This document shows positions 1 through 64,000 of a stretch of DNA of 64,000 nt, one piece after another. The notes below the pieces were generated by a model. That model worked only from the letters and a program-made list of their open reading frames with translations. It was not told the origin of the DNA and did not search any database. The stretch is from an uncultured Gammaproteobacteria bacterium (GTDB taxonomy: Bacteria > Patescibacteriota > Microgenomatia > UBA8517), in NCBI GenBank assembly GCA_964583685.1, contig CAZOVJ010000001.1, positions 393,152 to 457,151 on the forward strand. Reading direction: 5' to 3'. Positions within the stretch are counted from its first letter, which is position 1, and the number at the start of each line of letters is the position of its first letter. The translations under genes were made by a program, and so were the position numbers.

Positions 1-251
1 ATGGTGACAATTGTTTTGGTTGGTTTTTTTAGAGGCAAGGTTAAAAAGAAAGGAGCAAAAAAAGGATAATGAATCAAATCGTAATGAGAAAGTCTTTTCC
101 CCTTCTTCTTAAAATTAAAGGCTTCGATTTTCAGGCCCTTTTTTTTCCGGCTTTCCTTTTCCAAGGCCTTGACCAAATTCTTGGTATAGAAACCTATCCC
201 CCGAGTTCTGTGACCAGTACTTAAGGGTATTGTATTGATGGCTACTTTCAT
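1..251 (-). CDS. GT4 (GT-B) glycosyltransferase, N-terminal fragment running off the left edge (starts at 251)
   Basis: Manual minus-strand translation from ATG at 249-251 gives MKVAINTIPLSTGHRTRGIGFYTKNLVKALEKES..., a typical GT4 N-terminus. No stop before position 1. The ATG abuts the stop of the downstream gene. Confidence 0.5.
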   Translation of the reverse strand, partial: MKVAINTIPLSTGHRTRGIGFYTKNLVKALEKESRKKKGLKIEAFNFKKKGKRLSHYDLIHYPFFAPFFLTLPLKKPTKTIVT

Positions 252-1124
252 TTATTCTTCCTTTCCCTTCCAGTATTTAAAATAGGCAAGGGGAAAATGT
301 AAGGCTGAGAAACTAGACCAGATAAACCCGCGCATACCATCCAAAAAACCCTTATGCCTCAAGTAAAGATTTAGAAAAACAAATAGCGGTTTGATTATCG
401 AATAAAAAAGAAGGGAAAAAATATTTTTAGCAATCTTTTGTTCTTTAAAGTTCTTGGCACTCAAACTGGTGTATCTGTTAGCCCGCTCAAGATACCTTTT
501 TAAAGTTGGTGAATCGTGATGCTCCAAATCATTAAAAAGCCAGCTAACCTGGCCATCAATTTGCATTTGCTCGTGAACGGATTTGGCCGGAAAGCGGGCT
601 TTGCCCTTTTTGAGCAACCTGATTACGCCATCCGGGTAAAGGCCAGCGTGTATTAGAAACTTGCCTAAAAAGAAGTTTTTTCTGGGAACGAAAAGGGCAA
701 CAATTTCACCAGTATCTTTGCCAATTTTTCCGTTTCTTTTTTCAATTAAGGCCTGGTGTTTCTTAAAAAGCCTTTGCTTGCTTCTATCTTTTAATTTCCT
801 GGCTTTAATCTCTTTATCACTCGTTGAGATAACCCTACTTATCTCCGAAGCTAGTTCGGGCGTTACCCTTTCATCAGCGTCAAGTTGAAGAATCCAGTCT
901 CCGGTTGCATAATCTAATGCTTTCTGCTTGCTAATATGGAAAATAGGCTGATGGGCTACTCTATAAACCTTGGCTCCATAAGACTTGGCTATTTCTCGGG
1001 TTTTATCTACTGAGGACTCATCAACAACAATTATCTCATCCGCCAGTTGCTGAACAGATTCCAAACAAGGACCGATGTTCTCTTCCTCATTGCGGGTTGC
1101 AAGAACGATGCTTAGCTTTTTCAT
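252..1124 (-). CDS. GT2 family glycosyltransferase (DPM1 / polyprenol-phosphate sugar synthase-like)
   Basis: N-terminal LSIVLATRNEEENI...IIVVDESSVDKT and a DxD region (LDADE). Confidence 0.8.
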   Translation of the reverse strand: MKKLSIVLATRNEEENIGPCLESVQQLADEIIVVDESSVDKTREIAKSYGAKVYRVAHQPIFHISKQKALDYATGDWILQLDADERVTPELASEISRVISTSDKEIKARKLKDRSKQRLFKKHQALIEKRNGKIGKDTGEIVALFVPRKNFFLGKFLIHAGLYPDGVIRLLKKGKARFPAKSVHEQMQIDGQVSWLFNDLEHHDSPTLKRYLERANRYTSLSAKNFKEQKIAKNIFSLLFYSIIKPLFVFLNLYLRHKGFLDGMRGFIWSSFSALHFPLAYFKYWKGKEE

Positions 1125-1125
1125 C

Positions 1126-2796
1126 TCAATTCTCCACTATTTCAAAAGCAATATCTCCTTTTGGAAAATAAATTTTCTTTATTATATTCGCCTCATTAGG
1201 AATTTCTTCATCCGCAGGAATTTCTTCATCCGTTCCAATAATTAAGCTGTTGGGATTTTCTGGCTGCACTTGGTCAAAATCAATCGGTCCAAAATAAAAT
1301 TTATCAAATTGCTGGACAGTGGAAAAACCAAATTTATCTTTGGCTGTTAAGTAATGGTCAGCCTGAAATTTAGCTGGCGGATATTTTAAATAAAATAAGA
1401 AAAGAATGTAGGGCTGATCATAGCGGTCAGTGACAATAACCTTGTCATATTTATAGGCATTGTCCTGAACAAAAGAAACAAGCTCCTTAAGGCCATATTG
1501 GGAAGAAAAAGGATATTCCTTGGCCACATGAACCCAATACAGGTGGAGATATCTGGCAAAGTTCCAGGTGATGAAAGCAATAAGCAAAAAGTAACAAGCG
1601 ATAAGTACCTCTTGCGGTTTAATATTTTTCTTCAACCACTTGATTATTCTCACTAGTCCATAGGCGCTGATGATGGTCAGGGGAATAACCATGTTCTGGG
1701 CCCGAAGGGCATGGGGAGATTGGAAGGTTAAGGCGGCTGCCATTGGCGCTACCACTAACCACCAAAGCACAGGTTTCCACCCCTTGGACCCTTTGACAAT
1801 GGCCAGCAAACCGACAAGAATAAAGACCAAATCAAAGAGATACAGCTGACCAGTTTCCGGCACTTTATTGCGCTGAATTGCGTCACCGGACAAAAATAAA
1901 AACTCTCCCCAAAAATGCTCTCCCCAATTCTCTGTCAAGGCCAAGCCATAATTAACAACCTTATTGTGCAAAACTCGGGCCAAGAGTCCCTGATAATTGG
2001 CATGTTCACCTCTTTGTTCATTAATCCGAGCCAGAGGACCGGGGTCAGCAAAAAGACCAACCCCAGTTGCCCGGGAAACAGCTCCCGGCTTTAACAAATC
2101 AGCAACCAAAGGCAAAAGAAGAACTCCGGCTATCAGTCCAGCCATTAACAATGGCTTGAGCTTGGCTTTGAGCTGGCGACAATAAATGATGATAAAGCCT
2201 AAGCCGAGCAAGGGAACAACAAGCCTAGCCGCATGGTAAGTATACAAAGATAAGGCAAAAGGCAAAAGGCAAAAGGCAAAATATTTGAAATTTTTTAAAG
2301 ATTTTAAAAACAACCAAATGCCACAAGTAATAAAGAAGGTGGCAGCATTAACTTCCCAACCTCCTCGAGAAAAATGGATGTGCCAAGGACTTATGGCCAG
2401 GAAAAAGCTCGAGATAATGGCCAGTTTCTCTCGCCCACCTGCCCTGGGTGCGCTAATTCCCAATTCTTTAACTAGAAAATAAACAACTAATATTGTCGTT
2501 ACTCCCAAAAGAGCTCCGGGAATTCTCACTGCCCATTCATTTAAGCCAAGAAATTTAACAAAAGGCAAAACCAGGTAAAAGAAAAGACCGGGTTTATAGT
2601 CATTAAAGGACTGAAAATGAAGCGGCCAGGAATTACCGTGCTCATCTCTTCCGGTTTGGAGTAATGAATAGACATTGTAACCAATGGCCGCTTCATCAGC
2701 ATTAAGGGCCGGATAACTGTTTAATCGATAAAAGCGCAAAATGAAAGCAAGCAAAATTATCAAAAACAAAACTATTTTCTTGTTCTTAATCAGCAT
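1126..2796 (-). CDS. GT-C glycosyltransferase, ArnT/PMT (PMT_2-like) family, paralog 1
   Basis: Loop motif NADEAAIGYNVYSLLQTGRDEHG...GLNEWAVRIPGAL. About 11 TM helices. Conserved C-terminal soluble region (KFYFGPIDF). Confidence 0.85.
   Translation of the reverse strand: MLIKNKKIVLFLIILLAFILRFYRLNSYPALNADEAAIGYNVYSLLQTGRDEHGNSWPLHFQSFNDYKPGLFFYLVLPFVKFLGLNEWAVRIPGALLGVTTILVVYFLVKELGISAPRAGGREKLAIISSFFLAISPWHIHFSRGGWEVNAATFFITCGIWLFLKSLKNFKYFAFCLLPFALSLYTYHAARLVVPLLGLGFIIIYCRQLKAKLKPLLMAGLIAGVLLLPLVADLLKPGAVSRATGVGLFADPGPLARINEQRGEHANYQGLLARVLHNKVVNYGLALTENWGEHFWGEFLFLSGDAIQRNKVPETGQLYLFDLVFILVGLLAIVKGSKGWKPVLWWLVVAPMAAALTFQSPHALRAQNMVIPLTIISAYGLVRIIKWLKKNIKPQEVLIACYFLLIAFITWNFARYLHLYWVHVAKEYPFSSQYGLKELVSFVQDNAYKYDKVIVTDRYDQPYILFLFYLKYPPAKFQADHYLTAKDKFGFSTVQQFDKFYFGPIDFDQVQPENPNSLIIGTDEEIPADEEIPNEANIIKKIYFPKGDIAFEIVEN
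1198..1233. repeat. Perfect-but-one 18-nt tandem duplication (aggaatttcttcatccgY x2) encoding DEEIPA/DEEIPN
   Basis: Read directly. Lies in the C-terminal region of GT-C paralog 1. Confidence 0.9.
2252..2281. repeat. Heptanucleotide tandem repeat (GGCAAAA)x4 (sense strand TTTTGCC) inside a CDS, in frame
   Basis: Read directly. Encodes FAFCLLPFA within a TM helix of 1126..2796. Confidence 0.9.
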
Positions 2797-2797
2797 A

Positions 2798-4471
2798 TTA
2801 TTTAACCTCTATTATCCTAAAAGCCTCCTCTCCGTTTAAATATTTTATTTCTCTAAGTAGGCGAAAAAGACTTTCATCACTGGAGTCCTCTATGGGAATT
2901 CTGATCGGATCAGCCACAAAAAGCGTTCCCTTCTCTCTCCGATTGATTGACCAGTCAATTGGACTAAACTCAATATTATCCAATTGCTCTACCTGGCCAA
3001 CGTCGCCAACCTCACTTTCCCTTAATCTTGCCTGTTTTTGGTATTTTAGGGGATCATATTTCTGGTAAAACAGAAAAAAGATATAGGGTTGGGCAAATGA
3101 TTGTTGAACTTTTATTTTTTGATAATTATTCTGGACTGGGCTGACTGTTTCTACTATCTGCTTATAGCCATATTCCCAGTATTTTGAATCGTGCTTAGGA
3201 AGATGAATAAAATAAGCATCTAAAAAGTAGGTAAAACTTGCCAGATAGAAAAGAATTACTATTCCGCAACCCGCAACCCGCAGCCGTCTCCTCCCTATCC
3301 AAACAACTAAACTTCGTAAACCGAAGGCAGCAACAATCATCAAGGGAATCAACAAGTTATAAGAGCGGACTGCCTGAATTTGGTCCCTGGATAAAGCAGC
3401 TGGCAGAGGAGCTAAAAAGAGCCAAAGCCAAACAAATTTAACTTCTCTTTTGGCCGCTAATCTGGTCAGACTGACAAAACCAAAAATCAAGGCAATTAAA
3501 TCAGCAAACAATAAAACTCCCTGATTGGGGGCAGTATGTCTTGGATTTTGCCAATCTCCCTCGAAAAAGAGAAACCTTGTTGAGAAATGATTGAACCAGC
3601 GACCCAAAACTCCCCGAGTAAAATTAAGAGCTTCTGAATGAAAAAGATAATATCTCAAACTGCCAACTTTTTCATTTCCCTGGTCAAGAAAGTCTTGAAG
3701 ATAAACCTCTGGCCGCGGGTAGGAAAAGACACTGAATACTGACAACCTACCGGTTTTACCCTGAAAAAGACTGAAAATTATAGGCAAGGAAATGAAAAAT
3801 CCAGTCAAAAATGCGGCTAAAAGAGTTCTCTTTTTAAAACCCAGTAATTGCCTACGATAAAGAACTACCAATAATAAAACCACAATGGCTGACGACAGCT
3901 TAGCTCCCTGATAAATAAGCAGGCTTGAGCTAAAAAATAATCCAGAGAAGATTAAATATCTCTGTTTTTTAAAAGACCTGAAGAAAAAATAGATGCCTGC
4001 CAAAGTAAATGTTAGACAAACATTCATTTCCCAGGCGCCGCGACTAAAAAGAATGTGCCAGGGATTAATTACCAGTAAAAGACTGGCAATAATCGCCAAT
4101 TTATTGTTCTTAAAAACCTCTTTGATCAGTAGATAAAAAAGCCAGACTGCTAAAATCCCAGACAGAGCACTGGGAAGCCGGACAGCAAGTTCGTTCAGTC
4201 CTAATAGAGCGACAAAGGGGGTAGTTAAATATATATAAAGGCCGGGCTTGAAATCGCCAAAAGATTTGAAAATTATGGGTAAGAAATTACCATACTCATC
4301 TTTGCCTGTCTTTAAAATTGAGTAGGCATTGTACCCCAAGGCCGCTTCGTCCTGGGTCAGGTGGGGTGGGATAACCCCAAGTTTCCAAAGACGCAAAAAA
4401 CCGGCTAAAAGAAGAATCATTATCAGCAAACTTTGTTTAATTTTCATAAATTTCAAAAGCCGGCTGGCCAT
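2798..4471 (-). CDS. GT-C glycosyltransferase, ArnT/PMT family, paralog 2
   Basis: TQDEAALGYNAYSILKTGKDEYG...GLNELAVRLPSAL. Start is ambiguous (overlaps the upstream gene by 35 nt). Confidence 0.85.
   Translation of the reverse strand: MASRLLKFMKIKQSLLIMILLLAGFLRLWKLGVIPPHLTQDEAALGYNAYSILKTGKDEYGNFLPIIFKSFGDFKPGLYIYLTTPFVALLGLNELAVRLPSALSGILAVWLFYLLIKEVFKNNKLAIIASLLLVINPWHILFSRGAWEMNVCLTFTLAGIYFFFRSFKKQRYLIFSGLFFSSSLLIYQGAKLSSAIVVLLLVVLYRRQLLGFKKRTLLAAFLTGFFISLPIIFSLFQGKTGRLSVFSVFSYPRPEVYLQDFLDQGNEKVGSLRYYLFHSEALNFTRGVLGRWFNHFSTRFLFFEGDWQNPRHTAPNQGVLLFADLIALIFGFVSLTRLAAKREVKFVWLWLFLAPLPAALSRDQIQAVRSYNLLIPLMIVAAFGLRSLVVWIGRRRLRVAGCGIVILFYLASFTYFLDAYFIHLPKHDSKYWEYGYKQIVETVSPVQNNYQKIKVQQSFAQPYIFFLFYQKYDPLKYQKQARLRESEVGDVGQVEQLDNIEFSPIDWSINRREKGTLFVADPIRIPIEDSSDESLFRLLREIKYLNGEEAFRIIEVK
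3265..3285. repeat. Heptanucleotide repeat (CCGCAAC)x2 plus a degenerate copy inside a CDS
   Basis: Read directly. Encodes RVAGCG in 2798..4471. Confidence 0.7.
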
Positions 4472-6152
4472 CTAGAAAATTAATTGTTTTTAATTTGTGC
4501 CAGCCTTGAGGATAATTTCCCGGACCGGTAATCAGAAGACAGTCTTTTCCTTGACAATCCGCCTTTTCGCCACTTTCTAAAATAAATTCTCCGTTTTTAC
4601 TTGTTGGTATCTGCCAGTCATTGACAAAATAGAACTTGTCAAATCTATCCAGCCAATACCAGTTTGATTGGTAAAAGCGGATAAGCTCGGGGTCATTTTG
4701 GAATCTTGCAGGCTCCCAAGGCCAGTAAAATAAGAAAAATTCATGGGGCTCACCATATTTTTTAGTAATAATAAACTTCTCATATTTCTGATAATTAGTC
4801 CTACTATAATCAACCACTTCCTTATACCCATACTGCCAGGACCAAGAATAGTTCTGCCGATATTCAAAGGCATAAGCCTGGCCATAATTTTCAATAGACA
4901 GGCCCAAAAGGAAAATATAGATTACGGCGAATAAATACTGAGGAACAATTCCTCCCGCAGGGCGGGCTTTCAACCATTGCCATACCAAGTTCAGACCAAG
5001 AGCAGAAAAAATCATTGGTATTGGTAGAAGTACAATACTCCTTAAAACATGAGGGGCCTCTCGGGTTAGACTTGAAGCGATTGGTCCAAGAAGAAACCAG
5101 CTAAGCAACAAACGAGCACTTTTTTCTTTATTCATCCTCTTAACAACAACAATCAACCCTAGCAAAAAAAATGGACAATTGATGGCGTATAAAAGTCCGT
5201 GTTCGGGCAAACTAAATTGATAATGGCTTCCGCCCTTCAAAAACAAGAATTCTGGAGAGAAGTGAGAAAAGTAGTTGGCAAGAAAAGTCTTTGTAAAATA
5301 GGTAACCTTGTTGTGGATTAAGAGGCTAGCTAGAGGCGTTAATTCTGTCTTGAGTCGCTCCTCATTTATCCGGTTAATCATTCCCTGGTCCAAAATCTCC
5401 ACCCATTGATAACGGGCTTGGCCGACTGGGTTGAAAAGCTGGTAAAACATAGGCAGGAAGAAAAATGCAAAAATCAAAATGCAAAATGCAAAAATCTTTT
5501 TATTTTTTTGATAAAACGACAAAACTTCTCTTTTATAAATAAAACTGAGTCCTAAAAGTAAGAGGGGAACAAAAATTCGGGCAGAATTATAAGTCCAGAC
5601 TGACAGGGAAAGCAAACCAATCCCCAATAATATTGGCCAAGATTTTTTCTCTAAACCCAACCATAAGAAATAAACACCGGAAATAATCAGGGCCAGGGAC
5701 AAGTTGGCTTCTACCGCAACCCTGGAAACAAACAAACCCCAGGGCTCCAAGGCAAGTAAAAGGCCAGCGATAATGGCCAGTTCCTTGCTTTTAAAAAGTT
5801 TTTTAACCAATAAATAGGTAAACAAAACACTAAAAGTTCCTGCCAAAATCGAAGGAAGCCTAACAGATAAAGCACTCAGGCCAAAAAAGAACTCTGAAAT
5901 TAAAGTCAAATAAATATAAAACGGCAGCTTATAATCACCATAAGCCCTGAAAATAATCGGCAACCTCTTTCCCCACTCGTCTTTGCCGGTCTTCAAAATA
6001 GAATAAGCATTATAACCATGACTGACCTCATCCCAATTAAGAGCCGGCGGAACAAGGGAAACATGACTAAATCTGAGGAAAAAGGCAAGTAAAATAACCA
6101 ATATTACCAGTAAATTTTTCCGAACTAAAAAAAGCCCTTTTAATAACATCAA
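4437..6152 (-). CDS. GT-C glycosyltransferase, ArnT/PMT family, paralog 3
   Basis: NWDEVSHGYNAYSILKTGKDEWG motif. Polytopic. Confidence 0.85.
   Translation of the reverse strand: MMLLKGLFLVRKNLLVILVILLAFFLRFSHVSLVPPALNWDEVSHGYNAYSILKTGKDEWGKRLPIIFRAYGDYKLPFYIYLTLISEFFFGLSALSVRLPSILAGTFSVLFTYLLVKKLFKSKELAIIAGLLLALEPWGLFVSRVAVEANLSLALIISGVYFLWLGLEKKSWPILLGIGLLSLSVWTYNSARIFVPLLLLGLSFIYKREVLSFYQKNKKIFAFCILIFAFFFLPMFYQLFNPVGQARYQWVEILDQGMINRINEERLKTELTPLASLLIHNKVTYFTKTFLANYFSHFSPEFLFLKGGSHYQFSLPEHGLLYAINCPFFLLGLIVVVKRMNKEKSARLLLSWFLLGPIASSLTREAPHVLRSIVLLPIPMIFSALGLNLVWQWLKARPAGGIVPQYLFAVIYIFLLGLSIENYGQAYAFEYRQNYSWSWQYGYKEVVDYSRTNYQKYEKFIITKKYGEPHEFFLFYWPWEPARFQNDPELIRFYQSNWYWLDRFDKFYFVNDWQIPTSKNGEFILESGEKADCQGKDCLLITGPGNYPQGWHKLKTINFLDGQPAFEIYEN
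5462..5496. repeat. Heptanucleotide tandem repeat (AAAATGC/AAAAATC)x5 inside a CDS, in frame
   Basis: Read directly. Sense strand GCATTTT/GATTTTT encodes IFAFCILIFAF in a TM helix of 4437..6152. Confidence 0.9.
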
Positions 6153-7801
6153 GACTCAACTAGCCAATAAGCATCTGTTCCATTTGGGTATCTAATAATC
6201 TTCTTTGTTTTAATTTCCTGAGGAAATTCTTCCGGGCTACCAATAACTAAAACATTTTGCTTAAGCAAATCTAATTTCCAATCAATTGTCTTAAAAGTAT
6301 ATTTATCCAAGTGATAAACATCTAATTGATCCAGCCAAATTAATCCTTTTTCTTCAAATTTCCAATTTCCCGACTGCTCCTGTATCTGAGCTGGCTCAAT
6401 CTTCTTATAAAAAGCAACAAATATCTGCGGCTCTGAGATTTTTTTAGTAAAAATAATCTCTTCGTATTCACCTTCAATCAGCCCCAGATATTCCATGATC
6501 TCCCTGGTGCCATAAATCATTGCTTTTGCTTGAGTTGCCGGTTGTTGAACAAAATAATCTTCAAGGAAAAAAGCAAAGGAAACAAGAAGAATTAAGCTCG
6601 CGCCAGGAATTATCAATTTTTGAAAGTATTTGGGAAGCTTTTCCTTAAGCTCAAAATATAAATAAATTCCGCCTATACCGGAAATTATTTGAAGGGCTGG
6701 AACCATAAAAAGAACCCGATTAGCCGCATAGCCCGGACCAATACTTAAAGCCGCTGGTATGGGTGAGATGAAAATCCAAAAGATGAGCCAATTAAGTTTT
6801 TTGATTTTACCAGTTAGCCAAGCCCAAACAAAGGCTAACAATAAAAACAACTCAAAGGTGTAAAGAACTCCCTTGCCCGGAAGCATGCCATAGGTTCCTT
6901 CTCCCGGTCCCTGGCTAAAGAAAAACTGGGGAGAAAAATATGAGAAATAATTCCTTAGAAAGGTTGAAAAGACAAAAGTCAGTTTATTATTAAAAATTCG
7001 GGCAGTAAAATCGGGCAAGCCTGCTAAGACGGCCGAGTATCTGGCGTCTCTTACATTCGAAGCCAGGCTAAAAATTCCGGCTGAGGATAGCCGTGAGCCT
7101 GCCCCAAAAAACAGGCTATAGCCTGCCAATAGCAAAAAAGGGCAAAAAACAATCAGGCCAGGAAGACATCTTTTGAAATCTAGTCTTGAACGATTAAACC
7201 AAATCAAACCTAGCAACAAAAGGGGCGTCAGTAAACGGGCTGAATGATAGGAAAAAAGATTTAGGCCAAAAATTAAGGCTGAAAGAACAAAAAGTTTGGC
7301 TCTTTTCAATTCTCTTGGAGAAAATGAACAAGCCTTAAAAAAGAAGAAAAGGGCCAAGGGCAAAAGAAAGGTTGTCAAGTTAGCCTCAAAGGCTCCTCTG
7401 GACATGGGAATATGCCAAGGAGAAATGGCTAACAGTAAAGCTGTTAGAATTGCCAAATTCTGCCTTTTAAAAACCTCCTTAACCAAAAAATAAACAACCA
7501 AGATTGATAAGCTGCCTAAAATAGCATTGGGTAGCCGGACAGCAAATTCATTCAGTCCAAAAACAGCGACAAAGGGAATATCTAGATAAGCATATAGAGG
7601 AAGTTTATAATCGCCAAAGGAACGCAGGGAAAGAGGGAAAGATCTTCCCCATTGGTCTTTTCCAGTCTTCAAAATCGAATAGGCATCGTAGCCAAAAGAG
7701 GCTTCATCAGGCGTGAAGCCGGTCGGATGGTTAGACAAAGCAATAACCCGCAATACAAAGGCAATTAAAATTATGCCTACCAGTAACCATTTTCGCATCA
7801 A
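6149..7801 (-). CDS. GT-C glycosyltransferase, ArnT/PMT family, paralog 4
   Basis: TPDEASFGYDAYSILKTGKDQWG...GLNEFAVRLPNAL. Confidence 0.85.
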   Translation of the reverse strand: MMRKWLLVGIILIAFVLRVIALSNHPTGFTPDEASFGYDAYSILKTGKDQWGRSFPLSLRSFGDYKLPLYAYLDIPFVAVFGLNEFAVRLPNAILGSLSILVVYFLVKEVFKRQNLAILTALLLAISPWHIPMSRGAFEANLTTFLLPLALFFFFKACSFSPRELKRAKLFVLSALIFGLNLFSYHSARLLTPLLLLGLIWFNRSRLDFKRCLPGLIVFCPFLLLAGYSLFFGAGSRLSSAGIFSLASNVRDARYSAVLAGLPDFTARIFNNKLTFVFSTFLRNYFSYFSPQFFFSQGPGEGTYGMLPGKGVLYTFELFLLLAFVWAWLTGKIKKLNWLIFWIFISPIPAALSIGPGYAANRVLFMVPALQIISGIGGIYLYFELKEKLPKYFQKLIIPGASLILLVSFAFFLEDYFVQQPATQAKAMIYGTREIMEYLGLIEGEYEEIIFTKKISEPQIFVAFYKKIEPAQIQEQSGNWKFEEKGLIWLDQLDVYHLDKYTFKTIDWKLDLLKQNVLVIGSPEEFPQEIKTKKIIRYPNGTDAYWLVES

Positions 7802-9500
7802 TACTTTATTATACAGCCATTTAATTTACTGTATACTCTTGCTAGTGCCAAAGCATAAACTCAAAAAATTGGCAGCTTTCCTGATTTTAAGCCTTTTAAT
7901 AATCAAGTTTGTTTTACTGCTCCAAGATTCGACGCCAACAACAATTGATGAGGCCCAAAGAGCCTATTTCTCCTTCTCAATCTTCAAAATTAAACCAGAA
8001 CTGACAGGAGATTTTTGGAGCTTTGGCAAAGAACAAGGCTACTTACTATTCTGGCTTCCAATTGTCTTTCTCAAACTCCTTTTTCTTTTTCTCCCTTTAT
8101 CTACCTTGAGCCTGCGAATTTCATCTCTAATCCTTTCGTTTCTCTCCTCGTTTTTCTTTGCTCTCAGCGCTGTTTGTTTGATAAAACACCAAAAGAAACA
8201 GGAACTTATTCTTTTTTCCACTAGCTTCCTCATTTTTTTCCTCTCCCCCTGGCAAAATTTTCTCGCCACCTTCTCTTTACCTGCCAATTTAACAATCTTT
8301 TTTGTCACTTTCTCTGTTTTTGCCTTTTTAAAAAGAGAGAAAAATCGTTTTTTCTCAGCCATCTATCCAATAAGCCTTGTCCTGGCAGGCTTCACTGGCT
8401 GGCCAGGCTTAATTTTTAGCTCTACCTTTTTGCTGTTTAGTAATCGCCGACTTCGGAAATTTAGTTTAATTGGTCTAATACTCTTGATCTGCCTGCTTTA
8501 TTTAAATAAAACATTTGTAAGACAATTCCTTGAAACTTCTTTTCTTAATCACCTGAGACCAGAAAGATTAGCCTTTGAAATAAACGAAAGGCAAAGAATT
8601 GATTTTTTGGCAGTAGAAAGAAAATTTATTCTGCCCTACGGCTTGAGAAAGTTAACCTACAACAAACCTGCTCTTGCCCTAAATAAAGTTGTTTCCCAGG
8701 CTGTTTCCTTCTTTGACTTCGAGCAGTTTGCTTCACCCTTGGATTCTTACCAGATTATCCGACTGAGCGGTCTTGTGCCAAAAGGCAATCCAATTTTGGG
8801 CTATATCTGGGAAATACCCCTTGTTATCTCTGGTCTCTATCTCTTGCTTCGAAACAAAAAAATGGCTAAAGAAAAAGTTTTGCTCTTATTATTTTGCTCT
8901 GGTTTTGCTTCTTTCCTGCTTTTCGAAAAAAAGTTAATGGTTCAGTCAGCCTTTATTCTACTTCCCCTTATTCTTATTTTAGAAACATTGGCCATCTTCA
9001 ACTTTGTCTTTAAAAAACCAATTCTTTCTCTTCTTTTTCCCTTGTTTTTATTGGGCATCATCAATTATCACTATCGTTTTTTTTACCAACCTCAAAATTA
9101 TCTAACTTCCCACCCCTTTCTTTTCCGGGAAATTGGCTACTGGCTCAAAGAAAACAAAACTGATAAAGACATTATCATTACCACTAGATTTGGCTCAACT
9201 CATCTGATGACCGCATTTTATCTGGAAATAAACCCCAATCTCTTTTGGCCCGAATATCTGAATAACAAAGAAGAGAAAACCTTTGACCATCTACATTTTA
9301 AAACTTTTCAAGTAAGTCAAGATAGACTGGAAGCAAAGACTGTTTATATCGGATTGATTGGGGAATTCGTTAAACCGGGAAAGTATTTGGAACAGAGAAA
9401 ACAACCGAACTTTTTCCATCTGATAAAAACCATTTCCGCAGAAGATGAAACGGTTTTCAATTATGGCAACTCAATATGGATAGGCTATTTCAACAAATAA
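7713..9500 (+). CDS. Polytopic membrane protein, probable GT-C-like; start uncertain
   Basis: 595-aa ORF rich in F/L TM segments with a C-terminal soluble part. The annotated start overlaps the divergent gene 6149..7801, so the true start is probably downstream (possibly non-ATG). Confidence 0.5.
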   Translation: MKPVGWLDKAITRNTKAIKIMPTSNHFRINTLLYSHLIYCILLLVPKHKLKKLAAFLILSLLIIKFVLLLQDSTPTTIDEAQRAYFSFSIFKIKPELTGDFWSFGKEQGYLLFWLPIVFLKLLFLFLPLSTLSLRISSLILSFLSSFFFALSAVCLIKHQKKQELILFSTSFLIFFLSPWQNFLATFSLPANLTIFFVTFSVFAFLKREKNRFFSAIYPISLVLAGFTGWPGLIFSSTFLLFSNRRLRKFSLIGLILLICLLYLNKTFVRQFLETSFLNHLRPERLAFEINERQRIDFLAVERKFILPYGLRKLTYNKPALALNKVVSQAVSFFDFEQFASPLDSYQIIRLSGLVPKGNPILGYIWEIPLVISGLYLLLRNKKMAKEKVLLLLFCSGFASFLLFEKKLMVQSAFILLPLILILETLAIFNFVFKKPILSLLFPLFLLGIINYHYRFFYQPQNYLTSHPFLFREIGYWLKENKTDKDIIITTRFGSTHLMTAFYLEINPNLFWPEYLNNKEEKTFDHLHFKTFQVSQDRLEAKTVYIGLIGEFVKPGKYLEQRKQPNFFHLIKTISAEDETVFNYGNSIWIGYFNK

Positions 9501-11110
9501 AGAAATTTTTATTCGGATTTGGAATCATTTTAATTCTGATTCTCGGGCTTCTGTTTCGCCTTATCTGGTTGTCCAAATCTCCGCCCTCATTGAACTGGGA
9601 TGAGGCTGCCTTGGGGTACAATGCCTACTCACTTCTTTCAACCAGTAAGGATGAATTTGGTAATAGACTACCAATTTCTCTTCGTTCCTTTGATGATTAC
9701 AAACCGGCTCTTTATGCTTATGCGACCATTCCCTTCATATCTCTTTTCGGCTTAAACGAATTCGCGGTTAGACTCCCTTCTGCCATCTCCGGAACCCTAA
9801 GCATATTTTTTATCTATCTTCTTTGCCAGACTCTTTTCAAGAAAAGAAGCATCTCTCTAATTGCCGCCCTTCTACTGGCAATTGAGCCCTGGTCTGTTCA
9901 CTTCTCCCGAGCCGCCTTTGAAGCGAACCTTGCCCTAGCCCTTTTTCTCGCCGGAATTTATCTTCTCATCAAATCTCAACATAAAAACATTTATCCGTTT
10001 TTAGGCTTTTTTCTACTTGTGCTTTCTGCTTATGCCTACCACTGCCAAAAACTACTTTTTATGCCAGTCATTTTGGCCTCCTTATTGGCCTACAAAAAAT
10101 CACTGATAAAAAACAAGAAAACAATTATCCTTGTCCTTTCCATGACTTTTCTTCTTAGCCTGCCCTTAATAAACCAGTTTTTGTTTCATCAAGAAACCCT
10201 GGGCCGGCTCGGCTCGACCTCAATAATAAAAATCTGGCAAGACAAATTCTCTCAAACTCCAAATCTCTTGATTGAAAACCCGCTTTTTTTTATCGCTAAA
10301 GACCTGGGTTCACACTATCTCTCATATTTCTCACCAGTCAATCTCTTTGTTCGGGGAACAGGAGAACCAACTCAGCACATTCCCAACTTTGGCATGTTTT
10401 ACAACTTCGAATTTTTCTTTTGGCTAATCGGCTGCTTTTTGTTAATAAAGAACTTCAAAAAGCAAAAATTTTTAAGTTTTCTTATCCTGATCGCTCCCTT
10501 GCCGGCCGCCATTACCTGGAACTGGTTTTATCCGGCCAGGGTTTTACTGCTTTTTGCTCTTTTCTCAATATTAATTGCCTGGGGTTTTGAATACGTCTTT
10601 GCCTGGCTCCTTTCCGCCCGACGGCCTTTTCATCTTCTTCTCTTCTTGGCGATACTTATTTTTGGTCTCATCAATGCTGCCAACCTGGCAACCTCGCTTC
10701 TTTTCTATCTTCCCTATCAAGAACGGGGTAATTGGCAATTTGGCATGGGCGAAATAACCCAAGAAATTTCAAAAAACGAAAACAATTACCAGCAAGTTAT
10801 ATTTGAAACCAAAACCGCCCAACCCCATATTTTTGTTCTTTTTTATTCAAAATACCCACCTCGTCAATACCACCAAGAAATAGAGACTCTATCTAGGAAA
10901 AAATCCCCTAGGAAATGTTTTGATTTTGGAAAATACAAATTCCGAGATGTCTACTGGCCGAAGGATAAAAAACTAGCCAATACCCTTTTGGTTGGCCCGG
11001 AATCGAGCCTTCCCTTGGAAAAAATAAAAACCCAGGAAAATGTGAATTTTATTCAAGATGTAAGAGATTCAGAGGGAATTTTACTAGCCCGATTGGTTGG
11101 TTTGAGGTAA
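9476..11110 (+). CDS. GT-C glycosyltransferase, ArnT/PMT family, paralog 5
   Basis: NWDEAALGYNAYSLLSTSKDEFG...GLNEFAVRLPSAI. Confidence 0.85.
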   Translation: MDRLFQQIKKFLFGFGIILILILGLLFRLIWLSKSPPSLNWDEAALGYNAYSLLSTSKDEFGNRLPISLRSFDDYKPALYAYATIPFISLFGLNEFAVRLPSAISGTLSIFFIYLLCQTLFKKRSISLIAALLLAIEPWSVHFSRAAFEANLALALFLAGIYLLIKSQHKNIYPFLGFFLLVLSAYAYHCQKLLFMPVILASLLAYKKSLIKNKKTIILVLSMTFLLSLPLINQFLFHQETLGRLGSTSIIKIWQDKFSQTPNLLIENPLFFIAKDLGSHYLSYFSPVNLFVRGTGEPTQHIPNFGMFYNFEFFFWLIGCFLLIKNFKKQKFLSFLILIAPLPAAITWNWFYPARVLLLFALFSILIAWGFEYVFAWLLSARRPFHLLLFLAILIFGLINAANLATSLLFYLPYQERGNWQFGMGEITQEISKNENNYQQVIFETKTAQPHIFVLFYSKYPPRQYHQEIETLSRKKSPRKCFDFGKYKFRDVYWPKDKKLANTLLVGPESSLPLEKIKTQENVNFIQDVRDSEGILLARLVGLR

Positions 11111-12346
11111 AAGGACAATTAGCAAGAGCCAGAAGAAAACAAGAATATTAATAACTGATAGTGTTGGCATAAACCAGGCCGTGCGATAAATTAATTCTAA
11201 GCCAGCAAGAGGCGGTGCCCAGAAAAGGTGATAAAGATTGAGCAAGTGAGTGATGGAGAGAATAATATAAGGAATAAGCATCCCGGGAACTAGTCCAAGC
11301 AAAATTGTGGCAACAGGGAAAAAAGGGTAAAGATAACGTTCGTGAATACGAGTCATAAATAAAAAGCTTATTAGAGACAGCAAAACTAAGGCTGTAAAAA
11401 TCCTTTTATCTGAAAGTTTCTTTTTCTTCAACCAGAAAGTCGCTGCTATAATACCCGCTCCCAGCAAAACAAAACCCCAAATCCTGGCCGCTATGCCAAA
11501 ATATAGGCTCGAGTCCAAAACTTTTCCAGGATTAACTAACCACCAAAAATTAAATGCATTGGCAGTTAAATATCCTATCTCTCCGGGAAAAATCCTATTT
11601 TTATATAAATTAAAAAGCCATAAAAAGACATCGGTTTGGGGATGGAACCAAATCGAGACTACAAAGAGAGTTCCCAGTGAGACCAGAACGGCCTTAATCC
11701 ACAATTTCAGTTTGTAGCCTTGGACAAGAGCAATAACAAGTAGAATAGGAACAAATATGGCCAGAGAACCCTTAAAAAGCAAGGACAGAGTCATAGAAAA
11801 GGTAAATTTCAAGAAATCTTTTTTAAGCAAGTAATAAACTCCGATCAGGCCCAAGAAGTTAACCACACTATCTGTTTGACCCCAAATTGAAGAGTTATAC
11901 AAAGTAATTGGATTAAAAAGCCATACTGCACTTAATAATAGAGCTTTTTTGCTCTTTCTTTTTTTAAAGTAAGTATAAATTAACCAAGCAATACCCATAT
12001 CAGCAACAATTCCCGGAAGCTTTAGCAAAAGCACCATTCCCCGTTCTTCCCAAAACCAAATAAAACCAGAGGGAAAAATTCGAATAGTGTTATTTAAAAA
12101 CCAAGATAGTTTCTCTATCGCCAGCCAAACAGCTCTGGCAAAGGCAAAAGTAAGTATTGTCAAAGGTGGCTGATTAGGAGCAGAAAAGGGCCAACTTGCA
12201 CCTTCGTAAAAATTCTTCAGTCCTCGATCAAAGGCCAAGGTCGCCCAAGAAATGTTGTTGTTTAAATCACCATGATAAGCCACAAAAATCAAAGAGAGCC
12301 GGAAAACAAAAGCCAAGAGAAAAATTTTGAGAATCTTTTTTTTCAT
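11084..12346 (-). CDS. Polytopic membrane protein, possibly a GT-C mannosyltransferase-like (DUF2029/GT87-like) protein
   Basis: 420 aa, about 9 or more TM helices. Family assignment is tentative, from overall architecture only. Confidence 0.45.
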   Translation of the reverse strand: MKKKILKIFLLAFVFRLSLIFVAYHGDLNNNISWATLAFDRGLKNFYEGASWPFSAPNQPPLTILTFAFARAVWLAIEKLSWFLNNTIRIFPSGFIWFWEERGMVLLLKLPGIVADMGIAWLIYTYFKKRKSKKALLLSAVWLFNPITLYNSSIWGQTDSVVNFLGLIGVYYLLKKDFLKFTFSMTLSLLFKGSLAIFVPILLVIALVQGYKLKLWIKAVLVSLGTLFVVSIWFHPQTDVFLWLFNLYKNRIFPGEIGYLTANAFNFWWLVNPGKVLDSSLYFGIAARIWGFVLLGAGIIAATFWLKKKKLSDKRIFTALVLLSLISFLFMTRIHERYLYPFFPVATILLGLVPGMLIPYIILSITHLLNLYHLFWAPPLAGLELIYRTAWFMPTLSVINILVFFWLLLIVLLPQTNQSG

Positions 12347-13389
12347 AGATAGGCGAAAACTGTTAATAAAAAGGAGGCATAGAAAATTCTCTTATGCTTG
12401 TAAACATATTTGTAGCCAGCCAATAAGCCAAGAGGAAAAAACACAGCCAGATATCTCCTCAGCTCTTCCAAAAAAGGAGCAGGAACTATTGAGAAAACGA
12501 AAACCATTGTCAAAATTGACCAAGTTTTAATAAAAACTTCGTCATTTTTAAGGAGAAAAGCACCTTTATTTTTCATTATTTTGAAAAATAAGAAAAAGGA
12601 GAAAAGGCTGTAACTAATTCCGGAAATCAAGATTCGCCATTGTTTCCAATCAATAGCCCTAAAAATATCTAAAAATATTTGTAGTGGGCCTAGGTTAAAA
12701 CTATAAATTGTATGATAAACATCCAATTGATAAAAAATTGCCAGCCAACTCTTGGTAAAAAAAGAAAAATTAAAGATAAAAAGCAAGCCGGGGAAAATAA
12801 GATAAATCAAAGAGCTTTTAATGGCTAATTTTTCCTTTTTCTCCTTCAGCAGAAAAGCCAAAAGGCCTAAAAATATACAAAGCGAAACAGGCCTGACTAT
12901 CGTAGCATAACCGGATAATAAACTAGCCAAAAAATACTTTCTTTTATGAAAGCATAAATAAATAAGCATGAAGAGAGCGATAATCAGGGTTTCGGTACTA
13001 ATCTTACTGGTCTGCTCAAAAATTATTGGCGGAAAAAGGGTTATCCATAAAGAAAAAATCGGGTTTTTAGTCAACCGATAAGTAACAAAAAAAATAATAA
13101 ATAAACATAAGGCGCTGATTATCAAACCTGAAAATGGCAAATTGTGAATCACTGGATTTAAAAGAAAAATTAAAATCGGCAGTCCGGGAAGAAGCCTATT
13201 ATCTGCATATGTAAGGGTATTAGGAAAACTCCCAGATTCTAAAGCATTAGTATAGACTAAGAAATTTTCCTGCTCCAAGGAATCAGTTCCTATATTTAAG
13301 CCATGGGGATTTTTAGCTAGAAAAAGCAGGCAGTGTAAAAGAAGAGCAATGGCAAAATAAAAAAAACAAATTGACAGGTTTTTTCTCAT
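12343..13389 (-). CDS. Polytopic membrane protein, unknown function
   Basis: 348-aa hydrophobic ORF. ATGA overlap with both neighbours in the operon. Confidence 0.55.
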   Translation of the reverse strand: MRKNLSICFFYFAIALLLHCLLFLAKNPHGLNIGTDSLEQENFLVYTNALESGSFPNTLTYADNRLLPGLPILIFLLNPVIHNLPFSGLIISALCLFIIFFVTYRLTKNPIFSLWITLFPPIIFEQTSKISTETLIIALFMLIYLCFHKRKYFLASLLSGYATIVRPVSLCIFLGLLAFLLKEKKEKLAIKSSLIYLIFPGLLFIFNFSFFTKSWLAIFYQLDVYHTIYSFNLGPLQIFLDIFRAIDWKQWRILISGISYSLFSFFLFFKIMKNKGAFLLKNDEVFIKTWSILTMVFVFSIVPAPFLEELRRYLAVFFPLGLLAGYKYVYKHKRIFYASFLLTVFAYL

Positions 13390-15128
13390 TCTTGAGATTT
13401 TCCTTTAAACAAATAAAAGGCTGGCTCGCCGGAGGGAAAGGAAATTGCTTTAACTATTTCTAAATCTTCGGGAACCCGCTCCGGCTCCATGATTAAATTC
13501 ACCTTAATCTCTTTTTCCGTTGCCAGATAGAGGGTTTGCTCATCCAAAACCTGTCCCCAAGAATAAAAACCATCACCTCCTGGCGAGCCAAAATAGAATT
13601 TGTCAATATGAGAAACTTCGCCAAACCCCTTCAAATAAACTTTATTGTTCAAAGGAAACTCTTTTTGCCATTTATCAGGAGGATACTGATACCAAGCGGC
13701 AAAAAATACCCATGGCGGTTCATTGGTGGTTGAAATTATCACCTTATCATAGTTTTTCTCGAGCGCTTTAATAGATTGAATCGATTCCTGAAAGCCAGCA
13801 TGCCACCATCGCTCAGAATACCAGGGATTGTGCACCCAAAAATTGTGTTGGTAAAAGATAAAACTGAGAACAAAAAAGGATAAATAAATACCCATAAACA
13901 AAAACTTAAAATTTTTCGGCAACCTTCTCAAGCTCTCTAAGAGTCCATAGGCAATCAAAAATATAAGCGGAGGAAGGATTAAAATAAGCCGAGTGGCGTG
14001 TTTACCCCCTTCCCGAGTAATAGCTGCCGGAACAACTCCCACCAAGAGCCAAAAAGCAATCAGGCTTTTAATTTTCTTGTTCCTAAATCGGCTGAAGAAT
14101 AAAATCAGACCCAAAATAAGAGGAATTACTTCAATCTTATAAAACTGGCCAATACCTTCAATTGAATGGCGCAAATTTAAATCTCCTTTGTTAAAGAGAA
14201 AATCTGTTGAAAAGCTCTCAAAGTAATTGCTGAGAATATTTGAGCCCCAAAAAGTAAACTTATTATGAAAAAGTCTATCAATAATCGTTGGCTGCAGGCC
14301 TTCTCCCAGTTCTCCTCGCATCCGGGCATCAATCAACCTGCTAAATCCCACTTCAGATTCGGTCGTTGGGTCTGTCAGGACACTGATATAGCCGAACCTG
14401 GCTGCCCCGCCGCTAAAAAGAGTACTGTAAACAATGGGCAAACCGACGATGAGCAGGGCCAGGAAACTGGTAAGCAGGTGCTTCTGAGAAAGCTTAAATA
14501 TTTCTTTCCTCCAAATCAGGAAAAGAAAGAGCAAAAGAAAAGGCGTAAAAAGCTTGGCTGTGCTGTAAACCCAGGGAGTCAGACCAAAACAAAGGGCTGA
14601 GAGCCACAGCCACTTACCGTTCTTTAAGGATTTGAAAAATAAATAAAGGCCGATGAGCAAGAAAAAAAGAAGCTGAGTAACCTCGAAAGCAGCCCGACTG
14701 TATTGAATGTGCCAGGGAGAAAATGTCAAGACTGCGGCTGAAATAAGGGCAAAACACTCATCTTTTGTTATTTCCTTGACCAACAGATACAATGCCCAAA
14801 TACCAAGTATGCCAAAAATGACTGCCGCTAATCTGACCCCCAACGGACTGATTCCAAAGAGGGCAACCGTGGGCACAGTAGAATAAAGATAGAGGGGAGT
14901 CCGCCATTCTGCCAGAGAATGAAAGTGCAAGGGCCAAGGATTTCCTGAATAGTCTTTTCCTGTTTTTAAAATAGAATAAGCTTGATAGCCAACATCCAGC
15001 TCGTCGCCAAACAAAGATACAGGAACTTGCTCGATCCTCCAAAGACGAAGAAAGACTGCAACTGCCAATATCAAAAATAAGATAACTAATTTTTTCTTTT
15101 TCTCATACATATTTTCTGACCAGACCAA
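13386..15128 (-). CDS. GT-C glycosyltransferase, ArnT/PMT family, paralog 6
   Basis: FGDELDVGYQAYSILKTGKDYSGNPWPLHF. C-terminal KFYFGSP motif. Confidence 0.8.
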   Translation of the reverse strand: MVWSENMYEKKKKLVILFLILAVAVFLRLWRIEQVPVSLFGDELDVGYQAYSILKTGKDYSGNPWPLHFHSLAEWRTPLYLYSTVPTVALFGISPLGVRLAAVIFGILGIWALYLLVKEITKDECFALISAAVLTFSPWHIQYSRAAFEVTQLLFFLLIGLYLFFKSLKNGKWLWLSALCFGLTPWVYSTAKLFTPFLLLFLFLIWRKEIFKLSQKHLLTSFLALLIVGLPIVYSTLFSGGAARFGYISVLTDPTTESEVGFSRLIDARMRGELGEGLQPTIIDRLFHNKFTFWGSNILSNYFESFSTDFLFNKGDLNLRHSIEGIGQFYKIEVIPLILGLILFFSRFRNKKIKSLIAFWLLVGVVPAAITREGGKHATRLILILPPLIFLIAYGLLESLRRLPKNFKFLFMGIYLSFFVLSFIFYQHNFWVHNPWYSERWWHAGFQESIQSIKALEKNYDKVIISTTNEPPWVFFAAWYQYPPDKWQKEFPLNNKVYLKGFGEVSHIDKFYFGSPGGDGFYSWGQVLDEQTLYLATEKEIKVNLIMEPERVPEDLEIVKAISFPSGEPAFYLFKGKSQE

Positions 15129-15895
15129 AGAATGAAATTAAACAGATAATGTTTTAATACCCCGTGGTAAATTTTACTAGATGAAACAAGAAATTTCATC
15201 TTACCAGCACTGGCTCCGTGCTGGTGGATAACCTTAGCTGTAGGTAAATAATAAACCTTTAAACCTAGTTCCTTAACCCGGCGACAATAATCAAGGTCCT
15301 CAAAATACATAAAATAGCGCTCGTCCAAAAGCCCTACCCTTTTTCTTGCTTCTGGGGTAATCAAAAAGGCTGCCCCGACTATTGCCTCCACTTCTTCAGG
15401 CCTATCTAGTCTGGGTGCATATTTATCCAGAAGGCTCTTTTTTCCCAACCAATATTGTCTGATGGCCCGAGAAATGGTTGGCAATCTATAAACAGATGCT
15501 TGAACCTTTTTGTCGGGGTGCAAAAGTCTGGGGCCGACAACGCCTGCGTCAGTTGTTTCTTTGGCAAAATAATAGAGCTTGTCAATTGCTGCTTTTTTAA
15601 CCTCTGTATCCGAATTTAAAAGCAAAATAAATTCAGCCTTGGCCCTTTTTATGCCCTGGTTATTCGCTTTGGCAAATCCGAGATTCTCCTTATTTCTGAT
15701 AATTTTGATTTTTGTCCTGCAGCGGCGGGATTGATTTTTGATTTTATAGAGGGCGGCAACCGATCCATCGGTTGAGCCATTATCTACCACAATCACCTCA
15801 TACTTTATTTTTGGTTTTGATGTAAAAATAGAATTAAGACACCTAAGTAATAACTTTTTGGTATTAAAATTAACAATAATTATTGAAAGATTCAT
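15086..15895 (-). CDS. GT2 family glycosyltransferase
   Basis: LSIIIVNFNTKKLL...VIVVDNGSTDGS...LLLNSDTE (DxD-like). Confidence 0.8.
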   Translation of the reverse strand: MNLSIIIVNFNTKKLLLRCLNSIFTSKPKIKYEVIVVDNGSTDGSVAALYKIKNQSRRCRTKIKIIRNKENLGFAKANNQGIKRAKAEFILLLNSDTEVKKAAIDKLYYFAKETTDAGVVGPRLLHPDKKVQASVYRLPTISRAIRQYWLGKKSLLDKYAPRLDRPEEVEAIVGAAFLITPEARKRVGLLDERYFMYFEDLDYCRRVKELGLKVYYLPTAKVIHQHGASAGKMKFLVSSSKIYHGVLKHYLFNFILWSGQKICMRKRKN

Positions 15896-16809
15896 ATTTC
15901 TGTATTAAACCTGGCAAAAATTGCCTCATCAGAAACAATTGCTTCTCTTTTTTCTCTTTCTCTTAACCTTCTCAAAGTTTTAATTTTTAAGAGGGCCACC
16001 AAAACAGGTATCAAATAACCGGGATTCTTAAAAATTCTTAAGAATAAACCGCTTAAGTGCTTTTTGAAAAGAATCGGGCTGGTCAAATTTTTCCAGATAA
16101 AAAGCAGCTGATTTCTTTCTTTGATAATATTCAACCGGCGTTTGCTAAAATTATTCGGATTAACAGTCGCTTCATGCTGATGAATCACCTTTGATTTTGG
16201 CTCCCATAAAAGTTGATAGCCTCGCTTTAGTGCACGATAGCATATATCAATATCCTCCCAATAAAATGGCGAGAAAAGCTTTTCATCCATACCCTTAAGA
16301 CTCATCCAAATACTTCTTTTAAATACACCGCTTCCTCCATTGACCCAAAAAGTTGGGCTCGCTTTTCTCTTCTCTTTCCCAGGTGAATGAACGATAAAAC
16401 CTTTGCTAAACTTTGCCAGAGCATAACCATAACCTTTCTCATGAAGAGAAACAGCAAAAACTTTCTTGTTTTTAAAATGGCTAATAGCCTTTTCCAGAAA
16501 ATTCTTACTTGGCGCCACGTCGGTATTCAAAAGACAAATTAATTCCGACCTGGCCATTCTCACCCCGGTATTAACCGCCGCCGAAAAGCCCCGATTTTCT
16601 TTGTGTCTGATAAGCTTAAATTGAGAGGCAAAATTTTTCTTTAGATAGTCAACTGAAGAGTCTGTTGATTTATCATCAACAACAATAATCTCGCGAATTT
16701 TATTACTTCGCTGTGTTTGGGTTTGCAAAACCTTGGGAAAATTTTTTTCAAGCAGCTTTCTCCCATTCCAATTTGGAATAACAATGGAAACAGTCAAATT
16801 TTGAACCAT
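15892..16809 (-). CDS. GT2 family glycosyltransferase
   Basis: VSIVIPNWNGRKLL...IIVVDDKSTDSS...LLNTDV. Confidence 0.8.
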   Translation of the reverse strand: MVQNLTVSIVIPNWNGRKLLEKNFPKVLQTQTQRSNKIREIIVVDDKSTDSSVDYLKKNFASQFKLIRHKENRGFSAAVNTGVRMARSELICLLNTDVAPSKNFLEKAISHFKNKKVFAVSLHEKGYGYALAKFSKGFIVHSPGKEKRKASPTFWVNGGSGVFKRSIWMSLKGMDEKLFSPFYWEDIDICYRALKRGYQLLWEPKSKVIHQHEATVNPNNFSKRRLNIIKERNQLLFIWKNLTSPILFKKHLSGLFLRIFKNPGYLIPVLVALLKIKTLRRLREREKREAIVSDEAIFARFNTEI

Positions 16810-16810
16810 T

Positions 16811-17461
16811 TTACAGCTTGCGCACCTTTATCAGATGTAACATTCCTAATAAGAATTTTCTATCTTCCTCTATTTTAAACCCGGCATTCTTTACCAGACG
16901 CGATAAATAATTATTCCTAAAACTCTGGATGTGAGTATGCTCCCAAATCTTTCCCCTAAACTTTGTCCAAATAAACCAGACAGCCTTGAACAAAATAGAA
17001 TCAGATGGCACTAAGAATACTGCATATCCCTTTCTTTTGAGAACTCTTTTAATTTCTTTGAGAACATTCTTTGGTTGATAAATATGCTCTAAGACCTCAA
17101 GCATAAAAACCGCATCAAAGCTTTGCGTCTTGAAATTAAGCTTATGAGCATCGCCAAGTTTAAACTTCATTTTCCTATTTCTTCGCCAATGTCTATTGGC
17201 CCAATCGACAGAGGTCTTTAAAACATCAATGCCGACCAGTTCGTCTGCCTTGGATTTATCAAGAATAACCTTACTGAAAGTTCCATCAGCACTACCAATA
17301 TCTAAAATCCTCCCACCACTGGGCTCAATTAACTTGGCCACTTCCTCAAAACGTCTGGTGTGCCAAAAGCGTTGAAAAATATTCTCTTTAATAGAGCGAT
17401 AATACCAGTCAGGGGGAACATGACTGTGCAGATCGGCCGCACTTTTAAGCCTTTTATTCAT
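16811..17461 (-). CDS. Class I SAM-dependent methyltransferase
   Basis: Motif I ILDIGSADGTFS. Acidic residue after beta-2 (GIDV). Size 216 aa. Confidence 0.7.
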   Translation of the reverse strand: MNKRLKSAADLHSHVPPDWYYRSIKENIFQRFWHTRRFEEVAKLIEPSGGRILDIGSADGTFSKVILDKSKADELVGIDVLKTSVDWANRHWRRNRKMKFKLGDAHKLNFKTQSFDAVFMLEVLEHIYQPKNVLKEIKRVLKRKGYAVFLVPSDSILFKAVWFIWTKFRGKIWEHTHIQSFRNNYLSRLVKNAGFKIEEDRKFLLGMLHLIKVRKL

Positions 17462-19028
17462 TAGTAGTTCCCTTAATTCTTTTTTGGATTCTTATTTCTC
17501 CAAAGCGTTTCTCATCAATTAAGGTTGAAAAAGCATCCTCCTCTGCAATTGTTGCAGACAAATAGCGCTGAGGAATACCGCCCATGGGCTCAAGAATTAA
17601 GTAATACAACTCTGTACTTTCTTTTGTGGTTGGCAAACTATCAAGCAGGCCAATCTGGTTTCTACCGTGCCACTCAGGTAAATAGTCATAGTTTGCCAAG
17701 CCATGCCATTTGTAAAGATATGCCCAGACAATGTTAATCCACAAGGGGCTGGTCAAAGAATTCAAACTAAAAGGCTCACCCTCGGCTTCTCTATATGTGT
17801 AATCAATCGCTTTTAACTGCTTTGCCAAAAGCATATCTTTTTGGATAGCAAAAAGAGTACTTCCTTTAGGATTCTCTCTCATAATCATGCCCAAGTTGCC
17901 AAAAATCAAGAGCAGTAAAATAAAAACAGCAATAAGTTTACCTGCCTGCGCAGACAGGTATTGTTTCTCCCACAAGTTATATAAAAATATGGCCATGATA
18001 ATAGATACTGCTGGCCCAATTCCAACCATCAAAAAGGGCGTGCTTGTCCCACCAACCGTCACCACGGCTAAATGACTTAATAACCAACTGGCTAAAAAAG
18101 GACCCCAAGAAATCCGTTGACTGACGGACACGCCCTTTTTTTGTTTTTTCCACTGAAGCAAGGCCAAAACAATTAAGGCAATAACAAAAGCACCACCATA
18201 ACCTATATTCCCCGGATAGCTGTTGAAAGCAAAAATACGGCCAATTTGATTAAGATAAAGAATCAAGTAGTCTCCAAGGGATTTGGCATAAGCCAAAGAC
18301 GCCTCTTGAGCTAAAGCCAACTGTTTTAGGCCGGACAAACTCTTAAAACCAAACTTAACTTCTGCTAAGACCATTGTAGACAAAGAAGCGAAAAGAAATA
18401 AAACAAAAGTAATAAATTGTTTCCTTTGTAATCTTTTCCTGCTGAGCCACAACCACAAAGCAACTGGAACAAGGTGATAGGCAAGAAAGATTTCTGCCTG
18501 GATACTTAAGCCCAAACCCAATGCCGCCAGGGCCGGCCCCCACTTCTTTTTTCCCGCCTTAATCCAGGCCCAAAGGCCAAGATAAATAAGGGGAACTGTC
18601 CAAACCCCTATGGTTGGATTGGAAAGCCAGGTGGCGTATTGGGTTGCCTCAAATGAAATGGCAAAAAGAAATGCGGCTAAAAAGGCTGCCCCTTTTTTCT
18701 TTGTCAAAAGATAAGTTAAGTAAAAGACAACAAAAACAGTTGCGGCATTAAACAGAGCGACCCAGTATGCTGCAATAACAGGACTTCCCTTTCCAATCCA
18801 ATATCCTGGAGCCAAAAAATAATAGTAAAAAACTCCATGATAAAGACCGGGTGTTGACGCAGGCGGGCCCAAAATCTTTAAATCACCATGGACAATTTCC
18901 TGAGAGACATAGGCATCTCTTGCCTGATCATAACCAAAGGTAAGCGCTAGTTTTGGTAAAAATAAAACCCTCAAGAAGTAAGCTAACAAAAAAATACTGA
19001 AGATAATTATCAGGTCAACTTTTTTCAT
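17454..19028 (-). CDS. GT-C-like polytopic membrane protein, 'RD-motif' family paralog A
   Basis: N-terminal loop GYDQARDAYVSQEIVHGDLKILGPP resembles 42856..44343, 44327..45826 and 46809..48413. Confidence 0.65.
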   Translation of the reverse strand: MKKVDLIIIFSIFLLAYFLRVLFLPKLALTFGYDQARDAYVSQEIVHGDLKILGPPASTPGLYHGVFYYYFLAPGYWIGKGSPVIAAYWVALFNAATVFVVFYLTYLLTKKKGAAFLAAFLFAISFEATQYATWLSNPTIGVWTVPLIYLGLWAWIKAGKKKWGPALAALGLGLSIQAEIFLAYHLVPVALWLWLSRKRLQRKQFITFVLFLFASLSTMVLAEVKFGFKSLSGLKQLALAQEASLAYAKSLGDYLILYLNQIGRIFAFNSYPGNIGYGGAFVIALIVLALLQWKKQKKGVSVSQRISWGPFLASWLLSHLAVVTVGGTSTPFLMVGIGPAVSIIMAIFLYNLWEKQYLSAQAGKLIAVFILLLLIFGNLGMIMRENPKGSTLFAIQKDMLLAKQLKAIDYTYREAEGEPFSLNSLTSPLWINIVWAYLYKWHGLANYDYLPEWHGRNQIGLLDSLPTTKESTELYYLILEPMGGIPQRYLSATIAEEDAFSTLIDEKRFGEIRIQKRIKGTTNE

Positions 19029-19045
19029 AAACCAACTTTAGGCAA

Positions 19046-21478
19046 TCAAGTATAACTTTTTACCTTTCTCCTGCCAAGCAAATGGCTGGCCGGCACTAAA
19101 GTTAAGAGCAAAACCAGTGAAACCATTGATAACTTTAAACCATTAAAGAAAGATTCTGGTTGATAAACAAAACGTACCTCATGCTTGCCGCTGGGAATCT
19201 GAATTGCCCGGAAAGCAAAATCAGCCCGATAGATCTTTGTTTCTTTTCCGTCAATATAGGCCTTCCATCCCGGATAAAAGGCATCGGAAATAAAAAGCAA
19301 GCCATCTGAATCTGTTTGAACATTAATTACACTCTCCTGCTCTTCATATTTCCCGTAACTTATCTGACAAACCCCTTTTTCTCTCTTTTCTATCCCTGGC
19401 TCTTCTTCTAAAATCACTTTTTCCCTAAAGGGATATTTTGGATCAATAAGTTTTTTTAAGATCAATTGGTCATCCTTTATGACCTCCCAATCATAAACCA
19501 TAAAGGCCCGGGGAAGAACATTCTTACTCTCAAGAACAACCGTTGTTTTATCTTCAAAGGCCAAGCTAAATCTCTCAGTTCTAAAACGGCTGGGAATTTG
19601 GCCTTCTGGGTCCGGGTCATTCTTCTCATCCCTTTTTAGAGCAAGATAATACTTTGTATTCACCAGATCAAGCAAGTGTGATGTATCATTGTCAACCGTG
19701 CCGTATCTACCCACTGGATCTGTCCCCACTTTCTGACTATTTAATGCAGCCAAAAACCGAGAGATTCTCAATGGATGAATGGTTTCATAACCCTCCAGAG
19801 AATCTAATTTATAAGGTGTTCGCATATTTACAGGAACTACTCTATTCCCTGTTACCCTAAAGGGTTGTTCTTGGGAGATTAAAAAATCCAAGATTGGAGT
19901 TGTCGGAAAAATCAGTCTTCTTTCAGAAAAAGGCGTAAATTTCCATCCGAACCTAAATAATTCAAACAAAAGCAAAAACGACAAAAGTAAAAGGCCAAGC
20001 TTTTTTAATTTCTCCCATCTGGCCATAAACCAAAGAGCGACAGAAATTGTTATTAAAATAGCTGCTGGCAAAACCATATTCCTAAGAGCAACTTTATACT
20101 TGGCTATCCCACGAACAAAAAACAAACTTGGATCAGACTGGGTCATCAGGAATTTATAGACGGCAAAAGCTCCAAAGCCAGCAATTATCAAAGAAGGAAG
20201 TAATAAGGCAAAAATATATTTAAATTTGGCTCTTGCTTTCCAAATATAATCAAAGCCAAATCCCACAAGAAGAGCTACCCCAAAATTAAACAGTATTGTC
20301 GCTCTGTGAGCTGAGGCTGCTCGCATGCCAATAATATCCTCAGTCCATAAAAAGACTGGAAGGGGAGTGGGGAAAGATAAAATAAGTGAAAAAATTGATA
20401 ATATAAACAAAAACAGAACCGCTCTTTTTGTTTTTAAAAACTTTAGGCCCAAGGTTGCTAAAACAAAAACTACCACCCCAGCGTATCCAGTATTTGAGGT
20501 ATAGTCCTGGGGACCCCAGTAATTAGCGGTTGCATGATTGCCAAAATAGTCGGGGGCAAAAAATGTTATTATTTTTGACCAAGGTAAAAAGGCCCACTCA
20601 AAAGGATGTGGCTCAAAACTCCTTTGTGAAAGCCCCCATAATTCTACTGTTGGTAAAATCTGAAAAGCAGCCAGACCAAGAGCAAAAACCAAAAAGAAAG
20701 ATAAAGAGATTGTCCTTTTGATAAATTCTAAACTTCTGTCCTTGTAAAACTTTACTAACCAGAAAATAATCATGGCTATGGCCGTGTATAAACTAGTCTG
20801 GGGATAACCTGAAAGAAGTTGAAAAACCAAAGTCGATGCTAAAAGAACACCATCTTTTATTTTGCCTTTCTTCAAATATTTATCCTCAAAAAGAATGGCC
20901 AAGGGAATAAAACTTGATGCCAGTGTGTGTCCATTCCACTGGGAAAAAATAAGATTAAAACCGGAAAAAGCAAAAGCTACTCCTCCTAAAATTGATCCAA
21001 ATTTGGAGACCTTCCAATGTCTTAAGAGAAGATAGGAAAAAAAAGCAACTAGTATATGCTGGAAAGCTATTTGCAAATTCCAGGCTGTTAATTTATCAAA
21101 AAGAAAATAAACAAAATTTGTTGGCGAAAAGGGCGCCGCCTGTAGATTAGCAAAAAGTGGGGTACCAGTGAGAATATGAGGGTTCCATAAAGGCCACTGA
21201 CCAATTTTGATCAAATCAATACCCAGCATCTGTTCAGGATAGATTAATGAAACAACATCAGTAGTAATCGGATTTTTTACAGGCACTCCAACCGAGTATC
21301 CCCATTTATAATCAAGCCAGGGATAATAAACGCCAACAACAAAATCTCCGGGGATGGAAACTTGGCCAAGGAGAACCACTTTCCAAAAAAAGATTAAAAC
21401 CAGGCCAATAATCAAGACCAATGGCCAGAATCGTTTAAAGAAGGCCCAAAAACTCTTCCTCAAATCTTTCATACCCAT
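19046..21478 (-). CDS. YfhO-family (GT-C) membrane glycosyltransferase-like protein
   Basis: 810 aa. QWPLWNPHILTGTPLFA motif and C-terminal YPGWKAYIDGKE...FAFRAIQIPSGKHEV are typical of YfhO proteins. Confidence 0.65.
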   Translation of the reverse strand: MGMKDLRKSFWAFFKRFWPLVLIIGLVLIFFWKVVLLGQVSIPGDFVVGVYYPWLDYKWGYSVGVPVKNPITTDVVSLIYPEQMLGIDLIKIGQWPLWNPHILTGTPLFANLQAAPFSPTNFVYFLFDKLTAWNLQIAFQHILVAFFSYLLLRHWKVSKFGSILGGVAFAFSGFNLIFSQWNGHTLASSFIPLAILFEDKYLKKGKIKDGVLLASTLVFQLLSGYPQTSLYTAIAMIIFWLVKFYKDRSLEFIKRTISLSFFLVFALGLAAFQILPTVELWGLSQRSFEPHPFEWAFLPWSKIITFFAPDYFGNHATANYWGPQDYTSNTGYAGVVVFVLATLGLKFLKTKRAVLFLFILSIFSLILSFPTPLPVFLWTEDIIGMRAASAHRATILFNFGVALLVGFGFDYIWKARAKFKYIFALLLPSLIIAGFGAFAVYKFLMTQSDPSLFFVRGIAKYKVALRNMVLPAAILITISVALWFMARWEKLKKLGLLLLSFLLLFELFRFGWKFTPFSERRLIFPTTPILDFLISQEQPFRVTGNRVVPVNMRTPYKLDSLEGYETIHPLRISRFLAALNSQKVGTDPVGRYGTVDNDTSHLLDLVNTKYYLALKRDEKNDPDPEGQIPSRFRTERFSLAFEDKTTVVLESKNVLPRAFMVYDWEVIKDDQLILKKLIDPKYPFREKVILEEEPGIEKREKGVCQISYGKYEEQESVINVQTDSDGLLFISDAFYPGWKAYIDGKETKIYRADFAFRAIQIPSGKHEVRFVYQPESFFNGLKLSMVSLVLLLTLVPASHLLGRRKVKSYT

Positions 21479-22460
21479 ATTTTTGGCTCTCCTCTCTTGC
21501 GGCTAAAGAAAGCGTTCTCCATTTTTTTGAATCCCCTATTGTCTGCCTGGTAAAAAACAAAAGTTCTTTTGTTGTCCGCCAAAGATAGCCATTTTCCTTA
21601 TTCTCTATTATTTCTTGATGTCCACCTCCGGAAAAAACAATTGGCACTGCTCCGGTGGCCATGGCCTCGACAACACTTATACCAAAATGTTCAAGCTTCT
21701 CCGGTTCCATTTTCTCGTCAACTCCAAAACCAGATGCTGACCAAAAAAGTCTTGCTTTGCCATATAAATCCTTTAACTCATTAAAACTTGGGCTTTCAAT
21801 TATTTTTATCGGATAGCCCATGGAACTCTTTCTCAGCTTCTTAACAAAATCATTTACCCCAACTTCAACCCCACCAGCCAAAATCAGTTTCCACTCACTA
21901 AACCCAGAATCACAAAATCTTTTAAAGGCCTTTATTAAAATATCTTGCCTTTTTGCCTGCTTCAATTGAGAAAAGCGACCAATGGATACAATTAAATTTT
22001 CCTTTCTTTTGGATTTTATTTTCTCAACATCAACAGGCGGGTAAATAACAATGCTGTCAACACCATATTCTTTATCTATAAACTTTTTCGTGAAGTATGA
22101 ATTGCAGATAACTTCTCCTATCCTGAAAAATTTCATTCTATTAAGTAGGGTTTTCCCGTTCATAGAATGAAAGGGGACTTGGAAATGTAAAAAATTCTTG
22201 CGTGCACGAAGTATCGGAATACTCCCATCAGAAACCCAAAAACAAACATCGTATCCGTCTCCTCTGCCAATATCTTTGACAAAATTCACTTCTTTTAATT
22301 GAATACCGAATCTTTCTTCAATCTTTCTTTTGATATTTTCATCCTTCCATTCAACATCAACCCTATATCCCTTACCAACTAAGGCTTGGGCTACTGCCAT
22401 AGAGTAGCGCTCGCCCCCTCCCAAAGTATCCAGATATGGATTATAAATCGCTGCCCTCAT
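21435..22460 (-). CDS. GT4 (GT-B fold, family 1/4) glycosyltransferase
   Basis: EX7E motif EHFGISVVEAMATGAVPIV...GGGHQEII. Confidence 0.85.
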   Translation of the reverse strand: MRAAIYNPYLDTLGGGERYSMAVAQALVGKGYRVDVEWKDENIKRKIEERFGIQLKEVNFVKDIGRGDGYDVCFWVSDGSIPILRARKNFLHFQVPFHSMNGKTLLNRMKFFRIGEVICNSYFTKKFIDKEYGVDSIVIYPPVDVEKIKSKRKENLIVSIGRFSQLKQAKRQDILIKAFKRFCDSGFSEWKLILAGGVEVGVNDFVKKLRKSSMGYPIKIIESPSFNELKDLYGKARLFWSASGFGVDEKMEPEKLEHFGISVVEAMATGAVPIVFSGGGHQEIIENKENGYLWRTTKELLFFTRQTIGDSKKWRTLSLAAREESQKYGYERFEEEFLGLL

Positions 22461-23269
22461 TTTGCATTTTGATTTTTAAATTTTGCACTTTTTAATTGCA
22501 TTTCCCACAATTTTGCATAACTAACAAACCGACTAAACATCTGATAAATAATCTCCATAATACCAATCGGGCCGTCTAAAAAACCCAACTTGAGCACTGC
22601 TCGGTACCAAAATTCCCGAAAAACGGCGGATGAAAATCGGCAAATATTCATCTTCGGATGGCCAGCTTCAAACATCAAGCGGACTTCAATCTCTGACCAC
22701 CTATTAGTTTTTTCAACCATCTCCGTTAAGGAACGGTGAGTAAGATGAATCATTGGTTCTTTTAACTTGCCAACACTGCCTTTAATCTTCGGCTGTTCGT
22801 GAAGTTCTCCTCGCCAAGCCTCCAACTTATCCTTTTTAATCAACCTCAAAACATAATCCGGCCACCAACCACCGTGTCTCATTTCATGGCCTAGTAAAAT
22901 ATTACGCCTGGGAATAGCAAAGGCAGAGTGAACAGTGAACGGTGAACAGTGAACGGTGAACAGTGAAAGAATCTCTTTTTTAAGTTCAGGGGTTACACGC
23001 TCGTCGGCATCAATATAAAAGAGCCACTCTCCCTTGGCTTTTTCTGCTCCGAGATTCCTCCAATTTGAAAAACCCTTCTTTCTTGTTTTAATAATCTCAG
23101 CCCCATGCTTTTGGGCAATTTTCACTGTTTTATCAGTCGAGCCACTGTCAATAATAATAACCTCATCTGCCAATCCTTGAAGCGAGTTCAAACATCCACC
23201 AATCATCTTTTCTTCATTTTTGGCAACAATTATCGCACTCAAATGGACTTTTTTATTTTTCATTTCCAT
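22457..23269 (-). CDS. GT2 family glycosyltransferase carrying an in-frame heptamer-repeat insert; start trimmed to an internal Met
   Basis: LSAIIVAKNEEKMI...VIIIDSGSTDKT...YIDADE. The ORF-track start at 23323 would overlap the upstream gene by 64 nt. The C-terminal tail (EMQLKSAKFKNQNAK) is built from AAAATGC-type repeats. Confidence 0.75.
   Translation of the reverse strand: MEMKNKKVHLSAIIVAKNEEKMIGGCLNSLQGLADEVIIIDSGSTDKTVKIAQKHGAEIIKTRKKGFSNWRNLGAEKAKGEWLFYIDADERVTPELKKEILSLFTVHCSPFTVHSAFAIPRRNILLGHEMRHGGWWPDYVLRLIKKDKLEAWRGELHEQPKIKGSVGKLKEPMIHLTHRSLTEMVEKTNRWSEIEVRLMFEAGHPKMNICRFSSAVFREFWYRAVLKLGFLDGPIGIMEIIYQMFSRFVSYAKLWEMQLKSAKFKNQNAK
22460..22518. repeat. Degenerate heptamer tract (TTTTGCA/TTTTGAT/TTTTAAA) spanning a gene junction
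   Basis: Forms the C-terminal tail and stop of 22457..23269. Its first base is part of the start codon of 21435..22460. Confidence 0.75.
22926..22967. repeat. Heptanucleotide tandem repeat (RGTGAAC)x6 (sense strand GTTCACY / TTCACYG phase), in frame in a GT2 gene
   Basis: agtgaacagtgaacggtgaacagtgaacggtgaacagtgaaa encodes LFTVHCSPFTVHSAF. Confidence 0.95.
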
Positions 23270-24186
23270 GAGCCCTGACCTAAACGGCAAAGATAAAAAT
23301 CGCGAACAGCCTTTTTCTGCCATTCTCTACCTGAAAGCAAAAATTTCAGACTTTCTTTGAAAAGAGCGAGCTTTGCCCTCAAAGAAGCATATTTTATAGC
23401 AAACAAAAGTCTGTTTCGGGTAATAAAATAGTCATTTAAATTACTGCCAATTCCCGAGCTCCTGGCTACCTTGTGCCAAAGATGGGCCGAAGGTAGATAC
23501 AAAATCTGCCAACCCTTTTTCTTCATCCGTTGACACAAATCTACATCCTCTAAATACATAAAATACTCCTCATCAAAAAAACCCACTTCCTTTAAAGCCT
23601 GAGCTCTTATTAACATACAGGCTCCGCTAGCAAAATCTGTTTCCTCAACTTTATCGTATTGTCCTTTATCCAGCTCATCCACACCCCGATTACTACCCAA
23701 AAGATTTTTCCAATCGAACTTTCCTCCTGCATACCAAATAATTTTCCCCAACTCTGATTTCTTGTATCTTTTTTTGTGAAACTCAAATCCGGGTGCAAAA
23801 TAGATTTTTGGCGACAAAATCCCTGCCTTTTCATAATTTTCAGCCGCTTTAATTAATTGAAGTAAAAGACTTTTATCGACCAAGGTATCGTTGTTCAAAA
23901 GTAGCAGATAATCAGCCTTGTTTTTAAGAGCATATTTAATACCAACATTATTCCCCCCGCTAAATCCCAAGTTCTTTTTATTCTTAATTAGTTGAAAGTT
24001 GGAGGTTGAAAGTTGAAAGTTGCTGAGGCTCTCAGGTGAGCTATCAGTTGAGCCATTGTCCACCACAACCACTTCTACCCTGCAATTATCAGTTAATAGC
24101 CCCTTAAGAGATTTCAAGCACTCAAGAGTATCCTCATGGCCGTTGTAGTTCAAAATGATAATTGAAACCTTTAGCTCTTTAGCCAT
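23260..24186 (-). CDS. GT2 family glycosyltransferase
   Basis: VSIIILNYNGHEDT...VVVVDNGSTDSS...LLLNNDT. Contains the SNFQLSTSNFQL repeat insert. Confidence 0.8.
   Translation of the reverse strand: MAKELKVSIIILNYNGHEDTLECLKSLKGLLTDNCRVEVVVVDNGSTDSSPESLSNFQLSTSNFQLIKNKKNLGFSGGNNVGIKYALKNKADYLLLLNNDTLVDKSLLLQLIKAAENYEKAGILSPKIYFAPGFEFHKKRYKKSELGKIIWYAGGKFDWKNLLGSNRGVDELDKGQYDKVEETDFASGACMLIRAQALKEVGFFDEEYFMYLEDVDLCQRMKKKGWQILYLPSAHLWHKVARSSGIGSNLNDYFITRNRLLFAIKYASLRAKLALFKESLKFLLSGREWQKKAVRDFYLCRLGQGSWK
23991..24025. repeat. Heptanucleotide tandem repeat (GTTGAAA-like)x5, in frame in a GT2 gene
   Basis: gttgaaagttggaggttgaaagttgaaagttgctg encodes SNFQLSTSNFQL in 23260..24186. Confidence 0.9.
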
Positions 24187-25099
24187 TTAAAAATTTTCTT
24201 TTAATTCTCAGAAAAAATGAAGAAAAAAGATTTTTGGAACTGATAAGAGACTCTGTTGACCACCAATTATATTCCCCAATAGTCTTCTTAATCTCCTTGT
24301 CTACCTCTGGCAAAGAAAATTGTTGTCCGAGAAATTTCTCTTCCTGCCAAATTTTCAAATACAAAACAAGTTCAGAAAAGGCTTGAAGAAGAGAAAGAGC
24401 AAGACCATGAAGACCATCTTTATATCCCTGACCATGAAAATAGCGACCTAAAAATTCAGAGCTAGGTCGTCTTATAAGGTCGGGCCAAATAAATCTATGT
24501 CCTTCTTTTATTTTGTGGTTTGCTTGTATTGTTGTGTAGCGATTCATACGCCTCAAAAATTGCTCAATTGATTGATAATGATGATGAATAATAGCCAAAT
24601 CTTCTTTGGCCGGTAAATCAATTCCCCGACCCTTGGTCATAGGAATAGAGTGAATCACCTCACTCCACTTAACAGATCCCTTTTTGAAAAAACGAATATT
24701 TAAATCAGGCCACCAGCGAGAATGTTTCAGCCATTTACCAAAAACAATGTTCTTACGAGGAATTCGATAAAAATCAGGGCCAAGCCCTTGACTAGCAGAA
24801 TCGGCTATCTCCCTTAACTTTCTGGCCAAGCCCTGCTGAAGTTCTTCGTCTGCATCTAAAATTAAAATCCAATCTCCTTCTGTTTTAGAAATGGCAAAAT
24901 TCCTGGCTGGCTCGACATAACCTGTTCTCTTGTGTTTAAAAACCTTTGCCCCTGCCTTTTTGGCAATCTCAACTGTTTTGTCAATTGACTGCATATCAAC
25001 AACAACAATTTCATCTGCCAGCTGCTGGATGGAAACAAGAAGGCGTGGTAAATTTTTCTCCTCATTTAAGGTGTTGACGACAACTGAAATCTTGCTCAC
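24179..25099 (-). CDS. GT2 family glycosyltransferase
   Basis: ISVVVNTLNEEKNL...IVVVDMQSIDKT...LILDADE. Confidence 0.8.
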   Translation of the reverse strand: MSKISVVVNTLNEEKNLPRLLVSIQQLADEIVVVDMQSIDKTVEIAKKAGAKVFKHKRTGYVEPARNFAISKTEGDWILILDADEELQQGLARKLREIADSASQGLGPDFYRIPRKNIVFGKWLKHSRWWPDLNIRFFKKGSVKWSEVIHSIPMTKGRGIDLPAKEDLAIIHHHYQSIEQFLRRMNRYTTIQANHKIKEGHRFIWPDLIRRPSSEFLGRYFHGQGYKDGLHGLALSLLQAFSELVLYLKIWQEEKFLGQQFSLPEVDKEIKKTIGEYNWWSTESLISSKNLFSSFFLRIKRKFLNG

Positions 25100-25347
25100 A
25101 AATCAATTTTACCACGATATCTCAGATTTATTTAATCTTTTCCTTGAAGCCTCATTGACTCCAACCTGCCATGAGGCTATAGTATGTACGAACCTTAAAA
25201 GCAAAAATACCTATAGGAGGATTGCCTGTTTAAAAAACAACTGCAGAATGGTGACTCTGGCACTTAGCTTTTTGTCTATTTTCTTGCGCTCATCCTCATA
25301 GCGAGGAAATCGGGGCAATGACTTAGCAAACTGAAAGGAGCAAGATC

Positions 25348-25713
25348 GTGATTGAGACTAAAGATGGTCAGGGTTCTGAACAGGTTCATGTCACCATATT
25401 CACTCTAATTGCGGAACTCGAGGGCTATGCCTGGGTGGCCTGTGGCATGATTTTCGCCCAGTTTCTCATCAACCTGGTTGGCCCAGCAAGGCTAACTTGC
25501 GGTGCCGGCGAAGCCTACTGTCGGGATTGGCAGTTGCTACTCCTTTCTCTGGCAATTGGGCTAATAATATTTAGCTTAATTGCCTTGTGGTGTTTCTTCA
25601 GGAAAACCGCTTTATTCCCGCAAGTGCGTACTCCAGGGGTAATCTTAGCTAGCCTTGGGGCATTTGCCGGAATAGTGGTAGCGTCCACGATCCTGGCAGG
25701 AATTTTCTACTAG
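25348..25713 (+). CDS. Small 3-TM membrane protein of unknown function on a GC-elevated island (GTG start)
   Basis: 121-aa ORF with GGAG about 8 nt upstream of GTG. GC is visibly higher than the flanks. Three hydrophobic helices. No recognisable family. Confidence 0.4.
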   Translation: MIETKDGQGSEQVHVTIFTLIAELEGYAWVACGMIFAQFLINLVGPARLTCGAGEAYCRDWQLLLLSLAIGLIIFSLIALWCFFRKTALFPQVRTPGVILASLGAFAGIVVASTILAGIFY

Positions 25714-25772
25714 TTACAGGAGGCAGAAATGCTAAAGCTCTATGGTTGGCTGCTCTGACCGTCGGTCCATAA

Positions 25773-25812
25773 GTGGGTGTTGCTTAATGCAGCAAAGACA
25801 GGCAGCACCCAC
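25773..25812. terminator. Strong hairpin (11-bp stem GTGGGTGTTGC/GCAGCACCCAC, one G-U pair; 18-nt loop) 1 nt downstream of the stop of 25814..27535
   Basis: Inverted repeat read directly. Sits between convergent ends, so it may act as a bidirectional terminator. Confidence 0.4.
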
Positions 25813-25813
25813 C

Positions 25814-27535
25814 TCAGTATTTCACTTCGTATATATTAACTTCTGAATTTTCAAATATTTTTGTTATTCCCAGCTGAGTCTCACCAAGTTTAGCTCGCTG
25901 GTCTTTTAGCCAATAAATATAAGAAATATTATTTTCTATCAGAAACTTCCTTACTTGATTTTGTTCCAGAGTGTTTAAGAAATCTAAAACTTTTTCCCGT
26001 CTTGAAGGCCAATCGTAACCAGTGATATTTAAATTAACCTCATCTTCAAGGTAAACTGGCTTATCAGAAAAAGCAGAAACATAGGCTGTTGATTCATATA
26101 AATAAAGGGGTCTGGGTGGGTGGCTAACTGCCTTTTCTGCCGCCTCTTTATCAAAAGGATAGGTTAGCACTACAGCTTCTGGCTGTTGAGAAAGAAAGCC
26201 TAGGGCTTCAAGTTCTTGATTTGAAATTTTGGCCGGAGGCCGACCGGTCAAATAATGATTTTTTAGTGTTACAAAAGTGGTAGGAATTGTCAATAAAACA
26301 ACGCCTATCACTATAAGGATACGAGCCCATGAAGTTTTTTGCCTCTCAAACCATTCTCCCACCACCAAGCCGGCCAAGATTGCAGAAAAAAATAAAGAAT
26401 AGTAAAAAAACTGAATTGTATTCCAAGGAGTCCCCTTCTGAAGGAAAAAGAGGGGAATAAACAGGCCGGCCAATATTACTGTTCCCAAGAATATTTCAAT
26501 CTCACCTATTTTTTTAAATTTTTTCAGCCATTGACAAAAGACAATTGCTCCCAGAACCCTAGTTCCCATATTCCCCAGCCAAAATATTAGGAAAGCAATT
26601 AAATAGGCTGGAACTGCTTTCCAGTAAATCTTGGCCAGCCGATAGTTAACCATTGCCTCCTGAAATCTTGGCCAGCCCAGCCGGTCTGAAAGACCCATCA
26701 TTGTTTCCAAAAACCAAAAAGGCCGGAAAACCAAAAGCCCAACAGATTTTTTGTTTAAGGCTAAAAATAAAAGAAGAGAAATGACTAAGGAAGCAAAAAA
26801 GACAAAAATAAGCCTCCTATTTTTTTTACAAAGAATTGCTAGGCCTAGACCAAGCAAGGCTAAAACCCCAGCATAAGCCTTCACCTCAATGAGAATAGCA
26901 AAAATAAAAACAGCAAAGAGAAAATGAAAAAGAGAGAAACGCTTTTTGAGCTCTAGTAAAGCGATTAAGCCCAAAAGCAGCAAAAGCAAAGATAAAGCAA
27001 AAGGAGGATTAATCAGAGTTGAAATCGCCTGTTGGGCCCAAAACATGGACTCTCCAGTAAGCCTTCCTTCTCGGACAAGGCTCACCAGCCAGCCAAAACT
27101 AGCAGCAAAATAAGTAAAAAACAGAGCCCAAAGTGCTTGGGTTCGGGCCTGCCTCGCCGAGTCTAGGCGGGATTTTCTCCAAACAAGAACAAATTTATAG
27201 GTCGCCAGGCCAATTAAAATTGCCAAGATTGGCGGTGTCAATTGAAAATAAAGAATCTCAACCGGAATCCGGCTGATTTTATGGATAATTGCCAAAAGAA
27301 GATCAAAGCCCGGATGATAATTGGCCAGTTTCTCTCCGGCAAAAACCGGCATCTCGGCTGAATTCCTAGCTAAACTCTTAATCAAGCTAATATGCCAAAT
27401 ACCATCGTGGCCATTTGCTCCCCAGAACCCCAGACCAGAAGCACAGGCCGCATCCCAACAAAGCCCGCTTCTAACCATAACCAAGGACCAGGACAGAACA
27501 CCAAGAATAATTAGTAACACTGTTAATTTCCTCAT
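25814..27535 (-). CDS. Polytopic membrane protein, GT-C-like, unknown specificity
   Basis: 573 aa, at least 12 TM helices, C-terminal soluble domain. Co-operonic with a GT-C neighbour. Confidence 0.55.
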   Translation of the reverse strand: MRKLTVLLIILGVLSWSLVMVRSGLCWDAACASGLGFWGANGHDGIWHISLIKSLARNSAEMPVFAGEKLANYHPGFDLLLAIIHKISRIPVEILYFQLTPPILAILIGLATYKFVLVWRKSRLDSARQARTQALWALFFTYFAASFGWLVSLVREGRLTGESMFWAQQAISTLINPPFALSLLLLLLGLIALLELKKRFSLFHFLFAVFIFAILIEVKAYAGVLALLGLGLAILCKKNRRLIFVFFASLVISLLLFLALNKKSVGLLVFRPFWFLETMMGLSDRLGWPRFQEAMVNYRLAKIYWKAVPAYLIAFLIFWLGNMGTRVLGAIVFCQWLKKFKKIGEIEIFLGTVILAGLFIPLFFLQKGTPWNTIQFFYYSLFFSAILAGLVVGEWFERQKTSWARILIVIGVVLLTIPTTFVTLKNHYLTGRPPAKISNQELEALGFLSQQPEAVVLTYPFDKEAAEKAVSHPPRPLYLYESTAYVSAFSDKPVYLEDEVNLNITGYDWPSRREKVLDFLNTLEQNQVRKFLIENNISYIYWLKDQRAKLGETQLGITKIFENSEVNIYEVKY

Positions 27536-29265
27536 CAGATTTTAGTTATCCAACTTTGACAAAATTTCTTCCTTGACTGCCCTTCAACACTAAAATCCCT
27601 GTACGCCTCAGGGTGAACATACTGCCCAAGTTCAAAATCTCGACACAAAAAATCCTTTTTAATCACGTATTTTGCCAAAACATCCCGAAAGCGAGTAATG
27701 CGAGCAAAACCCTGTTCTGTCTCTTCTCTGCAATTCAGCTTCCCGTCAAAAATCCAAACAATATTTTCGTCCAGGCCATTCTCAAAACAATCAGAAACAA
27801 AGCTGACATTTCTATAGGAATAGTTTTTGTTAACCAGTCCCTCTGGTGCATTTAGATAAAAAAGGTACTCATGAAAAAGAATTTTTGGTTCAAAAGTAGA
27901 AACAATAATTTCTTTATTTGGATATGTCTTTTGAGTTAAATCTATATATCGAACAAGAACTCTATCTTGGAAAAACCATCCATCAGAAGCATAAACCGGA
28001 AAGCGATAAAAATAGATATGTAAAAGATTGACAAAAAGCAGCAAATAGATTGCGAGCAAAAAATATTTCAATCTTCCGAATCTCATTACATAACCTAAAC
28101 CGAGCCCAATTAAAATAATCAGAAAAGGGTACATCAACCCCGCTCTTTGGCTGTAAGAATGCTCGATTGTACTCAACCCAGAGGTCAACGAACCAACGGC
28201 AATGGCAACCAATAAAAACCACCATGTTTTTTTGCTTTTGAAAAACAATAGACTAAAGCCAACCAGCAAAAAAAGTAAGTCAACAAAGTAAAAAGTGCCG
28301 TGTTTCTGATAAGAAAAAGCAGCCCGAAGTTCGCCATTAAGAAACAAATTATCAGCCGAAAAAGTGTTCAGGTATTTTTCTAAAAAGCCCTTGCCATAAA
28401 CAGTTAACTTATTAATAAACAAATTATTGAACTGCCAGGGTACTGTTCTTAACCTCTCGCTGTTTACCTCACCACTTATTTCAGACAATGTTGGTAAATA
28501 GAGTTCTCCACCTCTTGCCCTCATTGATTGATTCTGGATAATAATTACTGCATAACTAGCAAGGATGACAGAAACAATAAGACTGAAAACAAGATAGGGT
28601 TTTATGCTGCGTTGACCACTAGAAAAGTAATGATAAAAAAGAGTAGCGATTATAAAAAAATAAAAAGCAATCTGACCACCTGTATAGCTAAAAAAACCCA
28701 AGAGATAAAAAGGTAAAGCATAAAAGATACCATAATCTTTCTTCTTCAGAAGAACAAGAAAACCAAGCAAAAAGAAAAAGACAAAAAAGTTTACCTCAAA
28801 GACCGTCCTACCCATTAAAAAGCTCCAGGGATTTATTGCCATTACAAAAGATGTGATAATGGCAGTCTTTTTGTCGGCGAAAAGGTGCATAACTAAGTGA
28901 TAAACAACCAGGACAGTGAGCGAAGATAAAAGTGCGCCGACCATCCTACTTGCAAAAAGGGAAAAAGGCAGAGGACCAACAATTAGCATCAATAAAAATA
29001 CTGGAACCTCTGCAACCGTAACAGTGAAATCTTGCATTTGAGTCGGTAAAACTGCCGGAGCTGTACCCGATACAAACTTACCAGTTTTAAAGAATGATTT
29101 TGCTGCAACAACATAATTGAGCTCGTCATGTGTCATTCCTATAGGGAACTTGTCAAGTAAAATTAACCTTATCCCCAGAGAAAAAATAAAAATCAGGAGC
29201 AACCAAAATTTATTTTGAAAAAACTGTTCTAAAGCCTTTTTTAACATCAGCAAAGATTGAGGCAC
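27535..29265 (-). CDS. GT-C glycosyltransferase (PMT/ArnT-like, divergent)
   Basis: First-loop motif GMTHDELNYVVAAKSFFKTGKF. Polytopic, with a C-terminal soluble domain. Confidence 0.65.
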   Translation of the reverse strand: MPQSLLMLKKALEQFFQNKFWLLLIFIFSLGIRLILLDKFPIGMTHDELNYVVAAKSFFKTGKFVSGTAPAVLPTQMQDFTVTVAEVPVFLLMLIVGPLPFSLFASRMVGALLSSLTVLVVYHLVMHLFADKKTAIITSFVMAINPWSFLMGRTVFEVNFFVFFFLLGFLVLLKKKDYGIFYALPFYLLGFFSYTGGQIAFYFFIIATLFYHYFSSGQRSIKPYLVFSLIVSVILASYAVIIIQNQSMRARGGELYLPTLSEISGEVNSERLRTVPWQFNNLFINKLTVYGKGFLEKYLNTFSADNLFLNGELRAAFSYQKHGTFYFVDLLFLLVGFSLLFFKSKKTWWFLLVAIAVGSLTSGLSTIEHSYSQRAGLMYPFLIILIGLGLGYVMRFGRLKYFLLAIYLLLFVNLLHIYFYRFPVYASDGWFFQDRVLVRYIDLTQKTYPNKEIIVSTFEPKILFHEYLFYLNAPEGLVNKNYSYRNVSFVSDCFENGLDENIVWIFDGKLNCREETEQGFARITRFRDVLAKYVIKKDFLCRDFELGQYVHPEAYRDFSVEGQSRKKFCQSWITKI

Positions 29266-30673
29266 CCATTAAAGAGTAAATAACTATAAAATAAAATATT
29301 CCTCCCAAAATCACCAAGATGACAATGGAAATTAAGTTTACAGGCAGAAAATTGCGAACAAGCAAAAGCAAAGCTGCCATTGTCAAACCAGCAATCCCCG
29401 GCTTGAAGATACTCTCAAGCAAAGAAAATTTAACATACCTTCTGGCTATATAGATGGCGATAACCGAGCTTGAAGAAACCAGGGCATAGCCGGCGGCCGC
29501 CCCATTGACTCCATATCTTTTTGTCAAAAAGGGCAAAAGAATCCAAGACAAAACTGTCCACATAATCATCAATTTAAAGGTAATTTTGATTTTGCCAATG
29601 GCATTGAGAAGATTGGTCAGTTGAGTGGTAGCGGCAGCGAAAGATGCACTGATGGCAAAAAAACTGAGAGCTGTCAGGGCCGGAATCCATTTTTGATAAC
29701 GAGGAATCACCCGAACTAAAAACGGTGCGACAATTAAAATTCCCAAAATACTGGGGAAAACTAAAAAGCAAACAAAAAATATCGAGCGGGTAACAAATCT
29801 TTCAAGTTGTTTTTTATCGTCTTGCATTCGAGAAAAGGCCGGAAAACTAACTTTTAAAACATTATCCATAAAAAATCTTAGAGGCATCTGGCCTAATTTT
29901 TGGGCAAAGCTAAGGAAACCCATTCCCGCACTACCTAAAATCCCTCCTAAAACTATTATTAGACCATCGTCCTTGATTGTTGCCAAAAGAGTATTCAGTT
30001 GATAGGGAAGGCCAAAGCGCAAAAGTTTTCTTAGAGATTTTCTGGAAAAGGCCAAGCCAGGCATCCAAGGTTGAAGCAAATAGATGGCCACCAGCCCAAC
30101 CAAGCCCCTGATTAAAACGGCAATGGTAAAGCTGGTAATTCCCAATCCTTTCCAGGCAGCCAAAACCACTACGATGTTGTAAACAATATTTTCGAGAATT
30201 TGAGGAAAGACAAGCCTTTCAAACTTCAACTTTCTCTCAAGTAAGGTTGAGGGAATAGTTTTTAGGGAAGAGAGAAGTAAAGATATTCCCAAGGCATACA
30301 AAAGATAAAGGCCCTCTTGAGATAATTTATAAAATTTGGCAATAAAAGGCGAGCTCAAAAATAATATGAGTAAAAGCAGGATGACCAATCCCTGCTGGAC
30401 AGTAAAGGTTGTTTTCAAATCTTCATCTGTAACCTTCTTCCTTTTCTGAATCAAAGAAGCAGCCAGGCCAATATCGGAAAAGTAAGCTAAAAAGTTGACA
30501 ACCGCCGAAACCATGGCAAAAACCCCAAATTGGCTCTGGTCCAAAAATGCCCATAAAAATCCAGTGGCAATAAAAGAAAGAAGATGCAATAAGAAGCTTC
30601 TGCCAGTCAGAGTAACCACTCCGTGAACTGCCCGAGCTTTTACTTTCTCAAGAGTCATCTCCGCCACACTCAA
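29210..30673 (-). CDS. Wzx-like polysaccharide/oligosaccharide flippase (MOP superfamily)
   Basis: 487 aa, about 12-14 TM helices, typical PST-family organisation. Sits in a glycan locus. Confidence 0.6.
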   Translation of the reverse strand: MSVAEMTLEKVKARAVHGVVTLTGRSFLLHLLSFIATGFLWAFLDQSQFGVFAMVSAVVNFLAYFSDIGLAASLIQKRKKVTDEDLKTTFTVQQGLVILLLLILFLSSPFIAKFYKLSQEGLYLLYALGISLLLSSLKTIPSTLLERKLKFERLVFPQILENIVYNIVVVLAAWKGLGITSFTIAVLIRGLVGLVAIYLLQPWMPGLAFSRKSLRKLLRFGLPYQLNTLLATIKDDGLIIVLGGILGSAGMGFLSFAQKLGQMPLRFFMDNVLKVSFPAFSRMQDDKKQLERFVTRSIFFVCFLVFPSILGILIVAPFLVRVIPRYQKWIPALTALSFFAISASFAAATTQLTNLLNAIGKIKITFKLMIMWTVLSWILLPFLTKRYGVNGAAAGYALVSSSSVIAIYIARRYVKFSLLESIFKPGIAGLTMAALLLLVRNFLPVNLISIVILVILGGIFYFIVIYSLMGASIFADVKKGFRTVFSK

Positions 30674-30722
30674 ATTGTAGCATTAGTCTAATTAAGAACA
30701 AAATATATTGTAAAATATTCTA
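30674..30722. promoter_or_regulatory. Divergent promoter region between the Wzx-like operon (-) and the 30723 operon (+)
   Basis: 49-nt AT-rich spacer between divergent starts. No specific -35/-10 assigned. Confidence 0.3.
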
Positions 30723-31565
30723 ATGAGCAACCAATCTGTTGGCCAGCGGATAAAATTGTTGCATCTGGTTGTCGGCTTAGGGCTGATATTCTGGCCAATA
30801 GCACTTTTTTTAAACAATACCTTCAGCAACTTTATCAGTTATATCCTTCCCTCTTTCTTTCTCTTTTCAAGTTGGATCCTTCTGAAACGCTCTTCAAAAT
30901 TATACTTTTTGCCTATCCTCTTTATCCCCCTAATTGAGCCAAAATTAGCCCTTCTCCCTTTCTGCTTCAGCCTAATTAATCTACTTTGGCAGCAGGACAA
31001 AAGAATATCCTTTGTCTTTTTATTTCTCTCTCTGCTCGTTGTTTTTGTAACTTGGAAACCCTTCTTTGGCCAAACTATTTTCAGTCCGGACTATGAAGCC
31101 CGTCAGTTTGTTATTCGTAAAACCCACCTTTATCCCACAGTCTTCATGGCCAGACTGTTCCAAAACAAGGCCCGAATTTATGGTGATAAATTCATTAATA
31201 ATTTTTTTGCTCTCAGCGACCCCAACAATTACTTTTTTGCCTTTCATCCCCGACCAATAATTATTGAAAATCAAAACCTTAATAAATTCCCTTTTATCGG
31301 ACTTTTATTTAGTCTTTTTGGTTTCTTCTATTTGGCAAAGAGTCAAAATAAAAAATTTATCATCAAGAGCCTTGTCGCCTGCCTAATTTCCCTTTCTCTT
31401 TTAATCAATTTCGACCGCCATGATTTTATCCTTTGGCTCCCCCTTGGTCTTATCTTTGTTCATGGAGTTCAAGAATTCAGCCAAAAATTTAAAAAGGCCA
31501 AATATGTTTTCTGGTTATTTTTTGTTTTTGCTATTCCAGAATTAATAAGAATTTTTTTTCAATGA
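30723..31565 (+). CDS. Polytopic membrane protein, unknown
   Basis: 280-aa hydrophobic ORF. Overlaps the downstream GT-C gene by 4 nt. Confidence 0.5.
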   Translation: MSNQSVGQRIKLLHLVVGLGLIFWPIALFLNNTFSNFISYILPSFFLFSSWILLKRSSKLYFLPILFIPLIEPKLALLPFCFSLINLLWQQDKRISFVFLFLSLLVVFVTWKPFFGQTIFSPDYEARQFVIRKTHLYPTVFMARLFQNKARIYGDKFINNFFALSDPNNYFFAFHPRPIIIENQNLNKFPFIGLLFSLFGFFYLAKSQNKKFIIKSLVACLISLSLLINFDRHDFILWLPLGLIFVHGVQEFSQKFKKAKYVFWLFFVFAIPELIRIFFQ

Positions 31566-33238
31566 AATCAATAGAAAAAATTGGGAAAGTTTTTACCTTG
31601 CTTATCTTAGCTCTGGCCATTTTTTTAGGAATCCTCACTAGGTTTTACAAACTTGGCCAAGCACCAGCCGGCCTCTATCTTGACGAGGCAGCTCAGGGAT
31701 ACAGTGCTTACTCAATCCTTAAGACTGGCAAGGACGAATTTGGTAAATCCTTCCCCGTTGTTTTCCGCTCCTTTACGGATTTCAAAACCCCTATCTATAT
31801 TTATCTGCTCGTTCCTCTTATCCCCATTTTTGGTCTTAGTAAATTTACGGTCCGTTTTCCCTCATTTATCTTCAGCGTTTTGAGTCTTCCCCTAATTTAT
31901 CTTTTAATCCGCAAAATCTGCTCTCAAAAAATCGCCAAGCCCCTTAGCCTGCTGACCAGCCTGCTCCTGGCAATTTCACCCTGGCACATCCTCTTTGGCC
32001 GGACCAACTTTGAATGCAACGTTGCCCTTTTCTTCTTCCTGGCTGGAATTTATTTCTTCTATCAAGGTCTGAAAAAGCCCAGTCGCCTTTTAATTTCAGC
32101 CATCATGTTAGCCATCGCCATCCCTAGCTACCACTCCCAAAGGCTGATTACTCCGCTCATGCTCTTACTCTTATTTATCAGGCATCGTCAAGTGCTTTTA
32201 GGACCAAAGCACCGTCGTTTTGTCTGTCTTGGCCTTTTAATTGGCCTCCTGATTAGTCTACCTACCTTGAGTGTTGCCTTTAGCCCTGGCTTCTTGGCTC
32301 GGGCTAGCGGGCTCAACATCTTCTCCCACCAACGCCAAATGCCCACTGGCTTTCTTGAAAATTATCGCGGTCCTCTTACTGAAATAATAAATAGCTCTTG
32401 GTTTCTCTCAACCCAAGAGTTTCTTTCTTTATATCTTTCTTACTTTTCTCCGAGAAATATGTTCGTCCTCGGCGACTATGACCCCCGCAGCTCTTTCCCG
32501 GAATTATCAACCTTTTTCCTCTGGCAATTTCCCTTCTACCTCTATGGCCTTTATCTTATTTTCAAAAATAAAAGCCTTAAAGAACTCCGTTTCCTTACTC
32601 TCGCCCTTCTCTTGATTTCTCCGCTCCCGGCCGCCGTTACCCGCGATCCCTATTCCACCATTCGGGCCTTACCCATGGTTATTCCTCAATTAATAATCAT
32701 CAGTTTGGGCCTGATTAAGGCCTTTCAAATTTTAAAAAAGCCAATCTTTAAACTAGCAACCTATGGCCTATTTGGCTTAATCCTCATCTATTCAATGGCC
32801 AAGCTTTACAGCTCAGTTATTGTCTTAAATGAACATTTCCGGGCCAAGTATTGGAATTATGGCTGGGAACAAGTAGTGGAAGTGCTACACAAACTTGACC
32901 CTCACTTACCAGTAGTCGTTGATACTGCCCGCTCAGAACCTTACAGCCAAATCCTTTTCTTTCTTAAATTTGAGCCCACCACCTATCAGCAGGAAAATCA
33001 GGAAGTTCCTCTTTCCCAGTACTATACCAATATGTCCAGGAACTCAAGTCGAAAAATAGGCAATATCATTACCAGGGTCATTGACTGGGAACCTGACTTA
33101 TTGATTGAACAATATTTTGTCGGTGATGCTCTGGCCATTTCTCAGCAGCAAATCGCAGTTCATAAACTTAAATTAATTGAGGAAATTGACTATCCGGATG
33201 GCAGTGTCGCTTTCAGAATCGTCAAAACCAACCCCTAA
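31562..33238 (+). CDS. GT-C glycosyltransferase, ArnT/PMT family, paralog 7
   Basis: YLDEAAQGYSAYSILKTGKDEFG...GLSKFTVRFPSFI. Confidence 0.85.
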   Translation: MKSIEKIGKVFTLLILALAIFLGILTRFYKLGQAPAGLYLDEAAQGYSAYSILKTGKDEFGKSFPVVFRSFTDFKTPIYIYLLVPLIPIFGLSKFTVRFPSFIFSVLSLPLIYLLIRKICSQKIAKPLSLLTSLLLAISPWHILFGRTNFECNVALFFFLAGIYFFYQGLKKPSRLLISAIMLAIAIPSYHSQRLITPLMLLLLFIRHRQVLLGPKHRRFVCLGLLIGLLISLPTLSVAFSPGFLARASGLNIFSHQRQMPTGFLENYRGPLTEIINSSWFLSTQEFLSLYLSYFSPRNMFVLGDYDPRSSFPELSTFFLWQFPFYLYGLYLIFKNKSLKELRFLTLALLLISPLPAAVTRDPYSTIRALPMVIPQLIIISLGLIKAFQILKKPIFKLATYGLFGLILIYSMAKLYSSVIVLNEHFRAKYWNYGWEQVVEVLHKLDPHLPVVVDTARSEPYSQILFFLKFEPTTYQQENQEVPLSQYYTNMSRNSSRKIGNIITRVIDWEPDLLIEQYFVGDALAISQQQIAVHKLKLIEEIDYPDGSVAFRIVKTNP

Positions 33239-33240
33239 AA

Positions 33241-34752
33241 TTATTGAATTTGGGCCACAAGGGGAAAAACCTTATCTCCGGGAAAATCTTCTGAAACCCC
33301 TCCCAAATCTTCGTAAAAAACCTTGAGCTCAAAATCTTGATAAAGAAGTTGCAAGGCATCACTGCCGGAAAGGGCAAAGAAAGCTTGTTTTGAGGTTCCT
33401 CCCCAATCTTCGGCCACAAAAGGGTAATCAGGGTCGTTAGTAAAATAAACAGCCGAACCTTTGGGTAATTGAGAATACCTTAATTTAACCTGCTTTATTA
33501 ATCTTTGTGCCAATCTACCCCGACTGGCAGCCCAGTAAGTAGAATCTGCCAATCTCACCGAGCTTATTGAGAGCAGCAAAAGGGCAGCAACAAATACACC
33601 GAAGATTGCGACAGCTAGTTTTTTGTTTTTTTTAGCCAATAGCCAATAAGCCTTAAAAGCTAAAAACCCAACCGCTGCCCAAAAAGCAGGCAAGGCAGCA
33701 GCTAGATAATGGCTTGATTTATGAAAAGGCAGAAATAGCACTGGAGCCAGAGCCAAGGGAAACCAAAAGACAAACAGCCAAAATCTTCTATCAATAAAAG
33801 TCTTTTTGTTTCTTAAAAATAAATAAGTAACGGCCGCTGAAAGAATGGTAACCGCTAAAAAGAATGTTGGGAAAATAAGGGAAAAATAATTACCCCAATG
33901 ACGCATAAGACTGGGGTTAAGCCGAAGACCTGGCCGGACAAAATCAATAACCATCTCGGGTAAACCCAAGGACCAAGCCAAATACCAGACAAGGGTGTTC
34001 AGGGTACTTTTAATATTAAAAGTAGGTTGGTATTGGGGCTCGGTTTGGGAAAAGCCGATAACGAAAAAGTTCAAATAAAGATAAAGTCCAAGTACAAAGA
34101 AAAGAGGCCAGATTTCTTTAATTGCTTTTAAAATAACCCGACCCGCATCTTTCTCTTTTAGAAAAAACAGCCCGCCCAAAAGAAAGGGAGTTGCCACTGC
34201 CAACTCATGGCAAGTCAAAGCCAGAAGGAAAGCAAAAAAGCTTGCAAATTTAAATCTAATTTTCTCCTTCTCTAGATACCTCCAAAAAATAACTAGACTA
34301 AAAAGCATAAACATGGCCGCAGCTAGGGTCTGAATCCCTCCGGCCAGATAATACAAACTGGCCATATTAGCGGCCGTAATGCCAAAGAAAAAGGCGACAA
34401 AAAAAGAAAGCCTGGCTTTAGCAAAAAGTCTTTGCATCAAAACATAAACCAGACTGATGTTTATAAAATGCAAAATCAGACTTAGAAACCTAAAAGGAAG
34501 ATGATTTAAACCAAAGATAGAATAAAAAATATTATATAAAACTTCTCTAAAAAGCGGCCGGTAAAAGGCAATCCCCCTTTGCTCAAAAGGATGAAATCCG
34601 AAAAAATTGATAAATGCTCTTAAACTACCATCTGTTCGGGCAACCTGGAAATGAAAAAAATCATCACCGGTAAAATAGACGGAAAAAATTGAGCAGTAAA
34701 GAAGGAGGACAACCAAAAAAATCAAGAGTAATGGTGCAAGCTTCTTAACCAC
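33241..34752 (-). CDS. GT-C-like polytopic membrane protein (PMT_2-like, divergent)
   Basis: N-terminal loop FTGDDFFHFQVARTDGS. 503 aa, multi-TM. Confidence 0.55.
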   Translation of the reverse strand: MVKKLAPLLLIFLVVLLLYCSIFSVYFTGDDFFHFQVARTDGSLRAFINFFGFHPFEQRGIAFYRPLFREVLYNIFYSIFGLNHLPFRFLSLILHFINISLVYVLMQRLFAKARLSFFVAFFFGITAANMASLYYLAGGIQTLAAAMFMLFSLVIFWRYLEKEKIRFKFASFFAFLLALTCHELAVATPFLLGGLFFLKEKDAGRVILKAIKEIWPLFFVLGLYLYLNFFVIGFSQTEPQYQPTFNIKSTLNTLVWYLAWSLGLPEMVIDFVRPGLRLNPSLMRHWGNYFSLIFPTFFLAVTILSAAVTYLFLRNKKTFIDRRFWLFVFWFPLALAPVLFLPFHKSSHYLAAALPAFWAAVGFLAFKAYWLLAKKNKKLAVAIFGVFVAALLLLSISSVRLADSTYWAASRGRLAQRLIKQVKLRYSQLPKGSAVYFTNDPDYPFVAEDWGGTSKQAFFALSGSDALQLLYQDFELKVFYEDLGGVSEDFPGDKVFPLVAQIQ

Positions 34753-34816
34753 AAGCTTATTTTAACACTGTTGAAAACCAACTTTGACCATGAACTGGGT
34801 TATCTGTAATAATTGC

Positions 34817-35548
34817 TCTATGAGTAACGATATTTATCTATCTTTGATTATCCCTGTTTATAATGAGGAAAAAATAATCAACCATACTTTAAAAGAAGTA
34901 TTAAAATATTTGTCAAAGAAACCCTTCAGTTGGGAAGTTATTGTGGTTGATGATGGAAGCAATGATCTGAGTTCAAAAATCGTAGAAGACTTCAAAAAGA
35001 AAAAAGTAAAACTGGTCAAACAAACACCAAATCAAGGTAAGGGAGCGGCCTTAAGGCTAGGGGTTGAAAAGTCAAAGGGAAATTTTATTATCTATAGCGA
35101 CGCAGATCTCTCAGTTCCTTTAGAAAACATCGCCATATTCTTATCACGGCTTAAAAAGAATGATGTTGTAATAAGTTCAAGAAGAGCAAGGGGGGCAAAG
35201 ATAGTGGTTCACCAGCCTTGGTTGCGTGAGAATATGGGTAGAGTTTATAGCTTTCTTTCTCAGCTGGTGACAGGTATTTGGGTTTCGGACTTCACTTGTG
35301 GATTCAAAGGCTTTGAAAAAAAGGCGGCGAAAGATCTGTTTGCTTGCGGGCTTCTAGATAGATGGGCTTATGATTCTGAAATTTTGTTTTTAGCCAAAAA
35401 GCATGGTTATAAAATTTGTGAAGTTCCTGTTGCCTGGACAAACAGGAAAGAAACCAGAGTAGTGCTAAGAAGGGCGGTAATAGCCTCCTTTATAGATCTT
35501 TTTAAAATTAGGGTAAACGATTTGTTAAGTAAGTATAATAGAAAGTGA
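34817..35548 (+). CDS. GT2 polyprenol-phosphate glycosyltransferase (DPM1-like); start trimmed to internal Met (ORF track starts at 34784)
   Basis: MSNDIYLSLIIPVYNEEKII...VIVVDDGSNDLS...NQGKGAALRLG...YSDADL. Confidence 0.8.
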   Translation, partial: SMSNDIYLSLIIPVYNEEKIINHTLKEVLKYLSKKPFSWEVIVVDDGSNDLSSKIVEDFKKKKVKLVKQTPNQGKGAALRLGVEKSKGNFIIYSDADLSVPLENIAIFLSRLKKNDVVISSRRARGAKIVVHQPWLRENMGRVYSFLSQLVTGIWVSDFTCGFKGFEKKAAKDLFACGLLDRWAYDSEILFLAKKHGYKICEVPVAWTNRKETRVVLRRAVIASFIDLFKIRVNDLLSKYNRK

Positions 35549-35555
35549 GGAGTTT

Positions 35556-37193
35556 ATGCCAAAACGAATCCTTCTTTTTCTTTTGATCTTAATTATTCCC
35601 ACTTTTTCTTCCCTTCTTAGGCCAGGATACTTCCCCATGCACGACGACTTACAGGCAATACGACTTTTTGAGATGGACAAGTGTATAAAAGATGGCCAGA
35701 TTCCCTGCCGTTGGGTACCGGATATGGGTTATGGTTATGGTTATCCTCAATTTAATTTCTATGCTCCATTTCCATACTACTCAATGGAGATTTTTCATCT
35801 TTTGGGTTTAGGATTTCTAGATAGCATCAAGGTAGTTTTTGCTTTAAGCGTTCTTGTTTCTACTTTTGGCATGTTTCTCTTGGGAAAATCACTTTGGGGT
35901 AACACGGGAGGATTGATCAGTGCTCTATTATATGCTTACGCACCCTATAGGGCTGTGGACATGTATGTTCGGGGAGCAGTAGGAGAATTTTGGGCACTTG
36001 CCTTTCTTCCCTTAATTTTGTGGTCTTGCAGGGAGGTTCTAAAAAACAACAGAAAAGCAGTCTTATGGCTCGCATTATCTTTGGCCGGATTATTAACATC
36101 ACACAGCATTACTTCTCTTATTTTTATTCCCGTGTTTTTTGTTTGGGTTGCTTTTCAATTTTTCTTACTTGGCAAAGAACTGAAAAATATTGTCTTGAGT
36201 TCTTTTTGGGGCTTTTCAATGGCCGCATTTTTTCTTGTTCCAGCCTGGTTTGAGAGAGGATTTGTCCACATCCAAACCCTGCTTCAAGGATACTTTAATT
36301 ATTTAGCTCACTTTGTCAGCATTAAGCAATTATTATTCTCGACTTACTGGGATTACGGCACATCTAAGCTTGGGCCATATGATGATATTTCTTTTGCTGT
36401 TGGCCTTTTGCATTGGATATTGCCCATGCTGGCAGTTTTTCTTTTTATTATTACAAAGAAGAAAAAGCAATTATTAACTTTGTTGTTTTTTGTTGCTATA
36501 GGCTGGCTAGCTCTCTTTATGACCCACCAAAAATCAGTCTTTATCTGGAACAAAATTACAATTTTATCTTATTTACAATTTCCCTGGAGATTCTTAACCG
36601 TTGCCATATGTTGTTTTTCTGCTGCCTCTGGCTCAATCGCCCTTCTTTTTCCAAAAAATAAAAAGTTCATCTTTTCAACCTTAGCTGGAATTTCTGTCTT
36701 CATTCTCATCTTATATTCAAACTATTTTAGGCCAATAAAGTGGTTAGAAATCACTGATAACGAAAAACTCTCTGGAGAGCTTTGGGAAAAACAGTTAACC
36801 ATTAGTATCTTTGATTATTTACCTATTTACGCCGAGAGTCCACCTGGAGAAAAAGCGCCTGATAAACCACTAATAATAAAAGGGGATGGTAAGACAATCT
36901 CAGGTCAGACAGGCAGTAATTGGCAAAACTGGAAAGTCAGAATGGACGAAGAAGGGCGAATTCGCTTGCCCCTGTTTTATTTTCCAGGATGGAAAGTGTG
37001 GGTGAACGGCCAAAAAACTGCCATTGATCATGATAACAAGCTGGGCTTAATAACAGTTAGAGTGACTGAGGGTGAACAACAAATTTTAGCCAAGCTTGAA
37101 AGTACGCCAATCAGAAAATTGGGCAATATGATTACTCTAGCCGGCTTTTTGACTATTCCAGTATTTTTAAGAGAGGGGGGAAAGAAAAAATGA
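35556..37193 (+). CDS. YfhO-like GT-C membrane protein, 'HDDLQ' family paralog 1
   Basis: FPMHDDLQAIRLFEMDKCIKDGQIPCRWVPDMGYGYGYP. C-terminal YFPGWKVWVNGQ shared with the 810-aa YfhO-like protein. Good SD (GGAG). Confidence 0.65.
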   Translation: MPKRILLFLLILIIPTFSSLLRPGYFPMHDDLQAIRLFEMDKCIKDGQIPCRWVPDMGYGYGYPQFNFYAPFPYYSMEIFHLLGLGFLDSIKVVFALSVLVSTFGMFLLGKSLWGNTGGLISALLYAYAPYRAVDMYVRGAVGEFWALAFLPLILWSCREVLKNNRKAVLWLALSLAGLLTSHSITSLIFIPVFFVWVAFQFFLLGKELKNIVLSSFWGFSMAAFFLVPAWFERGFVHIQTLLQGYFNYLAHFVSIKQLLFSTYWDYGTSKLGPYDDISFAVGLLHWILPMLAVFLFIITKKKKQLLTLLFFVAIGWLALFMTHQKSVFIWNKITILSYLQFPWRFLTVAICCFSAASGSIALLFPKNKKFIFSTLAGISVFILILYSNYFRPIKWLEITDNEKLSGELWEKQLTISIFDYLPIYAESPPGEKAPDKPLIIKGDGKTISGQTGSNWQNWKVRMDEEGRIRLPLFYFPGWKVWVNGQKTAIDHDNKLGLITVRVTEGEQQILAKLESTPIRKLGNMITLAGFLTIPVFLREGGKKK

Positions 37194-38854
37194 AAAGAGT
37201 GGTTCCATTTCTATTAATTATTTTTCTCGCTCTTCCCGCAGCTAGATATTTGCTTGGACAGGGTTACTTTAACATGCACGATGACTTGCAGGTTATGCGT
37301 ATTTACCAGTTTGAGAAATGCTTGGCAGACGGACAAATTCCTTGCCGATGGTCTCCTGATATGGCTTATGGATACGGTCAAGCAATGTTCAACTTTTACA
37401 GTACCTTTCCTTACTATCTTGGAGCTCTAATGAGAATTATTGCCCCTTTTTCTATCATGGAAACAGTTTTGCTTCTTTTCTTAATCTCACTTATTTTGTC
37501 TGCTTTTGGAATGTATTTTTTAGCAAAACAGTTTTGGGGGAAACTGGGTGGTATAGTGGCCGCAGTTTTGTATACTTACGCTCCCTATCATGGCCTTGAT
37601 ATCTTTATTCGAGGCGCACTGGCCGAGTCGTTTAGCTTAGCCATATTGCCATTTATTTGGCTTTTTATATATCTGGTGATTAAAAAAGCAAGCTTTCAAA
37701 GAGTTGTGGGGCTAACTCTTTCTTTGGCAATACTCTTTACCACTCACAACGTTTCTTCTTTAATGTATGCTCCCTTTACAGCTGTTTGGGCTCTCTTTTG
37801 GATAGTTTATTCAAAAAAATGGAAGTCAATATTGGGCCTTGGACTGGGGGGCGTTCTTGCTTTAGGAATTTCAGCCTTTTTTCTTCTGCCAGTCTTGTTT
37901 GAGCAGTCCTTAATCCAGAAAGAGTTTTTTACGATGGATTATCTTGACTATAATGCACATTTCGTCTCAATTAGGCAACTTTTCTTGGATAGAGCTTGGG
38001 GACATGGGCCTTCTATTTTTGGACCTGAGGATGAATTATCTTTCCAAATAGGATGGCCACACTGGTGGCTGGCAATCCCTTTAACTTTTATTGCCCTTTT
38101 CTGGTTTGTAAAAAAACGAAGCAAATCTCTACTGTTTGTCATTTTAGGTCTTTTGGGGTTTTCGGCTTTGACTGCCTTTTTAACCCATTCCCGCTCAACC
38201 CCCATATGGCAAGCAATACCCATGATGGCCTTTATTCAATTTCCCTGGAGATTTTTAGGGCCCACTATATTTGGACTTTCCTTTGGAGCCGGAGCTTTGG
38301 TAAAAACAGGAATCAAATTTAGACACCTAGTTGGCACTTTTATTATCATATTAGCAATCGTATTGAACTTTAACTATTTTAAGCCCTGGAGTACCTATGC
38401 GATAAATGATGAAGAAAAGTTAAGCGGTATCTCATTTGAGATTCAGCAAAAGTCAGCCATATTAGACTATCTTCCAAAAACTGCGCCGATTGCTCCAAAA
38501 GAGCTTGCTCCTGAAAAGCCAATTATTGCCTTCGGTGAAGCTGAAACCTACAACTTCTCAAAACGCTCAAATAGCTTCTTTTTTGATGCTGAGGTATATC
38601 AAAACACGGAAATTCAAATTCCAGTCATGTATTTCCCGGGCTGGAAAGTTATCTCTGAAAAAACTGTCATTCCCAGTTGGCCCTCAGGAGATTATGGACT
38701 CATTACTATTGAGCTACCTCAAGGCAAACATATTATCAGAGGAAGGTTTGAAAACACACCGGTACGAGACATTGGCAATACAATATCCATATTATCAACA
38801 ATCATTATTTTCTCAGGCTTTTTGGTTGAAGCTAACAAAAAGAAATCAAAATGA
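37190..38854 (+). CDS. YfhO-like GT-C membrane protein, 'HDDLQ' family paralog 2
   Basis: FNMHDDLQVMRIYQFEKCLADGQIPCRWSPDMAYGYG. C-terminal YFPGWKVISE. 4-nt overlap with the upstream gene. Confidence 0.65.
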   Translation: MKRVVPFLLIIFLALPAARYLLGQGYFNMHDDLQVMRIYQFEKCLADGQIPCRWSPDMAYGYGQAMFNFYSTFPYYLGALMRIIAPFSIMETVLLLFLISLILSAFGMYFLAKQFWGKLGGIVAAVLYTYAPYHGLDIFIRGALAESFSLAILPFIWLFIYLVIKKASFQRVVGLTLSLAILFTTHNVSSLMYAPFTAVWALFWIVYSKKWKSILGLGLGGVLALGISAFFLLPVLFEQSLIQKEFFTMDYLDYNAHFVSIRQLFLDRAWGHGPSIFGPEDELSFQIGWPHWWLAIPLTFIALFWFVKKRSKSLLFVILGLLGFSALTAFLTHSRSTPIWQAIPMMAFIQFPWRFLGPTIFGLSFGAGALVKTGIKFRHLVGTFIIILAIVLNFNYFKPWSTYAINDEEKLSGISFEIQQKSAILDYLPKTAPIAPKELAPEKPIIAFGEAETYNFSKRSNSFFFDAEVYQNTEIQIPVMYFPGWKVISEKTVIPSWPSGDYGLITIELPQGKHIIRGRFENTPVRDIGNTISILSTIIIFSGFLVEANKKKSK

Positions 38855-40563
38855 TAATAAAAAAATTTTTAAACCATCCTCTCTCTATTGCCTTTTTTTT
38901 GCTTATACTATCAATTCCCGCCAGTCTGCCTCTCCTTTCTGCCGGTTTTTATGAGCCGCATGACCTTCATCATTTTGCCGATATCTATCAAATGATACGG
39001 GCTTTTCAGTCTGGACAACTTCCTCCTAGGTTGGGGCCAGATTTTAGTTTCGGCTATGGCTACCCCTTGTTTAACTTTTATTACTTAATGCCTTTTTATT
39101 TAGGATCCTTTTTCTTCTTTTTGTTCGGTAGTATCACTGCCAGTTTTAAACTAGTCTTTTTGGTTTGCATAATTTCCTCAGTCTTGGGAATGTATCTGTT
39201 TTTGCGAGAATTTACAGGAAAATGGGGAGCAACAGTAGGCTCAATTCTATTTCTTTACACCCCTTACCGGGCAGTGCAAATTTACGTAAGGGGGGCAATG
39301 GGTGAAGCATTGGCTTTATCTTTACTCCCCCTTGTTCTATGGGGAATTACAAGAATTATTAGAAATCCTAACAATAAAAATTTAATGGCTGGTGTCTCGC
39401 TAATCACCGCCACTTTTATTCTTTCTCACAACTATCTCTGGGCGCTTTCGTTTCCTTGGATTCTACTGCTGATAATTTTCCTTATGGCTAAAAGAGGAGG
39501 AAAACGCCCTGGGAAAAGCCTCATGTTTACTGGTCTTTTATCTATCGGTCTTACTGCATATTGGTGGCTGCCTGCTTTGCTAGAAAATAAACTGGTTGCC
39601 TCAAAAACGCCATTTCCACTTATAGACCACTTCCCCTTTATCAAACAACTAATTATTCCCTCCTGGGGTTATGGCAGTTCGGTTTGGGGGCCAGGAGACG
39701 AAATTTCTTTTCAAATCGGTTTAATAAATTTGTTTGTCTTAGCGTTTTTTGCCTTGCTTCTTATTTTCAAACAAAAGCTTTTTAGAAAAAAAGGGTTCTA
39801 CTTTCCCTTGTGGGCATTGATTGGTTTTTTGGCAAGTGTCCTGATGATGAATTCCCGAACTTATTTTATTTGGAAAATTATTCCCTTTCATAATTTCATT
39901 CAGTTTCCCTGGCGCCTCTTGGTTTTTACCACTTTATTCTCAAGTGTTTTAGCCGCCATCATTGTTGATCTAGTCAGTAAAAAAGGGCAAAAATTTGCTG
40001 GAATTTTAGTTATTGGCACCAGTATGGCCTTAACTTTTAATTACTTCCAACCAAGCAAAATCTTTTATAAAACTGACAATAACTATCTTGCCCGCCTTTT
40101 TAGCGATAGAACTTTGGAGGGAAAAAAAGAAACAATCTCTGATGAATATTTAAATTATAGCGAAGATTATCTGCTTTTATCCAAATGGACAGACAAGCGG
40201 CCGAGCAACTTGCCTGAATCTAAAATTCAAGCTTCAGCTAATGCCGAAATAAAGCTTATTAAGGAAATAAATCCTACTCACTGGCAAGCTAAAGTAGAGG
40301 CAAAACAAGCAACAAAAATTATATTTCACTCTTATTACTTTCCCGGATGGTTTGCCAAGCTTGATGGAAAAAATACTGAAATTTCAGCAGCTAAACCTTA
40401 TGGTCAGATAGAACTTCAACTTTCAAAAGGCGAACACGAAGTAGAGTTTTTCTGGAAAGAAACACCTCTCCGTAAAGTGAGTGATCTTATTAGTTTACTT
40501 TCACTTATTCTAGTTATTATAGTTTTAGTTCCGAAGAAGCTCACCTTTCACAATCTCAAATAA
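38851..40563 (+). CDS. YfhO-like GT-C membrane protein, 'HDDLQ' family paralog 3 (divergent)
   Basis: YEPHDLHHFADIYQMIRAFQSGQLPPRLGPDFSFGYGYP. C-terminal YFPGWFAKLDGKN. Confidence 0.6.
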   Translation: MIIKKFLNHPLSIAFFLLILSIPASLPLLSAGFYEPHDLHHFADIYQMIRAFQSGQLPPRLGPDFSFGYGYPLFNFYYLMPFYLGSFFFFLFGSITASFKLVFLVCIISSVLGMYLFLREFTGKWGATVGSILFLYTPYRAVQIYVRGAMGEALALSLLPLVLWGITRIIRNPNNKNLMAGVSLITATFILSHNYLWALSFPWILLLIIFLMAKRGGKRPGKSLMFTGLLSIGLTAYWWLPALLENKLVASKTPFPLIDHFPFIKQLIIPSWGYGSSVWGPGDEISFQIGLINLFVLAFFALLLIFKQKLFRKKGFYFPLWALIGFLASVLMMNSRTYFIWKIIPFHNFIQFPWRLLVFTTLFSSVLAAIIVDLVSKKGQKFAGILVIGTSMALTFNYFQPSKIFYKTDNNYLARLFSDRTLEGKKETISDEYLNYSEDYLLLSKWTDKRPSNLPESKIQASANAEIKLIKEINPTHWQAKVEAKQATKIIFHSYYFPGWFAKLDGKNTEISAAKPYGQIELQLSKGEHEVEFFWKETPLRKVSDLISLLSLILVIIVLVPKKLTFHNLK

Positions 40564-42111
40564 GTAAAGCGTGTCGCGGGGACCATGAACCACATATTCT
40601 TTAAAGCCATCCGGTCTCAGGGCCTTGGGATATGCGGCAACAACCCTTAGACCTAGCTCTTCAAAATCCTGCTCGAACTTCAACCTGGAAGAATTGGCAA
40701 GCAAATAAGTTTTATTACCCGCTTTCTTAGATTCCTTGAGACTTGTAGGAAGTTCACCAATATCAATTCCCACTCCAATAACCAAAACATTAGGGACCTT
40801 GGCCAAATACATCTGCAAACCATCAGGCAAAGTGCCAAAATAGCCCTCTGTACCAACAATAATCTGGGTCTCAGGCTCTTGAGCATGGATTGTCTTAATC
40901 AGCTCTGCCGCCTCCCTTATGCCTGTTCCAGCCGTCCATTCTTCCAAATAGCCTGAGCGTTCACCTCTGGGCAGAGGTGCTTTTTCCGGATTTGTTAGTA
41001 AGAGACAATCAATACTCAAAGCATGGAGAATAAAAATGACCAGGCCTAAAAATAAAAGTTTTTGGAAAAATTCTTGCTTGACTAAAAATATTGACCCAGC
41101 CAATAACCAGAGAAAGGGAATTGAAAAAAGAATATAGCGAGCAGTAATAACCTTGGCAAACTCGGCCTGAACAAGTAAAGGGAAAAAAGACCAAGCCAAA
41201 AGCAAAACTATCTCTTTACCATATCTCCTTATATTCAAAAGGCTTCCCAGAACAAGAAAAACAACAACTACGCTCGGACCCAAAATCCAGAGCCACTGCC
41301 AGGCTCGGTGAAAATAGAAAATAAAGGGATCTTTGGGGTTTAACCAAAGATGGCTTAAGGGAAACACGTAATCTTCATTACGAGAGCCAATAAGATGAAA
41401 GTTGGGGCCGAGTCGCAGAATATTGTACATGGCAAAACTGATAATGTAGATGCTAGAGAAAAGAAAAATAAGTTTACCCAGATGAGTCAGTCTTTCTTTT
41501 TTTGTTTTGGGCCAATTACTCAGAATAACAGTTGTTGGCAAAAGAATAACAAAAAATAAAGCCGGTGATTTTGTTAGCAAGGCTCCTCCTAAAGCAAATC
41601 CAGTAAACATGGCCATATCCAAACGCATTGTTCTGACCGTAATAACAGCCAAAAAAAGGCTCCAAAGACCAAACATCGCCAACAGGGAATCGACCAAGGC
41701 CATCCTATCGAAAAATAAGCTAAAAGGAGAAACTGCCCATATTAATGAAGTAATTAAAGCCACTTTTTTGGATTTAAAAAGATAGAGAGCAAAGCTAAAA
41801 AGACCAATTATTGTTACCATGCCGGAAACAACTGAAATGAAGCGACCAATAAATAAGGGGTCACTAAATCTGTTAACTAAAAACATTAAAATCCACATAA
41901 AAAGAGGTTGTTTACCATCTGAGAGAGGTAAGAAGCGGAGGGTTGGCTCAGCCACCATAATTTGAGACCAGCGGATATAAATGGCCTCATCTGTAAAAAC
42001 AGGTAAAATCGTCAAATTATAAATTCGCAAAAAAAGGCCAATAGCAACAATCAGAAAGCCCAAAAGAATTGTTAGCTTCCAGTCTTTAAAGTAGTCTAAA
42101 AATTTAGACAT
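40525..42111 (-). CDS. GT-C glycosyltransferase, ArnT-like (PMT_2)
   Basis: First loop PVFTDEAIYIRWSQIM. 528 aa, polytopic. Confidence 0.7.
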   Translation of the reverse strand: MSKFLDYFKDWKLTILLGFLIVAIGLFLRIYNLTILPVFTDEAIYIRWSQIMVAEPTLRFLPLSDGKQPLFMWILMFLVNRFSDPLFIGRFISVVSGMVTIIGLFSFALYLFKSKKVALITSLIWAVSPFSLFFDRMALVDSLLAMFGLWSLFLAVITVRTMRLDMAMFTGFALGGALLTKSPALFFVILLPTTVILSNWPKTKKERLTHLGKLIFLFSSIYIISFAMYNILRLGPNFHLIGSRNEDYVFPLSHLWLNPKDPFIFYFHRAWQWLWILGPSVVVVFLVLGSLLNIRRYGKEIVLLLAWSFFPLLVQAEFAKVITARYILFSIPFLWLLAGSIFLVKQEFFQKLLFLGLVIFILHALSIDCLLLTNPEKAPLPRGERSGYLEEWTAGTGIREAAELIKTIHAQEPETQIIVGTEGYFGTLPDGLQMYLAKVPNVLVIGVGIDIGELPTSLKESKKAGNKTYLLANSSRLKFEQDFEELGLRVVAAYPKALRPDGFKEYVVHGPRDTLYLFEIVKGELLRN

Positions 42112-42856
42112 TATATCTACCTAAAAAAGCACTTATTCTCACCCGGGTTAAATCTTTCAAGGCCTGCCACGAGTCTTTGATGGGATTTACCCTCAAGGTA
42201 CCTTTATGATGCCAGATAACAGGCACTTCAACAACCTTTAAGCCAAGTTTTTTGGCAATATAAAGGAGCTCCAAGTCAAATCCAGCGGTCACGGCTGAGC
42301 CTTCCAGGGCCCGCTTTTCCGTAAAAACCTGCATCCTTTCAAAAACCTGCTTAACGGTCTTTTTGTTAAAGGCCTTAAAGCCACATTGAGTATCACTGTA
42401 GCCCAGTCCAAGAATTAATATTCTGAGGATTTTAAAACCATAAGCCATGGCCTTACGAATAAAAGGGGCTCCCTCTCGTCCTTGTCTTGAGCCAATAACA
42501 ATATCGTACTTTCCCCTCTCAAATTGAGGCAAAACCTTGGCTAATTGATTAATAGGTGTTGCCTGATCCATATCAGTAAAAAGAATTATCTGGCCAGAAG
42601 CAACCAGCATCCCGGCAATCACTGCCCCGGCCTTTCCCCGGTGAGGCTCTTGATAAACCTTGAAGTTTTTATGCTCACGGCTAAATTTCTCGGCCAGAAA
42701 GGTTGTCTTGTCAATTGACCCATCATCAACTATTAAAACTTCCCAAGAGTACTTTTGCTTTTTTAAATAGTGATAGACACTCTCTAGAGCACCTGATTTT
42801 ATATTTTCCTCTTCATTATAGGCCGGGATAACCAGCGAAAGGTATATTTTTTCCAT
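42104..42856 (-). CDS. GT2 polyprenol-phosphate sugar synthase-like glycosyltransferase
   Basis: LSLVIPAYNEEENI...VLIVDDGSIDKT...FTDMDQ. Confidence 0.8.
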   Translation of the reverse strand: MEKIYLSLVIPAYNEEENIKSGALESVYHYLKKQKYSWEVLIVDDGSIDKTTFLAEKFSREHKNFKVYQEPHRGKAGAVIAGMLVASGQIILFTDMDQATPINQLAKVLPQFERGKYDIVIGSRQGREGAPFIRKAMAYGFKILRILILGLGYSDTQCGFKAFNKKTVKQVFERMQVFTEKRALEGSAVTAGFDLELLYIAKKLGLKVVEVPVIWHHKGTLRVNPIKDSWQALKDLTRVRISAFLGRYNV

Positions 42857-44343
42857 TATTTAGTAAAGCCAAACATGGGATCTGTCAGATTAGAATTTTG
42901 GCCGCTACAACTTATAAGTACCTCCTCCTTCGTATACAAAGGATAATCAGGATAGATAATTCCTATTGCCCCGAAAGTTTTATGAACTTCTATGTCTTTT
43001 CTCAACGGAAAAACAATTGTATAGACAGGGCTTCCACTTTTCGGATGATTAACATGGATGTCTTCCAACCAGAAAAAATATCTATAACCCAACTCATAGC
43101 CCGGCTTTGTTATATAAGAAACAGCCACACAGGGAAAATCTTTTTCTTGAGCATCTTTTTTAATTTCGGCAACAACCGCCCTTCTCTCAATATACCCACT
43201 TTTATTTATATCCATTGAAAAAAATCTATAAATATTAATAGCTAAAAATAGAACTATTAAAGAAATTGATAGTTTTTTAAATCTTTCTTGATTGAATAAA
43301 GATGAAATAGCCACACTCACAATTCCAATCCAGACAACGGTCATCCCGTTGAAATAATATTCGGAAAGAATAATTGCGTTAAGAGAGAAAAACACGATGT
43401 ATATTGCCAGCCAGATAGACCAAAGTATAATCAGCTCTTTCCTAATCAGCTTTTTGATGGCAATAAAAAATAATAGTCCAATCAGAATGTAGAGTGCCCA
43501 TTTATGCTCGATATTAATAAACGAACCCCACAGAAGACCTGTCGTATTTTTGGAAATTAAAGTAATTGCTCTATGAAACTTAATTAGGATTCCAGAAAAA
43601 TCACCTTTGCCTATTGTCAAAGAGCCTAGCACGGCCTTTGTTTGACTAAAACCATGACGCAATTCAAAAAGGATTAAAGGCAAGGATGTTAGTATTAGTG
43701 ATATTACTCCAAAAATGGCAGCATTAATATTTAGTCTTTTTCTTCCTAAGAAAAACGCAATCAAAGCCAGGGGGGCTATAATTGCCAGAGCTAAGTTAAA
43801 ATTCCAAACTAGGCCCAGTAAAATCCCGCTCAATATAAAACCCCTTTTTTGTTCACCTCTGAGTATTAAGTGTAGGGAATAAAGAAACCAAACCGTCCAA
43901 ATTATGGCTGGCGTAGTTGGCACAACCTCCCTATCAGTTAAAACAGTATAAAAAGAAGTCGCATATATTAGAGAAGCAATTAGCCCTGTTGATTTATTGA
44001 AAATTTTCAAAAACACATAATAGCAACTCCAGATACCAAAGGCCCCCAAAAAGGTAACCATTACAACTCCTCCTATTGGATCCATGTCAAAAAGTAAATA
44101 AAATGGAATAAGAAGATAATAAAAAACAGGCCCTACAAAAACTCCGTGACTTGAAGTCTCTTGACCGATTAATCGCAAATGTTTGTTAACCAAAATATCT
44201 TTTATTATCCATCCTGCCAAATCCTGATCATGGGAATAGATAAAAAGTTGAAGAGGTTTGTAGCTTTTTAAAAATAGTCCCAATCCCAAAATTACTAGGA
44301 ATGGATAGTTCTTAATAATAAATTTTTTAATTTTGAGTTTCAA
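42856..44343 (-). CDS. GT-C-like polytopic membrane protein, 'RD-motif' family paralog B
   Basis: YSHDQDLAGWIIKDILVNKHLRLIGQETS is similar to the other RD-family members. Confidence 0.6.
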   Translation of the reverse strand: MKLKIKKFIIKNYPFLVILGLGLFLKSYKPLQLFIYSHDQDLAGWIIKDILVNKHLRLIGQETSSHGVFVGPVFYYLLIPFYLLFDMDPIGGVVMVTFLGAFGIWSCYYVFLKIFNKSTGLIASLIYATSFYTVLTDREVVPTTPAIIWTVWFLYSLHLILRGEQKRGFILSGILLGLVWNFNLALAIIAPLALIAFFLGRKRLNINAAIFGVISLILTSLPLILFELRHGFSQTKAVLGSLTIGKGDFSGILIKFHRAITLISKNTTGLLWGSFINIEHKWALYILIGLLFFIAIKKLIRKELIILWSIWLAIYIVFFSLNAIILSEYYFNGMTVVWIGIVSVAISSLFNQERFKKLSISLIVLFLAINIYRFFSMDINKSGYIERRAVVAEIKKDAQEKDFPCVAVSYITKPGYELGYRYFFWLEDIHVNHPKSGSPVYTIVFPLRKDIEVHKTFGAIGIIYPDYPLYTKEEVLISCSGQNSNLTDPMFGFTK

Positions 44344-45826
44344 TTCGTTTTCTCCTTTGAACAGTTATTCCACCAAACCTGGCCTCTTCTTCCACCACTC
44401 CTATCCCCTTTTGTCTCTCAAGCCAGGCTTCGAGCCGCTCCGGGTGAGGCGGGTCTACTTCGTATAAAGTATAAAGCAAGGAAACCTGCTCCTCCATTGG
44501 TTGATAACCATACTTGCTTCCATACCATTTAAAAAGATAGTCATAGCTATAGGGAATAACCGGCGGGACATAGACATCGACATTGAACTTCCTACTGCCA
44601 ACATCTGTATAAATCCAATCAAGGGCCTGCTTCTCATTGCCAAAGGCCACTGTTTGCGGGCCGTCAAGTCCATCGGAAATCTTATAACGGACAACCTCAA
44701 AATTTGTTGACAAAAATACATATAAAAAGAAAATAATAAATATCTTACCCGGGCCCAGTTTCCAAAGTTGTCCCAAAACAACGGCAAAAAGCAAGATGAA
44801 AATCAGATAATACCCGGTTAAATAATAACCATAGATGTTGCCAAAATTTCCCTGGAAAAAAAGAAGGCCTAAAAGAGGAGAAAGGAAAAGAAGTAGTAAA
44901 ATTTTTATACCATCCCTTTTGAGCAATTTGGGTAAAAAGGCAATAAAAGAAAATCCTATCACCCCGAGAATAAAAACCTCTCTTGCCCGCCGCCAGTGAA
45001 AAATCTTATTAGTAAAAACATCATAATAAAAATTTAATCTAGTGCCAACAACCTGCCAAAGAGAAACCTTAAAGCTTTCATCTTTGATTAAAAATTTTTC
45101 CAGACTATTGCGTATTAAACCAGCGTGTCTGATATCAAAAACAACTAACGGAAAAGCAGTAAAGAGCAGGGCGATGACACTGAGCAACAAGAATTTTTTG
45201 TCGGGCAAATTTTTGCGCCTTATCTGCCAGATGGCAAAGAGAAAAATGGCGGGAAAATAAAAAACCTCACCAGCTGAGCCAAAATGAAAAAGAGAAAGCC
45301 CGGCAATTAAGGCAATCAACGGCCAAGCCCATTTTTTTCCCTTTGTAACCAGGAGCATCATCCAAACGAGCAAAAGACTTAATAGAAGCATGGGTGTAGG
45401 ATTGGAAAGCCAGCGTGAAGCCATAATAATATAAAAAGAAAAAGAGGCAATCACAGCCGCCAAAAGTCCAGTCATTCTATCCTGAACCTTAAAGCCAAGA
45501 TAATAAAGAATGATAATGGCTAGAACACTAGTCAATGCCAAAAAAACGGCCGGCCAAACAGGGTTTCCGCCTCCAAGTAAATAAAATGGGGCAATCAAAT
45601 AATAATAAAAAGGGCCTCTAAAAATACCAGCTATTCCGGTTGTCGGCCCAATCAAAAAAAGCTTCCCTTTGTGCCACAAATCCCAAATGACCAAGGCATC
45701 CCTTCCCTGGTCATAATAAAATCCTAAAACCTGCCCCACTCGATAAACACGGACAAATAGAGCCAGGCCAAGGATAAGGAAGAGAAGAAAATAAATAAGG
45801 GGATGGTAGTTTTTGAGCTTTTTCAT
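44327..45826 (-). CDS. GT-C-like polytopic membrane protein, 'RD-motif' family paralog C
   Basis: FYYDQGRDALVIWDLWHKGKLFLIGPTTG. Confidence 0.6.
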   Translation of the reverse strand: MKKLKNYHPLIYFLLFLILGLALFVRVYRVGQVLGFYYDQGRDALVIWDLWHKGKLFLIGPTTGIAGIFRGPFYYYLIAPFYLLGGGNPVWPAVFLALTSVLAIIILYYLGFKVQDRMTGLLAAVIASFSFYIIMASRWLSNPTPMLLLSLLLVWMMLLVTKGKKWAWPLIALIAGLSLFHFGSAGEVFYFPAIFLFAIWQIRRKNLPDKKFLLLSVIALLFTAFPLVVFDIRHAGLIRNSLEKFLIKDESFKVSLWQVVGTRLNFYYDVFTNKIFHWRRAREVFILGVIGFSFIAFLPKLLKRDGIKILLLLFLSPLLGLLFFQGNFGNIYGYYLTGYYLIFILLFAVVLGQLWKLGPGKIFIIFFLYVFLSTNFEVVRYKISDGLDGPQTVAFGNEKQALDWIYTDVGSRKFNVDVYVPPVIPYSYDYLFKWYGSKYGYQPMEEQVSLLYTLYEVDPPHPERLEAWLERQKGIGVVEEEARFGGITVQRRKRIETQN

Positions 45827-46857
45827 TTTTTCTTGGCAAATTTTTTGGCTGTCTGAAGTACCTTCTCTACTGCTTTAGTAAAGGCAAGTCCCTGGATTAT
45901 TACTCCGGCTGCTGCCTTATGCCCACCCCCACCCAAGACAAGGGCTATTTTAGAAACATCAAAATCAGTCCGCGCTCTGAAACTTACTGAAAGCTTGCCT
46001 TCTTGCTTTTCCAGCATAATTATCCCAAAATCAACCCCCTTTACAACCCCGGCAAACATACTGGCTGCACCCTCATGTGCCTGTAAAGGCCTACCATACT
46101 CTAAAAATTTATTATAAGGAAGGGCTGACCAAACAAATTTAAACTTTTTTTCAAACTTCATCCCAGTAAGAAATTCGCCCCACATCTTTAAGGTATTAAA
46201 TCCCATACTGCGATAAAGGTGGAAAATAATTTTTTCTTTATCAGCTCCCCCTTTAAGAAGCTTTATGGCTGCTTCCAGGGTTTTCAAACTAGTATTGGAA
46301 AATCGGAAAACTCCTGTGTCTCCAATTATGCCAGTAAGAAGAGCTGTGGCAATATTTCTATCAATTTCAACTTTCCAATCTTTAAAAATTAAGTAAAGAA
46401 GCTCTCCAACCGAGCTAACCTTAGCATCAACTAAATTTATGTTTCCAAATTTCTCGTTTGTTTTATGATGGTCTATTACTATAAGGGGGAGGCTGGGTAC
46501 TTTTATGTCTTTATCTCCAGAAACCATGTACCAACTGGCAGAATCAAGAACAATAAAAAGATCAAATCTCAAAAAGTTATAAGTCGAAAAATCTACAACT
46601 TGAATTTTCTCAGAATAGGCTAAAAACTTAACACTTTCTGGTAGTTCATTTGGGCAGATTACTTCTACTTTTTTCCCCATTTTTTTGAGGACCTGGTACA
46701 TAGCCAGTGCGCTGCCAAAAGCATCGGGATCAGGACTACGATGGCAATTAAGCAGAATTCTCTTGGACTGCTTAATCTCTTTTAAAATTATTTTCGACTG
46801 CTGATAATTCATTGCGTGTGGACTAGTTGATATAAGGTTATTCCTCCAACTTGCCAC
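45823..46857 (-). CDS. nrnA: DHH/DHHA1 phosphoesterase, NrnA-like (oligoribonuclease / pAp phosphatase)
   Basis: DHH motif (LIVIDHHKTNEKFG), DxD (HRSPDPDAFGSA) and DHHA1 GGGH (LGGGGHKAAAG). Confidence 0.8.
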   Translation of the reverse strand: MASWRNNLISTSPHAMNYQQSKIILKEIKQSKRILLNCHRSPDPDAFGSALAMYQVLKKMGKKVEVICPNELPESVKFLAYSEKIQVVDFSTYNFLRFDLFIVLDSASWYMVSGDKDIKVPSLPLIVIDHHKTNEKFGNINLVDAKVSSVGELLYLIFKDWKVEIDRNIATALLTGIIGDTGVFRFSNTSLKTLEAAIKLLKGGADKEKIIFHLYRSMGFNTLKMWGEFLTGMKFEKKFKFVWSALPYNKFLEYGRPLQAHEGAASMFAGVVKGVDFGIIMLEKQEGKLSVSFRARTDFDVSKIALVLGGGGHKAAAGVIIQGLAFTKAVEKVLQTAKKFAKKK

Positions 46858-48413
46858 TCTTTTTCAATTTTGCTCCAGCCAAAATTGGCAACCTCTGCTT
46901 TCGGGTTGTGAGTAGGATCACACTTCTCTTTTGGCAGTTCGCAAACAACAAAAAGCTGATTGGTTATTGTTTCATCTACCCTTAATGGATCAATATCTAT
47001 TACACCAGTATCCCATTTTTCCAAAAAATACTGATATGCATCCTCGTAGTTTCTTTCAGCAATAACAGCCAAGTTGAACTTCTGACCTTCTGCTTCTTCT
47101 TGAATTTTGGCGGCAACCTCTTGAGATCTTTGCAACTGCCTGTTTGGCGGACCATTAATCGGGCTGTTCCTTAAATTAACGATAATCAAGAAACCAAAGG
47201 CGATAAGCGATAAGAAATAAGCCCTTGGAGAAAAGTCTTTTAATTTCTGGATGATTGCCCCAACTAGAAGAAATGGGGTAGCAAAGAAAAAGCCGTAATA
47301 ATGGTCATAAATTTCCTGCTTAAAAACCCCTAATCCCAAAAGGGCGAAGCCTAGCCAAATAAGAAGCAGGAAATAGGTCTTAAACTTTTTAGCTTCAAAC
47401 CTTGAACGACAAAATTCAAAACCCAACCAGATTACTCCCGCTACCAATCCCAAAGCCGTCCATTTTCCCATAAGCTCATTTTTCCCTGCCAACAATCTGG
47501 TACTAATTTTCTCAATCAAAGGCCAAACTTTAGGTAGGGCTTTCCAGGGCCGGGCAGACACCGTTGTCTGTCTTTGTAAGAAAAATTTTTTCATGGAAGA
47601 AAAGTTCCGCCACCCATGCCGAGCATCAAAAATCACCAATGGAGACATAAGTAAAGTAAAAAGAGCTAGACAAAAAACCGAATACTTTAAAAAACTTTTT
47701 GTTTTTTCTTTATCTTTTTTTATTTCTATTAAGGTTAACAACCAGAAAATTGAAATAACCGGAGCTAAAAGTAAGCCTAAATAATGAGATTGTAAAACAA
47801 AGGCAAAAGATATCGCACTTAGCAAAAACCACTTCCATTCGTGTTTTTGCCAAATACGCCAGGTTGCATAAATCGTCAAAAGGCTAAAAAAGGGCATAAT
47901 GTTCGGATTCCATGAAGAGCGAGAGTAAACAATGACCACCGGCGAAACTGCATAAAGGCCAGCAGCAACCATACTGGCTAAAGGAATTTGTCCGGGGCTT
48001 GTTGAAGGAAACCACTCTCGAGCAATCAACCAAACAAGAGCAATTGTCAAAACAGCCAAAAGGGCAATCAGGACAGCCGGTCCAACAGGAGAATATCCTG
48101 CCAGGAAAAGAGCAGGGGCCATTAGGTAATAATATAAGGGGCCCAAATACATGTCGCCAATTGATGTTCCCGGACCAATCAAGATTGGATCTAGCTTAAC
48201 CAAAAGTCTTCTGACAACAATTACATCTCTACCTTCATCACCCAAAAAAGTCATGTATTCGGAAATTCTATAAAGTCTTAAAAAGCCACCAACTAATAAA
48301 ATTAAAGCCAGGACCATAAACTCCCTTTTATTGGCTTGAATCCAGGCTTTAATTTTGATGAACAGTGAACAGTTAACGGTGAACAGTCGTCTTCTCATTA
48401 CAATTTTCTCCAA
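46809..48413 (-). CDS. GT-C-like polytopic membrane protein, 'RD-motif' family paralog D; N-terminal extension built from heptamer repeats
   Basis: FLGDEGRDVIVVRRLLVKLDPILIGPGTS. An internal ATG at 48396-48398 overlaps the upstream stop by 1 nt and reads MRRRLFTVNCSLF, encoded by the RGTGAAC tract. Confidence 0.6.
   Translation of the reverse strand: MEKIVMRRRLFTVNCSLFIKIKAWIQANKREFMVLALILLVGGFLRLYRISEYMTFLGDEGRDVIVVRRLLVKLDPILIGPGTSIGDMYLGPLYYYLMAPALFLAGYSPVGPAVLIALLAVLTIALVWLIAREWFPSTSPGQIPLASMVAAGLYAVSPVVIVYSRSSWNPNIMPFFSLLTIYATWRIWQKHEWKWFLLSAISFAFVLQSHYLGLLLAPVISIFWLLTLIEIKKDKEKTKSFLKYSVFCLALFTLLMSPLVIFDARHGWRNFSSMKKFFLQRQTTVSARPWKALPKVWPLIEKISTRLLAGKNELMGKWTALGLVAGVIWLGFEFCRSRFEAKKFKTYFLLLIWLGFALLGLGVFKQEIYDHYYGFFFATPFLLVGAIIQKLKDFSPRAYFLSLIAFGFLIIVNLRNSPINGPPNRQLQRSQEVAAKIQEEAEGQKFNLAVIAERNYEDAYQYFLEKWDTGVIDIDPLRVDETITNQLFVVCELPKEKCDPTHNPKAEVANFGWSKIEKEWQVGGITLYQLVHTQ
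48357..48391. repeat. Heptanucleotide tandem repeat (RGTGAAC family, about 5 units, partly degenerate) at a gene junction
   Basis: gatgaacagtgaacagttaacggtgaacagtcgtc encodes MRRRLFTVNCSLF, an N-terminal extension of 46809..48413 just after the stop of 48398..49108. Confidence 0.85.
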
Positions 48414-49108
48414 AGTCGAAAAAGATCCAGAAAACTCCTGACAATAACATTTAAACTAGCCCCGGTTGCTCTTCCGGCCAGTCGAGGATAATGGTTAACT
48501 CCAACTTCAACAATTTTAAACCCTTTCTTTTTTGCCTTGATTAAAAGCTCACTGCTGATGAAGGCGCCCCTTTCACTCTCCAGTCTAGAAATCTGATTAA
48601 TAACCTTTTTGGAAGCCAGTTTAAATCCACAGTCAATGTCCCGGACCCTAAGACCAAAGAGAAGAAAAACCAACCATTGCCAGAAAAAACTATTTAGCTT
48701 GCGAATAAAGGGAACTTGACGCTTTAAATAATATCCTATAACAATATCGGCACTTGTCCGCTTTTGAGTTTGGATAAATTTGCTAATCTCTAAAAAATCA
48801 AACTGACCATCAGCATCAATAAAGGCAATCCAGAAATACTTTGAATTATAAAATCCACTTTTGAGAGCTGCTCCGTAACCACGATTCACTTGATGACTAA
48901 TTATCCGTATCCTTTTGTCTTCTTTACTTAATTTCCGGGCAATTTCAGCCGTTTTGTCCTCAGAACCATCATCGATTATCAGTATTTCCCATTTATTCGC
49001 TATTTTCAGAAGAACTTCTTTGGCCTTTATAACGGTTTCCTCCAAATGTGTTTCTTCATTGTAAGCAGGAAAAAAGACCGATAACTCGCCAATCAGTTTT
49101 CCTTTCAT
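48398..49108 (-). CDS. GT2 polyprenol-phosphate sugar synthase-like glycosyltransferase
   Basis: LSVFFPAYNEETHL...ILIIDDGSEDKT...FIDADG. Confidence 0.8.
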   Translation of the reverse strand: MKGKLIGELSVFFPAYNEETHLEETVIKAKEVLLKIANKWEILIIDDGSEDKTAEIARKLSKEDKRIRIISHQVNRGYGAALKSGFYNSKYFWIAFIDADGQFDFLEISKFIQTQKRTSADIVIGYYLKRQVPFIRKLNSFFWQWLVFLLFGLRVRDIDCGFKLASKKVINQISRLESERGAFISSELLIKAKKKGFKIVEVGVNHYPRLAGRATGASLNVIVRSFLDLFRLWRKL

Positions 49109-49154
49109 ACCTGAAGTCTAGCATAAACTATTTAGGCTGTGCTAACATTTAAAC

Positions 49155-50312
49155 ATGCTAAAAAGGGGCAAGGAGTTCATCCTAATTATACTTTCCTCTT
49201 TGATTCCAACCTTGCTTATCTGGCTACCTTTTTTCTTGAGATTCAAAAGTTTCTGGACAATTCCCTTGCCCAGTGATGGCATGGCCACTATTGTTGCCAA
49301 TTATGATGGTCCTCTTTATCTCGTCCTTGCCAAAACCCTTTATAATACTCAGCAGATTGGGGAAAGTTTCTCCTTCCCTCTGCCGCTGGAATATTATGCC
49401 GCCCATTTTCCTTTATTTCCCGCTCTCATCAGACTTATTTCTTTGATTTTGGGTTACCCCTATGCCATGCTCTTGGTAACGGTTCTTTCTTCAATACTTG
49501 CCCTCTATTTCTTTAACAAACTGGGGCAGGAATACACTGATAAACAAAGCGCTCTCTGGCTAACACTGGTTTTCTCAATTTTCCCGGCAAGATGGCTTAT
49601 TGTTCGTTCCATCGGCTCGCCAGAGCCTCTCTTCATAGCCAGTATCCTCGCCTCCATCTATTTCTTTAAGAAGAAAAAATATTGGCCAGCCGGCATCTGG
49701 GGGGTAATCGCTCAACTAACCAAATCAGCTGGAATACTTCTTTTTATTGCCTATCTGGCCATCATTCTCTTTCCAAAATTAAAGACCTTCGCAACAAAAC
49801 GATTTAAAACATGGCTAAAATCTCTAGATTGGCAAGCTACTCCAGTTCTTCTCATACCATTGGCCCTACTTGCAGTTTTCTTTTTATACAAACACACCTT
49901 TAATGATTTTCTGGCTTATTTCCATTCTGGAAACAACATCCATTTACTTTTCCCTCCCTTTCAAATTTTCAACTATAGCCAGCCTTGGGTGGGAACTTTC
50001 TGGTTGGAGGAAATAATCTTTATCTACTTATTCGGCTTGCTTGGCTTGCTTAGCCTTATTAAACAAAAGAGAATCATACTGGCCTGGTTTGTGGGAATTT
50101 TCTTTGCTACCACCATTTTCATTTCCCACCGGGACCTTCTTCGTTACAGCCTGCCGATTGTTCCCTTTATTCTTATCGCTTTTTCCGACTTCTTAAACCG
50201 CAAAGAGTTTAAAATCGCCCTTGCTTTTTTAATAATCCCTATTTATCTCTTTGCTCTCAGTTATATCGCCCAGAACATTATGCCTATCTCCGACTGGGCC
50301 CCACTACTTTAA
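49155..50312 (+). CDS. Polytopic membrane protein, unknown (possibly GT-C-like)
   Basis: 385 aa, about 10 TM helices. Confidence 0.5.
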   Translation: MLKRGKEFILIILSSLIPTLLIWLPFFLRFKSFWTIPLPSDGMATIVANYDGPLYLVLAKTLYNTQQIGESFSFPLPLEYYAAHFPLFPALIRLISLILGYPYAMLLVTVLSSILALYFFNKLGQEYTDKQSALWLTLVFSIFPARWLIVRSIGSPEPLFIASILASIYFFKKKKYWPAGIWGVIAQLTKSAGILLFIAYLAIILFPKLKTFATKRFKTWLKSLDWQATPVLLIPLALLAVFFLYKHTFNDFLAYFHSGNNIHLLFPPFQIFNYSQPWVGTFWLEEIIFIYLFGLLGLLSLIKQKRIILAWFVGIFFATTIFISHRDLLRYSLPIVPFILIAFSDFLNRKEFKIALAFLIIPIYLFALSYIAQNIMPISDWAPLL

Positions 50313-50318
50313 ACAAAG

Positions 50319-50696
50319 TTGAGAGTGTTTGGAAGAAAAACTCTGCTATTCTTCAAAAATATGACCGTTGAGCAGTTTAGTGGAGCCCAGTGGGTTAGAC
50401 TAAAAGGGCCCCTTTTGAGACTTGAAGGCAGTATTTGCCCAAAATGCAGGAAAATACACTTCCCTCCCCGTCCATACTGCTATAGTTGCAACGGTAAAGA
50501 CGGCCATCGGCCTGAAGAAGATATTGATGAAACTGTGACTGTTTATCAAGCGCCACAAACTGATAGAAACCACAGATGGACAGTTGGAATCCCACTAGTT
50601 GGAAAACAATTAGAAAGAGGGCGGGTTGATTCCTGGAAAAGGCCTGTTGAAGTTACTGGAATCAGACCTAGGGCTCGACAAGTGTCCAAAAAATAG
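50319..50696 (+). CDS. DUF35/COG1545-like Zn-ribbon (OB-fold) protein, orphan, possibly degenerate; TTG start
   Basis: WVRLKGPLLRLEGSICPKCRKIHFPPRPYCYSCNG matches the CxxC...FPPR..CxxC signature of DUF35 proteins. No SCP-x/thiolase partner nearby. GC higher than the surroundings. Confidence 0.4.
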   Translation: MRVFGRKTLLFFKNMTVEQFSGAQWVRLKGPLLRLEGSICPKCRKIHFPPRPYCYSCNGKDGHRPEEDIDETVTVYQAPQTDRNHRWTVGIPLVGKQLERGRVDSWKRPVEVTGIRPRARQVSKK

Positions 50697-50702
50697 ATTT
50701 CC

Positions 50703-51557
50703 CTACAGATACCGAGCCTCCATATCCACAAGCTGTTGATTCAGGAGAGACTGAGAATAGATCGGATTAAAAACTAAGTTTTTCTTCATATAATCATTAA
50801 ATCTTTTATACCCTAAAATAATTTCAGTAACACCTGTACGATAATTATTATTTTTGGAATTTATTATTTGATCTACAGATACAAAGCGAAAATCTTCTAA
50901 TTTATAACTTGAGAACGCTTTCTTAGAAGAAAACTTTTTAGGCAAGTGTAACTGAAATACTGACACCCTTATATCTAAAACATCTAAATACATATAGGGA
51001 TTTATTTTTTCAGCAATTACATTTGGAATTTTTCCCATAACAGCAAAATCAGTAAAAACCTCTTGTTGCAAAACCCGTAAAATACTTTCTTTGTTAGAAT
51101 CGATTTTAGAAGAAAAACCCATTGGCAAAGATAGTGAACCAAAGGGTTTTCCAAGCTCAAGTCTGGGAGTTGAAATATCTTTTGCAATAAGCACTTTGTT
51201 TTGATTGCCATAAGAAGTTAAAACCAAAGCGGTTGCCACTCTTCTAGTAATTCCCTCTTTGACATAAGAAGCTATACGATACAAGGTCGAAATAGAAGTC
51301 TGAAAACTTGAGGGTATCTTTTTATAAAGAGACTCAATGGTTGTACTTTGCTCAACCAGCTGGAATATAAATGATATTGCTTCGGTAATCTTGCTGTTTG
51401 GACCAGCTACCTTGATAATTCCCCATTTATCCAAAACCCTTTGATAACCCGCATAAGATACTGGTATATCGTGATTATGTTTTTCTAAAACTGCATCAAC
51501 TGAGCCATGCTTTAAATATTCTCTAACTAAAAATTCATTAAACTCTTTTTCCGTCAT
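50703..51557 (-). CDS. Hypothetical soluble protein, no family recognised
   Basis: ORF 50703..51608 trimmed to the internal Met (MTEKEF) so that its ATG abuts the upstream stop at 51554. Confidence 0.45.
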   Translation of the reverse strand: MTEKEFNEFLVREYLKHGSVDAVLEKHNHDIPVSYAGYQRVLDKWGIIKVAGPNSKITEAISFIFQLVEQSTTIESLYKKIPSSFQTSISTLYRIASYVKEGITRRVATALVLTSYGNQNKVLIAKDISTPRLELGKPFGSLSLPMGFSSKIDSNKESILRVLQQEVFTDFAVMGKIPNVIAEKINPYMYLDVLDIRVSVFQLHLPKKFSSKKAFSSYKLEDFRFVSVDQIINSKNNNYRTGVTEIILGYKRFNDYMKKNLVFNPIYSQSLLNQQLVDMEARYL

Positions 51558-52726
51558 CCGACTAGTCTTTGAAGCCAGCCAAGTCCGGGAATTTTCCAGG
51601 TTTTCCAAATAAGAATATTGTAGGCCGCGTAATTATAGGGAATGACAAAAAATCCTATGGCAATAATAAGCATAATTTGACGGACTCCTTCCCCAAAGAA
51701 CCGGGTCCCAATACCGACCACCACTGCCTGGATAATGATTGCCCCAATTGAAGTAAAATTGAATTGTAAAAACTTTGATATTAACTTGCCTAGTTTTGTA
51801 ATCTTCTTTTCTTTAAACGTCCAAAGGTTATTGAGAGTAAAATTGGAAATTATGGCCAGTTCCGCCCCTCCAGCCGCGGCCAAGGCTGGGGTAGCACCAA
51901 GTCGATAAAAAACTTCCAAGCCGACTGCATTGATGATATAGCCAATAAAACCAACTGTCCCGAATTTTATAAATCTCTGCTTATCTTTTATTCCCAAAAT
52001 TATCGCGACTTTAAAAGTAGCAATCATTTCTTTTATGTCAAACTTTGATTGTTCTTCAGTTCGAGGAGCAAATTCAAGCGGAACTTCCACAACTTTTTTG
52101 GCATTTTTTACACTTTGATACAAAAGATCAACTTTATAGGCAAAACGGTGTAGTTCCATCAGATTATCAGGATCAATTTTGTCAAGAACTCCCTTAACTT
52201 TTGTAAGCCGAAAGCCAGTGGTTAAATCATGCAAAGATGGTTTCAAAAGCACAAGTCTAATAAATAGATTTCCAAAAAAACTAACCGCTTTCCGGCTAAA
52301 TGCCCACTCTGCTGGAACAGATCCTCCAGGGATATATCTAGAACCTATGGCATAATCGGCACCTTTTGCATACGCTTCAACCATTGGCTTGACAAACCTT
52401 GGCGGGTGTTGAAAATCAGCGTCCATTTCCATAACCGCATCTGCCTTAAGCTTATCCATTGCATATTTCATTCCCCTCACATATGCCTTGCCCAATCCAG
52501 CTTTTTTACCTTGAACTAAATGAAGTTCTTTGTGTTTTTTTTGGGCCTTTTTAACAATTTCACCAGTGCCATCTGGAGAATTATCATCAACTACAAGAAG
52601 ATGCATCTGGGTATTTTTAATTCTGGGAAACTCTTTTTCAAGAAGTTCAGGAATCATACGGCTAATATTTTTAGCCTCATTGTAGGTGGGAATTATAACA
52701 ACAATCTTCATATTTTTATCATACAT
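51554..52726 (-). CDS. GT2 polyprenol-phosphate mannose/glucose synthase fused to a C-terminal GtrA-like membrane domain
   Basis: KIVVIIPTYNEAKNI...LLVVDDNSPDGT...MEMDADFQHPP (DPM1 signature). C-terminal 4-TM GtrA-like region (FIKFGTVGFIGYIIN). Confidence 0.8.
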   Translation of the reverse strand: MYDKNMKIVVIIPTYNEAKNISRMIPELLEKEFPRIKNTQMHLLVVDDNSPDGTGEIVKKAQKKHKELHLVQGKKAGLGKAYVRGMKYAMDKLKADAVMEMDADFQHPPRFVKPMVEAYAKGADYAIGSRYIPGGSVPAEWAFSRKAVSFFGNLFIRLVLLKPSLHDLTTGFRLTKVKGVLDKIDPDNLMELHRFAYKVDLLYQSVKNAKKVVEVPLEFAPRTEEQSKFDIKEMIATFKVAIILGIKDKQRFIKFGTVGFIGYIINAVGLEVFYRLGATPALAAAGGAELAIISNFTLNNLWTFKEKKITKLGKLISKFLQFNFTSIGAIIIQAVVVGIGTRFFGEGVRQIMLIIAIGFFVIPYNYAAYNILIWKTWKIPGLGWLQRLVG

Positions 52727-53502
52727 TTTTCTGCTCTTATTTGAAATGCCAACTTAATATACTCTAATACATCTTTTATATAAATCTTAATATATTTTGG
52801 ATTAAAAGATACTTTAGATTCTCCCCTGGTTCGAAATTGATAAATAACAGGAAATTCATGAAACTTATCAGTTACTTGTGTTAGTTTAAAAAGGCTATAA
52901 AAGAAAAAGGCAAAACCTGTAACCTTCAGCTTTTGCCAATTAATCTTATCAAGCACGCCCTTTACTCTTATTGCCCTAAAGGCTCCATTTTTATCATAAA
53001 CTTGGTTTACACCCGCAACCCAAGTCGCAAAAAATGTATTGGCTAGCCAGTGATTAATTCTCCGGCTAATTGTCCAGCTCTTGGTTTTGCCAACTCCAAC
53101 GTGTCGCGACCCAACCAAAACATCAGAGCCACCCTCAATTTTCTCAAGCATATAACCCAAATGTTTAAAATCAAAAGCAAAATCCGCTTCATTGGAAATT
53201 AATACATCTGCTTTCAAATTCTTCATGGCATAAAGATAGCCCCTTATCATCGCTTTTCCCAACCCCCTTTTTCTCCCCGAGAGAAGTTCAATTTTCCTTG
53301 ATCGGCCCTTGAACCTTTTCACAATCTGACCAGTGTTATCAGGAGAGTTATCATCCACAATTAATATTTTGAAGGTGTATCTTTTTAATTTAGCTATTAA
53401 GGCCAAAAGCTCGTTAAGAAGTTTTGTTATATTCTCCTTTTCATTATAAGTTGGAATCAAAATCACAACCCGCATGTTTTTGAATTTAACAGTTTCCAAC
53501 AA
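52708..53502 (-). CDS. GT2 DPM1-like glycosyltransferase
   Basis: MRVVILIPTYNEKENI...ILIVDDNSPDNT...SNEADF. Confidence 0.75.
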   Translation of the reverse strand: MLETVKFKNMRVVILIPTYNEKENITKLLNELLALIAKLKRYTFKILIVDDNSPDNTGQIVKRFKGRSRKIELLSGRKRGLGKAMIRGYLYAMKNLKADVLISNEADFAFDFKHLGYMLEKIEGGSDVLVGSRHVGVGKTKSWTISRRINHWLANTFFATWVAGVNQVYDKNGAFRAIRVKGVLDKINWQKLKVTGFAFFFYSLFKLTQVTDKFHEFPVIYQFRTRGESKVSFNPKYIKIYIKDVLEYIKLAFQIRAEKCMIKI

Positions 53503-53559
53503 TCAACACAAGCTGATAAACTTGATATACATATTGACAAAAGCTAAAATTGCTCTGTC
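53503..53559. promoter_or_regulatory. Divergent promoter region between the GT2 operon (-) and the ABC exporter operon (+)
   Basis: 57-nt spacer containing TTGACA (53534-53539) and A/T-rich -10-like hexamers. Spacing is not ideal. Confidence 0.25.
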
Positions 53560-54594
53560 TTGGAAAATATGCTGGAGAAAATTAAACAAATAATAACAAG
53601 AAGAAAAAAGCTGACTATTGGGCTGGTTTTAGTCATTGCCGTAGCTGGATTTATTATCTACAAACGCTTCTTTGCTTTTAAGGCTGGTTTAGACAAGACA
53701 ACTGTCAAGAGAGGGAGTGTTGCCGAAGAACTAATTTTGTCCGGTGAAATAAAGGCTGAAGAGCACGCTGTATTACGATTTGAAACCTCGGGTCAAATCA
53801 TTTGGGTGGGAGCAAAAGAGAGCAATATTGTTAAAAAAGGACAACTATTGGCCAAACTTGATACAACCAGCCTTAATGCTAGCTATCAAAGAGCTCTTTC
53901 TGATCTTCGTTCAGCCCAAGCAACGGTTGAGCGTGTCCACGACGATGTTAAAGACCATGCCTCAGATGAAACTTACACTCAAAAAGAAACTAGAACAACT
54001 GCCGAGGTAGCAAAAGACAAAGCCTATGAGGCAGTCTTAATTGCTGAAAGAAATCTAAAGGGGGCATCACTCCATGCGCCGTTTAAAGGAACAGTAACCT
54101 CTGTAGCCAATCCCTTTCCTGGAGCATTTGTTCTCTATTCTCAAAACCAATTCGAAATAGTTAACCCTAAGACCATTTATTTTAATGTTTCTGCTGACCA
54201 AACCGAGATAACACTCATGAAAGAAGGCCAGGAAGTGGCAATAACCTTGGATTCTTTTCCGGAAAAAGAAATAAAGGGAACTATTGAGAATATTTCCTTT
54301 AGCCCAGACCTTGAAGAAGTGGGGGTCGTTTATAAGATAAAGGTTTCTTTTGAAGAGCTCGAAACTGAGGACCTTAAATACAGACTGGGAATGACCGGCG
54401 ATGCGACCTTTGTTATGGATGAAGTAAAAGATGTTTTGTATGTTCCTGTTCAATTTCTTAAAACAGATAAGGAAGACCATTATCTGCTGATAAACGGCGG
54501 CAAGAAAAAAGTTTACGTTGAAATAGGGGTCGAAGGCGAAGACAAAGTAGAAATAAAGGGAGACATCAAAGAGGACGATATCGTCTATGATTAG
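53560..54594 (+). CDS. Efflux transporter periplasmic adaptor (HlyD/MacA-like membrane fusion protein)
   Basis: N-terminal TM anchor, coiled-coil region, beta-barrel/lipoyl-like segments. Precedes the ABC ATPase and permease. Confidence 0.7.
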   Translation: MENMLEKIKQIITRRKKLTIGLVLVIAVAGFIIYKRFFAFKAGLDKTTVKRGSVAEELILSGEIKAEEHAVLRFETSGQIIWVGAKESNIVKKGQLLAKLDTTSLNASYQRALSDLRSAQATVERVHDDVKDHASDETYTQKETRTTAEVAKDKAYEAVLIAERNLKGASLHAPFKGTVTSVANPFPGAFVLYSQNQFEIVNPKTIYFNVSADQTEITLMKEGQEVAITLDSFPEKEIKGTIENISFSPDLEEVGVVYKIKVSFEELETEDLKYRLGMTGDATFVMDEVKDVLYVPVQFLKTDKEDHYLLINGGKKKVYVEIGVEGEDKVEIKGDIKEDDIVYD

Positions 54595-55264
54595 TTTAAG
54601 TAATGTTTATAAAACCTACTTCCTTGGAGATGAAAAAGTTGAAGCCCTCAAGAAGATAAATCTGGATATCAAAGAAGGCGAATATCTTGGAATCTTAGGC
54701 CATTCAGGCAGCGGCAAATCTACACTGATGCACATCATCGGCCTTCTTGACAGGCCGAGTAAGGGGAGGATAAAACTTTTTAATAAAAAGACTGAAAATC
54801 TCTCAGATGATGAAATCTCCCGTCTAAGGAACGAGTATATCGGATTTGTCTTTCAGCAGTTTAACCTGATTGAAAAATTTACTATTCTTGAAAACGTTCT
54901 CTTGCCGACCCTCTACGCTAAAAACAAATTAAAATTTGATCCCCAAAAACGAGCTCTTGAGCTTCTTAAAAGTTGTGGAATTCATGAGAGGGCTGACTTC
55001 TATCCTAATAAAATCTCAGGCGGCGAGCAACAAAGAACAGCCATTGTCAGAGCCCTGATGATGAACCCTAAAATTCTTTTGGCGGACGAGCCAACAGGAA
55101 ATATTGACACTAAAACAGGAGATGAGATCATGGACCTGATTGATAAATTAAATAAAGAGATGGGCGTGACCATTGTCGTGGTTACCCATGAAAAGCATAT
55201 CGTGGAGAGGACAAAACGACAAATATTTATTCGTGACGGCGAAATAGTTTCAAAATATCTTTAA
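54587..55264 (+). CDS. ABC transporter ATP-binding protein (MacB/LolD-like)
   Basis: Walker A GHSGSGKST, signature LSGGEQQR, Walker B ILLADEPTGNID. Confidence 0.9.
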   Translation: MISLSNVYKTYFLGDEKVEALKKINLDIKEGEYLGILGHSGSGKSTLMHIIGLLDRPSKGRIKLFNKKTENLSDDEISRLRNEYIGFVFQQFNLIEKFTILENVLLPTLYAKNKLKFDPQKRALELLKSCGIHERADFYPNKISGGEQQRTAIVRALMMNPKILLADEPTGNIDTKTGDEIMDLIDKLNKEMGVTIVVVTHEKHIVERTKRQIFIRDGEIVSKYL

Positions 55265-56466
55265 TGAAAAATCTTTTATTTCAAATAAAAACAGCCTCCG
55301 AGGATTTTAGAAGAAATAAAGTTCGAACATTTTTGGCCTCTCTTGGAATAATGATTGGTGTTTTATCTGTTGTCATGCTCATCGCCCTGGGGCTGGGTTT
55401 AAAAAATTATATCAAACAGCAATTTGAAAGTATGGGTTCAAACCTAATTTTTATCATGCCAGGGAGCTTTCTTTCAGGAGAAGGCGGGCTTAGATCCATG
55501 GGACCAGGCCTTATGGGAGGAGCCAAATTTGATGAGAGAGATCTAACAAGCTTGCAAAGAATCCCAGAACTTGATTATGTAATCCCCATGTACACAAAAG
55601 CTACTCTAGTTGAGGCAAAAGGAGAAGAAGAGTATGGTAATATCCTAGGCACGAATGAAGAGGCGTTTAAAGCACTTAACTTAGAGCCAAAAAAAGGCAT
55701 TGTCTTTACGAAGAGTGATGTGCAAAGAAAGGCAAAAAAGGTAGTCCTTGGCTATAATCTGGCCAAAGATCTTTTTGGAGAACCCGAAGACGCTATTGAC
55801 AAAAAGATTCGCTTTGACAATCAACGTTTTAAGGTTATAGGCATTTTGGAAAAAAAGGGTGACCAGGAAATGGATGCGGGAATTTTTATGCCCTATAAAA
55901 CTACCTTTGGAAGCATCAACCCTGACAAAACATTTTTCGCAATCTACCTGGGAGTTCACTCCGATGAAGATGTAGATAGAGTTAAAAATAAAGCAGAGGA
56001 AATTCTTCTAAAAAGGCATGAAGAAGAAGATTTTTCAGTTACAGAACAGACTGAAATGTTAAATATTGTCAATCAAATATTTGGGGTAATCAACGGTGTC
56101 CTAATTGCCATTGGTTCAATTTCTCTGGTTGTGGGTGGGATTGGAATCATGAATATTATGTATGCCAATGTTAGTGAGCGGACAAGGGAGGTGGGCATCA
56201 GGCGGGCAATCGGTGCAACCAAAAAAGACATCCTCTTTCAATTCCTGTTCGAATCAATAATGTTATCCCTGTTTGGCGGAATTATGGGTTTGGTTATAGC
56301 GATTATTTTGGTCATTATAATAAGAAACTTTTTCCCAGTGGCGATTAATCTGGTAGCAGGAATTGTAGCCTTTGGTGTAAGCACTTTTATCGGTGTTTTC
56401 TTTGGGGTTTTCCCTGCCCGCCGGGCCGCCAACCTTGAACCAATTGAAGCCATAAGATACGAATAA
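55264..56466 (+). CDS. ABC transporter permease, FtsX/MacB-like
   Basis: N-terminal TM, large periplasmic domain, then 3 C-terminal TM helices (FtsX fold). ATGA overlap with the ATPase gene. Confidence 0.8.
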   Translation: MKNLLFQIKTASEDFRRNKVRTFLASLGIMIGVLSVVMLIALGLGLKNYIKQQFESMGSNLIFIMPGSFLSGEGGLRSMGPGLMGGAKFDERDLTSLQRIPELDYVIPMYTKATLVEAKGEEEYGNILGTNEEAFKALNLEPKKGIVFTKSDVQRKAKKVVLGYNLAKDLFGEPEDAIDKKIRFDNQRFKVIGILEKKGDQEMDAGIFMPYKTTFGSINPDKTFFAIYLGVHSDEDVDRVKNKAEEILLKRHEEEDFSVTEQTEMLNIVNQIFGVINGVLIAIGSISLVVGGIGIMNIMYANVSERTREVGIRRAIGATKKDILFQFLFESIMLSLFGGIMGLVIAIILVIIIRNFFPVAINLVAGIVAFGVSTFIGVFFGVFPARRAANLEPIEAIRYE

Positions 56467-56485
56467 ATCTTTTCACTTCACACCT

Positions 56486-57484
56486 CTAAGGTGTACAAAT
56501 TAGGGTGAGAAGGCGAGCAAAGAGCCAGCCAAGAACAATTGTTATTGGTAAAGTTAAAACCCAAGAAAGAATAATATCAAGAACAATCCCCCAGCGCACA
56601 CTTGAAAATCGCCGTGCTGCACCGGAGCCGACAATAGAAGAGGTAATAGTATGGGTTGTGGACACAGGAATACCAAAAACAGAAGCCAACTGCAATACAC
56701 TGGCAGCAGAAATTTCCGCAGTAAAACCCTGCTCAGGAACTAAAGGAGCAATTTTCATACCCAGAGTTTTAATAATTCTCCACCCTCCGTAAGCAACACC
56801 TAAACCAGCCGCTAAACCAACGGTTAAAATAACCCACAAGGGTACTGTTATTTCCTCCCAACCAAAATAAAGGGCTAAAATCATTACTAAAATGCCCATT
56901 GGTTTTTGGGCATCGTTACGACCGTGGCTAAATGCCATAAAAGCAGACGATGCTATTTGTAAGTTCTTAAATAACAAAGCCGCCTTGCGGGCAGGAGCAG
57001 AGTGGAATAAATAATAAATAATTTTCATCAACAAAGCTCCAGCCAAAAATCCTAATAATGGTGAAAGAATAATGGCAATTAAAACTTTTGTTAAACCTGA
57101 CCAAAGAATTACTTTTACACCGACTGTGGCTGTCGCTGCGCCGACAACTGCTCCAATCAAACCATGGGTTTCACTAACTGGTATACCAAAATAATAGGTA
57201 AATAAACTCCAAGTCATTGTTCCCAAGAGTGCGGCTAGAACAACAGGTAGGGAAATCAGGTCTAAAATTACAATCCCCTTGCCAATGGTCAAGGCGACAG
57301 CCGTGCCAGTTAGGGCGCCAACTATCTCTAAAATCCCGGCCATTATAATGGCAAAAGTGGGCGAAAGTGCTCGTGAACCAATTGAAGTAGCAATAGCATT
57401 GGCCGCGTCAGTAAAACCACTAACAAAAGCATAAATATAGGAAAAGGAAATAACCAATAATAGCAAAACTATGGAGTGCTCCAT
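56486..57484 (-). CDS. pit: Inorganic phosphate transporter, PiT family
   Basis: Duplicated signature GFTDAANAIATSIGSRAL and HGRNDAQKPMG. About 10 TM helices. Confidence 0.8.
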   Translation of the reverse strand: MEHSIVLLLLVISFSYIYAFVSGFTDAANAIATSIGSRALSPTFAIIMAGILEIVGALTGTAVALTIGKGIVILDLISLPVVLAALLGTMTWSLFTYYFGIPVSETHGLIGAVVGAATATVGVKVILWSGLTKVLIAIILSPLLGFLAGALLMKIIYYLFHSAPARKAALLFKNLQIASSAFMAFSHGRNDAQKPMGILVMILALYFGWEEITVPLWVILTVGLAAGLGVAYGGWRIIKTLGMKIAPLVPEQGFTAEISAASVLQLASVFGIPVSTTHTITSSIVGSGAARRFSSVRWGIVLDIILSWVLTLPITIVLGWLFARLLTLICTP

Positions 57485-57487
57485 GAA

Positions 57488-58147
57488 CTATTTATATTTA
57501 ATCCTCAATCTCTCTAAAAGAATGGCATCCGCTTCACATATATCAAGGGTATCTTCCAGGGTATGGATAATTTCCTTCCATTTCATAATTGACATAAAAC
57601 CCTTTCCATCAAACATCGAGGTTCTTTCCCCCATCAAATTCTCCAAAGATTGCCTGTGCAGCTTGTCTCCCTCATCCTCCAAATCGTGCAATTTTTTGTA
57701 ACAAGAAGCAAAATCTTTTGAATCCATCTCATAATCCTTGACCATAACCATACCTTGGTGAATCAGCTCAGTCGCTTGCAAAATCAATTGGGAGAATTCT
57801 TTTAAGGCCGGATTGCTTTTAGTAATCCGGTAGATTTTAAGACGGTTTGTTACTTGCTCAAGGTTGTCGACTATATCATCTAGGGATTCTGTTAATTCTT
57901 TAATATCTTCTTTATCCAAGGGCAAGATAAATCTTTTTTCAATTTCATCAGTAATCTTGTGGACCATCTTATCTGCTTGGTCCTCCAATTTCTCAAATGC
58001 GAGGCTGTCTTTCTTCAGGTTTCTTAAATTAAAAACAATTTTCTGGAATAATTGGGCGGATTTTTTAACTATCAATGCCTGCTTTACCAGATCTTCAAAA
58101 ATTCTTGATTTCTTGGGTAAGAACATTCCCACGTTAGTGTAGCACAA
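57488..58147 (-). CDS. DUF47 (PhoU-like) phosphate transport regulator partner of PiT
   Basis: Helical protein of 219 aa immediately upstream of pit, the usual DUF47-PiT pairing. Confidence 0.65.
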
Positions 58148-58169
58148 AAATTATAGTACAATAGGATTA
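58148..58169. promoter_or_regulatory. Very short (22-nt) divergent spacer between the DUF47-pit operon and trmD
   Basis: AGGA 5 nt upstream of the trmD ATG. The promoters must overlap the coding ends. Confidence 0.2.
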
Positions 58170-58880
58170 ATGAAAATAGATATTCTCACCCTTTTCCCCC
58201 AGATGTTTAAGGGACCCTTTGATGAATCAATCCTTCGGCGAGCTCAGGATAAAGGTTTGCTGGAAATTAATATCCATAATCTCCGGGATTGGGCTGTTGA
58301 CAAACACAAAAGCGTTGACGACAGACCATATGGAGGTGGGACAGGAATGGTACTAATGATCGAGCCAATATATAAAGCCCTCAAAAATATCCGATCACCA
58401 GTCACTAGTCACCGTTCACTGGTTATTCTCCTCACTCCCCAAGGTAAATTCTTTAACCAAAAAAAGGCACAAGAACTTTCCAAGCTTGAACATTTAATTT
58501 TAATTGCCGGCCATTACGAAGGTTTTGACGAAAGAATAAGACGACATTTGGTTGATGAGGAGCTCTCAATTGGTGATTATGTTTTGACTGGTGGAGAACT
58601 TCCGGCCATGGTTGTCAGCGACGCAATTGTCCGTCTCATTCCTGGAGTTCTCGAAAAACCCGAAGCTACCAAAAACGAGTCCTTTTCACCGACTACTGTT
58701 CACCCTTCACCGTTCACCGTTTTAGAATACCCCCAATACACTCGGCCGGAAACCTTCAAGGGCTGGAAAGTCCCGAAGATTCTTCTTTCCGGCAATCATC
58801 AGGAAATTGAAAAATGGAGAAAAGAAAAGGCAATCACCCGCACCAAATCCCAACGGCCAGACCTTTTAAGAGGTCTGTAA
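58170..58880 (+). CDS. trmD: tRNA (guanine37-N1)-methyltransferase TrmD, with two heptamer-repeat-derived loop insertions
   Basis: [13 protein letters not shown]...[12 protein letters not shown]...[12 protein letters not shown]...[16 protein letters not shown]...ILLSGNH matches TrmD throughout. Encoded outside the usual rpsP-rimM-trmD-rplS context. Confidence 0.9.
58394..58421. repeat. Degenerate heptamer tract (GTCACYR/TTCACTG, about 3-4 units) inside trmD
   Basis: atcaccagtcactagtcaccgttcactg encodes SPVTSHRSL in a variable TrmD loop. Confidence 0.6.
58685..58719. repeat. Heptanucleotide tandem repeat (TTCACCG)x5 (one degenerate unit) inside trmD
   Basis: ttcaccgactactgttcacccttcaccgttcaccg encodes [12 protein letters not shown], an insertion relative to the common [15 protein letters not shown] TrmD segment. 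Confidence 0.9.
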
Positions 58881-59771
58881 TTGCCTTGCAAATTCATCGA
58901 CTGCTTTCTGCCAGGTTCTAAACTCTATTCCTAGGATCCTTTGCGTTTTTCCAGATTCCAATCCTCCAACTTTTGGTCGTGGAGTCCGACCCGGTTGTTC
59001 TAAATACTCTTTTACAGAACCCTTCTTAACCACTCTTTTTACACCCCTTGTCTTTTCCAAAAGATAATTTGCAAATTCATATGGGCTAGTAAGATTGCTG
59101 CTGGCAATATGATATACTCCAGATTTTCTTAGTCTCAATAATCTATGTAAACCTTCACATAGTTCATCAATAAAAGTCGGGGTTATTTTTTGATCAGCAA
59201 ACATTGGATAAAGTTCCCCTTTGTCAAAAAGTGTAAGGATATTCCGTGCAAAATCTGGCTTCCCGCTAAAATGGGCTCTGTAGGGATAGGAAATTCTGAC
59301 AATGGCAAAATTCCCACCAACCTTACTTATCTCCTTTTCAGCCATTAATTTCGTCCACCCATACCAACTAATTTTATCTGCACCTTCGACTAACTCTGAA
59401 TCTTCATTGTAAGGACCAGGACAATCTTCTGTGGCAGGAAATACGAAATCTGTTGAGATATAAACCAAAAAGCCATTTTTTCTCTTAGCGACCAATTTTG
59501 CTAGATTCCTAGTTCCCTCCACGTTCACTTTCCAAACATTCCCCTTTTCATCTCCTCTTTCCCTTTCGGCAAGATCCACATTGGTAAAGGCTGCAAAATG
59601 CACAACAATCGCCGGTTTCATGTCATTAAAGAATTCTCGCAAGGCCTCTTCATTTCTAATATCCAATTCGCCAATCTCTGGAGAAAGTGGTTCATACTTT
59701 TCAGGAAGAGTTTCTAAAAAGCGAGAACCAACCAAACCTGCAGACCCCGTAATGTAAATTTTCTTTTTCAT
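58866..59771 (-). CDS. rmlD: dTDP-4-dehydrorhamnose reductase
   Basis: [12 protein letters not shown] Rossmann motif and YGWTK catalytic motif. About 300 aa. Confidence 0.8.
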
Positions 59772-60334
59772 TTGTTTTCAAATTTTCCTGGAAATAGTTC
59801 TCTAAGCGTTGAGTTTTCTCTATCTCTTTCCGAAAGAGTGGGGCTTTTTATGGGCCAGTTTATATTTAAGTCCGGGTCATTCCAGGCGACTGCGCGTGTA
59901 TCTTTACCATCATAATAAGCATCAACTAAGTAGACATAATGAACTGGCTGGTCGCCTACAACACAAATAGAGTTTGCCAAGCCCTTGGGAATAAAAAGTG
60001 CTTTTGGATCAACTTCGTCAAGCTCAAATGTCTCAACCTTTCCAAAAGTGTCCGAATCGGGTCTTATATCAACAATTGCGGCAAACATTTTCCCTGTAAT
60101 AGGGTAAACCAACTTGTTCCAATCTTCTGCATGTAGAGCTCTGATAACTCCTGGCATTGAAAGTGAGTGATTCCATTGCACGGGCTTAAAATCTATACCA
60201 CTAACCTCTTTCAGTTCTCTATGTCTGAAAACCTCCCTGAAAAATCCCCTGTCATCTGGATAAGTCGGCCTTTCAATAACTAGAAGTCCAGGAATGGAGG
60301 TAGTTTTTATATAGTCACTTTTTTGCTTTTTCAT
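59768..60334 (-). CDS. rmlC: dTDP-4-dehydrorhamnose 3,5-epimerase
   Basis: Cupin with RGFFREVF...NHSLSMPGVIRALH. 188 aa. Confidence 0.8.
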   Translation of the reverse strand: MKKQKSDYIKTTSIPGLLVIERPTYPDDRGFFREVFRHRELKEVSGIDFKPVQWNHSLSMPGVIRALHAEDWNKLVYPITGKMFAAIVDIRPDSDTFGKVETFELDEVDPKALFIPKGLANSICVVGDQPVHYVYLVDAYYDGKDTRAVAWNDPDLNINWPIKSPTLSERDRENSTLRELFPGKFENK

Positions 60335-61319
60335 AAAACTTCTCAGCCTTCTTCTTCAAAGGCCGCCACCATTGTTCACTGTCTTTATACCAATTAACAG
60401 TCTTTTCAAGCCAGATATCAAAATCATATTTAGGCTTCCAGCTAAGTTCTCTCTTGATTTTACCCCAATTGACCGCATAGCGCCTGTCATGACCCGGCCT
60501 GTCTTTAACAAACTTTAGATAAGATTGATCTTTGGCAAAAATCGCTAATAATTTCTTGGCAATTTGCAAATTATCAATATCTTTTGTTAACCCACCAACT
60601 AAATAAGTTTCCCCAGTTTTCCCTTTTTTCAAAACCAAATCAATTGCTCGACAATGATCTTCCACATATAGCCAATCACGAACATATCTCCCATCACCAT
60701 AAATTGGGAGTTTTTTATCATCTATCAAATTAGTAATCATTCGGGGAATAAACTTTTCTGGATCCTGATGAGGGCCGAAATTATTTGAACAATTGCTAAT
60801 GGTTATCGCTAAACCATATGTTTCATGATAGGCCCGAACCAAATGGTCTGAAGCTGCCTTGGAAGCAGCATAGGGACTGCGCGGGGCATAAGAAGTCTTT
60901 TCATCAAATTTCTTTTCTGAATGCAAGGGAAGCGAGCCAAAACATTCATCAGTACTAACATGATGAAATCTTCTGACTTTATGTTTGAGGGCAGCATCCA
61001 TCAGAACCTGGGTTCCAATAACATTGGTCATCATAAAAATTTGTGGACCGACAATGGAGCGGTCTACATGGCTTTCGGCAGCGAAGTGGACAACATAATC
61101 AACATTCTTCATGGCCTTATTAACAACCTTTGGATTGCAAATATCACCCTTAATAAATTTGTAATTTTTATTATTAGAAAAATCTTTAGTTGAAGAAAGA
61201 TGGCCGGCATAAGTTAATTTGTCTAAGTTAACAATTCTGTCACTCGGATACTTCTTAAACCAATAGCGAATGAAGTTCGAGCCAATAAAGCCTGCCCCCC
61301 CTGTAACTAAAAGTTTCAT
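60315..61319 (-). CDS. rmlB: dTDP-glucose 4,6-dehydratase
   Basis: MKLLVTGGAGFIGSNF and YAASKAASDHLVRAY (YxxxK). Confidence 0.85.
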   Translation of the reverse strand: MKLLVTGGAGFIGSNFIRYWFKKYPSDRIVNLDKLTYAGHLSSTKDFSNNKNYKFIKGDICNPKVVNKAMKNVDYVVHFAAESHVDRSIVGPQIFMMTNVIGTQVLMDAALKHKVRRFHHVSTDECFGSLPLHSEKKFDEKTSYAPRSPYAASKAASDHLVRAYHETYGLAITISNCSNNFGPHQDPEKFIPRMITNLIDDKKLPIYGDGRYVRDWLYVEDHCRAIDLVLKKGKTGETYLVGGLTKDIDNLQIAKKLLAIFAKDQSYLKFVKDRPGHDRRYAVNWGKIKRELSWKPKYDFDIWLEKTVNWYKDSEQWWRPLKKKAEKFYEKAKK

Positions 61320-61321
61320 TT

Positions 61322-62038
61322 TTACTTCCGGGCTTTTTTAGCCCAGTGTTTATTTACCTCAAGCAGGCTCTCAAAAGTCCCGGCATCGCTCCAAAAACCC
61401 TTAAGAAGAGTCCAATTAAGCTTGCCTTCTTTTAAATAAAGATTATTTAAATCTGTTACCTCTAACTCTCCGCGTCTAGAAGGTTTAAGTTTTTTTATCT
61501 TGTCAAAAACTGTCTTGTCATAAACGTAAAGACCTGTAACAGCATAGTCTGACTTTGGTTTTTTAGGTTTTTCTTCAATTCTGATTATCTTTTTTCTGAT
61601 GTTAAAAACAGGAACTCCAAAACGCTCAGGGTCTGATACTTCTTTAAGAAAAACAAGAGATCCCCCCTCAAAAGACTGAACTTGTTTCTGGATATCGGCG
61701 TCAGTGCAGTTGTCACCCAGGATTGCACAAATTGAACCTTCGTCCGAAAAATCTTTAGCCAGATACAGGGCATCAGAAATACCACCGTCATTCTCCTGAT
61801 AAGCATATTCCAAATGTTTAACTCCAAGCTCCTCCCCGTTTTTTAAGACACGAACAAAATGGCCGGCATAAGGTCCTCCAACAACAACTAAAATTTCTTT
61901 AATACCCGCCTTGACTAGGGTTTGAATGGGATAAAAAATCATTGGTTTGTTATAAACCGGAAGAAGATGTTTATTGGTAGCAAAAGTTAGAGGATAAAGG
62001 CGGCTACCCAATCCGCCAGCTAAAACTACTCCTTTCAT
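61322..62038 (-). CDS. rmlA: Glucose-1-phosphate thymidylyltransferase (short form); start trimmed to MKGVVLAGG
   Basis: GVVLAGGLGSRLYPLT nucleotidyltransferase motif. The ORF-track start at 62128 would overlap the upstream gene. Confidence 0.75.
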   Translation of the reverse strand: MKGVVLAGGLGSRLYPLTFATNKHLLPVYNKPMIFYPIQTLVKAGIKEILVVVGGPYAGHFVRVLKNGEELGVKHLEYAYQENDGGISDALYLAKDFSDEGSICAILGDNCTDADIQKQVQSFEGGSLVFLKEVSDPERFGVPVFNIRKKIIRIEEKPKKPKSDYAVTGLYVYDKTVFDKIKKLKPSRRGELEVTDLNNLYLKEGKLNWTLLKGFWSDAGTFESLLEVNKHWAKKARK

Positions 62039-62060
62039 ACTATAAAAGATTATATCAAAC

Positions 62061-62564
62061 TTAGGCGTGCTTGTCCGCCACCGATGAAGCTCCCCAAGAA
62101 TCCGGCTTGGTTTTGGCCACAAAACCATTTCCGTTGACCATACCCACTACCTCACGAATCATTTCTCGAGTAGAGCCAAAAGGGCCAACGTCAATGTGGA
62201 TTTCCAAATCGTATTTGGCTGGGGTAATTGCCTGCCTCAATTTGGGAACAAATTCTTCAGCCGTATCTAAAGACCTTAAAGTCTCAAGATATATTTTTTC
62301 TCGCAGCCTGGGTACTTTTTTAATCTTTTCCTTTCTCCAAAAATAACGAGCTCCCCGGCCTTTCCTATGAATGACGACTGCCGTTACAAAATCAGTCTCA
62401 GACCGACCATTGATTCTTCTCACCTGAGAATCTGTACCAATAACCAATCTATAGAAACTACTTGGTTCTTCATCTACAAATTTAGAAATCTCTTCTATCA
62501 TCCGAGAAGAACTCAAAAAACCCTGAGACGGGCTGCAAAATTGCTTATTCACGGTCTTTTTCAC
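62061..62564 (-). CDS. YkuK/DUF458-like RNase H-fold protein (tentative)
   Basis: VIGTDSQ...TAVVIHRKGRGARYF resembles the YkuK family. Start may be the internal Met. Confidence 0.4.
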   Translation of the reverse strand: MKKTVNKQFCSPSQGFLSSSRMIEEISKFVDEEPSSFYRLVIGTDSQVRRINGRSETDFVTAVVIHRKGRGARYFWRKEKIKKVPRLREKIYLETLRSLDTAEEFVPKLRQAITPAKYDLEIHIDVGPFGSTREMIREVVGMVNGNGFVAKTKPDSWGASSVADKHA

Positions 62565-62617
62565 GCCTAAATTATACCTCTAAAAACCAACTAAATCAAA
62601 CACGTTTTTACAAACAC

Positions 62618-62878
62618 TCAAGCACTAAAAATCAAAGAAAAAACAACCACCAAGCCCAAAGCGGCCACGAGGATATATTCAATCAGTACAGCTAAACAAA
62701 AATCTCTACGGATCAGGTGGTGGATTATACCCCAGGTAACATAGGCTATGGCTAGAGCTATGGCTACGGCTATTTGAAAAGCTCTGTCATAGGAAAAAAA
62801 CCAAAAAGCAATTACTCCGGCCAAAAGTATACCCAAAAGAGCCAAATAATGAGGTAATTGTTTTGCTATGTGCTTCAT
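62618..62878 (-). CDS. Small 2-3 TM membrane protein
   Basis: 86-aa hydrophobic ORF in an operon with the CAP-domain gene. Contains a hexanucleotide-repeat-encoded AIAVAIALAIAY helix. Confidence 0.5.
   Translation of the reverse strand: MKHIAKQLPHYLALLGILLAGVIAFWFFSYDRAFQIAVAIALAIAYVTWGIIHHLIRRDFCLAVLIEYILVAALGLVVVFSLIFSA
62742..62771. repeat. Hexanucleotide repeat (YRGCTA)x5 encoding the (A-I/V/L) dipeptide repeat AIAVAIALAIAY
   Basis: Read directly, inside 62618..62878. Confidence 0.7.
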
Positions 62879-63765
62879 AAAATTCTTCCTGCTTTAGCCA
62901 ATAAAACTATTGCCAAAATCATGCCCAAAAAGGCCAAATGAGCCAATGAACGCCCAGCAACTCTACTTATCCTTCGCTTGTGAACAATCAAAGCATCAAT
63001 AATTATGACTGTAAACAATAAGCCAACCAATCCTAGAAAGAAAACTTGACTAATCTTAAGGGGTGAAACAACTATTTTTTCTTTGGCAATTAGAGAACTA
63101 ATCCGCGGCTGTTTTTCTTGAACAGGACTAACCTTCTGAGAAGGAGGTTTGACTGGTGTTTCGCTAGAAACAATGGGGGCAATGGCTGCTTTATCGCTAA
63201 ACTCGCTGCCAAAAAACTGGACAATCAAAGTTGTTTCAACTCCGTTTAAATCTCCCTCTATTACCGCTACTCCAATTTCCTTATATTTTGAAGAAAGTAG
63301 ATTTTCCCGATGGGTGGTGGAGGCCATCCAGGCATCAATGATAGAGTTGGGATTTGAAAAATCTCGAGCTAAATTCTCGCCGGCAAAATGATATTGATAG
63401 CCAGCGTTAAGAAAAAACTTCCAGGGCTCGGTCCCGTCAGGAGCTACATGGGCCCAATAATTTTTGTTTAACATATCAGTAGCCTTGGCCAAAGCTGCCT
63501 GAGACAAAACCGGATTTATCTTAAGAGAAGCCACACCGGTGGCTAATCTTCTCTCGTTGGTTAGCCTAACTACCTCTCCAGGAGAAATATTGGCACTATA
63601 ACCCAATATTCGGATTCCTAAAGAAGGCAGAAATCCAATTACAACCTGATAGCAAAGAATGACGCCAACTAAAAGAAAGAGACTTGATGAATGTAAAATC
63701 TTTGCCCGCTGATTATTGGATTCTCTAGGAGAAAATAGATGCAGTAAATTATGGGCAAGTTCCAT
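62875..63765 (-). CDS. CAP/SCP (PR-1/YkwD-like) domain protein with N- and C-terminal TM anchors
   Basis: NYWAHVAPDG...GENLA...WMASTTHRENLLSSKYKEIGVAV CAP signature, with hydrophobic segments at both ends. Confidence 0.7.
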   Translation of the reverse strand: MELAHNLLHLFSPRESNNQRAKILHSSSLFLLVGVILCYQVVIGFLPSLGIRILGYSANISPGEVVRLTNERRLATGVASLKINPVLSQAALAKATDMLNKNYWAHVAPDGTEPWKFFLNAGYQYHFAGENLARDFSNPNSIIDAWMASTTHRENLLSSKYKEIGVAVIEGDLNGVETTLIVQFFGSEFSDKAAIAPIVSSETPVKPPSQKVSPVQEKQPRISSLIAKEKIVVSPLKISQVFFLGLVGLLFTVIIIDALIVHKRRISRVAGRSLAHLAFLGMILAIVLLAKAGRIL

Positions 63766-63798
63766 TCATTTCATCTTAACTTCCAGCAGCCGGGGAAT

Positions 63799-64000
63799 CA
63801 ACTAAGGAAAGAAGAAAGTCTGGCAAGAAAAGAACGGATATTTCGTGATTTGAGGCTAAAAAGTCCTTGATGGCGAGAGAAAATTAGGGCCAGCTTTTTT
63901 CTTTTTTCAAAACCTTTTGTTACTAGATAAGCTGCTATAAGCCCAACCAAGAGAAATCTTAGTTTTTCTTCCAGAGTCAGACCCTGACTAACAATAGCTC
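63799..64000 (-). CDS. C-terminal 66 codons of an unidentified CDS entering from the right edge
   Basis: Minus-strand frame is open from position 64000 to the stop at 63799-63801 (...LVGLIAAYLVTKGFEKRKK...). Confidence 0.25.

Follow-up and report, generated by a model that had tools for sequence, protein, structure and literature searches.

A syntenic block of GT-C membrane glycosyltransferases in a Microgenomates genome and its possible role in surface glycoconjugate assembly

A glycan gene block in a compact genome

The window analysed here is a stretch of 64,000 nucleotides from the genome of a Woesebacteria-like (Microgenomates, CPR) bacterium, with its ORFs numbered g01 to g54 in window order. 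An earlier sequence-only reading had pointed to positions 252-49108, a region in which 35 of the 37 ORFs of at least 100 aa are glycan-related, the exceptions being g20 and g35. The cluster is larger than this at both ends and forms a block of approximately 53 kb: on the left, a GT4 gene follows g01 beyond the window start, and on the right g38, g41 and g42 carry it on to about position 53,500. Nearly all gene junctions overlap or are separated by less than 50 bp, in favour of co-transcription, and the GC content is even across the locus (0.38-0.40). The features are as follows.

252..1124, minus strand: g01, a GT2 of the GT2x group (PF00535, 7.6e-20)
1126..7801, minus strand: g02 (1126-2796), g03 (2798-4471), g04 (4437-6152) and g05 (6149-7801), tandem ArnT/PMT-like GT-Cs of group A, in which DE follows TM1; together they make up the syntenic core array
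7713..11110, plus strand: g06 (divergent group-A relative) and g07 (group A, 9476-11110), an inverted pair inside the array
11084..13389, minus strand: g08 (Gpi18/PIG-M-like GT-C) and g09 (probable PIG-V-like GT-C)
13386..15128, minus strand: g10, group-A GT-C (PMT_2, 1.9e-12)
15086..17461, minus strand: g11 and g12 (rhamnosyltransferase-like GT2s) and g13 (SAM methyltransferase)
17454..21478, minus strand: g14 (group-B GT-C) and g15 (YfhO-family GT-C, 810 aa)
21435..25099, minus strand: g16 (GT4), g17 (GT2x), g18 (rhamnosyltransferase-like GT2) and g19 (GT2x), by Pfam and NCBIfam
25814..27535, minus strand: g21, a conserved Pfam-less GT-C with a fold nearest to oligosaccharyltransferase catalytic subunits
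27535..30673, minus strand: g22 (divergent group-A GT-C) and g23 (Wzx/MOP flippase)
30723..34752: g24 (plus strand, 280 aa, truncated GT-C-like), g25 (plus strand, group A, 31562-33238) and g26 (minus strand, divergent PMT_2-like)
34784..40563, plus strand: operon of g27 (GtrB/ArnC/DPMS-like GT2) followed by g28-g30 (group-C GT-Cs, PTPS_related/YfhO-like)
40525..49108, minus strand: operon of g37, g36, g35, g34, g33, g32 and g31, in which g37 and g32 are DPM1-like GT2s, g36, g34 and g33 belong to group B and g31 is a PMT_2 GT-C (Pfam, NCBIfam)
49155..50312, plus strand: g38, a probable PIG-V-like GT-C just outside 252-49108
51554..53502, minus strand: g41 (51554-52726), a polyprenyl-phosphate mannose synthase-like GT2-GtrA/DPMS fusion, and its paralogue g42
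58866..62128, minus strand: rmlD, rmlC, rmlB and rmlA (g49-g52), dTDP-L-rhamnose supply

In two operons a GT2 gene precedes GT-C genes (g27 before g28-g30; g37 before g36, down to g32 before g31). The gaps within the first are 7, -4 and -4 bp, and every junction of the second overlaps. Its NrnA-like DHH gene, g35, is probably a passenger.

Membrane transferases and their cytoplasmic partners

The gene content bears out the claim of about 24 membrane GT-Cs in one locus. Support is graded: 14 ORFs pass a Pfam gathering score (PMT_2, YfhO or PTPS_related), while g38 and g09 are rated as probable GT-Cs. The GT-Cs that do not pass reach hhalign probabilities of 89-99.8%, barring g21 (74%) and g09 (57% to group A); such values may be inflated for hydrophobic proteins, although three polytopic membrane controls (Wzx, FtsX and PiT) stay below 5% and argue otherwise. 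As in the GT-C_A fold class, an N-terminal GT-C helical module lies in a polytopic membrane protein. From this fold and the linkage to DPM1/GtrB-like GT2s we infer that polyprenyl-phosphate or -diphosphate sugars are used as donors on the extracytoplasmic face. It is a negligible prospect that these ORFs encode transporters or membrane proteins of another kind, or that they are artefacts of assembly or of repeats: eight ORFs have no Pfam match at E<=0.01, but the idea found no support when tested.

All seven of the proposed ArnT/PMT-like paralogues (g02, g03, g04, g05, g07, g10 and g25; group A) were recovered, and the motif DE-x3-GY-x2-YS-x-L-x-T-[GS]-[KR]-D is present in 7/7. Full-length identity among them is 28-35%, and D41-E42 after TM1 is invariant in eight of eight group-A sequences. 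PF02366 (PMT) scores above its gathering threshold in g02-g05, g07, g10 and g31, and PMT_2 matches g07 at 7e-11 and g25 at 7e-13. Identity among the seven is 46% at residues 1-120 versus 24-27% at residues 251-557, a pattern counted in favour of what would be shared chemistry acting on different acceptors. Elsewhere, the proteins of groups B and C, and also g06, g08, g21, g22, g26 and g31, have an acidic D, DD, DE or DQ about 10-25 residues past TM1.

The four proteins described as RD-motif paralogues do form one BLAST family, group B (g14, g33, g34 and g36; g14 matches g34 at 1e-27 and PMT_2 weakly), but the RD dipeptide itself holds in three of the four, g33 reading HDQDLAG in its place. The four YfhO-like proteins are upheld by Pfam and hhalign. 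One of them, g15, exceeds the gathering score of PF09586 (2.2e-23; 83 bits against a cutoff of 28.5) and its C-terminus matches PgfM1/PgfM2. The other three, g28-g30 (group C), have no direct YfhO match, but their profile aligns with g15 at 99.5% by hhalign; they match PTPS_related (PF10131) or weakly PMT_2, and g29 and g30 pass PF10131.

The divergent GT-C-like singletons are likewise present (g06, g08, g09, g21, g22, g24, g26 and g31), with g38 added past the end of the range. Neither g06 nor g08 has a Pfam match. The former aligns with the group-A profile at 99.8% by hhalign over 493 columns; the latter aligns with group A at 97%, its profile matches GPI mannosyltransferase 1 in the PDB at 5e-8, and its homologues are named 'Gpi18-like mannosyltransferase' by JGI. 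The singleton g22 matches g10 by BLAST at 7e-27, and g26 combines a weak PMT_2 match with 98.8% by hhalign. The truncated g24 aligns at 96% with columns 126-389 only of group A and lacks the catalytic loop; its N-terminal part is missing, and the acidic motif after TM1 is absent. As for g38, it has no Pfam match of its own and aligns at 89-94% with group A and at 96% with g08, and g09 aligns at 97% with the g38 family (against the 57% to group A) and weakly matches NF046093. In a scan of an alignment of these two with six loci relatives, PF04188 (Mannosyl_trans2) matches four of the eight members, at best 7.8e-10.

The partners fared differently. About 12 GT2 lipid-sugar synthases had been proposed; eleven GT2s were found, nine within 252-49108 plus g41 and g42 outside, and only five of the eleven (g27, g32, g37, g41 and g42) resemble polyprenyl-P-sugar synthases of GtrB/ArnC/DPMS type. 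The top NCBIfam matches of g27, g32 and g37 are PpgS, PgfS and ArnC, and those of g41 and g42 are PgfS and AglJ, with ArnC and PpgS lower for g41. The best PDB matches of g27 are the GtrB sll0501 (3e-17), then ArnC and DPMS. Residues 2-339 of g41 align with Pyrococcus furiosus DPMS (5mlz; 8.4e-44), so that g41 is homologous to archaeal Dol-P-Man synthase along its full length; it carries PF00535 and PF04138, and it alone joins a DPMS-like catalytic domain to a GtrA-like membrane domain, the only flippase-like domain among the donor synthases. The expected GT2-GtrA fusion is therefore present, but outside 252-49108. The other four have the catalytic domain only, and no TM helices are predicted in them, barring one crude hydrophobic segment in g32; g42 is 38% identical to g41 and lacks the membrane domain. 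No separate, free-standing GtrA gene was seen.

The remaining six GT2s do not qualify as polyprenyl-P-sugar synthases by NCBIfam or PDB matches. Three are rhamnosyltransferase-like (g11, g12 and g18; g11 and g12 have Pfam matches and match TIGR01556/MftF-like models of NCBIfam), and rmlABCD (NCBIfam TIGR01214, TIGR01221, TIGR01181 and TIGR01207, with TIGR01181 above its cutoff at 452.7 bits) likely supply their dTDP-L-rhamnose donor. The other three form the unclassified GT2x group (g01, g17 and g19); the best PDB matches of g01, GmaR and SunS, cover its N-terminal 90 aa only. The interleaved GT4 (g16), methyltransferase (g13; Methyltransf_23/11) and Wzx-like flippase were all found by models. 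The flippase g23 belongs to the Wzx/MOP type, with Polysacc_synt_3 (PF13440) at 1.8e-58 (198.6 bits against a cutoff of 23) and the MOP flippase model NF007773 at 2e-43, and O-glycosylation flippase models also match. The products of g16-g19 are presumed to be cytoplasmic glycan-building enzymes.

Conservation across Microgenomates

The locus was compared with those of 80 related species-level genomes, and the same array occurs in 80/80 loci from Woese-, Shapiro-, Ames-, Davies- and Blackburnbacteria MAGs; complete genomes among the relatives measure 0.81-0.92 Mb, in keeping with the compact genome first proposed. The recurring order is g12-g11-g10-g08-g05-g04-g03-g02-g01. Its syntenic core comprises four to seven A-type GT-Cs, then a GT2x in most loci and one DPM1-like GT2 in about half. 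The conserved last gene of the A-array, g01, has a positional orthologue in 68 of the 80 loci (median identity 51%), and orthologues of g10 at the same position reach 69%. A second syntenic block (Wzx, g21, three GT2s, GT4, YfhO, group B, methyltransferase, two GT2s, group A) is shared with CP066693.1 and JACPEJ010000001.1, both of which keep the run 'GT2, GT2, GT2, GT4, YfhO' after the g21 orthologue. CP066693.1 also has the equivalent of the g31-g37 block, minus the DHH gene. The inverted g06-g07 pair recurs in three loci (L014, L018 and L030), and g24 is kept beside g25 orthologues in four.

Positional orthologues are 45-69% identical versus about 30% between paralogues. These identities, together with recurrence in 80 genomes, rule out a strain-specific expansion or an assembly artefact; the duplications are old, the paralogues being only about 30% identical. 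On these comparisons the locus is to be regarded as an old, fixed and sub-functionalised pathway, and as a lineage-wide syntenic feature of Microgenomates. It is very improbable that it is a variable surface-glycan island, of O-antigen or capsule type, that phages or hosts have driven to expand through recent duplications and horizontal transfer. The inverted pair, the insertion or rearrangement of the g24-g30 block between Wzx and g31 among genomes, and a group-C gene that is only sometimes present inside the A-array would suit such an island, but the age of the duplications, the conservation of positional orthologues across several candidate phyla and the uniform GC content speak against it.

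A proposed pathway and its alternatives

The locus is best read as building a conserved surface glycoconjugate step by step outside the cytoplasm, and it is with moderate confidence that we propose it as a cell-envelope glycoconjugate assembly line. The family and fold assignments, the synteny and the conservation pattern are as described above; to these the scheme adds a step order, sugars, an acceptor and a topology that we infer. In a first stage, at the cytoplasmic face, the soluble GT2s and GT4 (g11, g12, g16-g19 and g01), the methyltransferase g13 and dTDP-rhamnose from rmlABCD would build a lipid-linked glycan, which in a second stage the Wzx/MOP flippase g23 would carry across the membrane. 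These two stages have no defined start or end, because the scanned ORFs of the window include neither an initiating phosphoglycosyl transferase (WecA/MraY-like or WbaP-like) nor a ligase of LCP or Wzy_C type. In a third stage g27, g32, g37, g41 and g42 would form a few different polyprenyl-phosphate monosaccharides. One or more of these is probably polyprenyl-P-mannose, made by the DPMS homologue g41, and the GtrA-like domain fused to this enzyme may aid delivery of the lipid-sugar to the outer face. In a fourth stage the approximately 24 GT-Cs would spend these lipid-sugars outside on a conserved surface glycan or glycoprotein, each GT-C accounting for one linkage or one acceptor; some may act as hetero-oligomers. 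Since the paralogues are old, non-redundant and fixed in order, they are read as steps, taken one after another or side by side, of a single conserved pathway, comparable to those of mycobacterial LM/LAM/arabinogalactan or of the ER-lumenal ALG3/9/12/6/8/10 enzymes, with the limit that by sequence alone a sequential assembly line looks the same as parallel glycosylation of many acceptors.

An unlikely alternative is that the GT-Cs serve chiefly to O- or N-glycosylate proteins, each paralogue acting on its own set of secreted proteins (such as S-layer proteins, pilins or adhesins), and do not build one polymer. PMTs carry a D-E motif in loop 1, with which the loop-1 motif here agrees; PMT_2 and PMT are the best Pfam families, the acceptor-side regions of the A paralogues have diverged, and the fold of g21 is nearest to OST catalytic subunits by two methods. 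The PMT N-terminal domain of GT39 with its DE motif is present, but no MIR domain was found in lumenal loop 5, as a full eukaryotic PMT of GT39 would have. Identity with ArnT (GT83) also fails: the profile match is marginal (E 0.0012), ArnA, ArnB and ArnD are absent from the window, ArnC models remain far under cutoff (at most 69 versus 529 bits) and a phmmer search of g03 against the PDB found nothing. Sequence similarity to ArnC/ArnT and GT39 is marginal, and seven to nine paralogues stand here in place of one. CPR bacteria are not known to make lipid A.

Quite unlikely, too, is an ER- or archaeal-style LLO pathway in Microgenomates, in which a cytoplasmic glycan is flipped by Wzx, elongated outside the membrane by at least ten GT-Cs in a fixed series and transferred en bloc by an STT3/AglB-like g21. 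ER and archaeal Agl N-glycosylation uses DPMS or AglJ/AglD, a flippase, ALG3/9/12/6/8/10 or AglS, and the OST STT3/AglB. Here, similarly, g41 is near archaeal DPMS (8e-44), AglJ models match the DPM1-like GT2s, a Wzx-type flippase is present, multiple GT-Cs have ALG12/ALG9/ALG3/ALG6-like folds and g21 is nearest in fold to STT3/AglB/PglB by two methods, the C-terminal domain of AglB-S2 included. Unlike STT3/AglB, g21 has no Pfam match even at E<=10 (and hence no STT3 model), its family profile has no sequence match in the PDB, and WWDYG/WWDxG is absent, the residues past the last TM reading '...LTGRPPAKISNQELEAL...'; by sequence it fails as a member of GT66 (STT3/AglB/PglB). Its family is highly conserved and Pfam-less, with more than 1500 members, and the gene lies near Wzx. 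In such a pathway a DPMS-type polyprenyl-P-mannose synthase would feed elongation, and the target would be surface proteins or the wall. If true, no bacterial glycosylation system known would be more elaborate, and the oligosaccharyltransferases would gain a new branch.

The sequence-only reading had implied that each of many distinct donors has a transferase of its own: about a dozen polyprenyl-P-sugars would serve many independent two- or three-component decoration systems, with S-layer, pili or wall polymers as putative targets. This division into dedicated pairs is improbable. Three-component systems combine a GT2 of the GtrB/CsbB/ArnC type with a flippase of GtrA type and a GT-C, for example GtrC, YfhO or ArnT, according to PMC11127046, PMC8035078 and PMC5836110, and the first two attest to them in bacteria. 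Local pairs (g27 with g28-g30, g37 with g36, g32 with g31) recall them, as do DPM1/GtrB-like GT2s beside GT-Cs, the YfhO member g15 and the GtrA/DPMS domain of g41; presumably a lipid-monosaccharide is likewise made inside and spent outside. However, known systems pair each GT2 with one GT-C and attach only one decorating sugar, whereas here some five synthases stand against about 24 GT-Cs, six of the eleven GT2s being rhamnosyltransferase-like or unclassified soluble enzymes. A single GT2 (g27) precedes three GT-Cs, the core sets four to seven A-type GT-Cs before a GT2x in most loci and one DPM1-like GT2 in about half of them, GtrA is not free-standing, and the array is syntenic class-wide, not serotype-variable. 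Since only five of the eleven GT2s are synthase-like, the many GT-Cs are probably supplied by a small set of lipid-monosaccharide donors.

The assembly line that we favour is comparable to the mycobacterial and corynebacterial GT-Cs of LM, LAM and arabinogalactan (PimE, MptA-C, AftA-D and EmbA-C), which use decaprenyl-P-mannose or -arabinose. The subfamilies are separate, with no specific sequence relationship, and CPR bacteria are not known to have a mycolate envelope. The mycobacterial genes are scattered over a 4 Mb genome, whereas here they lie in the one block of approximately 53 kb in a genome of about 0.9 Mb, as judged from the related complete genomes.

Public annotation already labels individual genes 'glycosyltransferase family 39' or 'ArnT family', and a full-text literature search of incomplete coverage found no description of this GT-C expansion. 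CPR/Patescibacteria have lost most biosynthesis. Here about 38 kb of GT-C coding sequence, approximately 4% of the genome, is kept in conserved order, and selection therefore appears to preserve a complex surface glycan; the conserved block order suggests that these cells build an elaborate surface sugar coat. The locus offers an ordered, testable gene set, with a clear homologue of polyprenyl-P-mannose synthases and an STT3-like family that has no Pfam match, and the surface glycan is probably central to host attachment, phage resistance or envelope stability of these ultrasmall cells.

Glycosyltransferase complement of the window

All ORFs of at least 100 aa were numbered g01 to g54 in window order. 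The window is nearly all coding, with neighbouring genes overlapping or less than 50 bp apart, and its GC content is uniform (0.38–0.40). Pfam places eleven ORFs above the gathering score for PMT_2 (g02–g05, g07, g10, g25, g31, g33, g34 and g36), one in YfhO (g15) and two in PTPS_related (PF10131; g29 and g30); sub-threshold PMT_2 matches are given by g26, g28 and g30, and no match at E ≤ 0.01 by g06, g08, g09, g14, g21, g22, g24 or g38. Among the window ORFs scanned there is no initiating phosphoglycosyl transferase, no obvious ligase (LCP or Wzy_C) and no free-standing GtrA.

Other features of the window (window positions)
Between 252 and 49108: nine GT2 genes, g01, g11, g12, g17, g18, g19, g27, g32 and g37
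Right of 49108: two GT2 genes, g41 (PF00535 plus a GtrA/DPMS membrane domain) and g42
g16: GT4
g13: SAM methyltransferase
g23: Wzx/MOP flippase
25348–25713, +: g20, orphan 121-aa hydrophobic ORF inside the gap 25100–25813
25814–27535, −: g21, highly conserved family lacking a Pfam assignment; orthologues in two related loci (L085:10001-11722 and L086:10001-11632)
45823–46857, −: g35, NrnA-like DHH/DHHA1 phosphoesterase
50319–51608: g39 (+) and g40 (−), between the membrane glycosyltransferase gene g38 and the DPMS-like g41
53560–56466, +: MacA/MacB-type tripartite ABC exporter (HlyD, ABC and MacB_PCD-FtsX components), flanking the glycosylation block
56486–58147, −: PiT phosphate transporter and PhoU-like regulator, flanking the glycosylation block
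58.9–62.1 kb: rmlABCD
62875–63765: g54, CAP/SCP-domain membrane-anchored protein, at the right end of the window

The polytopic membrane glycosyltransferases (GT-Cs) include three families of paralogues. Seven ArnT/PMT-like proteins singled out in the sequence-only reading (group A: g02–g05, g07, g10 and g25) all carry the motif DE...GY..YS.L.T[GS][KR]D, and full-length identity among them is 28–35%; g22 is related to this group (25–28% identity), g06 more weakly so. The four paralogues which that reading had defined by an RD motif (g14, g33, g34 and g36) do form a second BLAST family, group B, although the dipeptide itself occurs in only three of them. A third family, group C, comprises g28–g30 (31–38% identity). 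When profiles built from window sequences and ORFs of related loci were compared by hhalign, group A was matched by group B at 99.6%, group C at 96–97%, g06 at 99.8%, g26 at 98.8%, g31 at 97.8%, g08 at 97%, the YfhO protein g15 at 92–95%, g38 at 89–94% and g21 at just 74%, while three unrelated polytopic window proteins (Wzx, FtsX and PiT) remained below 5%. The match of g24 (96%) is restricted to columns 126–389, and this protein therefore lacks the catalytic N-terminus; g09 is linked through g38 (97%). The g08 family profile matches the solved GPI mannosyltransferase 1 (5e-8), and g08 homologues bear the JGI label ‘Gpi18-like mannosyltransferase’. In an alignment of g38, g09 and six g38-like ORFs from related loci, PF04188 (PIG-V) is matched by four of the eight members, g38 itself not being one of them. 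Searches of the PDB returned nothing for the g38/g09 profile or, by phmmer, for g03.

Altogether, the estimate of about 24 GT-Cs holds: 14 are supported by curated HMMs, another 8 by homology or structure, and the last 2 are probable. That these proteins are transporters, or otherwise not glycosyltransferases, is rejected on the profile and structure comparisons, and the original observation stands. Existing public annotation of the genes reads ‘glycosyltransferase family 39’ or ‘ArnT family’, labels that are not established for these enzymes, which lack both a MIR domain and an accompanying Ara4N pathway and show only marginal similarity to ArnT. Within group A, identity is 46% over residues 1–120 (TM1, the DE loop and the first helices) and 24–27% over residues 251–557, which fits a donor chemistry shared by all and an acceptor recognition that has diverged.

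Two members of the set deserve separate mention. The called ORF of g06 (7713–9500, +) begins at GTG and overlaps g05 by 89 bp; its true start codon is probably further downstream, because homology to group A starts only near residue 52. The gene g24 (30723–31565, +) encodes a 280-aa membrane protein without TM1 and the DE catalytic loop, and is kept at 42–46% identity directly beside the g25 orthologue in four related loci (L003, L012, L016 and L032). Instead of a pseudogene, g24 could thus encode a partner subunit that is itself non-catalytic.

Probable lipid-linked sugar donors

The GT2 proteins split into three BLAST groups, and polyprenyl-phosphate-sugar synthases are the best matches of only one of these (g27, g32, g37, g41 and g42), the members of which match PpgS, PgfS, ArnC, AglJ and Dol-P-hexose transferase in NCBIfam, and GtrB sll0501 (3e-17), ArnC and DPMS in the PDB. 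The best-defined enzyme of the locus is g41, residues 2–339 of which align with the Dol-P-Man synthase of Pyrococcus furiosus (8.4e-44); this similarity points to polyprenyl-P-mannose as a putative donor. The second group (g11, g12 and g18) is rhamnosyltransferase- or MftF-like, and the third (g01, g17 and g19) matches GmaR and SunS over the first ~90 residues only. A role as lipid-sugar synthase for every GT2 is rejected on the NCBIfam and PDB matches of six of the eleven. Since only the first group best matches such synthases, about five donor synthases would serve about 24 GT-Cs; g27, for example, stands ahead of three GT-Cs in a single operon. The gene content does not bear out the earlier proposal, in which each of many donors has a transferase of its own.

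Conservation of the array and its accessory genes

Relatives were sought with an alignment of four paralogues in one genome per GTDB species, and the best 80 of 504 were taken as loci. All of these 80 are Patescibacteria/Microgenomates MAGs, among which Woesebacteria are closest (54–64% identity), together with Shapiro-, Ames-, Davies- and Blackburnbacteria; the complete relatives have genomes of 0.81–0.92 Mb. Most full-length 21-kb loci contain 5–10 GT-C ORFs. When every ORF was named after the window protein that it matched best, a fixed order emerged, g12-g11-g10-g08-g05-(group-C gene)-g04-g03-g02-g01, after which a DPM1-like GT2 usually comes next. Synteny extends to the second half of the window, which is shared with the complete relative genome CP066693.1 and with JACPEJ010000001.1 (Blackburnbacteria): in both, Wzx precedes the g21 orthologue, after which come three GT2 genes, a GT4 and YfhO. 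In CP066693.1 the run continues with group B, a methyltransferase, two GT2 genes and a group-A PMT_2 gene, the spacing being slightly different in JACPEJ010000001.1. Because positional orthologues are 45–69% identical and paralogues only about 30%, and because the order is conserved, the paralogues are ancient, each retained and fixed in position. A recent or strain-variable expansion does not fit; an assembly artefact or recent duplication is rejected given the ~30% paralogue identity, the identical proteins in independent assemblies and the synteny in the best 80 of 504 relatives.

Many GTDB representative MAGs (binchicken / SRP..._co assemblies) titled ‘uncultured Gammaproteobacteria bacterium’ hold a Microgenomates-type array at 53–63% identity (L002, L003, L011–L013, L015, L018–L022 and others). 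These MAGs are evidently Patescibacteria, and the record titles are therefore wrong.

The cluster also runs past the window start, left of 252, where a GT4 gene with the motif EGFGLPVLEAMACGCPVVAS comes after g01 in the same orientation (L082:5243-6280). Its sole sizeable gap, 25100–25813, has a GC content of 46% against 39% for the window, and the equivalent junction measures 28 bp in CP066693.1. No homologue of g20 occurs among 85 related loci, and nothing meaningful was returned for the gap by Rfam (the window at gathering score, the spacer by E-value) or by tRNA and promoter/terminator scans; the gap may be what is left of an insertion, or may encode a small novel membrane protein. The phosphoesterase gene g35 overlaps its neighbours within the g37-g31 GT-C operon, whereas the corresponding block of CP066693.1 lacks it. 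Most probably it is a housekeeping gene carried as a passenger, but its product may instead process a nucleotide or phospho-sugar by-product. Further right, g39 encodes a small protein of 125 aa with a zf-ChsH2 zinc ribbon, and g40 a 301-aa protein with no Pfam match; homologues of neither were found in the related loci fetched. At the end of the window, g54 could be a secreted surface protein.

An STT3-like candidate and a possible pathway

More than 1500 homologues of g21 at 55–63% identity are all annotated ‘hypothetical’, none with a meaningful Pfam domain. In two independent structure comparisons the nearest fold is that of oligosaccharyltransferase (OST) catalytic subunits: Foldseek ranks Stt3/STT3A in the first six places, DPY19 after these and PglB next, with ArnT about 10^4-fold weaker, and the AF2 model comes closest to STT3, AglB and PglB, its C-terminal domain resembling that of AglB-S2. 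Invariant residues of g21 are H43/D44, E162, E277 and D284/R285. The WWDYG motif is not present and the g21 profile has no match in the PDB; on this motif and sequence evidence g21 is rejected as a canonical OST, and only the fold-level resemblance is kept. A Wzx flippase adjoins g21 or sits one gene away in three genomes.

The enzymes belong to known superfamilies. The scale of the locus, the g21 family and the constancy of the gene order across Microgenomates appear to be undescribed so far, and a full-text literature search of incomplete coverage returned no paper on an expansion of GT-Cs, or on OST-like enzymes, in CPR. By parts list, the Gram-positive three-component systems (CsbB/GtcA/YfhO) are closest, but not by scale; in function, the closest analogies are the GT-Cs of mycobacterial LM/LAM/arabinogalactan assembly and the ALG3/9/12/6/8/10 series of the ER lumen. 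In the pathway that we propose, a lipid-linked glycan would be assembled in the cytoplasm by GT2 and GT4 enzymes together with the methyltransferase, with dTDP-rhamnose as a precursor, and Wzx would move this glycan across the membrane. DPMS/GtrB-like GT2s would load a few monosaccharides, of which mannose is the most plausible, onto polyprenyl phosphate, and the outer-face GT-Cs would spend these lipid-sugar donors, each for one defined linkage or acceptor. Their age, separate retention and fixed positions mark the paralogues as probable non-redundant steps of a single conserved pathway.

Follow-up and report, generated by a model that had tools for sequence, protein, structure and literature searches.

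The DNA considered here, a 64,000-nucleotide stretch hereafter called the window, comes from an ultra-small, uncultured Microgenomates/Woesebacteria-like member of the Patescibacteria, and carries short tandem heptanucleotides within genes for glycosyltransferases. The question is whether such tracts are recent arrivals, frame-shifting switches of the cell surface, or old parts of the genes in which they lie. The features discussed are collected in Table 1. In the region 1126–15128, six of the seven genes scored above the gathering threshold for PF13231 or PF02366, the remaining one (7713–9500) having no Pfam match and being only 23% identical.

Table 1 Heptamer arrays, their host genes and other matches in the window
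Feature	Position	Strand	Description
Host gene ORF1	1126–2796	(-)	GT39/PMT_2 glycosyltransferase, 556 aa
ATTGCTT-type array	1575–1605	(-)	Imperfect; IACYFLLIAF, residue ~400 of ORF1; third family-wide hot spot
Tract 1	2252–2281	(-)	Perfect heptamer array, sense (TTTTGCC)x4.3, in GT39 paralog ORF1
(CCGCAAC)x2.7	3264–3282	(-)	RVAGCGIV, residue ~396 of ORF2; third hot spot region
Host gene ORF3	4437–6149	(-)	GT39/PMT_2 glycosyltransferase, 570 aa from ATG; P0242
Tract 2	5462–5496	(-)	Imperfect 5-unit array in GT39 paralog ORF3
AAGGGCC/AAGGGCA	7349–7362	(-)	Chance-level match, outside the feature
Downstream GT4/GT1 gene	21435–22460	(-)	ATG (22460–22458) formed by last heptamer unit of tract 3
Host gene of tract 3	22457–23263	(-)	GT2 glycosyltransferase, 268 aa in database protein P0121
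Tract 3	22458–22518	(-)	Decayed array of heptamers (sense units NNNNAAA / CAAAATG), GT2 C-terminal tail
(GTTCACY)x5.9	22927–22967	(-)	Perfect 14-nt period; encodes FTVHCSPFTVHS, length-variable loop of tract 3's GT2 gene
(TTCAACT)x4.7	23990–24022	(-)	Encodes SNFQLSTSNFQL, neighbouring GT2 gene
(GTTCACC)x3.4	58698–58721	(+)	TVHPSPFTV, TrmD interdomain linker

Heptamer tracts in the glycosyltransferase genes

Tract 1 consists, as the initial annotation had described, of (GGCAAAA)4, preceded by two leading A's, and its 4.3 perfect copies gave lag-7 matches at 23 of 23 positions. It occurs once in the window and was seen in none of 100 Markov-3 simulations; its sense strand reads YFAFCLLPFAL, residues 172–182 of the host protein. 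The units of tract 2 had likewise been listed exactly (AAAATGC, AAAAATC, AAAATGC, AAAATGC, AAAAATC, or GATTTTT, GCATTTT, GCATTTT, GATTTTT, GCATTTT on the sense strand). This tract showed 22 of 29 lag-7 matches, for which about 0.09 windows are expected per 64 kb; windows as good were present in one of 100 Markov-3 simulations (p ~0.01), and TRF and exact-run scans returned five copies at 82% matches. It encodes IFAFCILIFAFF, residues 219–230 of its GT39 protein, within a TM-like Kyte-Doolittle segment (219–237). Tracts 1 and 2 fall in non-homologous helices, as had been proposed, which are adjacent in the paralog alignment, and every phase of their T-rich units gives hydrophobic residues that suit a membrane helix; the residue set claimed for all phases of TTTTGCN (F, C, L, P and A) holds for N = C.

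Tract 3, annotated at 22460–22518, does build the GT2 tail, the stop and the next start: it encodes the last ~15 GT2 codons (…SAKFKNQNAK*) of the tail …LKSAKFKNQNAK*, and its terminal ATGA combines the GT2 stop with the ATG of the next gene. Taken alone it is weak, however, and its unit runs in the opposite orientation to those of tracts 1 and 2, the sense strand carrying AAAATGC rather than TTTTGCN. The whole 61 nt was not significant by itself, while the core at 22458–22497 showed 23 of 33 lag-7 matches (p ~0.07 per 64 kb) and TRF and exact-run scans gave ~5 copies at 74%. We accepted it as a heptamer array on the sole ground that the corresponding tails of orthologs in other genomes likewise show a 7-nt period; locus L127 has the last 21 nt of tract 3 in common with the window. 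The tracts are simple sequence repeats, built head to tail from a unit within the 1–11 nt range and exceeding the expectation from composition, tract 3 alone being marginal.

The grouping of TTTTGCC and TTTTGCA into one family was not significant, as seven of 66 unrelated TM-type unit pairs also lie within one mismatch at the best rotation. Within 64 kb, TTTTGCN amounts to two sense-strand arrays and one inverted, decayed array, each inherited separately. The two-unit copy AAGGGCC/AAGGGCA, placed by the initial annotation at about 7339–7352 and actually found 10 nt away, was rejected as a further member; its unit is different and 289 windows in the window match equally well.

A period of seven across the lineage

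The window contains 18 perfect heptamer arrays of at least two copies, against 6.6 ± 2.5 under the Markov-3 model. In 767 kb of related loci we found 17 heptamer arrays of at least three copies where none was expected, with none at period 6 and one at period 8. In a larger set of related Microgenomates/Woesebacteria loci (1.52 Mb), lag 7 gave 60 runs with 12 or more self-matches and each other lag from 4 to 15 one to three, except for 24 at lag 14 (double heptamers); at 20 or more matches there were 26 at lag 7 and six at lag 14, and none elsewhere. Of the arrays of at least three copies in these loci, 34 of 36 lay in frame inside ORFs. Judged by this period-7 excess in the window and in related loci, a heptamer-specific process does operate in the lineage, as the initial annotation had supposed, with a broader signal stronger than it had suggested, and the TrmD array shows that it is not confined to glycosylation genes.

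The same counts bear on whether an AT-rich genome with T-rich hydrophobic codons and low complexity could mimic periodicity by chance. Hydrophobic coding does limit heptamer sequence space, and neither tract 3 as a whole nor the copy at 7349–7362 stands out alone. Tract 1, however, was absent from the simulations and tract 2 rare in them, only lag 7 and its double were enriched (at least 20-fold over all other lags, in 1.5 Mb), and control lags were zero at the hot spots described below. As an explanation of tracts 1 and 2, or of the pattern across the lineage, a compositional artefact is refuted, and its overall probability is close to negligible. The tracts are DNA-level heptamer repeats and not protein-driven low complexity, because identity reaches synonymous positions and the units recur every 7 nt rather than every 3 or 21.

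Hot spots in GT39 and GT2 genes comprise the adjacent helices around residues 175 and 223, a third helix around residue 400, loops and C-terminal tails. A strong lag-7 signal was present at residue ~223 in 33% and at ~172 in 15% of ORF3-family orthologs, and at ~402 in 19% and ~175 in 10% of ORF1-family orthologs, with zero signal for control lags at the ORF1 and ORF3 hot spots; at each hot spot more than half of the orthologs had lost periodicity. Helix-site arrays keep a fixed ~4 units with no indel, and loop and tail arrays vary in length: across species GT2 loops range from 3 to at least 17 aa and tails from 2 to ~30 aa, both with heptamer-derived peptides and DNA. The GTTCACY array in the loop of tract 3's host shows that arrays alter length where the protein tolerates it.

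Units at the same site are lineage-specific. With site and extent unchanged, the ORF1 helix carries TTTGCCT, TTTGCTC or TTTGTAC, and the ORF3 helix ATTATTC, CTTACTA, CCTATTG versus CCTAGTG, or CATTTTG, according to lineage. Units within an array share 5.51 of 7 positions, against 3.60 between species at the same index and 3.50 at different indices. It is quite unlikely that such arrays are a functional periodic element, recognised as tandem heptamers in DNA or mRNA by a CSP-like or HutP-like single-strand binder or acting as an mRNA membrane-targeting signal, with selection on that role preserving where the arrays lie and how many units they have. The extent and copy number (~4 units) kept at one site over deep divergence would fit recognition of this kind, as would the parts of units kept in register, namely TTTG for the ORF1 helix and TTTTG for the subclade of tract 2, and the heptamer binding by cold-shock proteins discussed in PMC4679880. 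Yet the units vary so widely by lineage and site (T-rich, A-rich, GTTCACN) that they have no common recognition sequence, most orthologs are not periodic at a given hot spot, amino-acid constraint together with codon bias accounts for what is conserved in the subclade, and no partner factor was found.

Age and copy number of the tracts

The reading put forward in the initial annotation is one of recent, independent insertion into different helices among the paralogs, whether the active process behind it generates repeats or is mobile, and an alignment of the paralogs had been suggested to reveal lineage-specific indels. Instead, tracts 1 and 2 aligned without gaps against seven paralogs and ~100 orthologs, including 40 ORF1 orthologs for tract 1 and, for tract 2, the ORF3-family loci and 59 of 60 ORF3 orthologs. 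The same arrays occupy the same places in relatives at 57–62% protein identity (L006; L131–L133; L127), and therefore predate the divergence of those relatives. In L006 both unit and site are identical to tract 1, and other lineages have related TTTGNNN units there. Tract 2 has an orthologous NNTTTTG x5 array in L131 and L132, more degenerate in L133, and units 4 and 5 of L131 and L132 equal those of the window; in this closest subclade the two units are kept by position, and the array is simply decaying slowly under amino-acid constraint, with no activity.

Insertion would account for the placement of tracts 1 and 2 in non-homologous helices, for the other window paralogs being without such a tract at those positions, and for arrays adding length in loops and tails, and the lineage-wide excess shows that a process exists. 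It is nevertheless contradicted for tracts 1 and 2 by the gap-free alignments and by their age, the likeness of TTTTGCC to TTTTGCA is within chance for hydrophobic-coding heptamers, and we regard it as very improbable. The opposing reading given in the initial annotation, ancient low-complexity helices at conserved positions, is largely borne out as to position in relatives, although the window paralogs have no arrays there; the tracts are old repeat arrays and not merely low-complexity helices. A neighbour-joining tree of ORF3-family proteins was star-like, and repeated de novo origin and a single ancient array with unit turnover therefore look alike.

Known phase-variable switches are usually longer and 5'-proximal; the CAAACAA tract of Neisseria pglE is a phase-variable heptanucleotide repeat. 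The tracts could be contingency loci, in which gain or loss of one unit frameshifts glycosyltransferase paralogs ON or OFF and so varies the surface glycans of an episymbiont. Phase-variable heptanucleotide repeats are described for the K1 capsule O-acetyltransferase NeuO (PMC13001214) and for Haemophilus (PMC2651432), and like them the tracts are 7-nt tandem repeats in or near surface-glycan-modifying genes. Seven being no multiple of three, a unit change alters the frame, and the tracts fall within ORFs for GT39 and GT2 enzymes, among many tandem paralogs. The perfect repeat of tract 1 suggests recent slippage, switching OFF and ON again and again would make the units uniform without altering length, the pattern seen across lineages, and the SRR3095939 Logan contig stops exactly within tract 2, as it might at a polymorphic site.

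The behaviour of the arrays points the other way. When one or two units were virtually added to or removed from perfect arrays of at least 2.4 copies in 114 loci, none of the 93 lengthened its ORF, so that no OFF-phase allele was seen. Comparison of 11 pairs of near-identical loci, which contain few arrays, showed no 7-nt indel and no copy-number polymorphism, and two independent assemblies of the same population were identical across four arrays. Phase variation is disfavoured because none of the 93 arrays was OFF and no 7-nt indels separated near-identical assemblies. Haemophilus repeats, by contrast, vary in copy number between strains and have OFF alleles (PMC2651432); here copy numbers are low (3–6, and at helix sites fixed at ~4 from species to species), the tracts occupy the middle or the 3' end of genes and not the part near the 5' end, and the array in the essential housekeeping gene for TrmD speaks against restriction to contingency-type genes. 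A switching role is, in our judgement, unlikely.

Proposed slippage and homogenisation, and other heptamer repeats

The tracts are inherited coding heptanucleotide microsatellites, which are probably long-lived, made by slippage, kept only in permissive segments, length-locked by selection and now and then re-homogenised, rather than serving as switches. Arrays would arise by replication slippage with a preference for 7-nt registers, a bias proposed for prokaryotes at large, and would persist only where the unit codes for a tolerated peptide in each of its three reading phases, T-rich units being suited to hydrophobic helices and A-rich or polar units to loops and tails. Selection on frame and helix length would purge alleles with one or two units more or fewer. 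Across deeper branches the unit appears to change in all copies together, which may reflect occasional homogenisation, whether by compensated gain and loss of units, by in-frame steps of three units, or by brief misalignment followed by realignment, in which a neighbouring unit is copied with length unchanged. The arrays would then be mutational by-products filtered by selection.

Plain local slippage does not predict the recurrence of particular units at unrelated loci, as seen for GTTCACN at three such loci in the window and for GAAATTG in several relatives' genomes. A rather unlikely further account is that the Microgenomates have a lineage-specific, length-neutral repeat conversion that purifies coding heptamers over the long term and rewrites whole glycosyltransferase helices, loops or tails in one step. 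It may take the form of templated misalignment followed by realignment in a 7-nt register, linked to the replication or repair machinery, or of rare reversible frameshifting invisible to consensus assemblies, and if real it would provide a built-in evolvability module for the episymbiont cell surface.

The conclusion for the window itself is modest, namely that the tracts are inherited gene features. Non-triplet microsatellites in genes are usually taken as switches or as damage; here they are read through in all three phases. Were this genome-wide, it would offer a clean natural setting in which to ask why 7-nt slippage is favoured in bacterial replication, would show mutation bias shaping poorly constrained protein segments in reduced genomes, and would call for comparative evidence before tracts are annotated as phase-variable or inserted.

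Heptamer repeats were surveyed across prokaryotes in 2007, reportedly by Mrázek, Guo and Shah in PNAS, when few genomes from this uncultured phylum existed, and the phylum was presumably not included. Summaries of that survey in PMC4679880 and PMC4692102 describe heptanucleotides as the commonest class of long SSR in the majority of prokaryotic genomes, explained by polymerase slippage, and coding-region repeats as having mostly unit lengths in multiples of three. The excess is period-7-specific as it is here, and the proposed slippage is linked to how long a stretch of DNA the polymerase holds; here, however, nearly all arrays lie inside ORFs, are read in three phases and have 3–6 copies. A further difference is their recurrence at matching protein sites, membrane helices among them, in deeply diverged species.

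The cyanobacterial STRR heptamers (Calothrix, Nostoc, Anabaena) and the GGGNATC repeats of Xanthomonas and Nostoc (PMC4692102) offer a second comparison. Dispersed tandem heptamers with genome-specific favoured units are common to those repeats and to these genomes (GTTCACN in three unrelated genes of the window, GAAATTG at several loci in relatives). Those repeats are mainly intergenic, often much longer (up to 26 units), and are G-rich and G4-capable, whereas the present tracts are short, AT-rich and located in coding sequence. The data do not support dispersal of TTTTGCN as a family, the likeness of its units being within chance, and the placement of arrays in ORFs is the reverse of intergenic predominance. 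A third comparison is with the TAACTGA direct repeats known from Beggiatoaceae, cyanobacteria and Bacteroidetes (PMC4679880), which have 2–6 copies and in a few ORFs would encode, in 'reverse' orientation, the 7-aa periodic LSVISYQ. Those repeats consist of a single unit, lie mostly just upstream of start codons and have a proposed role in translational regulation, whereas the units described here are many and lie mostly within genes.

Period-7 repeats in the window and its relatives

In the window, 18 perfect heptamer arrays of at least two copies were found against 6.6±2.5 expected. Across 43 related loci (767 kb), 17 arrays of at least three perfect copies were present against 0 expected, and the same loci held none of period 6 and one of period 8. 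The lag spectrum was obtained from 114 de-duplicated loci plus the window (1.52 Mb) by counting self-match runs at each lag from 4 to 15. Lag 7 gave 60 runs of at least 12 matches and 26 of at least 20, lag 14 (double heptamers) gave 24 and 6, and each other lag gave 1–3 and 0. In this set 34 of the 36 arrays with at least three copies (3–5.7 copies) were located within ORFs. The arrays are in excess specifically at period 7, lie in frame and occupy recurrent sites. Chance, assembly artefact and protein-level heptads were all rejected as explanations: the period is 7 nt, identity reaches synonymous sites and the pattern recurs in many independent assemblies.

GTTCACN arrays, always on the sense strand, were observed in three unrelated proteins (Table). 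One of these is TrmD, and the heptamer process therefore extends beyond glycosylation genes. Local slippage alone does not predict that a genome should favour one heptamer at loci unrelated to each other; the recurrence resembles the cyanobacterial STRR families. Two further units were observed to recur: (GAAATTG)n, coding for KLEIGNWKLEI, in many Microgenomates genomes (and protein P0140), where its hosts are a GT39 loop (residues ~115–131), a 378–416 aa protein and a GT2 loop; and (CAATCAC)n, coding for SPITNHQS, in loci L007, L044 and L041 and in several GT2 orthologs. Among known phenomena, the closest is the heptanucleotide SSR excess general to prokaryotes. Also related, but mainly intergenic, are the heptamer systems of cyanobacteria (STRRs), Xanthomonas/Nostoc (GGGNATC repeats) and Beggiatoa (TAACTGA repeats). 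Among the papers searched, none connected heptamer repeats with Patescibacteria, Woesebacteria or Microgenomates.

Table. Genes, arrays and array sites in the window and in related loci (L-numbers)
Feature	Position	Product or detail	Orthologs with strong lag-7 signal
ORF1, GT39/PMT_2 gene	1126-2796(-)		
Genes matching PMT_2/PMT (GT39, ArnT-like)	1126-15128	six genes	
ORF1 array, residue ~402	1575-1605		19% (ORF1 family)
Tract 1, residue ~175	2252-2281(-)	YFAFCLLPFAL, ORF1 residues 172-182	10% (ORF1 family)
Helix homologous to tract 1, residue ~172			15% (ORF3 family)
ORF1 loop insertion	2440-2466	GISAPRA, ORF1 residues ~111-119	
ORF3, GT39/PMT_2 gene	4437-6149(-)	P0242 in protein database	
Tract 2, residue ~223	5462-5496(-)	IFAFCILIFAFF, ORF3 residues 219-230	33% (ORF3 family)
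Divergent seventh GT39 relative	7713-9500	no Pfam hit	
GT2 and GT4 genes	21435-25099		
GT2 gene	22457-23263(-)		
Overlapping stop/start	22457-22460	ATGA, from last heptamer unit CAAAATGA	
Tract 3	22458-22518(-)	GT2 tail	
GTTCACN array, GT2 loop	22927-22967	FTVHCSPFTVHS	
Further GT39 genes	31562-33238, 38851-40563, 46809-48413		
GTTCACN array, N-terminus of GT39 gene	48359-48387	LFTVNCSLF	
(GTTCACC)x3.4, interdomain linker of TrmD	58698-58721	TVHPSPFTV	
(GAAATTG)n	L003 14770-14802, L009 10289-10323, L011 13049-13068, L015 8666-8699, L023 12996-13021, L024 8671-8700, L085 497-521		
Spacer, GT2 stop to next gene	L127 2283-2382	~100 nt	

Helix arrays in the GT39 proteins

Tracts 1 and 2 had been read in the initial annotation as recent, independent insertions of one TTTTGCN family into non-homologous helices of paralogous genes. 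Tract 1 is indeed a heptamer repeat of 4.3 perfect copies, (TTTTGCC)n on the sense strand, with lag-7 matches at all 23 positions; it is the sole stretch of its kind in the 64 kb and none of 100 Markov-3 simulations contained one. The five units of tract 2 are exactly those originally listed (22/29 lag-7 matches, p ~0.01 per 64 kb) and code for residues within a hydropathy-predicted membrane segment. Alignment of the seven paralogs placed both tracts in ungapped columns of helices that are non-homologous, as claimed, and adjacent. Tract 1 also aligned without gaps to 39 ORF1 orthologs, and tract 2 to the ORF3-family loci and to 59 of the 60 closest ORF3 orthologs. This absence of gaps against paralogs and orthologs contradicts independent insertion.

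Recent origin did not hold either, as arrays are present in relatives. In locus L006 (62% protein identity) the tract 1 site reads TTTGCCT TTTGCAT TTTGCCT TTTGTTT. The tract 2 site of L131 and L132 (57–59% identity) has the same NNTTTTG x5 array, with units 4 and 5 identical to those of the window, and the array of L133 is more degenerate. For tract 3, L127 shares the end of the array (below). In the closest tract 2 subclade the array persists under amino-acid constraint. The tracts are therefore inherited: a real heptamer process exists, but they are neither recent nor insertions. The alternative named at the outset, tracts aligning at conserved homologous positions, was largely borne out among relatives, but not among the window's paralogs, which lack these arrays. 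The likeness of TTTTGCC to TTTTGCA was not significant. Of the 66 pairs formed by 12 unrelated array units that code for hydrophobic residues, 7 came equally close (at most one mismatch at best rotation), and the TTTTGCN family has no special status as an entity.

An alignment-based scan for strong lag-7 signal identified four hot spots in the two families (Table), and control lags 5, 8 and 10 gave zero signal at all of them. Of 41 orthologs, 17 carry four heptamers in register at the tract 2 site, equal in extent but built from lineage-specific units, including ATTATTC, CTTACTA, CCTATTG, CATTTTG and CCTAGTG, the last with a single base changed in adjacent copies. Units at the tract 1 site have TTTG in common, in register, and the remaining three bases change jointly (CCT, CTC or TAC). 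Unit positions in common averaged 5.51 of 7 within an array, and between species 3.60 at the same index and 3.50 at a different index. Overall, arrays are inherited across long distances, and between deeper lineages unit changes are common to all copies. A neighbour-joining tree of the proteins, built to compare a single ancient with a recurrent origin, was star-like, and for this reason one ancient array with unit turnover and repeated origin at a permissive site are inseparable.

A 7-aa insertion (GISAPRA), absent from the paralogs, was also observed in ORF1, at a loop that holds heptamer arrays in relatives; an origin as three heptamers was rejected, the DNA having no lag-7 signal.

The GT2 loop and tail

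Array length is constant in helices and variable in loops and tails, and it varies where the protein tolerates change. The GT2 loop holds (GTTCACY)x6 in the window; its length among orthologs runs from 3 aa to 17 aa or more, and some orthologs have heptamer-type peptides there, for example NWKLEIGN and NHQSPTTN. The window array was observed to have a perfect 14-nt period (22928–22967, GTGAACA GTGAACG x2.9); three such blocks span 42 nt (14 aa), suggesting that the array expanded in frame, two units at a time.

Tract 3 builds the last GT2 codons, as initially annotated, its terminal ATGA combining the stop with the ATG of the following gene. Its orientation is opposite to that of tracts 1 and 2, and alone it is statistically weak (entire tract non-significant; core p ~0.07). 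The GT2 tail after YAKLWEMQ spans 2 to ~30 aa among orthologs, its DNA is 7-periodic in L127, L128 and L129, and its final 21 nt, AATCAAAATGCAAAATGA, are common to the window and L127 (62% identity). It is on this comparative support that tract 3 is counted as real. The window lacks the intergenic spacer of L127 (Table), and the junction between the two genes is now formed by the ATGA of the array. A fourth tract, annotated as a weak two-unit copy at 7339–7352, lies in fact at 7349–7362; its unit differs, and it does not exceed chance (289 equally good stretches). The original observation was thus partly confirmed, with three tracts real, and its interpretation partly supported.

Phase variation, array origin and genomic setting

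Surface glycosylation genes with many paralogs and a non-triplet SSR are a setting in which heptamer tracts could serve as phase-variation switches. The sole hint of this is a Logan contig (L001, SRR3095939) that terminates exactly inside tract 2. It is 100% identical to window 1–5493, its position 1 being window 5493, and its end could mark a polymorphic or low-coverage site in SRR3095939. The tests do not support such switching: a change of ±1 or ±2 units would lengthen the ORF in none of 93 arrays, no 7-nt indels occurred in 11 near-identical locus pairs (within which arrays were few), independent assemblies were identical across four arrays, helix-site copy number is fixed across species, and the same kind of array occurs in an essential gene. 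Known heptanucleotide phase-variable genes, unlike these tracts, have copy-number polymorphism and OFF alleles. An exact-protein look-up with ORF1 returned only two other contigs, both matching the window at 100% identity; L130, a third contig, likewise matches it without differences across 21137–24963. One metagenome scan for ORF3 relatives yielded no same-species contig (best match 58% identical).

We propose instead that arrays would originate by replication slippage favouring 7 nt, the explanation offered for the general prokaryotic heptamer excess in a 2007 survey, as summarised in PMC4679880 and PMC4692102. They would survive only where the unit codes for a tolerable peptide in each of its three phases, selection removing frameshifting alleles. 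Occasional homogenisation may take one of three routes: gains of units compensated by losses, steps of ±3 units, or a transient misalignment followed by realignment; this last route, suggested by established templated-mutagenesis models, would copy a neighbouring unit at constant length. Such lineage-wide, position-conserved, length-locked coding arrays merit genome-scale follow-up.

The first 27 kb of the window and much of the remainder form a glycosylation island of a Patescibacteria (Microgenomates/Woesebacteria-like) genome. In the database, the proteins nearest to ORF1 are either unnamed or from Patescibacteria (at most 71% identity), and most of the related loci come from Woesebacteria, Blackburnbacteria and 'Patescibacteria group' MAGs. 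Glycosyltransferase density is exceptional across 1–48413, with at least nine GT39/PMT_2-like genes, several YfhO/PTPS-related membrane proteins and many GT2/GT4 genes in under 50 kb, on a contig of only 484,806 nt. Syntenic Woesebacteria-type GT39 clusters were also observed in several public MAG records titled 'uncultured Gammaproteobacteria bacterium' (L008, L011, L012, L023, L025, L034, L037–L040 and L043), which are probably mislabelled Patescibacteria.

Follow-up and report, generated by a model that had tools for sequence, protein, structure and literature searches.

Heptanucleotide repeat arrays are a fast and frame-constrained source of protein loop insertions in a Microgenomates bacterium and its relatives

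Results

The DNA studied here, referred to as the window, comprises 64 kb of a 485-kb contig from an uncultured ultrasmall bacterium of the Microgenomates group; one independent contig (Logan assembly) is 100% identical to it. The initial annotation had described four tracts of the heptamer TTCACYG in the window, and all four are present exactly where it had placed them, each in the sense orientation of its host gene. The first (22926 to 22967, minus strand) is an array of (TTCACTG TTCACCG)x3 with 42 nt and a perfect period of 14. It encodes FTVHCSPFTVHS in a loop of a GT2 protein (gene at 22457 to 23263, minus strand; the deposited protein has 268 aa and starts with MKNKK, the mechanical ORF reaches 23323). 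The Pfam GT2 match ends at residue 126, precisely where the tract starts, and in GT2 orthologs the same loop is up to about 8 aa shorter or holds 7-aa-periodic peptides of its own. The second tract (48357 to 48391, minus strand) has five units (sense register ACGACTG TTCACCG TTAACTG TTCACTG TTCATCA) that encode LFTVNCSLF. It is located in a GT-C gene (46809 to 48398, minus strand), as had been proposed; the family is PMT_2 according to the Pfam match, and not RD. This gene probably starts with the ATG at 48396-48398, which overlaps the stop codon of the upstream GT2 gene as TAATG, and with this start at 48398 the tract makes up codons 5-13 of the N-terminal tail. The syntenic ortholog at locus L167 (63% identity) does not have the tract.

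The remaining two tracts are both found in trmD, the gene for the tRNA m1G37 methyltransferase (58170 to 58880, plus strand; PF01746, E=1.2e-63, residues 23-230; best match among the solved structures in the PDB 3ky7, E=2.5e-79). At site 1 (58394 to 58421, plus strand), the four units ATCACCA GTCACTA GTCACCG TTCACTG encode SPVTSHRSL between helix 64-74 and strand 83-94. Site 2 (58685 to 58719, plus strand) has the five units TTCACCG ACTACTG TTCACCC TTCACCG TTCACCG between the ESFS and LEYPQY motifs, an insert of +8 aa relative to the TrmD of S. aureus. In the structure model, site 1 is predicted to be a surface loop and site 2 an interdomain linker of low confidence (pLDDT<50 across residues 165-200). 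Thus, the idea that the inserts fall into variable or loop regions of unrelated genes including trmD holds: Ortholog comparison places them in loops, a linker or a tail.

TRF and our own scans found 4-6 head-to-tail 7-nt units in each of the four tracts, which is more than the three copies that define an array. An alternation of CTG and CCG, i. e. a 14-nt super-unit, is common to all four. The 14-mer pattern TTCACYGTTCACYG has 11 matches in the window if up to two mismatches are allowed, compared to 0.76 expected, and none of 100 shuffles reached this number. Beyond the unit itself, the four tracts share no conserved flanks, termini or target-site duplications, and they are direct repeats only, with no palindromes or hairpins; GC-rich palindromes were not found within the window either. 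A discrete element that colonizes coding sequences, as initially suggested, is therefore not apparent from the four tracts, and the same observations do not support a miniature mobile element of the MITE, REP or SDR-like type.

Several features that seemed peculiar to these tracts follow from simple constraints. The reading frame is indeed kept, in the TTCACYG tracts and in all other arrays of the window, although not by tract length: Only the 42-nt tract is a multiple of three, and the frame is preserved because the net insert relative to the orthologs is a multiple of three. The sense-only orientation is real as well, but it is forced and thus does not point to any special element: TGA is part of the reverse complement CRGTGAA and 7 mod 3 = 1, so that antisense copies cannot persist in an ORF. 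None of the 17 in-ORF tracts of the window contains a stop codon in sense, whereas antisense stops occur in 12 of the 18 listed units, TTCACYG among them. Likewise, the related peptides had been quoted correctly, but they are cyclic permutations by construction since three units run through all three frames. The arrays are found in mid-protein loops and do not prefer 5' ends.

TTCACYG, present at four loci in 64 kb, shares the window with many other heptamer units, and these are equally frequent. A perfect (TTTTGCC)x4.3 array (2252 to 2281), which encodes FAFCLLPFA, and a (TTTTGCA)n array (5468 to 5493), which encodes IFAFCILIFA, are located in PMT_2 paralogs. In the GT2 gene neighbouring the one described above, (CAACTTT)x4.7 (23990 to 24022) encodes SNFQLSTSNFQL, and an A-rich period-7 tract (22458 to 22484) forms the C-terminal tail and the stop codon of the GT2 gene at 22457 to 23263. 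A further PMT_2 paralog carries (TGCGGGT)x2.7 (3264 to 3282; all these arrays are on the minus strand); this array and those at 1575-1598 and 47200-47221 share one position in the alignment of the PMT_2 paralogs, just before a hydrophobic stretch. With ORFs of 100 aa or more occupying about 99% of the window, almost any array lands inside a gene, and 17 of the 18 period-7 tracts are within ORFs.

The excess is specific for period 7. The window contains seven exact period-7 runs as compared to 0.6 in dinucleotide shuffles, and its coding sequence has eight period-7 tracts versus 0.52 (maximum 3) in codon shuffles, a test in which periods 6, 8, 9 and 12 are at background. In 181 kb of Microgenomates-like loci there are 30 period-7 tracts (period 6: 1; 8: 4; 9: 9; 12: 5), whereas other phyla have 34 in 1.3 Mb. 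The arrays typically have 4-5 units.

The trmD gene allowed us to follow the arrays across the clade. In 42 of 120 clade TrmD homologs, a 7-aa segment corresponds exactly to the translation of three consecutive copies of one heptamer, as compared to none in shuffled proteins, and all these segments fall at the two sites. Among 173 TrmD loci scanned for period-7 tracts inside trmD, 18 had such a tract: 16 of these share 55% identity or more with the window TrmD and have their tracts at relative positions 0.30-0.37 and 0.73-0.76; the rest of the loci contributed just two weak tracts, located elsewhere in the gene. Site 1 is occupied by perfect (AGACCAA)4.7, (AAGTCAA)4.7 and (CCAGTCA)4.4 arrays of 31-33 nt in orthologs that are only roughly 70% identical in protein sequence, and a DNA check placed all of them in one 11-codon (33-nt) slot. 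Other units are present at site 2 in L002, L082, L083, L169, L171 and L173, and units with a TCAC core recur at the trmD sites throughout the clade. The ortholog comparison proposed in the initial annotation thus did not refute its interpretation: The same sites hold peptides that differ between orthologs, with a strong periodicity of the nucleotides, and not the same peptides without periodicity.

Close relatives reveal a rapid turnover of the arrays. In TrmD pairs with an identity of 85% or more, almost every multi-residue indel maps to the two sites; one 7-aa case, FARPGLA, was not placed. The trmD genes of L173 and L174 (96% nucleotide identity) differ in length by exactly 21 nt, i. e. three units; this is the only copy-number change found between close orthologs, and it is in frame. 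L171 and L172 (95% nucleotide identity) differ in that one gene has a perfect (AAATTCG)4.7 array of 33 nt and the other has none, nor was a seed visible in this partner when we looked for it; the site-1 array of this pair is also altered at the level of the units. The states with and without an array in trmD are 12 nt apart at site 1 and about 24-30 nt at site 2, and these distances are not multiples of 21. In the L171 genome, seven arrays in 20.7 kb all have different units. Conversely, both trmD sites carry the identical unit in P0006, P0060 and P0064, i. e. in three of six testable cases within genomes versus one of 30 between genomes (permutation p about 0.06, marginal). As a separate observation, GC-rich hairpin elements of 29-39 nt are nested in frame in heptamer arrays of clade orthologs; the window itself has none.

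Discussion

Heptamer repeats as such are not new. The initial annotation knew of no described equivalent for this kind of organism. We found no literature on heptamer repeats in Patescibacteria/CPR, whereas equivalents are known from other phyla. According to the survey of Mrazek, Guo & Shah (2007), as reported in PMC4679880 and PMC4692102, the heptamer class is more common in many bacteria than any other class of long simple-sequence repeats, and polymerase slippage was proposed for their origin. As far as these two papers describe the survey, its heptamers resemble ours in the tandem 7-nt units, the over-representation of period 7, the lineage-specific distribution and the proposed slippage; intragenic units are multiples of three, and heptamers are mainly intergenic. 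In contrast, essentially all our arrays are intragenic and in frame. They occur even in a housekeeping gene that is near-universal, and orthologous sites repeatedly carry arrays, with units that differ. In cyanobacteria, STRR heptamers are reported for Calothrix PCC 7601; these and the GGGNATC repeats of Nostoc and Xanthomonas consist of one unit dispersed at many loci in short arrays, with about four units preferred for GGGNATC (PMC4692102). They are found mostly between genes and less often than expected in ORFs (PMC4692102), and their hosts differ from the CPR bacterium studied here, which has almost no intergenic DNA. Moreover, the G-quadruplex rationale of GGGNATC does not fit TTCACYG. 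The STRR units are CCCCAGT, TTGGTCA and CAACAGT; if STRR3 is read as CAGTCAA, it is one base away from CAGTGAA, the reverse complement of the TTCACYG unit. The TAACTGA repeats of marine Beggiatoaceae, cyanobacteria and Bacteroidetes share an ACTG/CAGT core with TTCACTG and have stops in all frames of one orientation; their copies inside ORFs are limited to the opposite orientation and encode the 7-aa periodic peptide LSVISYQ at protein peripheries (MacGregor 2015, PMC4679880). They are mostly found directly upstream of start codons with a single dominant unit, translational regulation has been proposed, and the turnover at orthologous sites that we see is not described there (PMC4679880). The STRR, GGGNATC and TAACTGA repeats have all been described as predominantly intergenic, and our arrays are not. 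The intergenic location is a trait of how STRR-type repeats were described and not of their structure.

Taken together, the tracts are probably heptanucleotide simple-sequence repeats made by slippage or duplication, confined to genes by a genome nearly free of gaps and filtered for frame, stop codons and loop tolerance. The Microgenomates clade would make and remodel heptamer arrays rapidly, in steps of 7 nt, through tandem duplication and strand slippage. Three conditions would then decide which arrays survive selection: (i) the sense orientation has to be free of stops in all three frames, (ii) the net length change has to be a multiple of three, and (iii) the 7-aa-periodic peptide has to fall into a place that tolerates insertions, be it a loop, a linker, a tail or a segment of a membrane protein. 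Arrays that survive would turn over by gain or loss of whole arrays, in-frame steps of three units (21 nt), and replacement or homogenization of units, and such turnover would explain why perfect arrays at orthologous sites differ in their units. The period-7 excess, the positions, the forced orientation, the orthologous hotspots, the 3-unit step and the presence or absence of an array between 95% identical genes were directly observed; for the generating process, slippage seems the most plausible candidate, and the arrays appear to be near-neutral by-products rather than functional elements. Some observations are difficult to reconcile with slippage: Growth to 4-5 units by single-unit steps in a near-universal, presumably essential gene requires frameshifted intermediates, and the array/no-array differences of 12 and about 24-30 nt do not correspond to 21-nt steps. 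Similarly, independent local slippage would not be expected to place a single unit, with a common CTG/CCG alternation, in four arrays within 64 kb, and the identical units at both trmD sites in half of the testable orthologs hint at copying between loci, albeit with marginal statistics. The sharing of one unit by four loci may reflect copying between arrays or a unit-specific bias.

It is tempting to speculate that an active and possibly enzyme-driven process writes and homogenizes arrays of 4-5 units, copies units between them and uses the arrays as landing pads for hairpin elements, an intragenic CPR counterpart of the cyanobacterial STRR/SDR system. We regard this as possible but doubtful; if true, such a process would continually remodel protein loops, even in near-universal trmD. 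The small dispersed repeats (SDR) of Nostoc are, reportedly, very small elements associated with heptamer-repeat contexts (Elhai et al. 2008), and by this description the hairpins nested in the arrays of clade orthologs, absent from the window, resemble them.

Somewhat less probable, and in our view unlikely, is unit-specific copying that spreads arrays among loci through ectopic gene conversion from array to array, through templated insertion at breaks or with the help of a very small mobile element, and that would make the four TTCACYG tracts copies of one another. The common unit and its super-unit, the matching trmD sites, the perfect 33-nt array without visible seed and the usual 4-5 units, which resemble the four-unit preference of GGGNATC, are consistent with copying. 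However, the four tracts share no flanks or termini, each of the seven L171 arrays has its own unit, the statistic for sharing within genomes is marginal, and TCAC cores recur across the clade at the trmD sites, so that an attractor at the peptide or mutational level could mimic copying.

Phase variation of glycosyltransferases by simple-sequence repeats is well established in pathogens. The arrays could accordingly be contingency loci, in which gain or loss of one unit switches genes on or off by frameshift and varies surface glycans, and the initial annotation had considered slipped-strand contingency tracts. The unit is not a multiple of three, several arrays are located in a large glycosylation island, within its GT2 and GT-C genes, and one sits right at the 5' terminus of a GT-C gene; in these respects, with arrays within or near surface-glycosylation genes, they resemble the tetra- and heptanucleotide loci of Haemophilus (PMC2651432, PMC8262952). 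Contingency loci would be expected in dispensable, environment-facing genes only, whereas our arrays are equally prominent in trmD, which is near-universal, presumably essential, single-copy and affected clade-wide. Moreover, they are short (4-6 units), every window array is in frame and mid-protein loops prevail over 5' ends; close relatives differ by frame-preserving amounts only, the sole copy-number difference being exactly three units. This reading is therefore very improbable, and for trmD it is implausible. Finally, protein-level selection for flexible Ser/Thr/His/Pro linkers with incidental periodicity, or an assembly artefact, is effectively refuted: Although a linker and loops host the inserts, many of which encode peptides rich in S/T/H/P, such selection cannot yield exact three-frame readings of one heptamer or keep perfect nucleotide arrays at roughly 70% protein identity, and the identical Logan assembly and the same pattern in many independent assemblies exclude an artefact.

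Why bacteria accumulate 7-nt repeats has been a question since the STRR reports of 1990 and the simple-sequence repeat survey of 2007. In previously studied organisms their history is difficult to trace, because the arrays lie between genes. The arrays described here are embedded in conserved genes, so that alignments of orthologous sites can span hundreds of genomes. Birth and loss of arrays, 3-unit steps, unit replacement and nested insertions can thus be read directly, and the mechanism becomes testable through comparative genomics and read mapping. Heptamer arrays are a concrete and apparently common origin of insertions in the loops and linkers of CPR proteins: a known kind of repeat, which here is a fast and frame-constrained source of loop insertions. 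Annotators of CPR proteins are thereby warned that odd segments with a 7-aa period or rich in S/T/H/P derive from repeats.

Results

The key result of our work is the presence of orthologous hotspots in trmD that carry heptanucleotide arrays with turnover of the repeat unit. The TrmD homologs (n = 120, 64-76% identity) range from 220 to 282 amino acids in length, and the variation is concentrated at two positions that carry arrays in the window (site 1, 58394-58421, and site 2, 58685-58719, both on the forward strand). The inserts at these sites are lineage-specific peptides with a periodicity of seven residues (KSKVKSQKSKV, RPKTKDQRPKT, SPVTSHQSPVT, LTINHQPLTI, LKIENLKIEN and others), and the site lengths are bimodal: 17 versus 21 residues at site 1, 14-15 versus 22-23 at site 2. 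When we asked for any seven-residue stretch identical to what three copies of one heptamer encode, 42 of the 120 TrmD homologs, 9 of 120 GT2 glycosyltransferase homologs and no shuffled protein were positive, and every TrmD match was at one of the two sites. Perfect arrays at site 1 are present in the DNA of three orthologous loci, (AGACCAA)4.7 in L163, (AAGTCAA)4.7 in L165 and (CCAGTCA)4.4 in L162, and they occupy the same 11-codon (33-nt) slot as the imperfect array of the window. Arrays were found at both sites in the loci L082, L169, L171 and L173, and at site 2 in L002 and L083. A period-7 tract lies inside trmD in 18 of the 173 TrmD loci scanned; in 16 of these 18, identity to the TrmD of the window is 55% or more and the tracts lie at relative positions 0.30-0.37 and 0.73-0.76, whereas the other scanned loci, mostly from other phyla, have only two weak tracts, at other places in the gene. 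The site-2 unit of L083 (5111-5140), ACCCTAR, is complementary to the plant-type telomere repeat TTTAGGG, which is probably a coincidence.

For both TrmD and GT2, the closest homologs bear the labels Patescibacteria, Microgenomates or Woesebacteria, and the G+C content of the window is about 39%; the source organism is a CPR (Patescibacteria-type) bacterium of the Microgenomates group. A scan of GTDB detected no close relative, the best being L002 (CAYMZX010000015.1) with 65% TrmD identity. This contig, with the site-2 unit AAAATTG, is labelled 'uncultured Gammaproteobacteria' and is probably mis-binned or mislabelled. A metagenome scan with the TrmD alignment gave, among the matches listed, mostly relatives of at most 60% identity; L082, L083, L101 and L107 were usable. 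The whole window (1-64000) is a glycosylation island with at least 12 PMT_2/GT-C-like paralogs of 500-600 amino acids, many GT2 and GT4 genes, a YfhO-like protein, a Wzx-type flippase and rmlBCD genes, tightly packed with stops overlapping starts. Rfam and tRNA scans of the window gave no matches.

The initial annotation had described four TTCACYG tracts as in-frame insertions that looked like a colonising element or contingency tracts. The tracts were confirmed by reading the window sequence, and the peptides quoted for them are correct. In the coding sense, the GT2 gene (PF00535) has TTCACTG TTCACCG three times (22926-22967; 42 nt, perfect period 14), the PMT_2-type GT-C gene (PF13231) has ACGACTG TTCACCG TTAACTG TTCACTG TTCATCA (48357-48391), and trmD (PF01746) has ATCACCA GTCACTA GTCACCG TTCACTG at site 1 and TTCACCG ACTACTG TTCACCC TTCACCG TTCACCG at site 2. 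A two-unit TTCACYG pattern with up to two mismatches has 11 matches in the window as compared to 0.76 expected. That the tracts are insertions holds as well: Relative to distant TrmD proteins and S. aureus TrmD (3ky7), about 8 amino acids are added at site 2 between the ESFS and LEYPQY motifs and about 3 at site 1, the GT2 loop with the tract is up to 8 amino acids longer than in the shortest orthologs, and the GT-C tract, located in the N-terminal tail of the protein, is missing in the syntenic ortholog L167. Translation of the GT-C gene likely starts at ATG 48398, in a TAATG overlap with the stop upstream. In the AlphaFold model, site 1 is predicted to be a loop between helix 64-74 and strand 83-94, and site 2 a low-confidence linker (pLDDT below 50 over residues 165-200). 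The site-2 insert starts two to three residues past the invariant Glu170 (window 58677-58685, residues 170-172, ESF), which we take to be the counterpart of E. coli TrmD Asp169, the catalytic residue. Much of the clade lacks the canonical D/E-G-L-L spacer or has it replaced, and the linker length beside the catalytic base appears to be unusually free.

Period-7 repeats are not limited to a single unit. Further arrays in the window were detected with Tandem Repeats Finder (AAGGCAA, CCGCAAC, AGTTGAA, CAAAATG, TAGCCAA, GCGATAA and others). There are seven exact period-7 runs as compared to 0.6 in dinucleotide shuffles, with periods 5, 6 and 8-13 of the window at background level; after codon shuffling within ORFs, the comparison is 8 tracts versus 0.52 (maximum 3), with no enrichment of periods 6, 8, 9 and 12 in the window. 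At a slightly lower threshold, 17 of 18 tracts lie inside ORFs, and ORFs of at least 100 amino acids cover about 99% of the window. A census of heptamer peptides in stop-to-stop ORFs of control loci was confounded by spurious GC-rich ORFs and is left out of these enrichment claims. In three PMT_2/GT-C paralogs, unlike heptamers at 1575-1598, 3264-3282 and 47200-47221 align to one position directly before a hydrophobic stretch; this position is an insertion hotspot among paralogs, comparable to the trmD sites. A fourth array (33633-33648) is near this position in a more distant paralog.

All 17 in-ORF tracts are free of stops in the sense orientation, and an antisense stop is present for 12 of the 18 listed units, including TTCACYG. 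Since 7 mod 3 is 1, three units read all three frames; thus, no ORF can retain an orientation with TGA, TAA or TAG anywhere, and a single seven-residue string, cyclically permuted, accounts for the encoded peptides. The genetic code therefore forces both the sense-only orientation and the related peptides, and neither counts as evidence for a directed element. The same argument has been put forward by MacGregor for TAACTGA repeats (PMC4679880). With TTGAAAA-type units (proteins P0011, P0031, P0033 and others; L002:3031-3055; L173:1191-1208), the third frame would meet TGA. The observed arrays read LKIEN LKIEN with a 15-nt period, i. e. two units and one extra base; this apparently leaves the array without a stop, an illustration of the stop-codon filter.

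Closely related sequences reveal the dynamics of the arrays. In TrmD pairs of at least 85% identity, nearly all multi-residue indels (7, 8, 10 and 13 amino acids) are at the two sites; one further 7-residue indel, FARPGLA, is unplaced. Between the loci L173 and L174 (96% nucleotide identity), the difference is exactly 21 nt or three units of a (TAACATC/AAACATC) array, a step that preserves the frame as expected from slippage under purifying selection. L171 has a perfect 33-nt (AAATTCG)4.7 array and L172 (95% identity) has none, the indel being 30 nt; the pair also has unit-level substitutions in the site-1 array, clustered well above the background divergence. In a sub-clade of 85-91% identity, site 2 has no array, a back-translated (ATCACCG)n or a back-translated (TCATCAA)n. 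Perfect arrays between orthologs at about 70% protein identity imply homogenisation or re-creation much faster than point mutation. The sole other contig with an identical TrmD, L001, carries no copy-number information.

Discussion

The best-supported explanation is a clade-wide high rate of tandem duplication and slippage in steps of 7 nt, the products of which would have to pass filters of frame, stop codons and structural tolerance. As cited in PMC4679880 and PMC4692102, heptamers are the commonest class of long simple-sequence repeats in many bacteria, and polymerase-footprint slippage has been proposed to explain the 7-nt preference (Mrazek 2007). An array of four to five units inside a near-universal, presumably essential gene cannot be attributed to single-unit slips, which would need frameshifted intermediates. 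The states with and without an array are 12, 24 or 30 nt apart, not multiples of 21. There is room left for the copying of units between arrays or loci: The TTCACYG unit with its CTG/CCG alternation is shared by four loci within 64 kb, and units are identical at both trmD sites in three of six testable orthologs as compared to 1 of 30 comparisons between genomes (permutation p ~0.06). For trmD, a contingency role is not supported; for the glycosyltransferase genes, it is a candidate of low probability. The evidence is against a discrete mobile element that colonises genes, since the four TTCACYG tracts have no common flanks and the seven arrays in 20.7 kb of a second genome of the clade all differ in unit. 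Protein-level selection of the peptides was rejected given the exact heptamer translations and the perfect DNA arrays of orthologs, and so was an assembly artefact, as L001 is an independent contig with 100% identity over 5,984 nt. Overall, the earlier interpretation is partly supported.

By structure, the arrays of the window belong to the STRR type of heptanucleotide simple-sequence repeats. In contrast to the published descriptions of STRR, GGGNATC and TAACTGA, practically every array is located inside a gene, arrays are found repeatedly at orthologous sites of a housekeeping gene that is near-universal, and the host is a CPR organism. The phenomenon is not categorically new; for Patescibacteria or Microgenomates, a full-text literature search found no paper on heptamer repeats. 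In this clade the arrays genuinely drive the evolution of indels in proteins, and they amount to a natural experiment, clean and extensive, on a question that has long been open.

In orthologs of trmD and GT2, GC-rich hairpin elements of 29-39 nt are nested in frame within the heptamer arrays (L169:1075-1103; L168:7596-7624; L170:~2400-2440; L173:~1209-1240 and the corresponding site of L174), for example CCGCCTCTGGCGAG-GCT-CGCCAGAGGCGG; the window was searched and has none. The L168 and L169 copies are one family in spite of different trmD sites and different genomes, and the peptide signatures AEGEARQGRQ, PASGEARQRR, ESASGAA and PEG..SRRP reappear in other homologs. The hairpin resembles a very small palindromic mobile element with heptamer arrays as its targets.

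Contigs from other phyla (Acidobacteriota, 'Deltaproteobacteria', Verrucomicrobia) have arrays of the same or similar units (L081:15496-15525, 12226-12241 and 2705-2733; L015, L017, L018, L019, L027), such as four copies each of TGAACAG and CTCACTG, CAGTGAT, CAGTCAG and CAGTAAT. Many have a CAGT/ACTG core as in TAACTGA, presumably present also in cyanobacterial STRR1 and STRR3, and the phyla may have a sequence preference in common. The (TTCACTG)4 tract of the Acidobacteriota locus L081 sits in a doubtful N-terminal ORF extension and was not counted as coding. A search of 5.8 billion proteins with the peptide (FTVHCSP)x6 had only four weak and short matches, indicating that long in-ORF arrays of the TTCACYG unit are rare. 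Finally, two intergenic spacers of L171 (14040-14066 and 17543-17577) consist nearly entirely of (AATTTTC)n and (ATATCTA)n, respectively; thus, the arrays form gene-to-gene spacers in addition to protein inserts.
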